DNA of 63,836 bases, the filler included, from Rhizaria sp. SCN 62-66 (Eukaryota): NCBI GenBank assembly GCA_001724265.1. It is 3 parts of 3 records of this genome, joined end to end, with 100 filler letters (N's around TTAATTAATTAA, not from the genome) between each part and the next. Parts side by side here need not be neighbours in the genome. Positions count along the whole stretch, not along the records: positions 31,020 to 53,150 come from MEDY01000440.1; positions 53,251 to 63,836 come from MEDY01000555.1; 1 more part is not named here. One strand, given 5' to 3'. Position 1 is the stretch's first letter. Every line of letters starts with the position of its first letter. A model generated the notes under the pieces. The model was not told the origin of the DNA and did no database searches. It saw nothing but the letters and a program-made list of their open reading frames with translations. The position numbers and the translations under genes are program-made. Below are positions 1 to 63,836 of this stretch, in pieces.

Positions 1-1
1 C

Positions 2-142
2 CTCGGCTACCACCTGGTCGAGATCAAGCCCCAGATGATGGGCCACTACCTCGGCGAGTTCTCCCTCACCTACACCCCCGTCCGCCACGGTGGCAAGGCC
101 GCGTCCTCCACCGCGGTCCAGAAGTTCATCGATCTCAAGTAA
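2..142 (+). CDS. RPS15: 40S ribosomal protein S15 (uS19), 3' fragment
   Basis: Frame 2 reads [46 protein letters not shown] then TAA. This matches the conserved uS19 C-terminus [22 protein letters not shown]...FIPLK. Not in the ORF track. Confidence 0.93.
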
Positions 143-720
143 GTGCACCGGCTGCCCGTCCCGTGTCGTCCTGTGCCTCATGACGCTCTCATTTGCTGCG
201 GCTCCGTCTCTCCACCGCTCCGCACTGAGAGTGCTGCCTGCTCCGCACGTGCTTTACGCGCGGAGCGACAGCCCGAATGTGAACCAGTCAACGTTGCTCT
301 TATTTCGCGTCTTTAAACCTCTACCAAAATAAAACAAATTTTCAAACACACCCCCATCTTGCCTGCTCTATCCTCGCATTTGTGTCTCGTAGGTGATCTG
401 CCCGCACCGTTTCCTCTCGTTCGCTGTCCTATCAACGACCAAGTCTCGAAACATTCAACATGCGTGCGCCATTGTCTGAGCGTCACATGATATGGTTTTC
501 TTTTTTCCGAAGTATTATTTTTATTTGCATTCTTTACTTAAATATATTCTTGTTCTGTGCTCTTTAAGATACTTGACTGTCTCTTCCTACTCACACCTCA
601 ACGGCTCTCCCCATCAACGCTTCTTCGCCACTACCCTATGGCCCCACAGCCTCTTTATCACTCCTCTGAAGCATAGCCAACGGCATTGAGAGGTAATTTG
701 CTTTTAACCTGTTGATTTTG

Positions 721-3700
721 ATGTCTTACGCGCCTCCTGGCTCGGCGGCGCCATCGGCAGCGCCCGAGCCCCCGTCGAGCTACCGCGACCGTTTCCGCCA
801 GCTCCTCTCTGCTCAGACGCGCTTCCACGACGACTACCGCGTCCTCGCCGCCCCGCACTCAGTCATCACGCCCAATGCCGCGCCCCCCGCGCCCGCGCGC
901 GTGCTGGCATGGGGCGACGAAGACCTCGCCGCCGTGCTCGCCGCCGCGCCGCCGCCGGACCCATACCGGCACTATCCGCAGCAACCGCTCGCCTACACGC
1001 CGACGACAGCAACATACGCGCGGCATGCGGTGCCTGCGTCCGTGCCCGTGCCGGCCAGTGCGAGTGCCGGCTACGGCGGCGTCGGCGGGGTTCCTCTGCC
1101 GGGTCAGTTGCATCCCGGCGTGTACCACATCGTTTCCCCTGTCCACTCCGCATCTCAACCCTATGCACATGCACAGCAACACGCAATGCACCACACAGCA
1201 CAGCATGCGGCCCAACACACAGGGCAGCAACCCGTGGTACTGCTGCAGGGCCCGCCGCACGCAGTTAGCCGCAACAACCCGCTGCACAGTCACGCTCCTA
1301 CTCATGCAACCCCCGTTTCTGCCTCCGCTGCCCCGCACACCGCGTATGCAGCGCACTCGTCTCATGCCGCCATCGCCAGTGCAGCGCTCTTGAGCGTGAA
1401 CGCGCCAGCAACTGCAACTGCGAGCGTCAGTGCCCGGGACCCGCGCGCGGGACTGCCAACAGTGCGCGCGGCGGAGCGTTCGCGGCCCCTGCGGCCACAG
1501 TCCGATGACAGCGGCAGCAACCGTCGGCAAAGCCACGCCCACAGTCGCGGGCACAGAGGAGCTGCGGGCGGACGGCGTGTGGCGTTTGACTGCGACAGCC
1601 CCAGCGGCGGCACACACGCCAACGACGCCGAGGGCGAGGCCGGCGATGGCGGCGACTGGACCTATGACAGCGACACGGCCACCACCACCACCAACAACAA
1701 CAGCAATATCCCTAACGCTGAATTTATTGATAACGCGGAGGTGGACGACACGCGCGAGTACGCTGCGTACACGGTCACGGCCGAGCTCAACGACACCGCG
1801 GGCGCCGAGGCCGCGTCTGCAGGCGCTTTGGCCGCGGCGGCGAGCGCGACTGCGTTTCACAAGGCCACGGCCACGATGGCGGAGGCCGCTGCAGAGCGCA
1901 GGGGCGACGGAAACAACGGCGAAGACAACAGCCGCCAAGGCACTGCCGGGGTCTACGAGGGTGCCGAATACGGCGATAACGCTGCTCATGTCGTTAACGC
2001 TGAGGACGATCACGGCTACACTGACAACGATGTTGATGCTGACTATGACGACGACGTTGACATGGCCGCGCTTGACAATGATGACGACGACGAAGCTGAG
2101 ACTGAAGAGGAGTGGGCCACACCCGCCGGCCCGAGCGCAAACCCCAGTGCTCGGCCCAGTGTCGACCGCGCCCAGTTAGAAGAGCTGGACCAGCTCCTCG
2201 AGAGTGAGCGCGCCTCCATCAGCCACCTCCGCGACCACAACCGCAGCCGCGATGGCCAGCGCCACCACAGCGCGAGCGCGAGCGCCCGTGAGAGCGGGCC
2301 TGAGAGCCACGCCGAGCAGCAGGCGCGCTGGCACCGCGCGTGGCTCGACCAGCAGGCCGCGCAGGCCGCGGCGCACGCGCGCGCGGCCACGCTTGACGCC
2401 GCGACGGCCGCGACGTGGGCCGCTGCTGAAGCCGAGGCGGTTGCGCAAGTGGGGTTACAGACCGCGGCGGCCAGCTCCGAAGACAACACCGACCCGGCGC
2501 CGCGCTTACTAGCGTGGGGGTCTGCGGCGCAGGCGCGGCGGGCGACGGCCGCGGCGGCGCAGCGCGCGGCACAGCTTCAGCAGCTCGCGCGCGAGTGCCC
2601 GTTCGAGCCCGCAGTGGCGCCGCGCAGCGCCGCGCTTGCCGCGTCAGTCCGCGCTGCAGAGGGACGCGCTGGTGCAAGCGGCAATAGCGCGGACAACGCC
2701 AGTCAGCTGCACGCGGAGGCGGCGGCGCGGGCGGAGCGGCGCGCGCGGGCGGCCGCGGCTGCTGCGGCTAGGGAGCTGGACGGCGCGACGTTTGCTCCCG
2801 TGCTGTCTGAGGCTTCGCGCGCAATGATCGACGCACTCAAACAGCACCGCGTCGCACTCTGGCGCCAGCAGCGCGAATCCGCCGCCGCCGCAGCCGCCGT
2901 CGCCGGAGGTCACAGTGACCGCCGCGAGCCAGATGCAGGTTCTTCCTCTGCGCATCCGGCGCCGGCGCCGCTGTGGGCGTTCCAACCGCACGTGTCTGAG
3001 CGCTCCAAGGCGCTAGCAGAGCGCGCCGAGAAGCGCAGGCTTGCGCGCGCCGCCGCAACACAGGCCGCCGCCGCCGCCGCCGAAGCCGCGGGCGCAGCGC
3101 TGGCCAGTCCGCTTTCCCGCGCGCGCGCCGCCGGGAGCGACCGCGCACAGGCCGCGCTGGCCGCAGCGAGCGGCGCCGTGGCCGCCGCCAAGGCCGTTTC
3201 TGACGCGGGGCCGGCGTGCCGCCGCAGCACCATCGCGCCGCGCACGCCCGTTGCCGCGCCCGCGCCCGTCGCAGCGTTCACGGGACCCGGAGACGCAGCC
3301 GCATTGCAGCCCACTGCACGCGCGACCAGTGTGCACTCGGGCGCTGGAGCTGGCGCTGGGGCTGGCGCTGGGGCTGGGGCCGCTTCTGTGGAGACTGCGC
3401 GGGCGCGTGGACGCGGGCGCGAGCGCTCGAGCTCAGTCTCGTCGCCCTCTGCATCTGCTGCTGTGTCTGCACGCTCGTCGTCCCGGAGCTCTGCGCGCGC
3501 GCGTGCGCCATCGATCTCGGCTTCCGTGCTGTCGGGCTCTGCGTCGGCCGCGTCCCTGCTGCCCACGGGCTCGACAAGCACGGGTTCCGCTGTGACCACG
3601 AGTACCGGTGCCGCTGCCTGTGAGACGCCATCCGTAGTTGTGCGTTTGTTAAGCCGCGGGGCCGACCGTGCGCACCGGATGCTGCAGCTGCGCGCCGAAG

Positions 3701-5064
3701 CCGAGGCCCGCCGCCGCGTTGCGTGCCCCTTCCAGCCCGCGCGCCCGGCCTCCGCTGCGACTGCGGCGCCTGCTCAGGGCGACGCCGCTCACTGCGACAA
3801 CACTGCCGCGCCCGCAGCGTCGGCTGCGACAGAGAGCTTTCTGGAGCGACAACGCGCGTTCGAGCTCAAGCGCGCCGAACAGCAGGCCGCTTTGGCGCGC
3901 GCGGCGACGCCGTCTTTTGCGCCCGCGCTGACACCCGGCACGGCCGCAGTGCTTGCCCAGTCCCGCTGCCGCACCGCGCTGGCGCACGAGACGCCGGAGG
4001 AGCGCGCGGTGCGTTTGTCCGCTCTCGACGCTGTGGCGCGCGCTCAGGCGCAGCGGCGGGCGCAAGACGCCGCGCTCGCGCAGTTGCCGTTTAAGCCGGA
4101 GATTTCGGCCGTTAGCGCGGTGCTTGCCGCCAAGCGCCGCGCGCAGGCAGCTGAGGACGAGGCACGCATCGCTGCCGCTGCTGCTGCTGCTGCTGCTGCG
4201 AGCGCGACGCCGGCCAAGCGTGTTGTTGCGCCTGCCGCTGCGGCGGCCACGCCGAGCGCAAGCGCCGCCACAGCGCATTACGCACGGCCCCGCGAAGTCG
4301 ACACTCTAGCGACTCCGAATGCCGCGGGTGCGAGCGCGAGCGCGAGTGCGAGCGTGGCGCGTGCGCGGAGTTCTAGCGTGCGCCGACCGCTGACAGCCGT
4401 GGCCGCGGAGGTCGAGCGCGCGCGCATGGCCGAGTGCACGTTTGCGCCTGCCGTGAGCAACGTCTCGCGCATCCTCGCGCGCGACGCTGTGACCGTGGCG
4501 CAAATAACAAACCCCGCGCTGCCAGGCCGCGCGCAGCCCGAAGACTACGCAGAGTTCCTTCGCGCGCGCGAGCACGTGCGCACGCACGCCGTCACACAGG
4601 CGCGCGCTGAGGAGGACCGTCGCGAGATGCAGGAGTGCTCTTTCCAGCCTGCGCGCGCGGCGCGGTCGTTCACGCCCGGTTTATTACTCACCGAGGTCCC
4701 TGCGCCGGCCGTGGCTGGTTTGGACCGGTTCATGGCGGTGCGCGAGCTCAAGGCGCGCCAGGAGGCCGAGCTGGAGGAGCGCCGCCAGCGTGCGTTTGGC
4801 TTTGGCATCAATGACGCGCACCCGGCCGCGCGGCTGCGGAAACAGGCGCACGCGCAGGGCGGCACTGTGGTTCAGCCCTTCGCTCTGTCTCATGGGTCAA
4901 CGGCACACTCGCGAGAGGCTGCGGAGCGTGCGCAGCGCGAGCGCGAGGCCGCAGAGCTGCCGTTTAGGCCGGAGACCGTGGGTCGAGCGCAGAGGGAGCT
5001 GCTGCAGCGCGTGCTTGCCAGCGAGGAGGCGCGCGCCGCTGCTGCGGGCGTGCCTGTGTGGTGA
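721..5064 (+). CDS. Hypothetical ~1447-aa Ala-rich protein with repeated (E/C)xFxPx(V/I)SxxS motifs, possibly cytoskeletal
   Basis: Long ORF with coding-like bias; ATG at 721, TGA stop. About 9 copies of the motif (e.g. ECPFEPAV, ATFAPVLS, LPFKPEIS, ECTFAPAVS, ECSFQP, LPFRPET). Confidence 0.75.
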   Translation: MSYAPPGSAAPSAAPEPPSSYRDRFRQLLSAQTRFHDDYRVLAAPHSVITPNAAPPAPARVLAWGDEDLAAVLAAAPPPDPYRHYPQQPLAYTPTTATYARHAVPASVPVPASASAGYGGVGGVPLPGQLHPGVYHIVSPVHSASQPYAHAQQHAMHHTAQHAAQHTGQQPVVLLQGPPHAVSRNNPLHSHAPTHATPVSASAAPHTAYAAHSSHAAIASAALLSVNAPATATASVSARDPRAGLPTVRAAERSRPLRPQSDDSGSNRRQSHAHSRGHRGAAGGRRVAFDCDSPSGGTHANDAEGEAGDGGDWTYDSDTATTTTNNNSNIPNAEFIDNAEVDDTREYAAYTVTAELNDTAGAEAASAGALAAAASATAFHKATATMAEAAAERRGDGNNGEDNSRQGTAGVYEGAEYGDNAAHVVNAEDDHGYTDNDVDADYDDDVDMAALDNDDDDEAETEEEWATPAGPSANPSARPSVDRAQLEELDQLLESERASISHLRDHNRSRDGQRHHSASASARESGPESHAEQQARWHRAWLDQQAAQAAAHARAATLDAATAATWAAAEAEAVAQVGLQTAAASSEDNTDPAPRLLAWGSAAQARRATAAAAQRAAQLQQLARECPFEPAVAPRSAALAASVRAAEGRAGASGNSADNASQLHAEAAARAERRARAAAAAAARELDGATFAPVLSEASRAMIDALKQHRVALWRQQRESAAAAAAVAGGHSDRREPDAGSSSAHPAPAPLWAFQPHVSERSKALAERAEKRRLARAAATQAAAAAAEAAGAALASPLSRARAAGSDRAQAALAAASGAVAAAKAVSDAGPACRRSTIAPRTPVAAPAPVAAFTGPGDAAALQPTARATSVHSGAGAGAGAGAGAGAASVETARARGRGRERSSSVSSPSASAAVSARSSSRSSARARAPSISASVLSGSASAASLLPTGSTSTGSAVTTSTGAAACETPSVVVRLLSRGADRAHRMLQLRAEAEARRRVACPFQPARPASAATAAPAQGDAAHCDNTAAPAASAATESFLERQRAFELKRAEQQAALARAATPSFAPALTPGTAAVLAQSRCRTALAHETPEERAVRLSALDAVARAQAQRRAQDAALAQLPFKPEISAVSAVLAAKRRAQAAEDEARIAAAAAAAAAASATPAKRVVAPAAAAATPSASAATAHYARPREVDTLATPNAAGASASASASVARARSSSVRRPLTAVAAEVERARMAECTFAPAVSNVSRILARDAVTVAQITNPALPGRAQPEDYAEFLRAREHVRTHAVTQARAEEDRREMQECSFQPARAARSFTPGLLLTEVPAPAVAGLDRFMAVRELKARQEAELEERRQRAFGFGINDAHPAARLRKQAHAQGGTVVQPFALSHGSTAHSREAAERAQREREAAELPFRPETVGRAQRELLQRVLASEEARAAAAGVPVW

Positions 5065-5483
5065 ACCACAGTCACCATCAGAGTTTGGGTGCTTACTCAT
5101 CCTACATTCTAAATGAATTATATAGCTTTTATTTCTTCAGTATACATATATTTCTTCTATGTTAACACTTTTTACGTTGCCTGGTTGCGATTGCCCCTGA
5201 CTTTTCATGATGCGATTCCCCCTCAGTTGTTCAAGTGACAAGGTGTTCAAGTTGCTGACTGTCGCAGCTTTCAGAATAGAATCCATATCGCACGACAACG
5301 TCGCTGAAATCACTCATGACATTGTTAATGATAACATTTTATTGTGCATATTAACGTTGTATTTCCATTAAACTCTATCACAGTTTGTTGAGGTTGATAT
5401 GCTTGATGCAAATACTGTATCATATTCGCTTGTCAGTTCATCGTCCATCCCAACTACACTTCGCTCGACCGACGCAGCATGTT

Positions 5484-5864
5484 ATGCAGTTACAGTCAAC
5501 AGTGTCTATTGTCTCTCTGTTTGCCGTCTTTGTACTTCTCACGCTTGCGGCTCACGTCGCCTTCGCTGTTGCGCCGCCTGCGCGCCGGTTAATTCGTCGC
5601 GAGACTGGCCCCGCGCGCATCGACCCGCGCTACACGTCCTCCGAGCGTTGGGGTTCAGGCGTCTCATCGCTCAAATTCCCCCTGGACACCGAGAATGAGT
5701 CCTTTGCGCAGGCTCGCGCATCAACAACTGCACCTGCAGTCATGGGGCCGCGGCTTCGCACGGCAGGCGGCCCGCTCAATGTGGTCACTTGGCGTGCGGG
5801 GCCACCAGTGCCTGGCGCTCCGACATCACGTCACATCCCCGTCAACGTAAACCCAACAGTTTAA
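5484..5864 (+). CDS. Small putative secreted protein (126 aa)
   Basis: ATG 5484 followed by a hydrophobic signal-peptide-like stretch (VSIVSLFAVFVLLTLAAHVAFA). GC-rich island within AT-rich DNA; TAA stop. Confidence 0.55.
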   Translation: MQLQSTVSIVSLFAVFVLLTLAAHVAFAVAPPARRLIRRETGPARIDPRYTSSERWGSGVSSLKFPLDTENESFAQARASTTAPAVMGPRLRTAGGPLNVVTWRAGPPVPGAPTSRHIPVNVNPTV

Positions 5865-6217
5865 TCGTTTCAACTTGGTTTAGAGCTTTTAAGCGCATTT
5901 TTAACTTGATACCCCTCAATTCTAGCCTATATCGAACTCCTTTTCAAGTTCCACCACAAACACTTCTGCGGCATCGTCTGCTTTGAGCTGATGATGCACC
6001 GAAGTCCCGATACAATCAAATAGATCTCTATCCTCAATTATCAGACGAGTTTCAATGAAAAGAATGAAAACAAAATTACGGGCGCATATAGCATACTGAT
6101 TAAATATTCAGATCTTGTGAAAAGCCGTTCGTAGCCTAAACGCACGGCTTGAATCTTGATAGCGTCTTCTCACCACGTCGTCCTCCTTCTCATGTCTTAA
6201 TGCTACGCCTGTGACAG

Positions 6218-9091
6218 ATGATCAAGACCGGAGCGTCTGTTGCCAAGAGCAGCAAGGCGGTTTGGGGTGCCGTCCGTGCCCTCGACTTTTCCTTCACCTC
6301 CCCCTTCACCCTCTCGTGCCTGAAGGACGCTAAGGCGAACAAGTACACCGTCACTGAGGGCTCTTGCGACACCGCGCCCAAGCGTGCGGAGAAGTCCAAG
6401 GAGGACAAGGAGAACACCGCCAAGTCGATGGCCGCCGCGTGGACTGCTGTTGACAGCGTGCGCTCGCTGTCCGTGCCCGCGGAGGACGTCTCGAAGCTCT
6501 CTGAACTCGCGCGCGTCTTCCTGCGTGACAACACCGACGTCAAGCTCACTGCCTTTGACGAGGACGCCATGCGTCTGTCCTTCGAGATCCTCGCTCCCGC
6601 GCAGGTCACTCTCTCCGCCGAGGACGCCGCCAGTGTGCTGCCCGCCGAGGCGGTCGCCGGCGCTGTGCCGCCCTTCGTTTTCCCTCTCGTCCGCGCCCAC
6701 TCGCTGACTCTCGCCGCCGACGGCGACGACAAGTGCACCGTCTCTCTCGAGGCCAACGTCGCCGACGACGCCGCCGCCGCCGCGTCCCCGCTCGCGCGCG
6801 CCTTCTGCGCCGCATACCACGAGTTTCTGCTCGCCTCGCTCACCGCGGCGGTGTCTGGCGCGTACCCGTTCTCACCGCGCCGCGCCGTGTTCGACGAGTA
6901 CTTCGGCACGACCGTGGCGGACCCGTTCCGCTGGCTCGAGGACCCGGACTCGGCCGACACCCAGGCCTGGGTCACGGCACAGAACGCCGCCACGGACGCC
7001 GTACTGGGCGGGCTCGACGCGCGCGAGCGCATCCGTGAGCAGCTCACGGGCATGTACAACTACGAGCGGTACACCATGGTGCGCAAGGAGGGCGAGTTCT
7101 ACTACTACTCCAAGAACGACGGTCTGCAGAACCAGTACGTCATGTACCAGACGAGCTCCATCACGGACCCGGGCCGCGTGTTCCTTGACCCCACCGCGCT
7201 CGACCCCTCGGGCACCTCGGCGCTGGGCTCCCGCGCCTTCTCCGAGTCCGGCAAGCTCTACGCGTACGGCGTGTGCAAGAACGGTTCCGACTGGAACACC
7301 GTCTTCGTCAAGCGCACCGACACGCTCGAAGTGCTCGCCGACGAGCTGCACTGGGTCAAGTTCTCATCCATCGCGTGGACGCACGACGACGCCGGGTTCT
7401 TCTACTGCCGCTACCCGGCCCCCAGCGGACTCGCCGACGCCGACGCAGGCAAGCGCGGCACTGAGACCGACTCCGCGGGCGGCCAGGCCGTGTACTACCA
7501 CCGCGTGGGCACTGCGCAGAGCGAGGACGTCGAGGTTTTCTCCGCGCCGAGTGAGCCTGCGTGGATGTTCGGCGTCACTGTCTCCGACTGCGGCAAGTAT
7601 GTCTTTATCTCCACCGTCGACTCGTGCGACCCCGTGAACCGGCTCTTCTACTTCCGTCTCGCTGACTTCACCGCCGGCGACTGGAAGCCCGCCGCGAGCG
7701 TGATCAAGCTTGTCGACGATTTCGAGTCCGGCTACGAGTACGTCACCAACGACGGCGCGCGCTGCCTCTTCAAGACCAACCGCGCTGCCCCGCGCTCGCG
7801 CGTCGTCGCGCTCGATCTCGACGCTGCCACCGCGGCCTCCGCCGTCGCGGGCGGCTCGGGCGCCGCCGCCACGGCCGCCGTCATCGCGCTCTTGGAGGAG
7901 GTCGTGCCGCAGCACCCGACCGGCGGCGTGCTCGGCGACGTGCAGACGAGCCACGGCAAGATGGTGCTCAACTACACCGTCGACGTGTGCGACGTGCTCG
8001 AGGTGCGCTCGCTCGACGGCAAGCTCGACTCGGCTGTTGACTTCGGTTTCCTGCCGAAGTTCTCGTCGCTGGCCGTGCTGGGCAAGAAGAGCTCAGCGGA
8101 GCTGTCGATCTTCGTTACCAACGCGCTCTACGCAGGATCGGCCTACGTGTTCGACATGAGCACGGGCGCGCACGTCGTGTTCAAGAACTCAAACCCCAAG
8201 GGATTCGACGCCGACAAGTTCGTCGTGGAGCAGGTCTTCTTCCCCTCGGTCGACGGCACCAAGATCCCGATGTTCATCACCCACAAGAAGGGCCTCGCGC
8301 TCGAGGGCGCGAACCCGACGTACTTGTACGGCTACGGTGGCTTCAACATCACGCTCGGCCCCAGCTTCTCCATCAACCGCTGGCTCTGGATGGAGCACTT
8401 CAACGGCGTCGCCGTCGTCGCCAACATGCGTGGTGGCGGCGAGTACGGCAATGAGTGGCACAAGGCCGGCTGCCACGACAAGAAGCAGAACGTCTTTGAC
8501 GACTTCTACAGCGCCGCTAAGTACCTTGTCGACAACAAGTACACCAGCTACTCCAAGATCGGCGTCCACGGCGGCTCCAACGGCGGTCTCCTCATCGCGG
8601 CCTCGATCAACCAGCGCCCGCAGAGCTTTGGCGCCGCCGTGGCGGCCGTGGGCGTGCTGGACATGCTGCGCTTCCACAAGTTCACCATCGGCAACGCGTG
8701 GTGTTCTGACTACGGCTGCTCCGAAGAGAGCGCCAAGGCCTTCGCCACACTGCGCGCCTACTCCCCGCTGCACACCGTGCCCGCGGCCGAGGCCGCTGCG
8801 CTGCCGCCCGTGATGCTGACTACGGCGGACCACGACGACCGCGTCGTGCCGCTGCACTCGTTCAAGTACATCGCTGAGGCGCAGCGTCTACACTGCCTCG
8901 CCGGCCCCTCCGTGTCCTCCGCCGTCGCCGCCGGCGTCGCCAAGAATGCGCTTGACAAGGCACCCGTGGTGATCCGCATTGAGACCAACGCGGGCCACGG
9001 TGCCGGCAAGCCCCTTAACAAGGTCATTGCCGAGCATGCCGATGTCTTCGGCTTCTTTGCCAAGTACCTCGGTGCCACCTGGACCGCGTAA
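6218..9091 (+). CDS. PREP: Prolyl oligopeptidase (S9A) with ~215-aa N-terminal SRPBCC/polyketide-cyclase-like domain
   Basis: POP start motif YP..RR..DEYFG..VADPFRWLED. Catalytic motifs GGSNGG (Ser), ADHDDRV (Asp) and AGHGAGK (His), plus YGYGGFN and DMLRFHKFTIG. TAA stop. Confidence 0.95.
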   Translation: MIKTGASVAKSSKAVWGAVRALDFSFTSPFTLSCLKDAKANKYTVTEGSCDTAPKRAEKSKEDKENTAKSMAAAWTAVDSVRSLSVPAEDVSKLSELARVFLRDNTDVKLTAFDEDAMRLSFEILAPAQVTLSAEDAASVLPAEAVAGAVPPFVFPLVRAHSLTLAADGDDKCTVSLEANVADDAAAAASPLARAFCAAYHEFLLASLTAAVSGAYPFSPRRAVFDEYFGTTVADPFRWLEDPDSADTQAWVTAQNAATDAVLGGLDARERIREQLTGMYNYERYTMVRKEGEFYYYSKNDGLQNQYVMYQTSSITDPGRVFLDPTALDPSGTSALGSRAFSESGKLYAYGVCKNGSDWNTVFVKRTDTLEVLADELHWVKFSSIAWTHDDAGFFYCRYPAPSGLADADAGKRGTETDSAGGQAVYYHRVGTAQSEDVEVFSAPSEPAWMFGVTVSDCGKYVFISTVDSCDPVNRLFYFRLADFTAGDWKPAASVIKLVDDFESGYEYVTNDGARCLFKTNRAAPRSRVVALDLDAATAASAVAGGSGAAATAAVIALLEEVVPQHPTGGVLGDVQTSHGKMVLNYTVDVCDVLEVRSLDGKLDSAVDFGFLPKFSSLAVLGKKSSAELSIFVTNALYAGSAYVFDMSTGAHVVFKNSNPKGFDADKFVVEQVFFPSVDGTKIPMFITHKKGLALEGANPTYLYGYGGFNITLGPSFSINRWLWMEHFNGVAVVANMRGGGEYGNEWHKAGCHDKKQNVFDDFYSAAKYLVDNKYTSYSKIGVHGGSNGGLLIAASINQRPQSFGAAVAAVGVLDMLRFHKFTIGNAWCSDYGCSEESAKAFATLRAYSPLHTVPAAEAAALPPVMLTTADHDDRVVPLHSFKYIAEAQRLHCLAGPSVSSAVAAGVAKNALDKAPVVIRIETNAGHGAGKPLNKVIAEHADVFGFFAKYLGATWTA

Positions 9092-9334
9092 GCGTCCGCG
9101 TGTGCTGTTTGTGTTCAGGGTTGTGAGTCGATCAGTGGGAAGCTTATGAGGTGATTCTGATCGACACTGGATGTGATGATGGGCGATGATACTTCAATAT
9201 GTGAGGCATAGAATGCCAACTTGCAATACAAAACTTAGCGATTTTATAAACTCAAAGAAGATGTGAGCCACCACAGCGATAAATAATGTGACTGTATTAA
9301 CATTCATTGCTAATGTAAAGAAAAGATTTGAGAA

Positions 9335-12300
9335 TTATGTTTGCATGCTGTAGTAGAACCAGACAAGTCCGCACTGAGAACCAGCAGCGATGAGGCGTGG
9401 GAAAGCCACCTGTTCGTTGACAGCGACAGCCGTCACGGCAGAGCGATCTCCACCAGGCTCCTCAACGTAGCGAGTGCGCAAGAGTCCCGCAGGTACCTGA
9501 GCTGCAGCCGCGTCAGTGACGTCGAACTTAGGAGGCGCCACTGCGTCGCGCGAAATCACGCGTTGCTGCGGTTTCCCCGGCATAGTCGGCAGTACCGGTA
9601 ACGCCACGGGCGGAACGGCCTCACGCTTGCCGGCGGGCAAGGTTCGGGCCTTGGAGGAGACGTACATGATGCTATCAGAAGCCGGGTTGAGGCGCTGGTT
9701 GGCATTGTTCGCAGGCTCAAGCAGCGGTGCAACGGCCTCGTATGGCTGGGGGTACGACGGATGCGCAGTCGCCGCAAGCGCCGCCGCCGCCAGCTCAGCC
9801 GCCGCACCGGCAGACAGTTGCGCTATCAACACTGCCGGGTGCTGCAGCCACGGCGCCGCCGTCCCCGCCGCGCCCCTCGCTCGGCGCCACGCACCGGGGC
9901 CCGCCAGCGCGGCTAGCGCACGGACAGCCGCACTCGCAAGAGGCGTCGCGGGCACGATTGTCAGCGTCATCGGCGTGTGCGTGCGCGCGCCTGATGTGGG
10001 CGCAAACGTCTGCCTGTTGGTAGCGCTGGTTGACTCACCCCGTAGGAACTCAGGCTGCACACTGGCGATGTGGACGTGGCCCGTGCGGGTACCCAGCGCC
10101 AACAGAGTGCCACTCACTGGGACGGCATCGCTCGACTGTCCACGGACAACCTCTGCAGCACGAGCCAATACTTGGGCCACATCAGCCGCGTTGAAGCGTG
10201 ACACGCGCTTGGAGCCGCTGCTGCGGACGGCCCGCAGCGTGCTTCGCCGCAGCGCGGCGGTGAAGCCGCCCACAGCAGAAGCCTCAGCACGCGTCCACGC
10301 GCGCAATGCAAGCTTTAGCTCGCAAGGATGTGCGTCGGCGTCGGCGCCAACAGCGGCAGCAAAGGCAGCCGCAGTACAAGCGGGCTGAGTGGTGAGCATT
10401 GGTGCCCACGCTGAGGGACCGGCGACATCGCGCGACACGGATACGGGCTGCGACGCGTAGAAACCAACGGTACTCGCCTGATCAAAGGGTGCGACGGCGA
10501 CAACAGAGCCAAGAACGCGGTCAGAATACTCATCGGTGTTGACCCAGCGCCAGCGGAATGCAGGCAAGCATGTGAGCAGACGCGTCGAGTACGTCACTGC
10601 CATAGATGCAGTGGGCAATAGGACCGGCGTGCGCGAGGCGGTGTCCGCCACGAGCGACGGCGTCTGCAGAGCAACCGACGCTGACGCCGCCGCAGGACCA
10701 AACGGTGTGCCCTCGAGACCCGGCAACAGGGGGGCATTGAGCCAAGCCGCTCCAGCACCAGCTTCAGCGGCAAGAGCCATTGCCAACATGTCGGCCTCAG
10801 CATCGAGCATAGCCTCGGTAAGCGCATCAGCAGCCTCAGCAGCAACCACAGAGCTGTCATGGCGCATTGCGCTCGCCGCGGGCACAACGCTGTAGATGGG
10901 CGCCTTATTAGACAACGCGTTCGGCATTGGCGTCAGCATAAGAGTCGTCATCGTCGGGATCACCACCATGGTCATGTTGGCCTCAAGTGGGTCGCTGGAT
11001 TGATCACACGCGGTCGCGCAGGTCGAACAGGCACATGCCACTAAGGAACGCGAATGGGGAACAAGCCATGCGCTGCCGCGCAGTGAGTATTGGCTCGACA
11101 TGTTGGTTAAAACAACGCTCTTGCTTGCGTTGAGACTGAGTGCGCCGCCGCCAGAGGCAGTCGTCAGAGTGGAAAGATCGATGACATCCGCAAAGTCAGC
11201 AGCCGATGTCATCGTCAGCCGCGGCAGCATGCATGACGTCAAGGCAGCTACTGTTTCCGGCGTGTCGGTATCGCAGAGATCGAGCACTGTACTATCGGTG
11301 GCCGCCATCGCGAGTGGCTCAAACGAAAGACTCGTGATAGGAGCCGTCATCACGCCCTGACTCGCCGGCGAAACCACTGTCGACACAGCAACAGCCTCAA
11401 TCACGACAGCCGAGCACGCGCCCGCGTCAAAAGACGGGAGCGCAGACACAGGCACGGGGTACACATGGACACTACCCGTGGAGTCGCCCACAGCAAAGAT
11501 CGCGCCGCGAGTCACACCACGCGCGTGGTCGCGCGCAGCAGCCAAGGGCGCGGCTGAGCCCAGCGCACGCGCGTCAGCGCACGGGGTCACGGCAAGGCTC
11601 AGCGGCACCGAACGAGAAACCTCGGCGGTTGCGTTCTCAGACATTGCGAGCAGCGCCCGCGGGCCTGGAAGCCGGAGCGCGAGCGCGGGCAGAGAAGCCA
11701 GATCCACGCACATCAGATGCTGCGCGGGGGCCACAAGAGCGGCAATCGGCGCGTAGGGATTGGCTGCCGTAGCGACCAGCGGCGGCAAAGTCGTTGAGAA
11801 CGCGTGATCGCGGCTGACGGAAAACGCCGTCATCGAGCCCGTGGCTGTCATTTGATCGACTGCAGCAGCGGCGCGCCTAATACTCGCACCGAGCCACTCT
11901 GCGGACTGGTTTCGCGACGCGCATGTCGCTGCGGCGCTGATGACGGTGGCACGCAACGCGGCCCAGCGCAGCACGCGGCGAACTGCGGAGGGTTGCGGCA
12001 CTGCAACGGCGCGCGCTGTGCCGTCTGAAAGCGCAAGTGCGAGCACGCCGAGACGCGGGAGACGCGCAGGCGGTACGAACGGCGTGGGCACGGCGGCAGG
12101 ATCCTCGCCAAGCACGATTGCGTTCGTGTAGCGTGTTGCGTACTTGACCCATGCCTTCTCATGCTTGGCAGACAGCCAGCGCGGCGAAGTTTCGGAGCAA
12201 CCGGGACCTGCCGCAACATCGTCGCCGTCGTCACAGTGCAGTTCCTCAGCCGCGTCGTCCTCGCACGTGCCAGGCACCCAGCGCATGTCCCACACGTAGC

Positions 12301-15300
12301 CCTGCGGCCGCGGCAGAGTACGCGTGGTGGTCGTTGCCTCAGTGCCGTCGTGGCTCCATGTCAGCGCCATGTCCAGGCGCGGTAAGAGCGGTTCGTGCTC
12401 GCTCAGCTTCTTGGAAAGAGCGGCCACAGGAGATGGCACTGACCAGAGCTGTACGCTGTGAAGCATGAGCGGCGCAACTGTAGATGCACCACCAACGCCA
12501 CCAGCGGCGCCCGGTGACGCACCGGGGCCCGAGCCTGGCGGGCCGTAGTCGGGCCCGTGAGGCTGAACCATCGCGGACGGGTCCTCGACCAAGTCCGCCG
12601 CCATCAGAGTGTTTGCTGCCTGCACACCCGACGCGCGCTCCGTGTCGCGCAGCATCTGGCGCAGCGACGTGCTCAGCCACGCTGACGCGGACGCAGATCC
12701 AGTGCCATTCGCGTCCTCTGTGAACACGGTCACAACGGGCTGCGACGGCAGCAGCGTGCGTTGCGGCACAGCCGTGTTGGCGTAGATAGACACAACCTGC
12801 CTGCGCGCCGCGAGCGGCAAGGCGGCGACAACAGCAGGCGCGGTGTCATCCTTGGTGCTACGCAGTCCACCGTCACGCGCGGCCGTGCCGGCCAGCGGGA
12901 CCCATGACAACGAGTGCACCGGCGCGCCCGCGTTGGCGATCGCAGAGTAGGCCGTGGCAGGCGCTGACTTGGCGGCGCCGGAGAAGACAGAGCCCAGCGC
13001 GGGCACTGCAACGGCCGTCTGCGGTGACGTCACCACGCTCACGGACTCGTGCGGCGGCAGGTGCGTCGCCAGGAGAGGCATCGGCCGCGCCACGCCAGCA
13101 GCAGCCGCATTGTCTGCGGCTGCGGCGGCTGTAAGGGCGCCATCGACGCCAAGGCGCGGCGTAAGGAATACGCACACGCCACCCATGTTGAATGCAGTTG
13201 GCACGGGGAAGTCTGAAGTGGGCTCAGCCGTCGCGGACGCAGAGGCACCGTCCACGACCTCGATCGCTGCGTCAAGCGCGGCATACGGCAGGCGCAAGGC
13301 AGAGCAGTCAGTGACCGGCAGTGGAGTCGTCGCCGGAGCAGCAGCGGGTGGAGGTGTGGAGCGCGCAGCCGCGTCGCGCAAGGCATCGCGGAGCGCGAGC
13401 AACGCAAATGCCTCTTCGCCTGGCAGTTGCTGCACTGCCGCGGCATTGTCCGCCAGAAACTGTTCGAGATTGGTACTTTCCTGGGACAAATTGTCCGATT
13501 TCAACACAAACAAGGGCGCATCAGCGGCTGCCGGCTCAGCGCGCATGACACGCGCGACCATAGCAGCGAGCGCCATGACAGCCGGCTGCGACGCCACGCC
13601 CTTGTGCTTGTGGGTGAGGTGCGCGACGGCGCGCGCGAGCAGCGTGGGCGGCATGACGTTGAAGGCGGCGACCGGGTCGTCGCGGTTCAAGGACGTTGAG
13701 ACGACAAAGAACGTAAGCAGTGGGCTCAGCACAGGGCCCCACCGCGACAGGGGGAACAGCGCGGTGAGCAGACTGTTGAGGGGCACAGTGAGAGACGTGG
13801 CGTTTGTGCTTACAGTGGCCCGCATACTGCTGCCGGAGGCACCGGGCCGTCCACGCGCGGTCTTCTTCGGCGACTCGTCTCGGTTCAGGGCCGCCGGGGC
13901 CACGAGAGGCGCAGCTTTACGCTTCGCACGAATCTCTTGAGCTTTGTAGAGCTCGTGCAGACGTGCCTGCTCTGCCTTCCACTCGACCATCTCGGCGCCG
14001 CTCTTGTCCTTAATTTCGTCGAGGTCCATCGGCTTGCGCGAAATAGCGGCGCGCTTAATCCTGCGTCGCACACGCCGCTCCGAACGCGACTCAGCCAGTG
14101 CGTGCACAGTAGCAGCGTTGGAGTGAGTAATCTCGACAGGTTGCAGCACAATCTGCAGGTCTGACCGCTGTGCAAGAGCTAGACGGGCTAGCTTCGCGAA
14201 ACCAATGTTGAATTTGAGCTTAATGTCCGGCGTAAACACTACGCGACCGTTCACTGTCACCGACAAAAGCGACGCGCACTGAGTCACAGGGTACAATGCC
14301 AGCAGCGACGGCGGGCGCGTTAGACGCACGAGGCGAGCAGCAAAGTTCTCAAGAGTCAACTTCTCGGACGAGAACGTGATGGCACCACGGTTAGCCAGCT
14401 GCTCCCGTGTGGCAGCCTTCGTGGCAATGTCGGCCCAACTGCGAGTCGCGCCCACGATCAGCGCCGTTTGCGCTGCAACATCGAGCGGCGACTGCGCAGG
14501 AAGCGTTTGCCCCGCAAAGCTGATGTTCTCCACCGTCGCCGTCTCGCCCACGCGACTCGCGGCCAGATTTGCCGCCGCGGCCCACACTTCCGCACCCGGA
14601 CCGGCCTTCGTGCGCGCTGCGAGCACGACGAACGCGTCGTCGAGCGCAGCCGCGAGCGCGAGGTCCGCGCGGCCCTGGAGCGTGGGCGCGAGCAGCTGCG
14701 TCGCGGGGGACATCAGCCCCGCCACGCACATCGCGTCGGCAACCACGGGCCGGTGCGAAAAGCCGTCGCCAAACGAGTCCCACGTCTGCGCCGCGAGTTG
14801 CGAGACGGCAAAGTTCTGTCGGAGGTGAACCGGCACGGGCTTCATGCCGTACAAACAGCGCACGCGCCGGAGCTGAGCCGTCGGCAGCGCGCGACCCGGA
14901 GCGTGTGTCGACGGTGCGGGCGCGATTGCGTCCATGCCGGCCACGATGCAAGCTGCGCTGCGGCGCGGGTACGCAGCGTGGTTTCCAGCGCGCGCGAGCT
15001 TCGCCAGCGCCACGCGTGCGCGCGTGTGACCGCCGTGCCAGTACGACGTGTGCTGACTGAGACTCAGCGGCGCCGCGGGCAGAATCGGGAGCGCAGTGTC
15101 GATGGAGTCGGAGGCGCCCTTTTGCGAGTGACTCACGAAAACTTCACAGCCGACAGCCCAGACCACGGTCTGCGTCTCCTGTGCCAGCGGGGCCGCAGCA
15201 ACAATGCGCTGCGCAAAGCGTTTGCAGTTGTCAAGCACGGTCACGGCAGCGTCGGTATTCAGCGCCAGCGACACGGCGTCCCTGTCGGCCCGCGCCACCC

Positions 15301-18300
15301 ACAGCGCGGCCGCCGCAGCGATCTCGGAGTTGATGTTCACTGCGCGCCGCTCGGTCGACGCCGCCACCCACTCAGCGGGCAGCGGGTCCTCGCTGGGCGC
15401 GTGCTTGCCGTCCGACAACGCGCGCAGCAACGCCACCGCGCGCGCGTCGCCAGACGTCATGCCTGCAGCCGAGGCCGCAACCTTCACAGCGACCAGAGGC
15501 GATGCCGCTGTCGCAGGCATGGGGGCGGCCGCCAGAGCGCACGCTCTCGTAGTCTCCTGCGCAGCGGCGGCCGCGATAGCCTCGCTTAAAACCTCCGGCT
15601 TGACCGGGCCCTCGGCGGCCTCAACCACCGCGCAGCGCGGCTGCTCCAGCGCGGCGTCCGGCAGCGAGTGCGCGTTCCACGCCGTCGGCGCCACACATGC
15701 CAGCCAGCCGACGGCGCGGCGCGCGGCGGCCGCGGCCGCGACGGGCAGCAGCCGCGCTATGAGCGCCTCGGCCTTGTCGCGGTGCGCCGCCACGCACTGC
15801 GCCGGCTGCGCGGGGTCGTCATATGCCCACAGCGCCGAGTACACCGGCGAGCCCGTCACCAACGCCGCCGCCGCAGCAGGCGCGGAGGCAGAGGCGGAGA
15901 CGTGCGTGGCCGCGGAGGGCGGCACCGTGCAGCGCAGTGCCGGCAGCGCCAGCACGCTGGGCAACAGCGCGGCGAAGACGTCCGAAAGCAGCGCCAGCGC
16001 GGCGGGCGGCAGTGACGGAAATAACGCCGCGAGGCGGTCGACGACAACACCCGTGGGCGCGATCAGCGGCGCCGTCGCAGCGGGCAGCGGCAGCTGCGCC
16101 GCGGCCTCACCCGCCTGCGGCTCGCAGGCGGCCCGCGGCGTCAGGCCCAGCGTCGCCGCCGCGCCCACAGCCGCGGCCTCGGCGTCGACGTGCGCGTGCG
16201 CGAGTGTGTGCGCGGCAACGGCCAGCACGGCGCGGCACTTGCGCGCTAGCACCCATGCGCCGACGCGCGACTGCTCGGCCAGCTCGCTCTCGCGCGCGCA
16301 CGCGCCGCCGTCGCCGGGCGCGGGCGCCACGGGCACGGCGGCCCAGCCGCGGCCTTCGAGCACTGCCGCGGCCGCGGCCTCGGTGGCCTCGAGCGGCAGC
16401 GCCGCGATCGCGCGCAGCAGCGCGTTGGGCGTCGCACTCTGCGTAGCCACAGCGCGCGGGTCCTCCCACACCCTGAGGAAAGCAGCGCCTTCTGGTGACG
16501 CCGGTAGCGCGCGGAAACCGAGGCAGGCGGCCGCGGCGTGCCAGCCCGCGACGGCGTCACAGAGCCAGTGCGCCCAGTGGCTCACCTCGCGCTCCGCCGT
16601 CATCACGCTCCACCACACCATCGACGCGCGCGTGCGGCGCACTGGCGCCCAGGGCTTTTGCTTCGCCGCGGGCGACGCTATCGGCGGCCGGCCGAGGTTC
16701 TTGACCGGCATGTTATGGGCGATCGCTTTGGACAGCGCGACCTCGTCATCAGTCGTCAGCGGCCGCTCGGCCGGCAGCGGCACGACCGGAAAACGCGCGA
16801 TCAGCGCCTGCTCCTCGGCAGTGTTCGTGCCTGCGTTGGCAGCTGCGGACGCCGTTGAAGCGGGCGCGGGCAGGAGCGAGAAGCTGGAGCACGTGTCGCG
16901 CGCGCACGCCTCGGCGGCGTTATCAAGCGCCACGGACAGCGCCGCGATCGCTGACGCACTGAGGCCGATGTCCATGGCGGTGGAGCGCACCCACTGGTGC
17001 AGGTGCAGCACGGCGCCCGTGACAAGGTGGCGCAGCGAGCCCAGCGCGAAGGCCGTCTTGGCCGCGGGCGGTGTGTGGCGCGCGCGGGTCGAAGCGCTCA
17101 TGTGCAGCGTGAACGCGATGCCGTCGGCGTCGCTTAGTGTGCCCGAAGCACTGAACAGCGCCTGCGCCAGCACGGCGCGACGCGTGAGCGCTGGGGAGAA
17201 CCACAGCAGCGCACTGGCCGCGAGGGGCGACATGCACGACGGCGGCGGCGCGAGAAAGCTCACCATCGGCACGGGTGGCGCCGCGGCGGTCCGCACGTCG
17301 CCGGCCTCAACGAGAACGGACACCGCGGTCGAGGCCGCGGCCGGGACGTCCTCACCCCGGTCGGCGGCAACGGCGAGCGGCAGGATCTCGTCCGCGTTGA
17401 TGTAGAGAGCCTCCAGTACGGGGTTCATACGCTCTGCGCGCGCGAGACGTACCCAGCGCACAGGGACCGACTGCGCGGCCGCAGCGGCGGCGGCGTCGTC
17501 GGCCAGCAGCTCCGAGCGCTGCATACGCTTCCCCGTGAGCATCACCGACGCCGTCGTCAGCGCGGGCACTCGGTGCGCGAGCATCGCCGCCACGCGCGCG
17601 GCCTCGAACGCCGCCGCCGCCGCCGCCGTCAGCGGGCGCAGCGGGTGGTTGTGCGCGCGCACCGGCGCGCACAGCGGCGCGACGGTCGGATACACGTTGT
17701 ACTCCGGTACTGGCAGCGTCAGCGGCGCCAGCGTCGGCTCCTCGCGTGCGTCGGCCGCCGGACCCACAGCAGCGGCGGCGGCGGCGGCGGCGGCGGCAGC
17801 CGTGACGGTAACTCCGTCGCCCATGACGCAGCCGAGCGACTCGCCGCCCGCGCCCTCGCGCAGCTCCAGCACCGCGCGCGCCGCGGCCGGCAGCCCGTTC
17901 GCGCTCGCGTTCGCGCCTACGCCCACGATCACACCCACGGCGTTGAGAGCGGCGGCCAGCGTGGCAGCGGCGGCGGGCGCGAGCGCGCGCACAGCGGGGG
18001 CGGCCCAGTCCATGTCGTCGCCCCTCATCGCAGCCGCGCCCGGCGTGATCGCGCCGGCACCGGCCGCCGCTGCGCCGTCGCCATCGGTGGCGCCACCGGC
18101 GGCGCTGGCTGCGGCTGTGGCGGGGGCGGGGGCTGGGAGGACGCCGGTGTAGCGCAGCACTGCGCTGGCGTCGCCCGCAGTGACCGCGCCGGCGGCGCCG
18201 CGGTGCGCGCGCAGAGCCGTGGCGACGACGGGCGCGGCGGCCTCGGCCACGACTGCGGCCGCGGCGGCCGCGGCGGCGGGCAGCGGCTGCGGCGTGCCGA

Positions 18301-19843
18301 TGAGTGTCGCTACGGCGGCCGCGAGCCCGGCGTCGGGGACGGCAACCACGCCCGACACCAGCGACGCCTCCCAGGGCTTCATGGCCTCGGGTGCGAGGTG
18401 CGCGGCCGCGTACAACCCGCGCAGCCGCGCCGCCTCCGCCGCCAGCACGTGCGCGCGACGCCCCGCCACACCGTTCGCCGCCGCCGCCGCCGCCGCCGCC
18501 GCAGTGTCCGCCCCCGCAGTGAAGTCGGGCGCGGCGGAGTCGGGCGCGGGCGTGTATGCGGCGTCGTCGGCGTGCGCGCGCACGGCGTCCGCGGGCAGCC
18601 AGAGCGGGGCCGCGGCGCGCGAGGCACGGTACCCGGGCAGCGGCGTCTCCAGGTCGCTGTCGTTCTCGTCCTCCAGCGGGTTCTCGAACGGCTCGGCCGC
18701 GACCTCGCACAGCGGCAGCACCGACAGCGCGGTCGTCGCCAGTGTGTCTGGCAGCGGGCCAGTCGGGACTTGCACCGCGCCCACTGCCGCGCCCGCTCTC
18801 GCCACTCTCGAGATTGACGCGGAGACCAACGCAGTGGACGTGGACGCGGAGGCTACTGTCTTTGACTTGCCGCCAACAGCAGCCTTACCGTCGCCGCCGC
18901 CGTCGTCATCGTCGTCGTCGTCGCCATCGTCCGTGACCTCGGTCTCGGTGTCGGTCAACCGACTGGAATAAATGAAGCGGTCCCGCACGTACTTCGCCTT
19001 GCCCGACGGCGTGAGCTGCGGTCCAACACGCCGCCGCACACCGGCGCCGCTACGGCTGCGGCTGCGGCCGCGCTTGTCGCCACCGCCACCGCCGCTGCCA
19101 TCGCCGTCGAAGTCGTCGTCGTCGTCGTCGTTGTCGTCGTCGTCGTCGCTGCTGCTGCCGTCGCCGCTCGCGCTGAAACTGCTGCTGCCGGAGGCTTCGC
19201 TCGCACTGCTCTCCTCGTCACTCGCGCTGTACTCGTCGTCATCGTCGGCGCCGCCCTTCTTCTTCTGCGCAGGCGTCGACTTGGCTTGCGTCGGCTTGGC
19301 GGAGGCCGCGGGCTTGGCCACGGGCTTGCGCGCTGACGCCGCATTCGCGGTGGGCGTCTTAGCCGCCGCAGCCGACTTGGCCGGCGTCTTGGCGGCGGGT
19401 GTCTTGGCGGCGGGTGTCTTGGCGGCGGGTGTCTTGGCGGCGGGCGTCTTGGCGGCGGATGAGACCGTGCTTCTCCCGCGTCTGGCGGACGTAGTCGCAG
19501 CAGCGGTGGCTTTGATGTCGATGTCGCTGTCGCTAGCGTCGTTGTTTTCATTTTCGTCGCTGCTATCGACGGCTTTGGCTGCAGCCTTCTTGCCGCGTCG
19601 CGCCTTAGGCAGCCCACTAGCGCCCTTCTTCTCGCGGCGCTCGCGGACACGCTCCTCGTCCGCCTCGCTGCTGCTGGCGGCGCTCGACGAGGAGTCGGAG
19701 CTCAGCTCGAGCGCGGATCCGTAGCTCGGCTGCGGCAGCGCGCGGATGCGGGCGGACCCGCGCATCGGGGTTGAGCCCGCCGGGGACGCCGGGAAAGATG
19801 CGGCGTCGGCACCACCTGCCGACTTGGAGGATCGGCCAGGCAT
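9335..19843 (-). CDS. GTF3C2: Giant (~3502 aa) TFIIIC subunit 2-like WD40 protein (GTF3C2/Tfc6)
   Basis: Motifs NAGAPVHSLSWVP, GYVWDMRWVP, LPRLGVLALALSDGTARAVAVPQP and C-terminal LIAAGSQCGLVWFY resemble GTF3C2 (GGPVWALDWCP; WDLKFCP; LPRLGLLALACSDG...LPHP; LVSGGQSGLVR). First ATG at 19843; TAA stop. Confidence 0.72.
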   Translation of the reverse strand: MPGRSSKSAGGADAASFPASPAGSTPMRGSARIRALPQPSYGSALELSSDSSSSAASSSEADEERVRERREKKGASGLPKARRGKKAAAKAVDSSDENENNDASDSDIDIKATAAATTSARRGRSTVSSAAKTPAAKTPAAKTPAAKTPAAKTPAKSAAAAKTPTANAASARKPVAKPAASAKPTQAKSTPAQKKKGGADDDDEYSASDEESSASEASGSSSFSASGDGSSSDDDDDNDDDDDDFDGDGSGGGGGDKRGRSRSRSGAGVRRRVGPQLTPSGKAKYVRDRFIYSSRLTDTETEVTDDGDDDDDDDGGGDGKAAVGGKSKTVASASTSTALVSASISRVARAGAAVGAVQVPTGPLPDTLATTALSVLPLCEVAAEPFENPLEDENDSDLETPLPGYRASRAAAPLWLPADAVRAHADDAAYTPAPDSAAPDFTAGADTAAAAAAAAANGVAGRRAHVLAAEAARLRGLYAAAHLAPEAMKPWEASLVSGVVAVPDAGLAAAVATLIGTPQPLPAAAAAAAAVVAEAAAPVVATALRAHRGAAGAVTAGDASAVLRYTGVLPAPAPATAAASAAGGATDGDGAAAAGAGAITPGAAAMRGDDMDWAAPAVRALAPAAAATLAAALNAVGVIVGVGANASANGLPAAARAVLELREGAGGESLGCVMGDGVTVTAAAAAAAAAAAVGPAADAREEPTLAPLTLPVPEYNVYPTVAPLCAPVRAHNHPLRPLTAAAAAAFEAARVAAMLAHRVPALTTASVMLTGKRMQRSELLADDAAAAAAAQSVPVRWVRLARAERMNPVLEALYINADEILPLAVAADRGEDVPAAASTAVSVLVEAGDVRTAAAPPVPMVSFLAPPPSCMSPLAASALLWFSPALTRRAVLAQALFSASGTLSDADGIAFTLHMSASTRARHTPPAAKTAFALGSLRHLVTGAVLHLHQWVRSTAMDIGLSASAIAALSVALDNAAEACARDTCSSFSLLPAPASTASAAANAGTNTAEEQALIARFPVVPLPAERPLTTDDEVALSKAIAHNMPVKNLGRPPIASPAAKQKPWAPVRRTRASMVWWSVMTAEREVSHWAHWLCDAVAGWHAAAACLGFRALPASPEGAAFLRVWEDPRAVATQSATPNALLRAIAALPLEATEAAAAAVLEGRGWAAVPVAPAPGDGGACARESELAEQSRVGAWVLARKCRAVLAVAAHTLAHAHVDAEAAAVGAAATLGLTPRAACEPQAGEAAAQLPLPAATAPLIAPTGVVVDRLAALFPSLPPAALALLSDVFAALLPSVLALPALRCTVPPSAATHVSASASAPAAAAALVTGSPVYSALWAYDDPAQPAQCVAAHRDKAEALIARLLPVAAAAAARRAVGWLACVAPTAWNAHSLPDAALEQPRCAVVEAAEGPVKPEVLSEAIAAAAAQETTRACALAAAPMPATAASPLVAVKVAASAAGMTSGDARAVALLRALSDGKHAPSEDPLPAEWVAASTERRAVNINSEIAAAAALWVARADRDAVSLALNTDAAVTVLDNCKRFAQRIVAAAPLAQETQTVVWAVGCEVFVSHSQKGASDSIDTALPILPAAPLSLSQHTSYWHGGHTRARVALAKLARAGNHAAYPRRSAACIVAGMDAIAPAPSTHAPGRALPTAQLRRVRCLYGMKPVPVHLRQNFAVSQLAAQTWDSFGDGFSHRPVVADAMCVAGLMSPATQLLAPTLQGRADLALAAALDDAFVVLAARTKAGPGAEVWAAAANLAASRVGETATVENISFAGQTLPAQSPLDVAAQTALIVGATRSWADIATKAATREQLANRGAITFSSEKLTLENFAARLVRLTRPPSLLALYPVTQCASLLSVTVNGRVVFTPDIKLKFNIGFAKLARLALAQRSDLQIVLQPVEITHSNAATVHALAESRSERRVRRRIKRAAISRKPMDLDEIKDKSGAEMVEWKAEQARLHELYKAQEIRAKRKAAPLVAPAALNRDESPKKTARGRPGASGSSMRATVSTNATSLTVPLNSLLTALFPLSRWGPVLSPLLTFFVVSTSLNRDDPVAAFNVMPPTLLARAVAHLTHKHKGVASQPAVMALAAMVARVMRAEPAAADAPLFVLKSDNLSQESTNLEQFLADNAAAVQQLPGEEAFALLALRDALRDAAARSTPPPAAAPATTPLPVTDCSALRLPYAALDAAIEVVDGASASATAEPTSDFPVPTAFNMGGVCVFLTPRLGVDGALTAAAAADNAAAAGVARPMPLLATHLPPHESVSVVTSPQTAVAVPALGSVFSGAAKSAPATAYSAIANAGAPVHSLSWVPLAGTAARDGGLRSTKDDTAPAVVAALPLAARRQVVSIYANTAVPQRTLLPSQPVVTVFTEDANGTGSASASAWLSTSLRQMLRDTERASGVQAANTLMAADLVEDPSAMVQPHGPDYGPPGSGPGASPGAAGGVGGASTVAPLMLHSVQLWSVPSPVAALSKKLSEHEPLLPRLDMALTWSHDGTEATTTTRTLPRPQGYVWDMRWVPGTCEDDAAEELHCDDGDDVAAGPGCSETSPRWLSAKHEKAWVKYATRYTNAIVLGEDPAAVPTPFVPPARLPRLGVLALALSDGTARAVAVPQPSAVRRVLRWAALRATVISAAATCASRNQSAEWLGASIRRAAAAVDQMTATGSMTAFSVSRDHAFSTTLPPLVATAANPYAPIAALVAPAQHLMCVDLASLPALALRLPGPRALLAMSENATAEVSRSVPLSLAVTPCADARALGSAAPLAAARDHARGVTRGAIFAVGDSTGSVHVYPVPVSALPSFDAGACSAVVIEAVAVSTVVSPASQGVMTAPITSLSFEPLAMAATDSTVLDLCDTDTPETVAALTSCMLPRLTMTSAADFADVIDLSTLTTASGGGALSLNASKSVVLTNMSSQYSLRGSAWLVPHSRSLVACACSTCATACDQSSDPLEANMTMVVIPTMTTLMLTPMPNALSNKAPIYSVVPAASAMRHDSSVVAAEAADALTEAMLDAEADMLAMALAAEAGAGAAWLNAPLLPGLEGTPFGPAAASASVALQTPSLVADTASRTPVLLPTASMAVTYSTRLLTCLPAFRWRWVNTDEYSDRVLGSVVAVAPFDQASTVGFYASQPVSVSRDVAGPSAWAPMLTTQPACTAAAFAAAVGADADAHPCELKLALRAWTRAEASAVGGFTAALRRSTLRAVRSSGSKRVSRFNAADVAQVLARAAEVVRGQSSDAVPVSGTLLALGTRTGHVHIASVQPEFLRGESTSATNRQTFAPTSGARTHTPMTLTIVPATPLASAAVRALAALAGPGAWRRARGAAGTAAPWLQHPAVLIAQLSAGAAAELAAAALAATAHPSYPQPYEAVAPLLEPANNANQRLNPASDSIMYVSSKARTLPAGKREAVPPVALPVLPTMPGKPQQRVISRDAVAPPKFDVTDAAAAQVPAGLLRTRYVEEPGGDRSAVTAVAVNEQVAFPRLIAAGSQCGLVWFYYSMQT
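19386..19458 (-). repeat. 15-bp coding tandem repeat (~5 copies) encoding (KTPAA)n
   Basis: Unit gtcttggcggcgggt repeated on the + strand. Confidence 0.9.
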
Positions 19844-20700
19844 GAGATGGTCGAGACCGGGCGGACTTCTCGCGCGATGAAAGGTTTGAGCTGTCCTCAG
19901 CAAAGACGTGCAGTGGAAATGAGATGTTCTGGTGGGTTAAAAAAGAAGGTCTACAAATTGTAATTAAAATATTGAACAGAAAATTGACTGGTGAGTTCTA
20001 GGTATAGATGGCATTAGCACTGACGGATCACTGGTGTCACGACATGTCCCCATTTTATAGCCCAATCTTCTCGCACTGCGGGCTTGCCAAGCCTGAGTGG
20101 TAGACTGGCACCACTCGGGCCAGTCACTGACCAGTACACCTTTATATCTCCGATGAATGAGCATCATAAAACACAGCTAAGGCAAAAAAACCGTTATTTC
20201 TCTATATATAAAGAATAAAATAAAATATTGTATATTTTTTTGTTTCGAAAACAGTTCAGTAAAGTAGTTTATCGCAGCAAATCAAAATAAGTGTGCGTCC
20301 ATTTACGCAGTTTTGTACAGTAGCATATCACGTGTACAGCGTCATCACAACATTAAGTAAGCTTAAGCAGAGTAAGCAAAAAAGCACATGTGCCTCAGTC
20401 ATTATTTCATCTCCCTCCTTCTCACACAACAGCGCGCAAAAACAAAGCGTCCCACATCACATCACGCACGAACAAAACGCACGCAAAAGTGGTGAGGGAG
20501 TGATGGGCGATTGACCGTTGAGTCGACTAGAGGAGGAGCAAACGGAACAAAGCGCTCAGGCACTCGGCGCCGATCCGTGCTCTCTTCCTCACAACAATAT
20601 TGTTCGCTCCATGCGTCTTAGCGCCACGCTAGCGCCGCTTTAACACAGCGCTAGCGCCGCGCTTCAAGCGTTTCAAGCAAGTTTTGACGCGTTTGCGCGT

Positions 20701-21888
20701 TTACTGCTCAGGAGCGTCGGCGGGAGCGCCCTTGGTGGCCATGCTCTCCCAGTTCTGGTACGAGCGCTGCGCGAACTGCGACTGCGAGCGCGCCCACGCG
20801 AGCATGTTGTGCTCCCACTCTGTGACGCGCTTGAGCCACGCCTGGCGGACCTCGACGTTGAGCAGCAGCTTGGTCACGGCCTCGAGCAGCGTCGCGTCCT
20901 CCTCTTCCTTGCGCAGATCCTGCTCGCGCGCTGCGCGGTGCTTGTCCGAGTCGCACTTGGTGCCCGGGTCGGCCCACTTGTTCGCCTTGGCCTTGGACTT
21001 GTCGTGGCGCGACTTGTACGACGCACGCAGCGCGAGCAGCGCGATCATCTGCTTCGCGTCGGCCGCCTCATCCATGAACGTGTTCTGCAGGAAATGCGTG
21101 TAGCCGTTCTCGAACTCCTTGGCGTCGACGTGCCACTGTGAAAAGTGCTCCAGGAAGGGCGCGCGGGCCGGGGACGCGACGGCGCTGTCGCGCTCATGGT
21201 TGTACACCGTCTGCAGTACGGACGCGACCTTGGACAGCACGGCGACCGACTTGGTTTGCAGCGACGCCAGGTCGTGCGTGTGCGACGCCATCTGCGACAG
21301 ACGGTCCTCCTCGCCCTTGAAAAAGTCCTCCATAGCCTGGAGCTCGGCGTCCACGCCCACAGGGGTCGACGCCGCGAGGACGTCGCCGTAGTACTGCTGG
21401 AACGACGATAGGACCTGGCCCACGGTGCGGGCCTCGGCGGCCTTCTTGGCCTCCTTCATCGAGTCCTCAAAGCCGTGGGCGCGGACAAGGAACATCTGGA
21501 ACACGGCCGACTCGGCCAGGATTGGGATGCGCGCAACGCGGTTGAGGAAGCGCTCGAGTCCTGGACGGCGGCGGCCGAGGATGTAGTCTTCGTTCATGTT
21601 GCCCAAGGCCTTCTTGGGCGGCAGCGGCGGGATGAAGACGCCCGGAAACATCTCCGTCAGCACGGCATGCAGCGAGTCGAAGTCCGAGTAGCGGCGGTAC
21701 ACGTGGTCCACCACCACGGGGTCCGTCGTGATCTTGTACACGTAGTGCTGGTTCAGCCGGTTCGACCCGCGCAGCTCGGGGTCGTGCACGGTGATCGAGG
21801 AGAAGCTGATGGCGCCGTTGGCAGTCGCAGACGCGCCGGACGACGTCGCCGCGCCGCCAAAGTCGATCTCACGGTCCTCGTGACTCAT
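20701..21888 (-). CDS. PX-BAR sorting nexin (SNX1/2/Vps5-like), 395 aa
   Basis: PX motifs VYRRYSDFDSLH..L...FPGVFIPPLPPKK and RRPGLERFLNRV..HP/IP.L, followed by a helical BAR-like region. TAA stop. Confidence 0.9.
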   Translation of the reverse strand: MSHEDREIDFGGAATSSGASATANGAISFSSITVHDPELRGSNRLNQHYVYKITTDPVVVDHVYRRYSDFDSLHAVLTEMFPGVFIPPLPPKKALGNMNEDYILGRRRPGLERFLNRVARIPILAESAVFQMFLVRAHGFEDSMKEAKKAAEARTVGQVLSSFQQYYGDVLAASTPVGVDAELQAMEDFFKGEEDRLSQMASHTHDLASLQTKSVAVLSKVASVLQTVYNHERDSAVASPARAPFLEHFSQWHVDAKEFENGYTHFLQNTFMDEAADAKQMIALLALRASYKSRHDKSKAKANKWADPGTKCDSDKHRAAREQDLRKEEEDATLLEAVTKLLLNVEVRQAWLKRVTEWEHNMLAWARSQSQFAQRSYQNWESMATKGAPADAPEQ

Positions 21889-22951
21889 AGATTCGCAGGG
21901 CTAAGTCAAGTGGCAGGGAAAGATGATAGGCCGATTTGGGCGAGAGGCAAACCAGGGGAATTAGAAGCAAGTCGGAGAAGGTTTTGCGGATAAGCACAAC
22001 GCTGTCATACGCACAACAAAGATTACTCGTGAAGTATGAAGGTGTTATCTCATCCGTGAGTCATTAAATGAGTCATCAATGCTTCGGGAGACAAGCGACG
22101 AGCAAAGCATGCGTATCGACCGACCCAATTTTCGGGTGATCCCATGCAATAAATTGCGCTTGATCAAAAATGACAAATCGTGAATAAACACAAATAGCAG
22201 CATTCTATTGTGAAACACCCAGATCAAGTCTATCTGCGGTCTCACAGCTGGCGAAAACGTAAATATCGGATCGTGCGTTTCGCTCACGTCGCGAGCGTGT
22301 CTGCGAGTCGGTCCCTTAAGAACCTTAAGAACCGACTGACTCCGACTGCAGGTGACTGCTCACAGTCACCACAACTGAGGAATGACATTTCGACAGATAT
22401 CACAACCTGCAGTATGATACAGATACGCGCAGCTAAAAACAAATGTCCCACTATTTACATGCTAATTATTGCATGCCAGCAGTAACTTCGAGTTGAGTGA
22501 TCCCTGTCTATCATGTATCTCACTTGAATTTTTGGAGCGTGCGACCCGTAAAACAGGGCTCTGTCATGGCGTTGAAGCCATACCTCAAACTGATATTTGG
22601 TAGCAACAAGTACAGATTGGGCGTATACATATTTATTTATACAATATCTATCTGTGACGCGAGTGGTTGCGAAGATTGAGCAATAGACGATCGTCGCAGC
22701 TTGTCCGTGTCACCACATGAAGAATGATAGTATGCTACTGCATGACAGCTCCCCTGCTCGAGATTGTGGTTTGATGGCAATATCATCACGTGTTATGGCA
22801 TGTCTTGGCAACTGCGACTACTCCTAAAGTAGAGAAATCTTGGTCTGCACTCCTGGGGACTCGTCCCAGAGTAAACGTCAAGGGGTGTCGCGTTCGTGCA
22901 GAGGGGGCAACTCTATTCAGAGTTGATTTCGCCAGAATATTGATAAAAACC

Positions 22952-23241
22952 TGTCACAACCGACATTCTGCATAAAATTCCAGTCGACAGCTTTTGCCGG
23001 TCGCGATTTAAAGGTGGCGTTTCTTGTGTATACACACTTTGTTTTCCTGTGAACACAGACTCTCTTTTTCTATGAAAACAATAAGAANATAAATTGTTAT
23101 TGTTGTTTTCACAGAAAAGAGAAGTCTGTGTACACAGGAAACACCACCCTTATATGGCCGCGGGGAATTGATGTTTGGTGGTGTTTGTCCCAGTGTGAGC
23201 CTGTGAGACTTGATATTTTATGCAGAATGTCGGTTGTGACA
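22952..23241. mobile_element. 290-bp fold-back / MITE-like element with 27-bp perfect terminal inverted repeats
   Basis: tgtcacaaccgacattctgcataaaat (22952-22978) is the exact reverse complement of 23215-23241. Imperfect inner arms at 23043-23081 and 23103-23141. Flanks are aaaacc / aaagcc. Confidence 0.6.
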
Positions 23242-23998
23242 AAAGCCGCCCAGATGCATGTGGTGAGTAATATATGACGAGAAAGCTCATATTTAACATA
23301 ATGTTTGGATAGGCATCTTCGGTCAGTGTTTAACAAGTTGTTATGTGCAGGGTATTAATGTGTGTAATAGATGCTCTGCTCTTGTGCAGTTTGTGTTGCA
23401 ATGTGTGCAAGTGCGAATGAAGATTATTAAGATTTTTGTCCGCGTCGCCATACGAATCGTCAGAAGTCACCTTATTGTGACATCTTTGAGCTTCGATTTA
23501 GGCGGGTGACTTTGTTTAACTAGTAAGCTTATTAATACAACGTACTGTATATATTTTATATCCCCGAGTTGTAGAGTAGTGTAAACACAAATAGAAAGAA
23601 TGTCAGCAAGTACATTTTGGGCATGCGTTGTCCTTTGCAACTCCATTCCTCCAGACCCGAATATTCATTACAATCCTTATAGTCGTCACTATCATTTCCA
23701 CAATCCTAACTATTCGTCGTAGTAATAATTAATCCATAAACACGTTGTAACATGTATTTAATAACTAACGTCATGGCTACGCGCACATTATTAGCAATCT
23801 CACATTGTATTAATCCCCTTGCCGGGGTTCTCAAAATATCAGATCTGGCGCTGTAGTCCCTGTTTGATAGAGTTAGAGGATCACAGTCACTTTTCCTAAC
23901 ATTCCCGGTGTCATAGCTTCTGTTACGCGCATTCTCGACACGACGTTCAAAACCTTTATCAAACCATTAAATCAGTTCATTGCCGATTGAGAGAGTTC

Positions 23999-26900
23999 TC
24001 AACCACGTTGCCCAGCGTTGGCCGCGCCGTCATCGTGCGCGATCTGCGCGTCGAACACCATGAGCTGGTTCTTGAGAGCGCGGATCTGTTCGTGCTGGCG
24101 CTCGACCTGCTGCTGCAGTGCCGCCGCGGCCGCCTGCTGCTGTTGCTGCTGCTGGCGCTGCGTGCCGCTGCCGCCGCCGCCGCGAACCTGTTGTTGTTGC
24201 TGCTGGGCGGCCGTCTTGAGCCGGTGCTGCGCGCGCGTGACCTGGAGCTCGCGGCGCAGCTGGTTGATCTCCTTGGTGAGCGCCACGCTCTCCTGGGTGA
24301 CGCGGGCCTTCTCCTCGGCGTGCGCGCTCAGGGCCTTCTTGCCCTTAGCAACGAGAGCCTGTATGAACAAAAATAAGAAGAAATGTGAGTATAAGGGGGA
24401 TCATCAAATTACATGAATGATATAAAAAATAAACTACAAGATGAAGAAATAGTAATCAGCGAGAACAATCAGTCATGCAACGTACGTCGATGGAGCGCTC
24501 TAAGTACTGCCTCTGGCGCTGGTGCTCGCCGTGGACGTCGCGCACCGTGCGCGACACGCCGTGGCGCGGGCCGGAGCGGCCGAAGCCGTGCGTGGACAGC
24601 GTGGCCCACGCGCGGTGAGTCTGCCCAAAGGAAGACATGAGCAGGCCGCCCGTCGCGCTCTTGCTGCCCTTAGCACCGCCATCGCCCTGCGCAGCGCCGG
24701 CGCCGGCGCCGGTCTGGGTGAGCGCGAGCGGGGATGACACGGGGTGCCCGTCGGGGCCCAGGCGCACGCCCGCGGCCAGCGCATCGCGCTGCTCGCGCAG
24801 AAGCTCCGTGTCGGACACGCCGAGCACGTGCTGCTGGTACACGGCGCGGAGCCCGTGCTTCATCTGGCGCGTCACTGCGCTGAGCTCCGCGCTCTGGCCC
24901 GACACGGCGGCCACGGCGCCCAGCGCGGCGCCCGCGGCGGCGGCGGCGGCGGCGGCGGCCGAGGCGGAGTCCGCGCCCGCGGGCCCCGTAAGCGCGGGCG
25001 GGTGTGCGGCGCCCGACGCCGCGCCCGCAGCGGCCGCCATGGCGACTGCAAGTTGCTGCGCAGCCGCGACAGGCGCGCCGAGCCACTCGCGGATGGCCGA
25101 CTTGAACGCGCGCAACCGCTGCGCGATGACGGTGCGCTGCTGGCCCAGGCGCTCGGCCTCGCGTTCAAGCCCGTGGAGACGCTCGCCGAGGCGGCGCACA
25201 TGCAGCTCGAGCGCCTGCGACGTCTGGTCGTACTGCGCCAGCTCGCGGTGCATGAGCACAACCTGCGCCTTGAGCGCCTCCATCTCGCGCCGGCGCGGCT
25301 CCAGCTGCCGCTTGAGCTCGGCCAGCTTGCAGTCGAGCACGAACTTGAACTTCTCCAGCTCCTGTGCCTTCTTCTTAAGCTGCGCAAGGCGGCGCACCTT
25401 GTCTTGCACAGCGGCGTCGCGCTCACGGAGCTCGCGGACCGAGACCTGGATGTCCTTAGACAGGTCCGCGATGTCGCCGTAGAGCTGCTCGTGGTGCGCC
25501 TTGGTGGCTTGCAGTTGCGACAGACTCGTGCTGACGCTTGCGCGCAGCACCTTAAACTTGTTCTGATGGAACGCGTTCGAGTCGCGCAGCTTCAGCGTCG
25601 CCGCACGCTCCTTAAGGAACTTGCCCTCAAAGGCCGTGCGCAGCTCGTCAATCTCCTCGTCGGCGTCGCCCTCGACGAGCTGTTTCAGCTGCGCATATTG
25701 CGTCGCGGTCTCTTGTGTCGCCGCGACGAGCTTGGCGCGCTCCTCGCGCTCCGTGGCGAGCCGCGCCGCGTACTCTGCCTCGCGCTCGGCAAGCTCGCGG
25801 CGCGCTCGCTCGCCGGCCTCCAGGGCCTCTGCCTCGGCGAGCGCGTGCTCAGCGTCGAGCCGGCGCTGGACCTCCTCGCAGCGCGCCTCCTCGGCCTGCA
25901 CCTTGCCCGTGTACATGCTCTCCTGCGCGCTGAGCTTCTCCTGGTGGTGCTGCGACAACTGCTCCAGCTTGAAGGCAAACCACGACTCAGCCTTGGCTTT
26001 GTCTTCCTCGAGCTCGCGCAGACGGCGCGCGCCGAGGTCAAGTTCGGACTGGAAACGCGTCTCGATGTCACGGCGCTTCTCGCGGTACGCCTCTTCTTTG
26101 TGCGCGACTTCGCTGTCGTTGTCTGCCGCGGCGCGCTCAACGCGGGCCTGCAGTTCGATCGTCTTAAGCGACTTCTCAGCGAGGTCGGCGCGCGAGACGA
26201 GCACCTCCGTCGCCCAGGGCAGACCGCCGCCGGGGCCCGAGGCCAGCGACGAGGACGAGGACGAGCCCGACGTGCCGTCGCCGCCCAGGTGGTCGAGCGA
26301 TGAGAACGAGCTCGACTCGGCGCTGCCGAGGGCGCCAGCCGCACTGGCGGGCTGGTGCAGCAGCTCGAACACGCATATGGTGCCGTCCTCGGAGGCCGTG
26401 AAGAGGAAGCGGTCGTACGGCGCGAGCGCAACGCGCGTGACGGGTGCTGAGTGGCACTGAATGTCGTAGCAATGGTCCGTCAGCGGCAGCGAAAAGCACC
26501 GCAGCACGCCCACGTCAGTGCCGGCAAAGAGAATCTGCTGCTTGCCGCTCGCGCTGGCGCCGGCGACGGTGACGGTCGTGCTGCCCTTTTGCCCGCCCGC
26601 GAAGGTGCCCGCGCCGGCCTTGCCAGTCGCTGCGCCAGCGGCGGCGTTAGCGAGCAGCAGCGGCTGCGTTACGACGAGCTGCGTCAGCGTCACGTTGTGG
26701 TGCTGGTCGATCGCGACGTCCGAGTCCTGCACCACGCGCAGGTGTCGGTCCGAGCTGGCCGCGTAGAGCCGGCTGGTCTGGCGCGACTCGGCGACCGCAA
26801 CGGCGCTGGTGAACTGCCCCCGCGAGAGCGAGTACGACTGCACGATGGGGAAATCCTTCGCGGCGGCCGCGGCGGCCGCGGCGGCGGCGGAGACGCCCGC

Positions 26901-29204
26901 AGCGTTGGCCGCGGCGACCGAGGCCGGGGTAGGCAGCGTGCCGTCGGTGGAGGTCGCAGCGGTGAGGCCCGCGACGGCAGAGGGCGTAACCTTAAAGTGG
27001 ATGACCTGGCCGTCAGCGCCCGCGGAGGTGATTGCGCTGTCGTCCGTGGCCCAGGCAAGCGAGCGGACGCGGCCGCGGTGCGTGGCGAAGGTGCCCAGCA
27101 GCTCGCACGAGAAGGTCGCGTATATGTGCACCGCGGCGCCATTGGCGACGGCAAGGTAGTGGCCGCCGTGGGCGAACCGCAGCTCGCGACAGGCCTTGAC
27201 GGGGAGCTCCTTGATGCAGCGCAGCTCATCCAGCAACAGCGCAAACACACGCACGCAGTCAGCGAAACCGACGACAAGCTGCAGCCCTGACGGGTGAAAT
27301 GCCACCGACAGCGGCTGCTCCGAGAAGAACTGTAGCACTTGCAGCGTGCGCGAGAGGTAGTTCCACACGCGCACGGACCGGTCAAGGCCGCACGTCAGCA
27401 GCAGAGGCTTACGCGCGCACACGTCAAGCCCCAGCACGGCTTGGAAGTGGCACGGTGAGGTGAGCTGCTCGAAGCGCACGTCATCGCTGCGGAACAGGTC
27501 GACCGCGGTGCCAGCGCCCGCAGCGCCGGCGCCGCCAGCGGCGTTCGCAGTGAGCGGAGCGGTGCCGTTGAGCGCGGCGACGACCGAGGGCGTAGCCGCG
27601 TTGGCGCCGTTGCCGCCGGCGCCGCTGGAGAGCCCCAGCCCGAGGCCGAGACCAAGGGAAAGCACAAACGACTGGTTGTTCTCGAGAGTGCAGGCGATCT
27701 TCTCCTCCCCGGGCGCGACGGTGATGCTCTTGATGCGGACGTAGTTGTTGTCGATCTGGAAGGAGCGCGTGAGGCGGTAGTACTCGCGCTCGTCGCACTC
27801 GAAGACGTACAGCACGCCCTCGTCGCTGCCGGCGACGAAGCCGCGCGAGAAGGGCGCGAGACAGTCGATGCTCTTGCCGTCGGAGGGGGAGGACTCGAGC
27901 GCACCCAGGAACTCGGCGTTCTCGTACAGCAGGATGTCGCCCGTGTCGGTACCCACGAGCACGCGTTCCTCGACCCAGCAGTGGCACGTGTAGTTGCGCG
28001 CCTCGGGACGCACCGTCGCCGCGGCCGCAGAGGCTCCGTTGGCACCGCCGGCGTTGTTGTTGCCGCCGGTGGCCGAGGCTGTGGTGGTGCTGACGGCCAT
28101 AGAGATCGGGATAGCCTTGAACTCGGAGTTCTCAATGTGCAGAAAGCGCAGAATGCCGTTGCCAGTCACGCACACGACAGACGAGTCAACGGGGCAGAAG
28201 GACACCTGCGAGTGGAAAAACATCAAGAACACAAAATAGAAGATGGGACAAGAATGAGATAAATAAGAAGTCAATTAAATCAAATGTAATGTACGTCATA
28301 AAATACTACACTTGAATTTAGTTACATAAACAGTCCATATACAGCTGATATATGTCGTATCAAAGTGTTATGCAGATCTCGAGCTCGTAAAAGCGGGCAT
28401 GACGACTGTGCGTACCTGGTGGATGGCCGCGCCGGCCTGATTGCTCACCCGGGCCATCTGCAGCACGCGGCCGCGCTCGATGTTGAAGTTGACGAGCGTC
28501 CAGTCGGGCGCGCCGCCCTGCGCGAGCAGATAGCGGCAGTCAGAGCTGAAGGCCACGGAGACGAACTCGCGAGAAGTGACCTCGGGCGCCTGTAGAAGAT
28601 ACTTGCTGCGGCGCTTGAGCGAGGAGAGCTCGAAGACGGTAATGACGGCCTTCTGCGGCTCACCGCGCTCGGCCACGGCCAGCAGGCGCGAGCCGGCGTG
28701 CTGGCCCTGTTGCTGCAGCGCGCCCCCCGCGCCGCCCGCGGCGGCCGCGGCGGCGGCGGCGGAGGCGACCGAAAGCGCCGAATGCGAGACCTGAGGCGCT
28801 GAGGGGGACAGGAACGCAAGCGCGGAGATATCGCAGGAGGACACAAAGTCGGGCGAGCCCAGGGAGATGAACTTCTGCGTCTTGCGCTCCGTGTTGTACA
28901 GCACGATCGAGTAGCCTGCGGGGTACAGAACGTGCGTGTCGTCGAGGTAGTGGATGTTGTTCTTGACGTCACCCTTGAGGCCAAACACGTGCTGCAGCGC
29001 AATCGGCACCGGCGGCTGCGACGGAGACCCGCCCGCGCCGGCGGCCGTGCCGCTGCCGCCGCTGTTGGCGACAGCGGCATTGGTGCTCGTGCTGTTCGTG
29101 TTGTTGCTGTTGGCGGGGACGAGTGAGGAGGACGGGGAGAAGGAGGCCGAGCCTGCGCCCGAGGCGGCCGAAGCCGAGGCGGGATGGGAGCCAACGCCGG
29201 ACAT
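23999..29204 (-). CDS. CFAP57: Cilia- and flagella-associated protein 57 (WDR65); exons 29204-28416, 28205-24486, 24358-23999; ~1622 aa
   Basis: N-terminal HVFGLKGDVKNNIHYLD..VLYPAG..IVLYN...TQKFI. The spliced junction gives IHQ|VSFCPVD..VCVTGNG. Also GLDVCARKPLL.TC.LDRSVRVWNY, QELEKFKFVLD.K..ELKRQLEPR and C-terminal QESVALTKEINQLRREL. Both GTACGY..AG introns keep the frame; TGA stop. Confidence 0.93.
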
Positions 29205-30413
29205 TAGAATGTAAGTGGTGACACGCTACAGTCAGCAGCAACAGGTCGTAGTCTGTACTGTGTTGATCGAGCTAGACACAGAGAGCAAGCAAGCGAGCGA
29301 GCGACTGCTGCTGGGGAGGAATGAGTTAAAGGTTTGGCCGCGCAAGAGAGTGTGTGTGACTCTACAAAAGAAGTACACGCCTTGGGGGCGGAGAAAATAA
29401 AGAAAAGACCTAAAGGGCAGAAGCAGGGGTGGCGCGAGAGCAAGGTGAGCTGGGGTGGTAAGACAAGGTAACTGGTCGGCAGGACATAAGCCACAGCAAA
29501 GTGAAACAGCGGTCTGGTGACTCAAAAAAGAAATATATAATGAATCATAACGTTAAACATCTTTCTTGAAAACAAGAGCCCAATCAACGATGGCACAGAC
29601 CCAGAATTGACTCTGTCAGTTCGGCCACCTTGAACAACGAACGTAACGTCTCTTCGGTCGGCGGTTCGCGGTCGCTTGATGTTGGATTTTTACGAACCGA
29701 CCATCGTTAAATTCAGCGTAACGATGCATATCTCAACCAAACAGAGTCCTTCTGCTTAAGCAACTACCCAATCATATATGCTTGGCTTTTTATTTATCAT
29801 ATTAAGGTCGTATTCTGATCCAAGATTGTACATCTTCTTCAAAGTGCCCTAACAGCCAACAGCGACGATATCACAACATGCAATCTCGCCTGCAGCGGAA
29901 GACAACATTCCCACAAGACTTCAAGATAACGATGATATGTCTAATCCATGCTTGAGAGACCTATTCACGGTTATTTTAAAGTGACATGAAGCCATCTATG
30001 CGGCATATACCCTCACAGTAGGTCATCAAGCAACCAAGCTCATCGTAAACTAGAAAAAATATGGCACTCATCAAGCGCCCCAAAGGCTAAAACTCGCATA
30101 TAATATGTACACCATCGTGTTAAATCTATTTGCAAGAGTAAATCAACATTGCTATCGACTGCATAGCGCAAGAGTGAGAAAGGCGTCCTCCTAGTCAAGC
30201 CAGGTCTAAGTACCTTGCCGAGATCCACTATATCAGGCTGTGTGCACCACAGTCAGCATCTTTGAGAAATCAAACAAAATTTAAAATAGGCAACGGCATA
30301 TATAAGCCAAGAATGTTATTTGATCTCTCTAAGAGTCTGGGTGGTCGACAGGATATGATGCGAAGTAGTCGACAGAAGGAAGTTAAGCCGGGCGGGTCCC
30401 CCTTAGACGTCCG

Positions 30414-30428
30414 CGCCGGTCTGGGTTG
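30414..30428 (+). promoter_or_regulatory. Candidate promoter element CGCCGGTCTGGGTTG upstream of RPL8
   Basis: An identical 15-mer occurs at 62893-62907 upstream of another gene. Both copies are preceded ~20 nt earlier by GGTCCC. Confidence 0.4.
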
Positions 30429-30530
30429 GTCCGAGCTGCGGGCTGGCCGGGGAGCGGGGCGAGGGAGATAAGCGTCAACTTTGTCTTGGGCTCCCTCGTC
30501 TGCCAGTGGATTGGTTACCGAAACAATAAT

Positions 30531-30919
30531 ATGGGTCGTGTCATTCGCGGTACGTTTTACTTCTGAACGCATATAATTTTCTCACAGACGGCGTATTTCC
30601 GGCCCCGAAGCCTTTGGCGGAACTCCGCCTCAGCCTTGTCTGAAGCCCAGCCTTCGGCCCCAGGACTGTTGTCGTCGCTTCCTGACCTGCCTTTGCGTGC
30701 GCTCACGCCCTCTTGCCCACTCGTTGCTTCTCTTTCCTTTGCTCTTTGCCCTCCTTCTATCTTCCCCCACCTACAGCTCAGCGTAAGGGTAACAATACGG
30801 TGTTCAACGCCGTTACCACGCACCGCAAGGGTGCTGCCAAGTACCGTGCCATCGACTACGTCGAGCGCAAGGGCTACATCAAGGGTGTCGTCAAGAGCAT
30901 CATGCACGACCCCGGACGT
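30531..30919 (+). CDS. RPL8: 60S ribosomal protein L8 (uL2), 5' fragment; exons 30531-30549 and 30777-30919
   Basis: Spliced product [54 protein letters not shown]. Intron 30550-30776 (GTACGT...CTACAG). Truncated by the contig end. Confidence 0.95.
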
Positions 30920-31019
30920 NNNNNNNNNNNNNNNNNNNNNNNNNNNNNNNNNNNNNNNNNNNNTTAATTAATTAANNNNNNNNNNNNNNNNNNNNNNNNN
31001 NNNNNNNNNNNNNNNNNNN
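30920..31019. other. Artificial contig-joining spacer (N44-TTAATTAATTAA-N44)
   Basis: Exactly 100 nt with a stop-in-all-frames linker; the same spacer occurs at 53151-53250. Confidence 0.97.
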
Positions 31020-31457
31020 TAAATAAACCACGTAGTTTGATAACTTCTACGAAAGTGCGCCAAAGTCGCAAAAAAAGCGCGAATTCGCGTTTTTTAGTTG
31101 ACGCTACATAGGGGTTACGTCTCACCACAAACACGATTCTCCTTTCGAAAGTTCCGAACTGATACTTATCGAGCACTCAATAGTAAGTTCAATCGCTAAT
31201 GTCTCGTCGTAGTTGCCACAAGCAGCCAAATAATCTTAAAATGTGGAACAAATTAACGTACTTTGATAAATTACAGTGTCAGAAACGCAGATACATCACC
31301 TAAAAGAAGGTCTGAAACAACGCGCACTCAACTGCCTCTCGCCTCAAACACAAACCATCCTTACTTTCCTTTTGTTCATAGCGCTTCAAAACCCACGTGT
31401 ATCAACGCGAATTTGTGTGTATCTTTTAATATCAAACGCCGATTGCAGCTGGGCTCT

Positions 31458-34400
31458 ATGTCTAAACTCCAACGACCAATGCTCAAACGGGAGAAATTGG
31501 CGATCCTCAAGCTAAGCAAGGTCATTTCTCCTGTGACCTCTCTGTCACCTAGTATTGCCGCTCTTGAAGCGTTCGATCGTGTGCTTAGTGACACTGAAAG
31601 GGGTTACGATATCCCGGCGTTTCTTGTTAGCAGCAACTACGTTGTGCCTCTTGCGCGCCAGCTCGAGCTTTCTGTGGGAAGTGGTAATGAGGAATCTGCG
31701 CGCCGCCGTCTGATCATCAACATTTTTCGCGTCACATTCGGTTCGCACGTTTTTGACTCCGCCGTAGTGGGTCCCGCAGCTGTCTCTATTAGCACCATGC
31801 TAGCGAGCGTCAACCCGGCAACGCTTGAGTTAGATGGCCTGTCATTGCTCAACATCATAGTGTCGCATGTGGCGGACTCTGCGCATCCCACGGTCCTGGC
31901 TAACCTCGCAACCTTCGCTGCAGCTGTACGCACCTGTTCAGTCCCGCGGCCAGCCGTGTCTGAGTCACTCCTTGACGAGCCCAAGCCTATCTACCAAGCG
32001 TTTCTTGAGAAGTGCATGACAATCGCAGGCCGCCTGTGCAAGCACTCCACCACCGCGCTGCCGTTCTCCGGCGTCGCCGTGTACATCCCCGTGCTGCAAG
32101 ACGTCATCCAGCGCAAGGTTGACCGTCTGGCGCTGCCCAAAAATTAGCGGTCTGTTCCTTTGTCCCCGTTTGGTCGACCCTGGGGCCCCGTCGCGCGCTC
32201 GCAAGACCGCAACGCGGACGTCAACTCGGTCGACGGCACAGTCGTCGACAATAGCGCGCTGCTGCGCGGGGACATTCTGAACCTCGCGCGCTTTCTTGCC
32301 ATGAGCCGTGGCCACAGCAGCGCAGAGGTCCGCGCTCTGGCGCTGAGTCCCTTGTTCCGCGACTTTCTCCTGTCTCACAGCACGACCAGGCACGAGTACC
32401 TCGCCATCGTCGACGGTTGCGTGGGCGCGCTCACCGACGCCGAGCTCGCGCAGGTCTTCACCGAGGAGCGCACCGAGCAGTTCTGCAGCATCATCACGCG
32501 CATGTGCAGTGCCTACGTTGACGACGACGACCTTGCCGGCTTTGCGCGCATTATCACGCGCGTCGGCGCCTTGCGGCCCGAGCTCGTCGCGCAGCTCGTG
32601 TACCGCCACGTCCAGTCGCCCGCTCAGGTCCCGCTCCCGCCGCCGCCCCAAACCAACCAGATGATTTCGTCTGCGCCTATGCCAATGGCGTCCGCGCCTA
32701 CGCCGATGCCCACCAATCCAGACGAGCCAGTTTATCAGCTTTCCCGCCAAAGCAAAAGCATTCTGGGGTACTTCGGCAGCCTCCCCCGGTCCAACTATCT
32801 CGACTGCGAGACCGCAAAGCAAGCCTCAGACCACGTCTGTTTTTACAACTACACCATTTGCCTGCTCCCCAGCGCGCCGCTGCTGTTCGACGCACTGCTG
32901 TCGGCGGCCGCGGGCCGTGAGCGGGTGGCGACGGAACTGTATCGCGCCGACGTCTACGTCTACTGCATGGCCGTGCTTGCGCGCGCGCTCTGGCGGCCCT
33001 GCAGCGCGCCCGAACGCGCGGCCGAGCGCACCGGGTTTCTGGTCAGCGACGAGGCCATGGCCGCGCTGCTCCGTGTGGTGCGCACGCTGATCGAGGAGGC
33101 GAGTAAACTCGGCGCCAGCGCTTCACGTGTGGCTGCGAACGCGCAGACGCAGACCGCCACATCCACGGACAACAGCGCCAGTGCGGACGGCAATATTAAT
33201 AACAGCGACGGTGACACTAATAGCGGCAACGATAGTGACGATGACAAAGTACACAAGACGACTCCTGAGCGCCTCAAAATGGACTTCGCTTCGCCGCACG
33301 GCGAGTGCTTGTTGGATGCGATCCGCTACGCAACCGCGCACTTGACGGCGGACGCGCCCGCGGTGCAAGAGCTCGCACTGCTACGCGCCACAGTAGAGCG
33401 TCAGTATGGCATTGCGCCGGCGAGTGCGGAGACAGGTGATGACGCGGCGCAGAAGGCTACCGCAGAAGTGCGTGCGTTTGTCGAGAGCTCGAAGTGCAGG
33501 GGCGAAGAGGTGGCATTTAACAATTACATTTGTATCTTGACTGCAGGCAAGCCAGTGGCAGATAGCGCTGCTGCGCCGCAGCTGTCCGAGGCGGCTCTTG
33601 CCGTGCTGCAGACCAAGGCACGTGCTAGCGTCCGCCTGTGCGCAATGATAACAAATGTGTACGGCAAAGTCCTTGAAAACACCAACCACAAAAACTTAGT
33701 GATGAACATGCGACTCTACGACCAGATGAAGTCGTATTTAGAGTACAAAATGAGCATTACTGTTGATGACGCACAGTTTCCGGCACATGCCGCGCATTTC
33801 CGTCTTGCCGCACACTAGGGCACGCTTGCTCACCGTCTGCACATGTGCTTTGGTGGCGTTCAGGATGCGCCGTACGTCACGTTGCACAATCGCAGTATTG
33901 ACAACTGTGTTGCAGCGAAGCCCGAACTCCCCGCAACTGACTACGTTTATGACGAGTACGTAACGCCGGCTACGGGGGACGCAAAGACGCAAATGCACCC
34001 TGTCGGCACGGTGCTAATGTACCCACGCTATGCAGTGCCACCGCAGCGCAAGCCTGTTGCGGTATTGTATGTTGGTGCACCCGCAGTCAACGAGGGCACA
34101 TACGACACGCCGTGGTTCATCGTGTTCAAGCCGTGCCCGATGAGTCTGTTGCGCGGCGCGGTGCCCGTGGGGCGCGTGGTGTCGTGTACGCCGGGGTTTA
34201 TTGCACGTGCTGTGCGGAATGTAAAACCTGTCACTCCCAAGACCAACGAGAGTGCCACAACCACTCAGAAGAAGAGTGAGCCTGGGTGTGAGCCAAGCGC
34301 GGCAGGTGGCGCGTCGGGCCCGTTTCACAACGGCCTGCTTGAGTGGTTTGATCGCTTTTGCCGGATGAAGATGTGCAGTATGTTGAGCAAGTCCTCGATT

Positions 34401-34520
34401 ATTGCGCTTGCTGAACTTGACAGTCCGGAGAACAGGAAGGCGCGAGGAGACCTGGTGAAAGAAAACGATACGTCACTTGAGGACATCGCCCGGTTTGAAT
34501 TGTTTAGAGCACTCGGTTGA
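31458..34520 (+). CDS. Hypothetical protein (~1020 aa from ATG 31458) spanning two in-frame TAG codons (32145, 33816); possible upstream exon 31199-31257 via intron 31258-31381
   Basis: ORFs 31263-32147, 32160-33818 and 33843-34520 are all in one frame, separated only by single TAG codons. The frame ends at TGA where AT-rich DNA begins. Confidence 0.7.
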
Positions 34521-34977
34521 TCGCCCTTAGATTGTACATGTCTGAGTTAGATGCATGTCAATGTACAAGATGCAATACATGTGCTAGTTTGCATTAGTTT
34601 TTTTCGTGGCTCGCATCTTTAAGTGAATGTGAGTGGTTAAGCAGCCGTGACTGATTGACTGACACATTTTGTTATGGCGCGTAGGGGAAGCAAAGAGTGT
34701 GCATCTCTTCGACGCGAACAAAAAATCATGCTCGTCATTCATTGCGTCTGTTCCATAATACAACTTTCATTTCAGCTTAAGCTTAACAATAAGTACCATT
34801 CATTTTTGTTGTTGCAATTTTGGACGATCGCTTTTTGGAACGCCCTTTTTTTTTTTAGGGATGAGCAAAAATCTACAAGTATGATAAGTGACCCAGGATG
34901 AGATAATGACTATATGAGAAAGATAAACCGACTAAATATATGTATTAAATAATTTTGTTCGCTATATTTAAATTTAA

Positions 34978-37900
34978 TCATTCGCTATCGTCATCATCAT
35001 CGTCAAAAAGACTATTTAATGTTTTGTTGTTGCTGAGCAGAGTAAGCATCTTGAGTCCATGGATCCACACTGCCTCCGCACCACCAATACCACTGTGCTC
35101 ACAGTCGCTACGCGCACTAACGTTGTTGGAGGCTCTTGGTAATGCATTTGTCAGCTGACACTCATTCGGTGCCTGGTCGTTGCCACTTCGGTCCTGTTGT
35201 GAGACGCTAACATCGCAGGCAGGAACATTACAATCATTGCCACTTTCGCTGTCACTACTATCGCCATCGCTGTCCCAGGCGCTGCCCACGACCCTCGTCC
35301 CGGTCCCCGTCAGCACCACGGGCATCGCCACAGGGTCGAAGCGAGGGTGCAGAGCCACCGCGCCGGTTACGACGCCGGCGCATGGCCGTGAGCCGCAGTG
35401 CTGCGAGCGAGAGCAGCCGTCGTGAGCGTTGCTGTTTGCGTCTTTGTCGCGGCGATCATTCGGAACAAAGCAAAGCGGTGCTAACGAGGATAGTTTAGAC
35501 GCGTCATAACCACAATCACTGGACGAATTGCAGTGCCTTTCGCCTGTCACAGACGCACTTAGACTGTCGCACACGGGAGCATTGAGATTGGTGCTAGAGC
35601 CGAAATAGGCAGCGACCATGTCGCCGTGAGTACTGTAATTGTTGCTGTAGCTATCGTTGCTGTTGCTGTTCAAGTGGCTGTGTCCATGCTTGCCCTTCTT
35701 CCTCCCGTTGCTGCTGCTGTAGGCGCGTTGACTGAGCGCGCTCGCCTCCGAGGCCGTGTTCATCGCGGCGACATCACTCGGGCTGCTGTGTGCCGCAACA
35801 ACAGCGTCGACTCCGTCTAAGTCCCACACAAGCACGCCACCACTGCCGCCGACATCACGCGCCTGCACGCCGCTGCTAGCTGGCTGCGATTCCGACTGCG
35901 CGTCACTCGCCGTCTCCGCAGTCGCACCTCGGACGCCCGCGCTGACGCTGACGCCCGCGCTCGCGCCGGTTCCAGAGACGAGCCAGCGCCCGGTGGCGTC
36001 GACGTCGAACCCGATGCGCTGGCAGCCGTTGTGCTGCCGCGGCAGCGCGCACAGCGGTCGCCGCATCTGCCGCACGTCCCACACCTCGACCCCCTGCTGC
36101 TCACAGTTGCCCTGATCGTGACCGTGACCGTGCGTATTGCTGGTGCTCCCGCGGAGACCCGGGTAGCGGAACCCCGCGGCCAGCCGCCACGGGCCAGCCC
36201 ACTTGACCGCGGTCACGCCCCTAGCGCGCACTCGCGGGCCGACGCCGTGCCCGTCGCCACAGCCTACATCCGCACTCGCAGCGCCGTTCGCGCGCAGGCT
36301 GTTGGCGGCGCTGGCGGGCCGGTCGAAGCAGCGCAGCAGCGCGACGGCCGCGCCGACGCGGAGGTCGTACACACATACGGCGTCGCCCAGCGAGCCCGCC
36401 GCGAGCAGCACGCCGCCATCGCCGGGCCCCACGCCGCCGCCACCGGAATGAGAGTGCGGCGTGGAGCTGGAGAGGGCAAGCGCGGTGATGGCGCCGCGCT
36501 GGCCGCAGCGGCGGGAGCGCGGGGGCAGCGACGCGCGCGCCTTGCTGTCGGCGGAGTGGCCCTGGGCCGATTGGCTGTGCGAGGAGCGGGAAGGCCAGGC
36601 CGAGGGGTCGGAACTGAGAGAGGCGGGAGGCAAAGCCCATTCAACGACAATGTCACTATTTGTGGTGTTGTTGCTGTTGTTATCGTAGAATCCGCGCTTG
36701 AACTTGTTGTTGTTCTCGAGCTCGTTGTAGTAGTAATCTTCATCATCGTCACCATCACCCTCGTTACCCTCGTTGCGATTGCTGTTATTGCTGGCATAAC
36801 AACCACGTTTGCTCTTATAAAGCTCATCATCGTTATTGTTCTCGTCCTCTTCATCATCCTGGTCCTGCTCGTCTTGCGGCACCATGACGTTCCCGGGCGT
36901 GAGCGCGCGCTGCGCCCACACGCAGTCGCTGCTGCCACGGCCCGCGAAGACCGTGCGTGGCGGCCGCCACCCGGGCGCAACCCACCAGCGCCAGCACCGG
37001 TCCAGCGCGCCCGCCGAGCGGCACAGGTCGTGCAGCGTCAGCGCCCCGGGCAGCGTCAGCGTCTCGCTGGAGCTGTTACCAAGAGCGGCACTGGATGAGC
37101 TCACGTTTTCAGCAGCAGCAGAAGCGGTGTAGGCGCTCGCGTGCGGGTCCAGGTGCCCGTACTGGCCCCACCACAGCGCGAGCGCCCTCTGCGCCTCGTC
37201 GGCGCCCTGTGCGCAGTCGCGCTGCATGCGGCCCCACTGGCCCCAGCCCAGCGGCCACTGCGACGGCGCGTGGATCCCGAACGCCACCCCTGAAGTCAGG
37301 CCGCCCCCGGCCGTGGAGGAGGCGAGACTGGCCCCGACGCCGGCGCCGCAGCCGACGAGCGCGACGGCGCGCGCGCAGAGGCGCGCCCACGCCGACTCGG
37401 CCGACTCGGCGACACCGGTCACTTCGCGCGCCAGGGCACCCGCGGCGCGCACGGCGGCGCCGCTCTCGGTCAGCGTCGCCACTGTGGAGCCCGCGGCAGA
37501 CACAGCGCGGCCATGGTACGCGGACGAGTCGGCGTAGGTGGCGTGGCGCTGCGCGAGCTCTTGCGCTTGCAGCCACACTTTGTCGCGCAGCACGGTCTCC
37601 TGCAGCGTTTCCAGCACGACGACGGCGATCGCTTCCCCAGCACCGACAACAAGACGGCTGCCGTCGTGCGAGAAGGCGAGGGCGGACACTGGGGACTGCA
37701 GGTCGCCGCTGCCGCCGCCGGCGACGGCGTCGGAGATCACGTATCTACTCAGGAGAACAAAACAAAGAGCAAATATAGGATGAGTTCAGCTAGCGAGTGC
37801 ATGAGATTTGGCGATAGCGTATATCAACAAACAGATGGGTTAACTTAGATGGTAGCAGCACGTACGTCGCGCGCGGCGTGGCGGTGAAGGCGTCCCAAAG

Positions 37901-39364
37901 CGTGACCGGCGCCGCAGCGGCCGCGGTCGCCGTAGCAAGGAGGCAGCCCCAGTGCGGGGACTGAGAGGACATGAGCGGGTGGAAGGCCGCCGCCGAGACG
38001 CGGGCCGGGAAGCGGAGCGTGAGCGACAGCGACGCTGACGCCGACGCTGGCGCTGCACGGGCCACACTAGTGCTCGACGCTGATGCGGTCGCAGTGGCTG
38101 CAGAGGCTACGCTGTCGCTGGACGCGGCGGCGGGATTCGTGCCGTTCGCGTCGCCCAGTGCAAATCCGGGCGTGTTGTACACTCGGACGCAAAACGGACT
38201 GTGTGCCAGCGGGTGCGGCCCGCCGCGAAACCTGGAGCGCGCAGCGTCGCAGTCCGCGCTCCTTGTCGTCGTCGTTGTCGCCGTCGTCGTCGTGGCAGTG
38301 CCGTTTGCACTAAAGACGCGTGTTTTCGTGCTGCGCATCTTCTCGTCGGCCTCGTCATCGTCCGACATCTCAGCCTCCGCCTCAGCCACCGCCCACACGG
38401 CACCGCTCCGGCCAGAGCACGCAGCCACGCTTTCGCCGTCGATGTAAGCGCCCGCGGCGCTGACGCAGTGGTCCGCGGCAGTGACCGTGAGCACGCAAGA
38501 CGCGTCGGGCGCCCACGCCACGTCGCTGACGTACGGCGGCAGCGCTCGCGAGCTCGGCGGTGGCGGTCGACGCGATTGTGACGGTGACCGCGACTGTAGC
38601 TGCGACTGTGCGCACTTGGAGCTTTGGCTATTGCTGCTGTTTTGCGACTGTGAGCTGTTGCGGGGAACAAAGCGCCAGTCCAAGCGCGCGGGGGCAGCGG
38701 GGGCGCGCCACGGGGGCCGCGTGGCCTTAGAAGTCAGGCCGCGAGCAGAGGGGATCCGCCCCGCGACGCGCGTAGTTGCAACATTGTCGTAGTCTCTGTC
38801 TCTGTCGCTGTCTCTGTCGCTGTCGCCGTCGCCGTCGCTGAGGCGGTTGCCGCTTTGAGTTGCAGCAGTAGCGTCGTTAACATCAGTGTTGGTACTGCTG
38901 GTGTTACGCTCTTTGACGGCGCCGTGTTTTGCACTCAGATCCGTGACCACTGCCGACGACGTCTTCGCTTTCGTGCCAGAGTCAGATTCTGACTCGGTAT
39001 CTGAGGACGAGGAGGACGACGACGAAGAGGAGAACATCGTGCAGGGCACTCCGCCGGAGTTAGCCGGCCAGAAAACGCGCGAGCGCACCTGTGCGGGGAG
39101 CTGTGCATTCTCGCTGGCTCCATGTGATGACTCTGTGTGCGACTGCAACGCTGAGTTATGATATTCTTGGAGTGACTGTGCGTGCACTGCCCCTGCACCA
39201 GGGCGCTCAGGACCAATCAGCCCACAGCCGGCGCTCACGGGGAAGTTGTTGGGCACAGAAAGATCATCGCTGAATGAAGGATGGACCGGGATGTGCCAGA
39301 GCAGGGATGTCGGCAGAGCGCGGGGGGCCGCTGGCGCGTTCGCTGGAGAAGCGAGGGAGGCCAT
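34978..39364 (-). CDS. WRAP53: Telomerase Cajal body protein 1 (WRAP53/TCAB1/WDR79); exons 39364-37866 and 37744-34978; ~1421 aa
   Basis: Motifs WAPDASCVLT, HPLMSSQSP...PVTLWDAFT..PRATY, GQRGAITALA, WDVRQ..RPL..LPR...QRIGFDVDATGRWLVSG and VALHP...LTGTGTR match TCAB1. Intron 37745-37865 (GTACGT..TAG); TGA stop. Confidence 0.85.
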
Positions 39365-39755
39365 GGAAAGTGCTGGGTACGCCTCTTAGCGGCGACCTGG
39401 GTCTATAAAAAAACAGAAAAATAGTCCAAACACAAGGTTATTCCAGTTAATATGCATTATATATTGAGTTGTTGCGTTGATAATGATATACAAGTCATTT
39501 TGCTCGTTATGCTCACGGTCATGGAGGGCGCGATCGGCTGTGGTGGCGAGACGAGGAAACATGCCACATTTGTATTGCGTTTTGCTATGCAGAGATGCAA
39601 TTTAAGAAGGTGTTGCGTTTGCATAACTTTTGATCTCACATTTTATCTTTCTGAATATAATTATCTCCTCGATTGACGGACAGAGCTCCGAGAACAGTCA
39701 CGGTGCGTGGCGCCTTTTCCGAACACATTCTCGACTCGCCTGTCCTCGCACTTCG

Positions 39756-41984
39756 ATGTCGTCCCAGCCCCAGCCCTCGGCCCAGGCCTCCGCTGCCGCG
39801 GGCGCCGAGACCCTGGAGTTCACTGAGAGCCGTCTTGCCGCGCAGACCCTCCGCGACGCATTCATCTCTATGAACCTCATCGCCATCGCGCCCGCCGCGG
39901 CCGCGGCCCCCGCCCTCGACGCCAACGCCGCCGCCAACGCCGCTGCGGGCGCCGACGCCTGCGCCGCCCCCACCGCCCAGCCCGCCGCGGGCGAGGCCAA
40001 GAGCACCACCACTGCCGCCGACGACGTCGACGCCGACGCTGACGCCGACGCCGACACTACGGCCGCGGCCGCTTAGCCCGAACTGGAGCTGGTGTCCGTG
40101 CCTGCACCGGCGTCACTGGCCCTCATCCCGGGGCTGCGCTTGATGCCCGACACGGACAGCGACTTCGAGGACGACTACTCCGGCGATGAGGTCGAGGAGA
40201 ACGACAACGCAGACAAAGACGATGACGCGGACGACGACGAGGACGCGCCGGAGCCTGGGCTGTACACGACCGTCCAACTGGGCTACGCTGACCCGCCATC
40301 GCACGCGCTCGCGCTGCGCCGCGACTACTTCCCCTCGAAGCTGGGCGGCCGCCCCGCCTGGCTGAACCCCGCCGCGCTGCCCCCCGCCTCATCACTATGC
40401 TGCTCGGTCTGCGCGGCGCCGCTGGCGCTGCTGGCTCAGCTGTACGCGCCGCTGCCCGGCGACGCCGCGGCCTTCCACCGCGCGCTCTACCTCTTCGCGT
40501 GCCGCCGTGCGTCCTGCCTGGCCGCGGCGCCCACGGCGGCCGTGCGTGCATTCCGCTGCTCGCTGCCGCGTGAGAACCCCTTCTACGCGGCCTCGGCCCC
40601 CGTCCCGCCGCCCGCCTCGGCTCCGGCCGCCACCGTCGGCCGCGACAGCGCCGGCCGCGCCGTCAGCACCACCGCAAAGACGTCAGCTGCCGCTAGTACT
40701 GGCGCTGCTGCTGCTGCTGGTGCGACTGAGCTGCCGGCGCACCTGCCGGTGGACGTGCTACCCTTCGCGGGCTCCCCCACCTGCCCTGTCTGCGCCCTCC
40801 CCACCGCCCACGCCACCGCCACTGCCACCGCGGCGGTCACTGATGACGGTGAGCAGGGCGCGCTGTCGCCGGTGTCGCCGATTACGCCCTCGCTGACCGA
40901 GGCCACCGCGCCCATTGCCGTCGCCGCTGCCAATGCAAGCGCTGTTTCTACAGGCGACGCGTCGTACTGCTGCCCGGCGCACCGGGCTGTGGACGCTGCG
41001 GCCGCGGTGACGGGCAGCGCGATCACCACGGCCGCGTTCACCGCGCGCGCGCTGGCGCGCGAGCTGGCCGTGCTGCCCGCGTTCGAGGTCAACACCGAGG
41101 AGGAGTGTCTGCCGACGTACAAGCAGCAAGTCGCGCTGTCGACGGCCAAGGGACACCTCGCGGGGGCCAAGGCCGCCGAGCTCGCCTCCGCTGACAGCAA
41201 GGGCAAGAAGGATGGCGAGGCTAAGGGCGCGGGCGCTGCCAAGAACAGCGACAAGGTGGGCGCGAAGCTGAGCTCGATGGTGGGCGAGTACGAGGCCGCG
41301 CGCGCCAAGATGACTGAGGAGGAGCGTTTCGTGACGGACCGCGTGTTCCTCGACGAGGGCTCCACGAATCCCAAGCCCAGCAGCGGAAGCAAGGACGACA
41401 AGGACGGCAAGGAGGGCAAGATTACGGGCAAGGACAGCAAGCTGGACGCGGAGCTGGAGGCGTCGATCGCGGGCGAGATTAGCGCGCGCGACGCGCTGCT
41501 GCAGGCCAAGAAGGACCGCTCCGACGCCGTGCACGTGGCCTTCAGCGCCCGCGTCGAGTGCAACCCCGAGCAGTGTCTGCGCTATGTGCCACACCACAAG
41601 CGCGTTCAGGCGGTCCACACGGCCGAGATGACCGGCGCGAGCGGCACCACTTCCGCGCGGCCCGTGTGGGTGGGCAAGCGGCGCCGCGTCGCGCATGCGC
41701 CCGACTGCGAGCGCTGCGGCGGCGCGCGCGACGTCGAGTTCCAGGTCATGCCTCAGGTGCTCTACTTCCTCGAGACCGAGGCGCGCAAGACGCTCGAGCG
41801 CGCGCACAAGCACCGGGTCAAGATCCACAAGGACGCCGTCAACGGCGTGCTGCGCGAGGAGGACGCGCTTGACTTTGGCACAATCGTTGTCTACACGTGC
41901 AGGAACAACTGCACGGGTGCCGCCGCCGACGAGAAGATGGGCTACGTCCAGGAGTTTGCTTACGCACAGCCTCCGCAGACGTAA
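39756..41984 (+). CDS. PDCD2: PDCD2/TSR4-family protein (~742 aa) with an in-frame TAG at 40074-40076
   Basis: Motifs FPSKLGGRPAWL, C..C..PL.LL.QLYAPL, FHRALYLFAC, LPRENPFY, PEQCLRY, C..CG..R..EFQVMPQ.L, DFGTIVVYTC and QEF. The ORF from ATG 39756 continues in frame through the TAG. A later start downstream of the TAG cannot be excluded. TAA stop. Confidence 0.88.
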
Positions 41985-42306
41985 TCACTGCACAGGCCCG
42001 CACGGGCTTCATAGAAAATTGTGTGCGTTTCGCACATTAGTTTGGCTATGTACAGTTGTTTTTGTTTGAAGAAGGAAATCCTTTGCCGATGCCTCCATCT
42101 ACGAAGTCACTCATGCTGTTAATCGTGAATTCGCTATAATACACGCTCATTTCATGTCGAAAAATCAAATTTCGGTCACTTGTCAGTCTTACTCACAGTC
42201 ACTTGGGTCCGAGCGTGGTCACCGATTTATTTTTCAAGTTCCCGGAGAAGGTGGTGATGATTTGCTTGATGCGAAAACCCGGTGAAACCGTCGTTGAACA
42301 AACGAA

Positions 42307-43911
42307 ATGCTTCCGTTTATGCACGCATTTAGTTGGCGTCCCAACCACGGCGCAACTGAGCCTCGCGAAGCGGACCGTGATACCCACGAACGCGACGAAA
42401 ATGCACGCAGCGAAAACGGCCCTCGAGCCATCGGCCCCACTCTCGCTCATGATGGCACATCTGCGGCAAATGCGCCTCTGAAAAAGCCGCAGCTACCTGC
42501 TCCTGCCACTACTATCGCCAAGGTCGAGCGTCCCGTGACACCCAAGCCCAAGGAGAAGACGTTTTCCCTCTGGATCCCCGAAGAGGGCACGTTCCGAAAG
42601 ACCGTACGTTCCAAGCCTACCACTTGCCTATTCTTTCCTTGCCGCATTTTGCCTCACGTCTACCTTTGCACCACTTGAAATCCGCTGAGTATTTAACATC
42701 TTCTTCTTCTGTATTCCTTCGACTCAATTTCACTTTAAGTTGACGGCGCTTTCGGTCTTCGACTGGGAGCGTGACAAGACGCCCCTGCGCCGGTCCCTGT
42801 TCCGCCAAGCCCGCATCAACATCCCACCCGCGCGCCTGCCGCCCCAACTGCTCGCCACACCGACCATCGACGTCACTGCGGGGCTCGCCCCCGTTGTGTG
42901 GCACCGCACTGTAAACGCGATGATCTCGACGCAGAACTGCGACCCGCTCTTCACGCTCAGCGCCGCTATGGTGTTTTACCAGCGCCTGCTGCGCCGTGCG
43001 CTCGACCTTGCCGCGCCTACCAGCGCGCAGACGTTGCCGGACGTCGCGCTTCCGCTGGCCTCCCCGCCCACGGCGCCCGCCGCGCCCGTCGCGAGCGCAA
43101 ATCCCGCGGGCACAGGCCCCGGCGCCGGCTCTGGTCCCGGCGCGAACGCCAATAGCGTAAGTGCGGGGGCGCGCGCGTGGTCGCTGCAGTCGCCTGCGGT
43201 GGTGACGCAGCTCGTGCTCGAGCTGCCTGGAGGCACGGCGCCGCGGCTGGCGGCCGCGGCGGCGCACGGGCCCGGGAAGCTCACTGCGTACTTTCACTAC
43301 GAGGCTGGCGCCACGAGCGCGGTGCTCAACATGAACAGCGCGCACGTCGCCAGTAACGGCTTCTGCGCTGGCATCGTCCAGCTGCAGCAGCAACAACAGC
43401 AGGTGCAGGCGGCAATGACGGCCAGTGGCGCCGCGGGCGGCCTCGCGGGCGCCAAGGACGTCGACATTTGCATGCCGCGGCGCGTGTCGCTGCACAGCGC
43501 GGACGGACGCAACCTCATGTTTATGGCCGCGAGCATCATCGCCATGGTACGCCACAAGACTTTTGCTTGCACGTGAGAACATTTTACGCTCACTTACTTC
43601 TGTTACGTATTCAAGTTCTTTATAACATATTCTTCAAGTTCGCCGCACATCACACTTTCTCATTTCATGATAAATATTGTCACTTTTGCGATATTTTTGC
43701 GTCATTACAGAAGATGTACGACGACTTGCACCTGGCAAACCGGTACATGTCGCACTTCTATGACCTGCCGCTGGCGTCGGTCAACGCGTGCGAGGTGGCC
43801 GCGCTCAAGCTGCTGGGCTTCTCGCTCAAGCTCCCCACGGCCGAGCACCGGCTCATGCGCGCACAGCTTGTCAAGCACGTTGAGCTCGCCGCGCCGCTGC
43901 GCTACACGTAA
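42307..43911 (+). CDS. Pho80/P(U)-type cyclin; exons 42307-42603, 42740-43546, 43711-43911; ~434 aa
   Basis: The spliced cyclin-box C-half NLMFMAASIIAM|KMYDDLHLANRYMSHFYDLPLASVNACEVAALKLLGFSL resembles the P-type consensus (AKF.DD..Y.N..Y....G..L.ELN.LE..FL..I.F.L). Both introns are GTACGY..AG; TAA stop. Confidence 0.75.
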
Positions 43912-45909
43912 GCCTACGCCCGCACTGCGCCGACCGCACTGCGTCACTGCGCAATATCGATGCGCACCAGTGACAGTGACGCATGTACACTGTAGGCTGC
44001 AATACGTGCAGCACAGCTGCACTTTATGTAAACGTTTTTACACAAGCTCAACATGCAACAATGCAAAATGTCTGACGTCGCACTGCGCCAGAGGGCTTGA
44101 CGCAATTATTACCATGGTTAGCAACATCATCGTTGGATCATTGCCGAACGCATGTATGCACAAAATCGGCAACAATGTTACAGTTTGTGATCGAATGAGA
44201 TGAAAGTATGATTTTTGTGAACAAATCAACGGATTTCATTGCAGTTCAGCTTTAAACAACATTTTATTGTTTTGTTAACCTTACCTTGATCCTTACAACG
44301 ACTCAACTCAAACACACCCGAAGATGGTGCTTGTCATTAGATACGCATTTGAGTCAAATTAAAATAAACAATCAGTCTCAATTCAAATGAGATGCAGCTA
44401 TATATATACGATACGTATTTAACCTAAGAATCATGAAGATGCAGCGCATCGTTAATTGATGCATGCGCAAAGTGGTGAAGTCGTTGAGTGTAGCTGTGAC
44501 AAGCAGAATCAACCGGTAACTCACAGACACATCATCTTGCTTTAGTGCGTATAAGATCGTATCTCGCTAATTGAATAAATAACATATCATCATTCAGACT
44601 GTAGACAAGTGAAAATAAGCTGTATTGTGTGCCTAAGCTTCCAAGGGAATTAACGATCACGGTTATAAGAGAGATGTGGATGACAACATGCGGAACGCAA
44701 GTGCGCTGCTGACAAGCTTTAATGATTGATAGAACTAAAACCAGTTTTTACAATAAATATTTCCTAGTTACATGTAGTATAGTACAGATAGTGATAGTAG
44801 AGACGACAACGATAAGTAAGATGCTTATTTGTAAAAAACACACGATAGTGTTGTGCTTTCAATTGCTCTTGTGACTGTAGCATAAAACATAGCAATGACT
44901 GCTACGACAACCTCAATGAGTTGTCAATAACAGTGATCAGCGAGCGACTATGAGCAGCACTTGAAGAGGCGTTGGAGACACGGAATTCTTGTGCAAATTA
45001 GATGCAAGAAGCAGTGGACAAATTGACATCGTTACACAACCGTCGCGGCAAGGGAGATTTGGGCGGCAAAAATAGCAGAATAAACAAAGAACATGCGGCA
45101 CACACAAAAGGGGAAGCACACACCAGACAACGTTACAAAGGAGTATGAGATTGAACACGTAGACAGAGCAGCATGCTAAAACCACGGTAAGAGACTTAGC
45201 TTCAGTCACATCTTGAGGATAAAAGAGATGGACATTGCTCTGTGATTGGCAGACAACGACAGCGGTGGTGTCGGGGCAGTAAAAAAACAAAGAAGAGAAA
45301 ACAACGAGCGTAGACATTTTGCTGTTGATGAAAACTGGTAGAGAAAAACAAAGTCGTGATGTTGAAACAAAATGTCATTTGTGATTTTTTCAACGGAGAA
45401 GTGTGATTATGAGAGCAAACAAAAAACAAACAAACATGTGGGCGAACCAATTAGACGCAAACCCATCGTGTCAGTCACTGCATCGCGCGCACTCAGGTGT
45501 ACAGATGCACTAGCAGTGTAGACACAGTGTAGATCGGGAGAGGCAGCGTGGTGGAACAGGAGCAAGACCGAGGGTTAGAGAGAAAAATAGGAAATGAAGT
45601 CACAGGGGTAGTACAAACAGACATGGGCACTGCTTACATCGCATCATTAAATGCTTGTGAGGATAGGAGCGCGATCAAAACTAGGTAATAATGAGACCAA
45701 ACGTAAGAGCATGACAAAAATACAAGTAGCAGGTTTTGTGATGACGCGTATCAAGGTGTGAACAATAAGCAAACACATTTACATTGCAGAACAGAAAACC
45801 GACAGTGAACGAAACCAGGCACAGTTACAACAAGAATGCTTTCGAGACCTTTGTGACAACACTAGAAAGTCACGCATTTACTCTGAGCATTGTGGTTTGA
45901 CAAATGCAG

Positions 45910-48900
45910 TCATGGCCGCTGCGACGCCGCCGACGCCGCAGATGCTGCTGCCGCCGCCGCTGCAGCCGCGTTGGCCGCCGCCACCGCCGCGGCGGCCTGC
46001 GCGGCCCCGCGCGCCGTGCCTGCGGCCGCGGTGTGCGTGGTGTAGAGCGCGTGGTGCGCGTAGGGCGCCTGCGCGCGCCACACGACGCCGCCGAGTCCCT
46101 CCTGCCAGTCGGGCGCGGCGTCGGGCGCGGGCAGCCGCAGGCCCGAGCGGCAGTGGCAGCCGAGGCCGGGCTTAGCCTTGCCCTTGCCGCAGTTGAGGCT
46201 GCTGCTGACGCTGTGATCACTGTCGCTGCCGTGGTCGGCGTCTTGCGCGAGAGCGATGCAGCAGCAGCAGCAGCACGCGGACTCAGTGCCCGCGCTGTTC
46301 GCGTAGGTATTAGCGACAGGGCTGTGACCGAGCCCGGCACATGGCGGGTACTGCCAGTGCGGCGCCCGGTTCGGCGCGGCCAGCAGCGCGATAATGCTTG
46401 CGCTCCCACCGCTATTGCCCGCCGCCGCGCCCGCGCTGCCGATGCCGTCGGGGTGGCCGTGGTGGCCGTGGGCGAGCTCGGCCTGGAGCAGCTGGCGGCG
46501 GTGGCGCTCGCACATGAGCCGGGGCCGGTGCTAGTGCTCAGGAATCCCACCGGGAGCCGACGTCGTGCTCCCACTGTCGATGCTCACCGCGTTGAATTTG
46601 CTGCTCTTGGTGTGGCGGCGACTGGGCATGTAGGGGCAGGACGCAGCGGGGCGCGGGCCCAGCAGCGTAGCCTGCGAGCAGAACTCCTCCTCGTCGTAGG
46701 GCGCGGCGCTGCCGTCGGCAAAGACAATCTCGCGCGTCACGACGAGGAAGCGGCGCGGCAGCGGGCCCGCGCGCGCCGTGAGGCAGCCGCCGATGCCGAA
46801 GCCGCTCAGCTCCTCTTCTTTTGCGCCCGCGGGGACGGCACCCTCGGCGCTGCTGCTCGAGAGCGCGGGGCTGTCGCTCACGTGGCCAGCGCCGCTGAGA
46901 CCGGGGTGAGAGTTGGTGCCTTTGCCGTTGAGGAGAGACTGCGGGATGCGGGACAGGTCGCCGCCGGAGAGCTCCAGTACGAAGCCGCCAAGGGGATCAA
47001 CGAGCTCGACAATCTTGTTACGCTCGCACATATATCCGTCGTGCACACCGTTGCTAGCACCATCAACGCCTGCGTTGATCGCAGTGGCAGCGGTGTTGCC
47101 GTCGCTCGCGCCGCTGTCGTCGTCGCCGCGGGCGGAGCGCGCGGTGCGGACGATAGAGCGCAGCAGCGCGCGCAGCGCGACATCGGGCAGGTCGTCGACC
47201 TCGTCGCACGGGTACACCGAGGGCGACTGCGGAGGCCGCGAGAGACACGCCGCGCTCGCGGCCGCGGACGACGCCGGGGACAGCTCGTGCAGCGGGCCCG
47301 GGACTGAGCCCACGCCTGCGCCAGCAGCAGCGAGGTCGTTGGCCGTGGCACCGCCGCTCTCCTCGACGGGGCCCGCGTCAGCGTAGCCACTGTCAGCCAT
47401 CTCGACGCTCTGGGACGCGGCGGTCTTGATACCAGCAGCAACTGATGCTCCAGGGTTGCCGTTGCTGCTGTAGCGGTCGTGGCTTCTCGATCTACTGTGG
47501 CTGCCGGCGCTGCTCGCCGCGCCGGTGTTGCCGCCGCCGGTGTAAAAGATAGCATGGGCTAGAGCGCTCTCGCGGTTGTCGGCCATCGCGCGGGCGCGCG
47601 AGGGACTCTCGGCGGCGGCGGCGGCGGCGGCAATCGCGCTGGCCGTAGCCGCGGCCCGCGAGTACGTTGCGGCCAGATCCATCGCGGCGGGCAGCGCGAG
47701 CAGCGCGCGGCGCTGCGCCGGCGGCAGCGCCGGCGCCGGCAGCCGCAGGCGCGCGTATGCGCAGTCGCCCGCGTCGCTCAGCAGCGCGGGTGGCGGCGCG
47801 ACGCCCGAGGACGCGGCGCGCGTGGCAACGGCGGCCGCGGCGGCGGTGATGCGCGAGTGGATTGTCACGGGGTGCAGCGAGAAGCGCCAGGACGTCGCCG
47901 AGGCGGCGCCGCAGTCGGCACAGCGGCCGCGCGGCGCGAGCGGAAACGGCAGCGTCGGCAGCGACGCCGCGGCGCACGGACTCGCCACGCTCGCGCTGGC
48001 GCTAGCGTTGGCGTCATCGTCGTCGTCGTAGGCGGGCGCGATGCTCGCGTGGACGGAGTGGCGGCCCGACATGAATGGGGTCGACGGCGCGGGCGCAGTG
48101 CTACCGACAACGCTGCCGCCTGTGATGCTGCCCGCGTCCTCGTGCTGCAACTGCAGCGGCCGGCCCAGACTCGAGTGCGACAGCTGCTGCTGCATCGCGA
48201 GCGGGCGCTGGTCGAGCGAGGATCTCAGCGCCAGCGGGGACAGCAGGCCCGAGAGCATGCGCGCCTCCCAGCCCAGTTCCTCCTCTGCCTCCGCGGCGGC
48301 CTCGGCGTTAGCCACCGCGGCCTGTGCCGCGACGACGGCCTCGGCGGCGGCCTCGGCGACGGCCATCGCGTTCGCGGCGGCGGTGGCGGTGGCGGCGGCG
48401 CTCGTGCCGACGTCGAAGCCGTGTCTGCGGGCGTTGTCGTCGACAGCATAGTCATATTCGTCGTCGTCGTCGTCAACCATCGACTGCGCCATCGGCGCCG
48501 AGGCGGATGCGGCCGTCAACGCGCTGTAGCTTCCGCTTCGGACCGAGGTAAGCGACACCGTGCTCTGGCGCTGATGCTGCTGCTGTTGGTGCAGCGCGCT
48601 CTCGCGGGCAGCGACTGTAGCTGCGGCGATCGCGTCCGCAGCCGCGCGCCGCGCCGCAGCTACCGCGGCCACCGCGGTGGAGGCCGCGGTGGCCGCCGCA
48701 AACATGTCTGTCGAGGGGAACTGACCGTGAGCACCGAGAGGCCCATGGGTGTGGCTGTGGAGGCGGGTGGGCGTCGTGGAGGCGCTCAGCAGAGACTGTG
48801 CGCGCTGCTGGCGCTGTCCGGCGGCCGCGGTCTGGAGCTGCGACACGTCCAACAGCGCCGCGGCGCTCGCGTCGATGCCGAGACTGTGCCGGTGGCCGCG

Positions 48901-51900
48901 AGTCTGAACAGCGCTGTGCCTGCTGTGAGCGTTGTTACCAAGACCAAGGCCGAGCCCGAAGCCGACGATTCCGCTGTTGCTCTGCGGCACACCCTCGGGG
49001 ACCGAGCCGCGGCTGCCGTTGACAGCGCCGTTCGTAGGGCGCCCGTCAGTAGCGAGCCGCGCCGGGCTTGCCGCCGCGCTGCCGGCGCCATCGCGCATGC
49101 GCGCGCCCAGCACAGGCGAATCGCAGTCCTCGGGGCACGCGGCCGTCGGCTCGGCGCCCACGGCGCCCGCGTGGGCCACGTTGACTCGAGCCGCGGCGCC
49201 GTTGTTATCGGCGACGACGAGGCCGAGGTCGGCGATGGCGTTGCCGTCGAGGTTGCTCGAGGCGTCGACCCAGGACGGCGGCACCACGCTGCCGCTGTAC
49301 AGTTGCCGCGCGCTCTCACGTCTCGCGTCGAAGGCGGCAGCGGCGGCGGTGGCAGTAGCCGCGGCGGCAGTAGCAGGGACAGCGTGTCTGGCGCGGTCGC
49401 CGCCGGGCGCCGCCATCGGTGTCGCGACGGCGGTCGCGGCGTGGATGTCGTAGAGCGCCATGGACTGCACCAGCGCCAGCGCCGCGGCGCGCGCGCCCGT
49501 CGCCGTCACCACGTCCAGTACTTCGAGCCCCTGCACGCGCGCCTGCACGCGCATCGGCACGCCATGCGGAGCCTGCGAGACACTTGGGACCTGAGAGGCC
49601 TGTGAAGCGTTAGCAGGGTCCGCAGGCGCGGCATCGCTGCTGTCGTTGTTGGGGGGTTCGGCGCAGGCGGCTGTAGCCGAGAGAATCGTGATGGTGCGCG
49701 GGAACGGAAGGTAGGCCGCATGCGCCGCGCGCGGGGTGAGCACAAGCGACGCTCTGGCGGCGTTCACTGCATCTCTGCCCGCCTGGCTCCGCTGACGGCC
49801 CGAGCTGTGCTCGCCACCCTGCGCCGCCACTGGCGCCACTGGGACCATAGGCGCCACCGGCGGCACTGACACGAGCCCTTGGTGCGAGAAGACGCGGCCG
49901 GGCACCGTGTACTGCAGCGGCAGCGGGCGCGCGAGCGACTGCGCGAGCGACGACGTCAACTCCGACGGCTGCGGTGACCGCAGCAGCAGCGATGACGGGC
50001 TCGAGGCCGCGCCACGTGCTTCCGCAGCGGCGGCGATGGACGCGGTCGTCAGCGGGCGGTACTGCTGCTGCGGCTGCTGCTGCACCGACTGCAACGGCTG
50101 CAACGGCTCAGGCTGCTGCGGCTGGGCGTTCACGTTGGGGAACTCGCCTAAGTCGCCAGCGATGCTGCCGCCGAGCCCGCCGGCCGTGTGCCTGCGGCTG
50201 CCAGCGGCGCGCGTGGTGGCGGCCGAGAGCGGGCGGCGCGGGAAGGCGCGCGGCACAGGCGGCTGCAGCGGCATCAGCATCACGTCGTCGCCGTCTCTTT
50301 CGCTATTCACTGACGCCGCAACGCCGCCGCGGCCGGTGTAGCCCGCCATGCCGCTGCCGCTGCCGCTGCCGCTGCCAGCCACAGCCGTAGTCGCACCGGT
50401 GTTGACGCGAGGTTCCGCGAGGCTAGAGCCAATGCTGCCGATGATGCTGTTGCTGGCCACGCTATTGCGGGACTGTGCCGTCTGCGTCCGCATCGGCGTC
50501 TGCGCCTGCGTCTGTGTCCGGGGGGGCGGCAGCGTGGCCGCCAAGGCCGCGTCGGAGCTGGACATCGCCGCACCGCCGCTGACTGCGCCGAGCACCTTGG
50601 ACGTAGAGCCTGCCACCGACTCGATGCAGTCGCACTCGGAGTCGGAGCCGGAGCCGGAGCCCGAGTCCTCGTCGTCGCGCTCGTCGCCGAGGCGGTGGCT
50701 GCGGCTCCGGCTCCGGCTGTGGCTGCGGCTGCGGGTCTGGCTCTGGTTGCCGCCACCGTTGCCGTTGCCGATGCCGTTGCTGCCGCGGCTGCGACCGCCG
50801 CGGCAGCGGTTGCGGCTGCTCTGGCCGAGGTTGCTGCCGCTGCCGAGGTGCGCGCCATCGCAGCAGGAGTGATCGCTCTCAGCGTTGCTGTGCGTGTTGC
50901 TGTGCGCGGCGGGCGCGGCGCCGCAGCAGCCGAGCGCCGTGCTGCCGCCCACACTCACGCTGCTGCCGCTGCCGCTGTTGCTGCTGCTGCTGCTCATGTT
51001 GCTGCTTGCGGCGACATGTGCGTTTGTAGCGTTGGCGCTGGCGCTGGCGGCGCGCGCGGCCGCCGCGGTTGCGCTGAAGCTCACTGTGGGTCGGACGCTG
51101 GCACGGCTGAATGCACCGGGATTGACCGTGAGTACCGAGCTGCCGAAGCCGCTGCAGGAGGCCGTATCGGTGTTCTTAGCGACGGCACCATTGTCGAGGG
51201 CATTGTTCGCGCTGCACGCCCTGCTGTCGTCGCTGGTGTCGCCGGTGTTGTTGTGGCTACGGCTGTGGGTGAGGCTGTGAACCAGACTGTGATGACTGTG
51301 GGCGAGTCTGGGGGCGTGGTCGCGCGCCAGGTGCGCGCTGTGGCTCAGGTCGCTGAGTCTACTGCTGCTGTTGTTGCTGTTGCTGTTGCTGTTGCTGCTT
51401 GCGAGCGGAGGGTTGTCATTGCTGAACGCAGGCGTGTGACCGTGAGGACTGGAGTGACCGTGGGTGCCAGAGTGACTGTGGGCAGCGGCCGCCTGCGTCG
51501 ACGCAACGACCGACGCCGAGGCCGAGGCCGCGGACACGGGCAAGGCCAGCGACGACGATGACGACGACGACGTGGCCGAGGCGATCGAGGCGACGGAGAC
51601 GCGCTGCATGCCGTGCTGCTGCTGGTGGTGCTGCTGGTGCTGCCGCTGCTGCTGGTGCTGCTGATCTTGCTGCTGGTGCTGCTGTTGGTAGTGGTGCAGC
51701 GACCACGGCCGCGTCGTCGCCGTCAAGCAAGAGTGACTGTGTGCCGCTGAGCGACCGTGCGCAGAGTGGCGGTGACCGTGGGCGGTGTGGCTGTGACCGT
51801 GGGCCGCGTGGTGCTGCACGTGGTGCAGCGGCATCGGCATCGGCGCCGACAGCGTGGCCGTCGTTGCCGTCGCTGTCGGAGCAGCGGCCGCTGCACTGGC

Positions 51901-52413
51901 GCTGGCGCTGGCGGCGCTGACGCTGGCAGCGTAGGCCGGCGCAGAAGCGGTGAGCGCGTCCGGCACGGGCGACCCAGTGAAGGAGAACGAGTGCGGCAGC
52001 ACCGCGCTTGCAGGCGACGCGGCGGGCGACATAGTGTGCGCATGCACGCTGCCGCCAAGGTTATATGCAGTGTTGGTGCCGCTGTGGCCGTGCGCGTGGT
52101 GCGAGAGCGCGAGACCCAGCACCGGCGTCTGCGTCCGCGTCGCCAGGCTCCGGACCCGCGAGCGCGGCGCCAGCGGCACGAACGCGGTGCCGGCGCCCGC
52201 GGCCAGCGAGGAGTCCGCCAGCGCAAGCGGCGCGGGGCTGGCCGCGGCCGGGGGCGCGTCGGCGGCGGGCGCGGGCGCCGGGGACGCGGCGGCCGAGGTG
52301 GGACGGGATGACACGTAGGCCCCCGTTGCATTGATGCGGTGGCGCATGACTACGGGCAGGATATCATCCAAGCCATGCGGCGCCCGTGTAAAAGGCACGT
52401 CCACGTCGGACAT
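45910..52413 (-). CDS. Hypothetical ~2167-aa low-complexity protein (His/Ser/Ala/Gln-rich, Cys clusters) with an in-frame TAG at 46533-46531
   Basis: ORFs 52413-46531 and 46515-45910 share a frame (...GGIPEH*HRPRLMCERH...). Coding-like composition continues to the TGA at 45912-45910. Confidence 0.7.
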
Positions 52414-53002
52414 ATCGTCGCGGACAGCGGATGAGCGCTATGGAGGACCCGACATAATAGTGTTGGAAGCCCACTCCTTTGGGGTCGGGTGACGCAAGGA
52501 GTGCAAACTTTTAACAAGCGAGTTTTGGCGGTTAACTGGGTGAGCGCAAAGTTATAAATAAAATTTGAGTAATAAATATATTGACAAAACCATTACTTGT
52601 ACGTATATGCACTTTAACGGAGGACATTAGTGAAATAATTAAGAGAATGCAAATCTAAAAGGTCCGATGCAAACAGGTTCTTCGACGAGATGGCCTGCTG
52701 GCCAAAAACTGACCGACAAGTCAACTGGCTTTCGTTCGTGAGTGCAACGCGTATATACGGACTTACGGGAGCGAGATAGTCGTACAAAGAGATAAATGGA
52801 TCGGGGGAGTTATAGAATTTGAATGTTTTGTGTATGCAAAGAGTAAGATGAGGGATGTTTGCCAGGTGAAACAAACGCGAGGGCGAGATGAGGGTGTAGT
52901 AGAGACGACGAACGAACAGAGAACAAGAGCACTCCCGTTCAATACAAACTTGGAGGTTATATCAAGCGGACGTGCTCGTTGTAGTTGTTGCTGTTAACGC
53001 AT

Positions 53003-53149
53003 TTACTGAGCCTTGACGGAGACCTTGCGCTCAGAGAGCTTGCGGGAGAGCGAGCGCTTCTTGGCGGCGGCAGCGGCCTCCTGGGAGCGCTTGTGGACGA
53101 GCTCGTTGAACTCCTCGGACTCCTTCTTGGTCTTGGTGGAGCGGGCAAC
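53003..53149 (-). CDS. RPS6: 40S ribosomal protein S6 (eS6), 3' fragment
   Basis: Minus strand reads VARSTKTKKESEEFNELVHKRSQEAAAAAKKRSLSRKLSERKVSVKAQ then TAA. This resembles the eS6 C-terminal helix (R..K.KEEAAEY..L..KR..EA) and its basic Ser-rich phospho-tail. Strong codon bias; truncated at the contig end. Confidence 0.7.
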   Translation of the reverse strand, partial: VARSTKTKKESEEFNELVHKRSQEAAAAAKKRSLSRKLSERKVSVKAQ

Positions 53150-53150
53150 A

Positions 53151-53250
53151 NNNNNNNNNNNNNNNNNNNNNNNNNNNNNNNNNNNNNNNNNNNNTTAATT
53201 AATTAANNNNNNNNNNNNNNNNNNNNNNNNNNNNNNNNNNNNNNNNNNNN
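53151..53250. other. Artificial contig-joining spacer (N44-TTAATTAATTAA-N44)
   Basis: Identical to 30920-31019. Confidence 0.97.
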
Positions 53251-53911
53251 GAGGAAAAGGTGGTTGAGGCTATCGAAATCGATGGGTTGATGAGGGGTTT
53301 TTTGAGTTGTAAAAAAGTGTCTTAGAACCCGGGAATTATATTACTGACTTGTGATTCGAACGAAACAGTGACTGCGGACTTCTGCTCTGCGCAACTATGA
53401 TCACAGGACTCGTGGCCCGAAAAAAGCTGAGTGCGTGACGATGATGGCCAGCCAGACTCGATTAAAAGGATTACTTCAGAGTGACACAGCGACTGAGATT
53501 CATCGGGGCCCGACGGAGAAGTCCTTCTACGACAGATGATTTTTCTATGAGGTCATGACCAATGAGAGACATAATCTGTGTACAGATTTTTAACTGACTA
53601 TAATATTATCCTCTTTACTCTTACGCCGATTTCATTTTATTTTACCCTTTCTACGTTCCATTTTCCTTCAGCTCCACCTCTCTCTGAGTCGTCGGACAGA
53701 GACAGAGTTTGCAAGTCAGATTAGAACCAGTTTCTCGCGGCGCCTCAGACTGCGGCGAAGCGTGCTGACTATAAACCTTTCTTATTTACAAGGCTGCGTG
53801 CCTGTGTTAGCGCCTACGTGCGTTTAACCCTCTACGCAGCTTCTTTCTCTCCTCCACCCCTCAGCCCGATCGGCCTGCTCATCTCTGCGGGTCTCCCGCG
53901 TGCTCCTTTGA

Positions 53912-56900
53912 ATGTCCATTTCCCGGGCACGCGCTGCGTCGGCCCCGAATCCACCCCCGGACGCCGCCTCGTTGGAGGGGGTTTCTCATGGTGAGCCACA
54001 GGTTGCCGAATTCCCCGATAATGACAACGCCGGCGCCCCAGCCGCACACACACGTGCTCGCTCACAGGTTCAGGGGCAAGCGACCGGTGGTATCTCTGAC
54101 GGACAAGTGCCTGGGGAGTACGCAGGGCAATAGCAGGGTGTCCCTGTGCATCCGAGCTCATCGACCAATGTGCGGCGGCCCTCGTCTTCGCTGGGATACA
54201 CGGGTTCACGCAGGCTGCAGTCAGCAACCAATGCTGCGGTCCACACCAGCAACGCGACACCTGTGGCGGGCATGAATGCCGTTGGCGCTGACCAACACCA
54301 CCATATCCAACAGCAGCATAACCACAATCAACACGCACTTGCGCAGCAGCCCACTGCTGTTTCCGCAGGCACCGTTCGCACAGCTGCTCCTGGGGGAGCT
54401 GCCGCTCCCAATCTAGCACGCCTCCGCACGAAGCCTGGTCCTGGAGCTGCTGGCGCGGTTCCTGGTCCCATTACTGTTCTTGCCGCTCCGACCCACGGTG
54501 GTGCGGGCTCCGGCGCTGTCCCGGGGCCGTCGTTGCAGTCTCCCACCCAGTCCGTTTCGCAGCCGCCGTCGCAGCCACTGTCTCGCTCGCACTCCCAAGC
54601 GTTGCTGCAACCGCAGTCTCCGCCGAACTCTGCGTCGACGCCCACCACAGCGACCGCTGCAGCCGCAGTTGCTGTAAGCAATATCAACAACCGCAGCCTC
54701 GGACAGGGCCAGGGCCTGGGCCAGGGCCAGACTCAGGGCTATGGCAGCGCCAGTGTCGGGCTCCCGTCCGCTGTGCCGCGTCTGTCCTCGTCTTCGTCGT
54801 CCGTGGCGTCGTCCTTCGTCGCGGGGTCCGGAATTATTAACGTTGTCAACAGTAACAATCTGGGCCCGGCCATCAATCCCCACGCCACCCGTGGCGGCGG
54901 CGTAGCGCTTGCCTCGCGCCGCCAAGCTGACGGCATGGCCGCGCTCCCGGGCTCGGCGCCTACGTCGCTGAGCGCGCTGCCTGGCGCCGTTGCGAGCAGC
55001 GCGCAGCAAGGCGTCGGGTCTGCAACCGGTTTCGTTGCCCACGGCCCCGGACCGGCGCCCACGGTCACCCCACCAGTCTACAGCAACTCCAACACGAACA
55101 ACAATAGTAACAGCCATAACAACAACATCAGCGCTTCTCTCCCACCTGCCGCCCTCGCCGCACAGATGCTGGCGTCCGCCATTGCAAACTCCCACGCAGG
55201 TCACCCCGAGGACGTCCACTTTGCGGCGGCCTCGGCGGCGGACTTGTACGCGGCCTCCGCCGCCGCCGCCGCTGCTACCGCTGCTGCTGCTGCTGCTGCT
55301 GCGGCTTCTGCTCTCCCCGTTGGGACCAGCAACGCAAGCAGTGGCAGCGGCCGCGCCTCCTCGGCCGTCGCCGCCGCCGTTCCGCCCGCGCTGTCGCGCA
55401 CGCCGACGCACGCGCCCTCGCCCGTCCTGGCCTCCGGCGCGAGCACGAGCAGCACCAGCGCTGGCGCCGGCCCTGTCGTCGCCGTGGGCGCGATCGCCGG
55501 TCCCGGCGGCGACAGTGCTAGCGGGCGCGGGAGCCTCGCGCCCTCGTTTGCCGCGCTGTCTCTCGACGCCGTGCTCTTGTCCTCAGCCCAGCCCCACGCG
55601 CGCGGCCACGGCGCCGTCAGCGGCCACGGTGCCGTCAGCGGCCTAGGTGTCGTCGGCGGCGGTGGCGCTGCTGACGGGACCTACGGGGCCAGCGGCGGCG
55701 GCGGCGGCGGCCCCTTGGCGAGCGTGAGGCCCGCGTCGTCGCCGCACGCCGCGCGCAGCCTCACTTTTTCAGCCCCGACGGCCAACGCGCACGGGTCGGG
55801 GTTAGTGCCGATGCCCCTGTCTGTCTCGCCCAACCCCGTCGCTGTGACGGGTTTCTCTGGGGCGAGGCTCGGCGCCGGAACCCCGGCCGCTAATTCTCCG
55901 ACTGGGCTCGTGCCTGCTCCCGTATTTCTGCCTCCTTCTGCGTTCGCGACAGGTCCTTGCGCCAGTTCTGGCACTGGCACTGGCACTGGCAGTGGTGCAG
56001 TGGACACGTCTTTGCGCATTGGTAGCGGGCTCCGCGCCAACAACGGAAACCACAGCAACAGCAACGGCAACCACTTCATCAAGACTCTGCCGGCCGCAGC
56101 CACGGTGCATCACTCCCCCTCCGCGTCCACCTCCTCGCTTCCCCTCCCCGGCGCCGGCGCTGCCGCCGGTCCGGCTGCGGCCTCACTGACTCGGCCCGCC
56201 GTGTCGGCCGGGAGCTCGAGCCTCACTCCGTGCGCTGGCGCGGGTGCAGGTGCGGCAGACCGACTGCGCAAGCAGCGCTCGAGCACTCTGCCGAAGCAGT
56301 GCCCGTCCCTGCGGCCGCCGGGCCTGGGCATCGATGGCGACGCCGGTGAAGGCGTCCACGACATCAACAACGACATTAATGACAGCGTCGACTTTGCTGA
56401 CTCCAACGACAACGTCAGCGGAGACCCTGCCGGGAGCACTCCGACTGGTGGTGACAGTGGCCTTGTTGCGGGCGCGGGCGCTGGCATTCCGGTGTCGGGT
56501 GCCGCCACGGGCCCTGAAGCCGGGATTGTTCCGGGGACTGATCCTGCGTCCCGCCTTTTCACGGTGTCTACAATGCTCGCCAGCCGCCGCCGCACGCGCT
56601 TCATCGACGTGGACTTGCAGACGAACGTTTACGTCGCGCTCGGCCACGCGAACAGCAATTCGAACAGCAACGGTGACGCGCATCCGCGCGGCTCCCCCGC
56701 CATCGGTACCGACGTTGCCGCTAATGCGGCCGGCACGTTTGGGCCTGTCTCCCATTCGGGCTCGCTGTACGGCTCTGAAGTGTCCTCGCGCACGATGACT
56801 TCGTCGGCATACCAATTTGCTTCGCAGCATGGCGAGACTAATATCGAAGGAGTGGGTAACTTCGACTCTGGTGGCCGTCTGGACGCAATGTACCCTCAAA

Positions 56901-57933
56901 TGAACCCCTTTGCGTCTGATGCGGGTGCTACAGGCGCGACAGGGGGAGCTACATATGTGTCGCAGCAGTCTAGCTCCAACGACAGTGGGAACGACCCAAA
57001 TAACGTCGGACGCATGTCTTCAGGTGCCATGCTAGTGCCGGTGCCCGCGGGTGAGCTTGGAGATGCTGGAGTCGGCGCTGGAGTGGTTTATTCGACTCGC
57101 CTTGTGTCATTAGCCGGCGACGGAACTGCTACGAGAGCTGAGGACGAAGACATTGATGAAGACGAAGACATTGATGAAGACGATGACGTTGATGAGGACG
57201 AAGACATTGATGAGGACGAAGACATTGATGAAGACGAAGACCTCGTGAACATCAACTTTATTGACGTCGATGACTGTGGCGACCCCGGCTGCGGCGGCGG
57301 TCTTGGCGACGCTTGCAACCACCACACCGCCAACGCCACGGACCAGTACATGCAGTTGTCTAATTTCTATCCGGCGGACCCCGCCGCTGTCTCCTTTGGA
57401 CAAGCTGGCCCGCCTGCGTCAGCGGCAGCGTCTCAGCCCGGGCTTCCCGTGCCTCCTCTCAACTTTAACGCGATTAGCAGTGCGCCTGCTGCTCCTTCTG
57501 CCTCAGCCGCTGCTGCTTCTGCTGCTGCTGCCAACGCTGCTGCTGCAGTCGCTGCGCTCGGACCTGTGTCAGGGTATCCCAGCAACGGCAACCTCGGCAA
57601 CTACAGTGGTCGTGAGAACGGGAACGCGCCCCAGACCCCGATCCCCCACCGCCACCATGGCGCGCCGATTGGTGCGAGCGGTTTCGTTAGTAGTAATAGT
57701 GGCCGCGGATTCAGCTCAGCGTTTTCGGCTTCCCCGGCGACCCAGCGCGCGCGCGCGACCGCGCAGACGCCCGGCTCGACCGTCACGACCCCCGTGGGGG
57801 GCGTCCTCGGCAACGGCCTGGCGGCCAACGGCGGGGGGGCGACGCCGCGCACGCCGGACCAACATCAGCTGCATCAACTGCACCAACAACACCCTCAACA
57901 CTTTCAGCAGCAACAGCAGCATAATCAGCAACA

Positions 57934-58009
<76 letters not shown>

Positions 58010-60586
58010 CTGCCGTTCCTCGCTGCCACCGCGAGCGCTAGCGACCACTACCACTACCCGGGAGGCCAACACCCCGTTTCCGGCAGCGTTGCGACCAACA
58101 ACAACCCTTACGGCGTCTATGCAGCTGGTGGCGTGAGTGGTTCTGGAGCCAGGCCCTTCGAGAGGATAATGCGGACTAATACGACACATTCGAACGCCTC
58201 TCACGCGTCCACGATTCCGTTTGCGGTTCCCGCGAACGGCTACGTCACCATCTTCGCTCCGCCGTCGCCCCATGTGCGCCAGGTGCCGGGGCCGGCCCCC
58301 CAGGGCGCCGTCGTCCCAGTGGCCGCGACGGCGACCTCGGGTGTAGGGCAGCTGTCGCTGTCGCGGCAGGCGTCGGACACCACGCCGCGCGGTGTGCAGC
58401 AGCACTCACAGAAGAGCGCATTTTCGCCTAAGCAACAGCCGCAGACGCCCAAGCAGAACACGTCTGGCCAGCACCCCGTGTTCCAGTTTCCGTCCCCGGG
58501 CCCTGGGCACCAGTTGCCGACTGCTGCCGCGGCTTCGTCGCCGCCTGTCCAGGCCGCGGCCTCGATGCTGCGGAGCCCTTACTCGCAGTCCCCGTCGCAT
58601 TCGCAGCGCCAGCAGTCGGACTCCACCACTCCTAGGACCGCCGCTTCGGGCGCAGTCGCGATCCCAGCCGTTGTCGTGCAATCGCACTGCGCAGGCGCGA
58701 ACTGTCTCTTAAAGGTGACCGTGGGGAACACGACAGTCACTATTGATATCCCGTACCCCGGCGCGGACGCCGCTGCTGCCGCGGCGTGGACCTCCGCAAT
58801 CACAGCTACCACCGAGATCGCGACGCCCCGTGGCGCTGTGAGTGCCGCCCCTCGAAGCATTGCTGGCCCCCCGGAGAGTGCTCAGCATGTGACACCGCCG
58901 TCTCAGGTGCCTCGGGCCCTCACCCCGTACCAACTCTCGAGTGGCAACACTTCTGGCAACGGCCACAACAACTCGAGCGCGTCGCCTCTGACCGCGGCCG
59001 CTGCCTCGGCTGCTGCCAATGCCACCGCTGTTGCCGCAGCTGCCGTTCGCGCACAGGGCTTTCACCGGCCCATCCCCATGTCCCCCGCGCCCTCGGGCCA
59101 CCTGGCTCAGCCAAACGGGATGCCGACAACGCCGAACTCCGCCCGCTCGCCGGCGGTCCCTACCGCGACGACGCCCCTGAGTTACTACCATCAGCAACTG
59201 CAACAGCAACAGCAGCAACAAGGACAAGGACTGTGGCAACGTCCGTCGCCAGCGGCTGCGGCTCCCGTTGTGCCATCCATCAGCTATTACCAACAAGCTC
59301 TCGGCATGTCTTCGGGGCCCTCGCCCGCGCCGTCGCCACCGGCGCTGACGGCCGCCACCTCGGTATCCACGACGGGCCCGCCGTACGCCGCTGTGCCGGT
59401 GCCTGTCGCTGGTGCTGGCCGTGGCGTGGGCCTGGGTCTGGCGCCTGTGACAGTGCCTCAGCATCAGCATCAGCATCAGCAGAGCCAGCAGCAGTCCCAA
59501 CAGCTCCAGCAGCAGCAGTACCAACAGCTCCAGCATCAGCAGTACCTCCAACAACAACAGCAGTACCAGCATCAGCAGCAGTACCAGCAGCAACTCCAGC
59601 AGCAGTATCACCCGCAACAGCTTCAACATCAGCCTCAACAGCAGTTGCAGCAGCAGTGTTCTCAGCAGCTCGGAGGCCAGTCGCCGCAAATCGGGACGGC
59701 GCAGCCCCACTCTACGCAAAGCACGCCGACAGAGGGTAACGGGTTTCACACGCCTATGTGCGCGCCACAGGCGTCGCCACCGCTGCCGCCGCAGCAGCCG
59801 CCGCCGCCGCCGCAGCACCTGCCGCCACAGCATCAGATGAGCTCTGGCGTGGCTGTGGCGCCCCCCACGCTGCTCGCGTCCTCCTCGCGGTCCACGGGCT
59901 TGGTGCACCACAACGTTGCCAACAGCAGCAACAACAACAACGTCGGTAGCTTGAACAGTAGTTATGTTAACGTTAACGGCACCGCAAGCCCGAACGTCAC
60001 GCCTGGCACTGGCTCCATTGCTGCGAACGTCATGCCCGGTGCGGGTCCTGTGTTTGTGTATGGAATGCCAAGCCCGTGGCTCAACGAAAGGACTCCCAAT
60101 GTGGCTGGTCAGGGCACTTATAACGCTTCCGGCACGTCTACGAACCCTCACTCTTCCAGCCTCAATCCCGCCAACAGCAACGTGGGTGTTTCCGCAATGA
60201 GCGCGTTTGTTCCTGCTCCTGCGGCTGGTGTTTTGTCTCCAAGCCAACACTTCTTACTTCACACAAGTCAGCAGCAGCGACAACCTCAGCATCAGCAACA
60301 GCAGCAGCAACCTCATCATCAGCAGCAACAGCAGCAACAACAACAGCAGCAATATTTGCTTTCGCAGTCGACGCCGCAGCAGTCTCAAGCGCAGGCTTAC
60401 GCACAGGCGCAGGCTTACGCACAGGCGCAGGCGCAGGCACACGCACAGGTACAGGCTAGGTTGTCCCAGCAACAACAGCAACACAAGCAACAACAATACT
60501 CCCAACAAGCTAACCAATATCAGCTTCAGCAGCAACATCACCAGCAGCAGCAGCAGCAACATCACCAGCAGCAGCAGCAGCAACAT

Positions 60587-60627
<41 letters not shown>

Positions 60628-61078
60628 TCACCAGCAGCAGCAGCACCAGTTGCACCGGCGCTCCGCGTCGGCGGCCAGCGCCTCAAGCTCTGAGGCCGCG
60701 ACTGTTGTTTCGTCTACAACGGTTCCCACTACCTCTGCTACTGTGGTAGGTGTCACTGAGTTCACGATGTACCACTAGTACGTCAAAGATGCGCTGGACA
60801 CGGGAGCTAGAGCTGTCGACGCTGCGAACGCCCAGCTGCCTGCAGGGGCGAACACTGCGGGTCCTTCGGGTGCTGCAGCTGGCGCCGCCGCCGCCGCCGA
60901 CGCTGAATCTGAATCGCCTGTCGATACGGACGCTGGTGGTAGTGCTGGAAACGCTGCTGCGGCTGCTAATACTTCCGCTGCGGGTGCCGACAATGCTAAC
61001 GCCAACGGCGGCGCCGGCACGAAGAGTGGGCGCCCGCGCCGTGGCTCCAAAAACGGAAAGAAGAGCGCCCGCAAGTAA
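53912..61078 (+). CDS. Hypothetical ~2388-aa disordered polyQ/Ala/Ser/Gly-rich protein with in-frame TAGs at 54131 and 60776 and a basic C-terminus
   Basis: ORF 53912-54133, ORF 54146-60778 and 60779-61078 are one frame. The part after the second TAG reads YVKDALDTGARAVDAANAQLPAG...KSGRPRRGSKNGKKSARK then TAA. Confidence 0.75.
57138..57241 (+). repeat. 18-bp coding tandem repeat encoding (DEDEDI)n
   Basis: Repeated gacattgatga(a/g)gacgaa units. Confidence 0.85.
57938..58006 (+). repeat. Uninterrupted (CAG)23 polyglutamine tract
   Basis: Direct count of CAG units, in frame. Confidence 0.9.
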
Positions 61079-62892
61079 CTCAAAACATTTTTGGGCTGAA
61101 ATTGGCAACGGGTGGTAGTGAGCAATCCGCGAGCGGCCGTAACACTGCTCATACGCTTTTAGATTGGAAACTGGAAACAAGAAAACTCAATCTACATCTT
61201 ACCAAAAGATGCATTATCGGCTCTCATATCTTTATTTTTGTTTATGTTTTTGTTTCGTAGCCGTATTCATGTTGATGTTTGCTTTTGCATTTGTTCGCGT
61301 TTGCGTTTGCGTTCTACGTTTCTCCTTCAGCAATTCCTTTCCCCACATCAGCTTTTTCGTTTTTCATACTTTTGTTTTTCTCCTAACCAGCACTATTTGA
61401 CTCCCCGCATTCGTTGTCTCTTTGTCGCCTCACTTACATTCGCTGTAGTGCTTTCGGACCCACATGTGCAACTGTGTGTTTATGTGCGTGATACTGAGTC
61501 TGCTCTTATGCACTATGGTTTCTCGTCGTAAAGTCTCTCAGGCTCTTTTTTATTTCATTTCCGTATTTAAAGAAAGTTTATTGTTCCCGTATTCTTCTGA
61601 CAGTTGATATCGTTGCTCTCTGTCAACTTTGTTTCATCCATTCGTGTTTGCTCATGCTTGCGTGAGGGTGAGTGCCCCACTTGCCGTCGGTGTTTTCAAA
61701 CGGGTTCGGCCCGCTCCACCACGCCTTGCTTTGTTTGTCATATTGTGTGTTCATTTTCTTTATTTCTTTCGCTCTGAACTTTTTTTCTTCTTCTGTTGAT
61801 CTATCATCTTTTGTTTCGCGGTATTTGGCCTCGATGTTTCTTTTCATATTTTTCCTTCATCTGTTGATTTTTGTGGTATTTTTCTTCAACTTCGACTCGT
61901 TTCACTCACTTACTTTTAAGTCGTCTCTAATGATGCTGCCATCGACTGTGTTTTTTGTTCGACTCAATTGTTGCGTGTTGTGTAACAACTAAACCGTCTT
62001 CCGTCCATAAGAATAAGTGCATCTCTCCAAAGTTTTGATTGTCATACCGTGATCCCCGTAACTCGCTTTGGTGCGCGTTACATCACGCTGTTAGACAACT
62101 AACGATGGTGTGTTGACTACTCATGCATGTGTTCTTTATGATTCTGTTCTATGTGTGTTAGAATGTGACAAAGCTACTATTGCAACAGCTCAAACTACTT
62201 CCCCATCTACATTTTGCAACTAACTTATTTTATTCTTCAGATTGAGAGTGTTGGCCACGATTTTAGGCCCTTTGCTTTACTGTATCTGGAGTATCCTTTC
62301 TGCTTGTTTGTTTGCCTCGCTCCGCTTTGCTATGCACTGCACTGCAATGCAATGCAATGCAATGCTTTACAACAATCAAGTGTTGCAAATGCCAGAGAGT
62401 GTACTTTTGTGTCAATTGAGTTAGGTGTTATACATGATGAATGGTAATGATATCAATACAAGTATTGGTAATATTTTTTTTTAATTCAGATTATGCAATT
62501 GTATGTTGTACACGAGTTGCAGTGTCGCACTGAGAGACTTTTGGATCTGGATTTCCCAGGCGGTGTTATTAAGCGCGATCGTTGTCTATTTTATGAGTAG
62601 TTAGTTTTGCTCAACTGACTTAAAATTATGCATGTATCACTTGATAGCGCACTACAAAGTTACTCCTGTCCTAAGATATTGGAAGAGTATCATTGCAGTT
62701 ACTCTACAGGGTAAGCTTCTGTACAGCTTCAGAAAGCCTAATTGTATTTTCCAGTATATTTTAAACTATATTATATGCGTGACTAAAATACAGACGCAGT
62801 TTTTAGTTTCGATTATCAAGGCGAATCTATCTGGTTTAGCAAAAGTGAGCATGTTAACTGCGTCATTTTTTCGGTCCCGCGACCTGCTGGTT

Positions 62893-62907
62893 CGCCGGTC
62901 TGGGTTG
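62893..62907 (+). promoter_or_regulatory. Candidate promoter element CGCCGGTCTGGGTTG (second copy)
   Basis: Identical to 30414-30428; about 70 nt upstream of ATG 62975. Confidence 0.4.
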
Positions 62908-62974
62908 TAGGAAGGAGATCAATGGGCGTGCTTTCGAGGAGAGATTGTTCGAGAAACTTTCGGTGTCACGGGAA

Positions 62975-63836
62975 ATGATGCACAAGAAATTGTGTGTTTT
63001 TCTTCTCGCTTCGCTTTTCTTTGCGGCTTTTGCCGTCGAGAAGGCGACAGCTTCTGATGCGAACACTCAGAATGAGCTTCTCCATGGTGTGACTGCCCCG
63101 AGCAACCGCGTTGCTTCGGGCTCGTCTGCCGCGTCCCTGCTGGACGTTGGCCAGGACCTTGAGGCTTCTATTGCTCAGTACGTTCTTTATTCTACCCCCT
63201 TCCGCGCTTGTGACGCCCTGTCTATCTTATCTACCCTCTCTAGAACCTCGTCATCGACGGTCTTCGCCGCTCGACGTTCTTCCAGAGCTCTCCTTTCCTA
63301 GTTGACATTTAGTGTGTCAAAGGCATATCTCAGCGTGAATCAGCCTCTCATGTTTGATTTATTTCAGCACTACACACACTAGCATTCGCCATCATATATG
63401 TTTTTCCACATTGCCCTTAACCACAACCTCTTCGCTTTCCTCCTTCCCTCACACCTACAGACTCCTTTCTCAGGAGACCAAGCAGTACCAGACGACCTAC
63501 AGCGCTGTCCAGCAGGAGAGCGAGCAGCACGCGAACGTCGCGGCTCAGCTCGCTGCGCAGAAGGCCAAGATGCACGAGCGCGCCGTGTTCCTCGAGCGTC
63601 TCGAGGGCTGCATCTCGGAGGGCTCCACGGTCAACGCCGAGCTGGTGGCCCGCGAGAGCGAGCTCAAAAGCAAGGCTGACGCGCTCGCCAAGCAGGCCAG
63701 CGAGATCGACCGCGCGCGCCAGGAGGCTGCGCTGAAGGAGGCCTCGTTCGTGTCCCGCCAGGAGAGCCTGCACCGCACCAGCACCTCGCTCGAGGCCAAC
63801 ATCGCCAAGGAGGCCGCGGCCCGCGCGGAGCTGGCC
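62975..63836 (+). CDS. Putative secreted coiled-coil protein, 5' part; exons 62975-63177 and 63461->63836
   Basis: Signal peptide MMHKKLCVFLLASLFFAAFA. Intron 63178-63460 (GTACGT..CTACAG) joins IAQ|LLSQETKQYQTTYSAVQQESEQH..., a heptad-rich frame that stays open to the window end. Confidence 0.75.

What the first reader, a model, noticed from the sequence alone, without database searches (positions are those of the whole stretch)
31458..61078. Apparent variant nuclear genetic code: UAG is a sense codon while UAA/UGA remain stops
Seen in sequence: six TAG codons sit in frame inside four long reading frames, and each frame continues with unchanged codon and amino-acid style. They are 32145 (LPKN*RSVP), 33816 (LAAH*GTLA), 40074 (AAAA*PELEL), 46533-46531 minus (IPEH*HRPR), 54131 (YAGQ*QGVP) and 60776 (TMYH*YVKD). 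No in-frame TAA or TGA interrupts any gene model. All 14 apparent gene ends, which mostly coincide with the shift to AT-richer DNA, use TAA (9) or TGA (5), never TAG. Random nonsense mutations or C>T errors should also produce TAA and TGA. Established knowledge: uncoupling UAG from UAA in nuclear codes is very rare (UAG=Leu in a sainouroid rhizarian, UAG=Gln in the fornicate Iotanema, and a few ciliates). Inference: this protist reads UAG as an amino acid. Contexts such as IPEH-x, LPKN-x-R and AAA-x-PEL read naturally as Leu, while Q-x-Q favours Gln. None of the six sites lies in a domain I recognise, so the amino acid cannot be fixed here. Contig 1 has no in-frame TAG, so the codon is rare.
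Basis: partly seen in the sequence, partly recalled or inferred. Interest (0 to 1): 0.95.

Follow-up and report, generated by a model that had tools for sequence, protein, structure and literature searches.

The report
TAG read as a sense codon
An uncultured wastewater protist very probably translates the stop codon TAG as an amino acid while still ending its genes at TAA and TGA, a rare kind of genetic-code change.

Summary
The window is three contigs of one GC-rich, intron-bearing eukaryote from wastewater and bioreactor metagenomes.

The decisive new result concerns gene A (31458-34520). It belongs to a family of roughly 900-aa proteins known only from metagenomes. One BLASTP alignment to a 904-aa relative (E 5e-109) runs straight across both of its TAGs. 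TAG 33816 sits, without a gap, in the most conserved domain, which a model folds confidently around it.

At five of the six sites the same frame keeps a significant coding signal beyond the TAG. Composition drops to AT-rich DNA only at the next TAA or TGA. Site 54131 is unresolved.

The 12 gene models hold 15,578 codons with 6 TAG, 0 TAA and 0 TGA in frame. None of 13 gene ends uses TAG (8 TAA, 5 TGA). Independent DNA assemblies carry four of the TAGs unchanged.

Caveats:
- TAG is very rare (0.4 per 1000 codons).
- It is absent from contig 1 and tends to lie near gene ends.
- No tRNA(CUA), eRF1 or whole genome could be examined.

The amino acid is open. Weak hints favour Gln or another polar residue, not Leu. 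Verdict: a probable new member of the known UAG-only reassignments, with the organism unplaced.

The parts
31458..34520 (+). Gene A, 1020 codons, ends TGA. It belongs to an unnamed family of about 900-aa proteins known only from metagenomes. It holds two in-frame TAGs.
   Evidence: 72 homologues at E<=1e-3. One BLASTP HSP, query 12-995 against residues 5-900 of P0008, E 5e-109. Its own frame is the best of six along its length.
32145..32147 (+). In-frame TAG, codon 230 of gene A, in a variable linker between conserved blocks.
   Evidence: The flanking segments score z 6.1 and 12.3 in the same frame. An independent contig (X4 record 17, 31116-32322) carries it with 0 differences.
33816..33818 (+). 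In-frame TAG, codon 787 of gene A, inside the conserved block FPxHAAHFRxAA-x-x-xLGxxxHxCF.
   Evidence: It aligns gap-free with 44 homologues. It is residue 98 of a domain model, where the 10-residue block has mean pLDDT 90, with a helix before it and strands on both sides. It is present in X3 record 9, X4 record 18 and L001.
39756..41984 (+). Gene D, PDCD2_C-domain protein, ends TAA. The model shown starts at the upstream ATG 39756.
   Evidence: Pfam PF04194, E 1.3e-23. The coding-like signal and the GC rise begin near 39700.
40074..40076 (+). In-frame TAG, codon 107 of the long model of gene D, 22 codons upstream of the next in-frame ATG (40143).
   Evidence: The 106 codons upstream score z 8.8 in frame, but one antisense frame scores higher and P(open by chance) is 0.35. 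X3 record 12 (39138-40621) carries it.
45910..52413 (-). Gene F, 2167 codons, low-complexity orphan, ends TGA at 45910-45912.
   Evidence: The protein database holds only the 1960-aa form cut at the TAG.
46531..46533 (-). In-frame TAG, codon 1961 of gene F, followed by 206 more coding-like codons.
   Evidence: The extension has GC 0.76, z 8.1, and its own frame is the best of six. GC falls to 0.43 only after the TGA. X3 record 15 (46497-47329) carries it.
53912..61078 (+). Gene G, 2388 codons, Q/A/S-rich orphan, ends TAA at 61076-61078.
54131..54133 (+). In-frame TAG, codon 74 of the long model of gene G. Unresolved: it may be coding or 5' UTR (next in-frame ATG at 54272).
   Evidence: The coding signal on both sides is not significant, z 1.6 and 1.5.
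60776..60778 (+). In-frame TAG, codon 2289 of gene G, followed by 99 coding-like codons that contain no Met.
   Evidence: The extension scores z 5.2 and its own frame is the best of six. GC falls from 0.66 to 0.39 after the TAA. Translation.
52438..52440 (-). Seventh candidate TAG, between an upstream ATG (52455-52457) and the ATG at 52413 of gene F. Undecided.
   Evidence: It sits at the GC transition.
37745..37865 (-). Control: a 121-nt GTACGT...TAG intron joining ORFs C and B into one gene. It holds the TAG at 37790, so that TAG is not a gene end.
   Evidence: The sequence is. The phase-2 splice joins the two frames (my reading).

Best explanation
This eukaryote no longer uses UAG as a terminator. 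It translates UAG as an amino acid and keeps UAA and UGA as stops. UAG is a very rare sense codon here (about 0.4 per 1000 codons) and sits mostly at weakly constrained positions. That is the pattern expected soon after a stop codon has been lost as a terminator and recaptured.

Shown:
- The reading frames pass through the TAGs.
- One TAG lies inside a conserved folded domain.
- No TAG is found at a gene end.

Inferred, not shown:
- Decoding by a tRNA with anticodon CUA, together with a release factor eRF1 that discriminates against UAG. This is the mechanism proposed for the known UAG-only codes (PMC5304391, passages read).
- The amino acid, for which Gln or another polar residue is weakly favoured.
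For: (1) Gene A is one gene.
- phmmer against 1.84 billion representatives gave 72 hits.
- The window's own product appears there as three pieces cut exactly at the TAGs (P0007 1-229, P0005 235-786, P0006 796-1020).
- A single BLASTP HSP to the 904-aa P0008 covers query 12-995, E 5e-109.

(2) TAG 33816 aligns as exactly one residue within a conserved block in 44 of 44 homologues.
- The part downstream of it is the best-conserved part of the family.
- The window's copy shares all 20 invariant columns of an 18-sequence alignment of that part.

(3) An AlphaFold model of residues 690-935 has pLDDT 76.8 and pTM 0.79. It places the TAG residue between helix 86-96 and later strands of one domain, with local pLDDT about 90.

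(4) The coding signal continues in the same frame past 5 of 6 TAGs, z 5.2-12.3 against -0.0 to 1.5 for real flanks. DNA after a TAG has GC 0.57-0.76. DNA after TAA/TGA has GC 0.36-0.45.

(5) There are 0 TAA and 0 TGA in frame in 15,578 codons, and no frameshifts.

(6) 0 of 13 gene ends are TAG.

(7) TAGs 32145, 33816, 40074 and 46531 are bridged with 0 differences by contigs of runs from two other studies.
Against: - Only six codons, one of them (54131) not shown to be coding.
- Contig 1 has 0 TAG in 7,843 codons against 6 in 7,735 on contigs 2 and 3 (one-sided 0.5^6 = 0.016, my arithmetic).
- Four of the six lie within about 210 codons of an ORF end. Two of those (40074, 54131) have an in-frame ATG shortly downstream, so they could be 5' UTR under the standard code.
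- TAG is about 30 times rarer than positional base composition predicts (1.1% expected).
- No tRNA with a CUA anticodon lies in the window. No eRF1, no peptide evidence and no whole genome were available.
- The one alignable site falls in a variable column, so no consistent amino acid can be shown.
- Relatives of genes F and D that could test the other sites were not found.
Confidence: 0.75

Rival explanations
1. UAG is still a stop codon in this organism, but it is read through efficiently at particular sites by near-cognate tRNAs (programmed or context-dependent read-through, or a dual-meaning codon). Genes A, F and G would then make extended products without any reassignment.
For: - TAG is extremely rare and lies mostly near ORF ends.
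- 4 of 6 TAGs are followed by C, which I recall as a weak termination context.
- One site reads CAA TAG CAG, resembling the tobamovirus-type read-through motif (the motif is recalled).
- 3 of 6 are preceded by CAC.
Against: - 0 of 13 gene ends use TAG. A functioning stop would be expected at some of them.
- Gene A needs two read-through events to make its most conserved domain.
- There is no shared extended motif among the six sites.
Confidence: 0.12
2. The code is standard. The TAGs are recent nonsense alleles in tolerant places (C-terminal tails of F and G, N-terminal extensions of D and G), and gene A is a fresh pseudogene. Alternatively, some of them are simply true stops or UTR positions.
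For: - With this codon usage, 66% of random nonsense mutations give TAG, so six of six has P about 0.08.
- Most sites are near ORF ends.
- In-frame ATGs follow 40074, 54131, 46531 and 33816 within 6 to 47 codons.
- Contig 1 has none.
Against: - It needs five or six nonsense changes in 4 of 12 genes with no frameshift and no TAA/TGA.
- The 790 codons after the first TAG of gene A stay open and conserved. P(open by chance) is 1.3e-7 and 1.2e-4 for the two segments, and the invariant family residues are kept.
- The extensions of F and G keep a frame-specific codon bias and end exactly at the GC drop.
- The TAGs are identical in assemblies from other studies and years.
- The G extension has no Met, so it cannot be a separate ORF.
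Confidence: 0.08
3. The TAGs are removed or changed at the RNA level, either by short in-frame or unconventional introns or by U-to-C editing, so the mRNA has no UAG.
For: - The organism has spliceosomal introns, and one of them does hide a TAG (37745-37865).
- GT[AG]NG motifs occur upstream of some sites.
Against: - The three introns seen are 121 to about 220 nt, AT- or pyrimidine-rich and start GTACG. The TAG surroundings are GC-rich with coding periodicity.
- For 32145, none of the six [CT]AG sites found within 240 nt downstream gives an in-frame intron when paired with the one GT[AG]NG (GTACG-like) motif found in the 240 nt upstream (my arithmetic).
- At 33816 the homologue alignment leaves exactly one residue and no gap.
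- A contig of a polyA RNA library that covers 46554, at least 61 letters from either end, shows no change at 46531-46533. This is inferred from table 3, and such contigs can stem from DNA.
Confidence: 0.04
4. Sequencing or assembly error produced the TAGs.
For: None found.
Against: - Four sites are bridged without differences by contigs of runs X3 and X4, which come from other studies.
- L001 is identical over 32263-35093.
Confidence: 0.01

Closest known systems
Rhizarian 'exLh' (Sainouroidea): UAG = Leu, UAA/UGA stops (Panek et al. 2017, PMC5304391; passages read)
   Same: Only UAG occurs in frame. True gene ends are exclusively UAA or UGA (56 and 15 in that paper; 8 and 5 here). It is a non-ciliate protist.
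   Different: There, 384 in-frame UAG in 71 genes fall at conserved Leu positions. Here there are 6 in 15,578 codons. The one alignable site has Leu in 1 of 44 homologues. exLh is known from transcripts only, whereas this is genomic DNA with GC3 near 0.85-0.9. Kinship with this organism was not tested.
Iotanema spirale (Fornicata): UAG = Gln (PMC5304391; passages read)
   Same: UAG only, and possibly the same amino acid. Weak hints here point to Gln or a polar residue.
   Different: In Iotanema the Gln assignment was established by likelihood over many conserved sites. Here it is not established. Kinship was not tested.
Phyllopharyngean ciliates: UAG = Leu (three TARA MAGs) or Gln (Hartmannula sinica, Trochilia petrani) (McGowan et al. 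2024, PMC11687900; abstract and section 10 read)
   Same: UAG alone is reassigned, and the cases were discovered in metagenome-assembled genomes. Stops shift to UAA and UGA.
   Different: In those ciliates 78-91% of genes hold an internal UAG, UAA is 92-98% of stops, and suppressor tRNAs were found. Here 4 of 12 gene models hold a TAG, TGA is 5 of 13 stops, and no tRNA is at hand. The multi-gene contigs of more than 20 kb, the GC-rich coding and the 120-220-nt introns do not look ciliate-like (my judgement).
Oligohymenophorean ciliate with UAA and UAG coding for different amino acids (PMC10553269; search listing and start of abstract only)
   Same: UAA and UAG are uncoupled.
   Different: There, both UAA and UAG are sense codons (per the title). 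Here UAA is the commonest stop.
Codes with all three stops as sense codons (Condylostoma, Blastocrithidia, Amoebophrya sp. ex K. veneficum: PMC4967479, PMC12153298, PMC6394959; listings, and passages of the last)
   Same: In-frame standard stop codons are translated.
   Different: No TAA or TGA is in frame in 15,578 codons here.

Membership tests
UAG-only stop-to-sense nuclear code (UAA and UGA remain stops) | In-frame UAG inside coding sequence that is colinear with homologues | tested here: met
   Gene A: one HSP across both TAGs, E 5e-109. TAG 33816 is gap-free in a conserved block of 44 homologues. The other four sites rest on coding statistics only.
UAG-only stop-to-sense nuclear code (UAA and UGA remain stops) | UAG absent from true gene ends; UAA and UGA used instead | tested here: met
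   13 ends: TAA 8, TGA 5, TAG 0. The sample is small. Gene A's end lies about 20 residues beyond the C-terminus of relative P0008, and gene D's PDCD2_C match ends 4 residues before its stop. No end was checked against orthologues' own stop codons.
UAG-only stop-to-sense nuclear code (UAA and UGA remain stops) | No in-frame UAA or UGA | tested here: met
   0 of each in 12 gene models, 15,578 codons.
UAG-only stop-to-sense nuclear code (UAA and UGA remain stops) | UAG aligns to one consistent amino acid at conserved positions | tested here: inconclusive
   There is only one alignable site, and its column is variable: S9 N6 R4 T4 A4 Q4 G3 K3 and others, L1 of 44. A neighbour-based score favours Q (0.77), but that depends on the Q-x-Q site.
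UAG-only stop-to-sense nuclear code (UAA and UGA remain stops) | Cognate tRNA with anticodon CUA | not testable with these tools
   None in the window, no Rfam tRNA hit, and no whole genome is held.
UAG-only stop-to-sense nuclear code (UAA and UGA remain stops) | eRF1 altered in stop-codon recognition | not testable with these tools
   eRF1 is not in the window, and there is no genome.
UAG-only stop-to-sense nuclear code (UAA and UGA remain stops) | UAG kept in mature mRNA and translated (cDNA, peptides) | tested here: inconclusive
   One polyA-library contig appears to keep TAG 46531 (inferred). The runs are stored as contigs only. No proteomics.
Programmed stop-codon read-through at otherwise functional UAG stops | UAG also serves as the ordinary terminator of other genes | tested here: not met
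   0 of 13 gene ends are TAG. Small sample.
Programmed stop-codon read-through at otherwise functional UAG stops | Shared stimulatory context around the stop | tested here: inconclusive
   The +4 base is C at 4 of 6 sites, and CAC or CAA precedes at 4 of 6. There is no common downstream hexamer.
Codes with no dedicated stop (all three stops also sense) | In-frame UAA and UGA as well as UAG | tested here: not met
   0 TAA and 0 TGA in frame.

The most novel reading that the evidence does not exclude
An unsequenced, flagellum-bearing protist lineage, common in wastewater reactors and known only from metagenomes, is at an early stage of a UAG stop-to-sense reassignment, most likely to Gln. UAG has vanished from gene ends and has only begun to reappear inside genes. 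It would be an independent origin of the UAG-only code in a GC-rich genome, and a natural snapshot of a code change in progress.
Probability: 0.35. Interest if true: 0.8.

Novelty: new member of a known kind. Interest (0 to 1): 0.65.

Why it matters
Nuclear codes that uncouple UAG from UAA are known from only a handful of lineages (PMC5304391, PMC11687900). Each new one tests ideas on how a stop codon is lost and recaptured.

This case would differ from the described ones in two ways. The genome is GC-rich, and the reassigned codon is still very rare. That is the stage which theories of codon capture or ambiguous intermediates predict but which is seldom seen.

There is also a practical consequence. 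Gene callers using standard codes cut this organism's proteins at TAG. The public protein collections already hold gene A in three pieces and genes D and F truncated. Annotation of eukaryotic bins from wastewater would therefore be systematically wrong for this lineage.

Tried and rejected
- No whole genome is held, so codon-meaning inference, a tRNA(CUA) search and an eRF1 search were impossible.
- Gene A against proteins of similar length found nothing. The exhaustive search found the family.
- The C-terminal region of gene F found only the window's own truncated 1960-aa product.
- Gene D found only its own 628-aa product and one weak hit. Low-complexity words probably swamped both of these searches.
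- The metagenome-contig scan with gene A found only L001, which is identical to the window. No diverged relative's DNA could be obtained.
- Scans of genome contigs and viral contigs with the family alignment found none.
- Rfam found no family. ARAGORN gave only a 92-nt 'tRNA-Val' inside the gene F extension, which I take as false.
- Earlier findings of this scan hold nothing on this genome or its look-alikes. The word hits concern other genomes.
- ESM Atlas gave no usable taxonomy or family.
- Taxonomic placement failed. All 20 relatives looked up come from metagenome sources without organism names.
- Read laying:
  - All runs are stored as contigs.
  - The eight RNA-library pieces listed for X6 do not bridge a TAG.
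  - No clean GT..AG joint was listed.
  - Transcript ends could not be seen.
  - Low or zero RNA depth over intergenic bins, and the small-share runs X5-X10, were not used as evidence.
- My impressions that the + strand gene at 42689-43908 is cyclin-like and that the contig-2-end fragment is ribosomal protein eS6 found no support. I dropped them.
- The fold of the gene A C-terminal domain gave only weak cyclophilin-like hits, best E 0.042 and none at or below 0.001. This is a lead only.
- Supplementary tables of the cited papers were not seen.
Full report
**What the window is.** The 63,836 bases are three contigs (1-30919, 31020-53150, 53251-63836) joined by N44-TTAATTAATTAA-N44 spacers. No whole genome is held.

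The DNA is nuclear DNA of a eukaryote.
- Coding regions are GC-rich (GC3 about 0.8-0.95) and are separated by AT-rich spacers.
- There are spliceosomal introns of 121 to about 220 nt that begin GTACG.
- There is a ribosomal protein uL2 fragment (Pfam E 3.4e-4, below the curated cut-off).
- Other genes are a prolyl oligopeptidase, a PX-domain protein, a WD-repeat/coiled-coil protein and a PDCD2_C protein. I read the WD-repeat protein as flagellar CFAP57-like; that name is my recollection, since Pfam shows only WD/EML propellers.

Near-identical DNA occurs in bioreactor, wastewater and activated-sludge metagenomes of several studies from 2015 to 2025. I could not place the organism.

**The observation.** All six TAGs are in frame where stated. 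In 12 gene models (15,578 codons) I count 6 TAG, 0 TAA and 0 TGA in frame (a 13th, mis-framed small ORF is dropped).

- 46531 and 60776 would be the stops of ORFs of 1960 and 2210 codons.
- 40074 and 54131 lie upstream of later in-frame ATGs.
- 32145 and 33816 would cut gene A into ORFs of 294, 552 and 225 codons.

The question was therefore whether the sequence beyond each TAG is really coding.

**Coding statistics.** I trained a codon model on 8,743 codons of confident ORF cores, six of the seven on contig 1 or away from the TAGs. The gene's own frame stays the best of six across the TAGs of A, D, F and the 3' TAG of G.

| Segment | z against shuffles |
|---|---|
| Gene A, ATG to first TAG | 6.1 |
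| Gene A, between the TAGs | 12.3 |
| Gene A, second TAG to TGA | 5.3 |
| Gene D, 106 codons before its TAG | 8.8 |
| Gene F, 206 codons after its TAG | 8.1 |
| Gene G, 99 codons after its 3' TAG | 5.2 |
| Five true flanks (four after TAA/TGA, one upstream of gene D's start) | -0.0 to 1.5 |

- DNA following a TAG has GC 0.57-0.76. DNA following a TAA or TGA has GC 0.36-0.45.
- The chance that the outer gene A segments stay open by composition alone is 3.8e-4 and 1.2e-4.

Results against, or neutral:
- The two segments around 54131 are not significant (z 1.6, 1.5).
- For the gene D segment an antisense frame scores higher (53.9 against 42.5), and its chance of being open is 0.35.
- For the F and G extensions the chance of being open is 0.075 and 0.078.

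**Homology, the decisive test.** A word-based search of gene A against proteins of similar length found nothing. The exhaustive phmmer search of 1.84 billion representatives found 72 proteins at E<=1e-3, 13 of them at E<=1e-30.
- The three best hits are the window's own product, cut at the TAGs by a standard-code gene caller: residues 1-229, 235-786 and 796-1020.
- The next hit, P0008 (904 aa), aligns in one BLASTP HSP from query residue 12 to 995, E 5e-109. It crosses both TAGs, so gene A is a single gene.
- TAG 32145 falls in a gappy, variable linker.
- TAG 33816 falls inside the block FP(S/C)(H/N)AAHFRxAA-x-x-xLG-xxxH-x-CF and aligns as exactly one residue, with no gap, in 44 of 44 homologues.
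- The region downstream of it is the part of the protein that most hits cover.
- The window's copy keeps all 20 invariant columns of an 18-sequence alignment of that part.

An AlphaFold model of residues 690-935, built on 45 sequences, has mean pLDDT 76.8 and pTM 0.79.
- The TAG residue (98 of the model) lies just after helix 86-96, in a block with mean pLDDT 90.
- Strands of the same domain lie on both sides.

Termination at this TAG would remove more than half of the domain.

**Gene ends.** I could define 13 ends.
- TAA, 8 ends: the oligopeptidase, the 3533-codon gene, the PX gene, D, G, a small ORF ending at 5861, the + strand gene ending at 43908, and the fragment at the end of contig 2.
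- TGA, 5 ends: the 1448-codon gene, the WD gene, A, C/B and F.
- TAG, none.

The apparent TAG end of ORF C (37790) lies in a 121-nt GTACGT...TAG intron (37745-37865) that joins C and B in phase (my reading). Three ends (A, F, G) presuppose read-through, and three belong to only probable genes.

If TAG made up a quarter of stops, which is an assumption, 0 of 13 would have P = 0.024 and 0 of the 10 independent ends P = 0.056 (my arithmetic).

**Are the TAGs real?** Contigs of runs from two other studies bridge four of the sites with no differences.

| Site | Bridging contig |
|---|---|
| 32145 | X4 record 17 |
| 33816 | X3 record 9, X4 record 18 |
| 40074 | X3 record 12 |
| 46531 | X3 record 15 |

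L001 is identical to 32263-35093, but it may be the same source. Runs X4 and X6 carry a G>A variant at 46554, seven codons upstream of TAG 46531. Neither lists a change at the TAG itself. X6 is a polyA RNA library (an inference from table 3).

**Rivals.**
With this codon usage 66% of them give TAG, so six of six has P about 0.08. That argument alone is weak. But the rival needs five or six nonsense changes in 4 of 12 genes, no frameshift, a conserved 790-codon frame kept open after the first TAG of gene A, and preserved family invariants.
- *Introns or editing.* Introns do not fit the GC-rich, periodic surroundings. Neither fits the gap-free alignment at 33816.
- *Site-specific read-through of a still-functional stop.* This remains the most serious alternative. 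It is helped by the rarity of TAG, by the C after 4 of 6 TAGs and by CAC or CAA before 4 of 6. It is weakened by the absence of TAG terminators.

**Points against the main reading.**
- Contig 1 has no TAG in 7,843 codons, against six in 7,735 on the other two contigs (P 0.016 one-sided).
- The TAGs cluster near ORF ends.
- TAG is about 30 times rarer than positional composition predicts.

I read these three as signs of a young or poorly decoded sense codon that is tolerated mainly at weakly constrained positions. They are equally what makes the sample small.

**Which amino acid?** This is not settled.
- The column aligned to TAG 33816 is variable: S9, N6, R4, T4, A4, Q4, G3, K3, and E, I, P, L, V, D, H once each, of 44.
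- The two closest homologues (49% identity each) have Glu and Gln.
- The only two homologues with His before the site, as here, both have Gln.
- A naive neighbour-residue score over the six sites gives Gln 0.77 and His 0.17. It loses its preference when the Q-x-Q site is dropped.

**Comparison with known cases.** UAG-only reassignments with UAA and UGA kept as stops are described for:
- the rhizarian exLh (Leu) and Iotanema spirale (Gln) (PMC5304391, passages read);
- several phyllopharyngean ciliates (Leu or Gln) (PMC11687900, abstract and section 10 read).

In all of those, UAG is a common codon: 384 in 71 genes in exLh, and 78-91% of genes with an internal UAG in the ciliates. Here it is rare, the genome is GC-rich, and TGA makes up 5 of 13 stops.

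Two full-text searches found no paper on such a code in a wastewater eukaryote. That shows only that these searches found none.

**Verdict.** The reading 'UAG is translated, UAA and UGA terminate' is the best explanation (about 0.75). It would be a new member of a known kind of code variant in an unplaced lineage. The mechanism (tRNA-CUA, eRF1) and the amino acid are inferred, not shown.

Noticed in passing
window 34978-39364 (-), intron 37745-37865: ORFs C and B are one gene joined by a 121-nt phase-2 intron (GTACGT...GAGTAG) that contains two TAGs. A standard-code ORF list makes ORF C look as if it ends at TAG.
   Followed up: partly
window 28206-28415 (-); 30539-30767 (+), approximate: Two further introns start GTACG and end CAG: a 210-nt one in the WD-repeat (CFAP57-like) gene and one of about 220 nt after the first 19 nt of the uL2 gene. 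The organism has few but canonical introns.
   Followed up: partly
window 31458-34520; proteins P0008-P0076: Gene A defines an unnamed protein family (72 hits), seen in metagenome sources only for the 20 hits looked up. It has an ARM/HEAT-like N-terminal part (Atlas lead only) and a conserved C-terminal domain of about 230 aa. The best fold matches of that domain are all weak cyclophilin hits (E 0.04-0.4, TM 0.26-0.45).
   Followed up: partly
window 52438-52440 (-): A seventh in-frame TAG lies between an upstream ATG (52455-52457) and the ATG at 52413 of gene F. If TAG is sense, the protein may start 15 codons earlier.
   Followed up: no
the six TAG sites: CAC (His) precedes the TAG at 3 of 6 sites and CAA at one. 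C follows at 4 of 6. It may reflect an origin from CAC-CAG (His-Gln) dipeptides or a decoding context.
   Followed up: partly
window 46291-46382 (+): ARAGORN calls a 92-nt tRNA-Val (anticodon GAC) inside the coding-like extension of gene F, on the opposite strand. Rfam finds no tRNA there, so it is probably a false call.
   Followed up: partly
window 34167; 34584; 34846: Both RNA-library runs have a contig that leaves the window sequence after 34167 with the same 29 letters. Run X4 has a 14-nt insertion behind 34584 and a 1-nt deletion at 34846, both in the AT-rich spacer after gene A. These are strain differences or a junction and are unexplained.
   Followed up: no
window 42689-43908 (+): A + strand gene with a probable intron near 43575-43665 ends at TAA. 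The long minus-strand ORF over it (42617-43582, 'ending' at TAG) is its antisense shadow. No Pfam family.
   Followed up: partly
window 9335-19936 (-) and 697-5064 (+): Uninterrupted ORFs of 3533 and 1455 codons have no Pfam family. Like F and G they are rich in Ala/Ser/Gln/His low-complexity runs.
   Followed up: no
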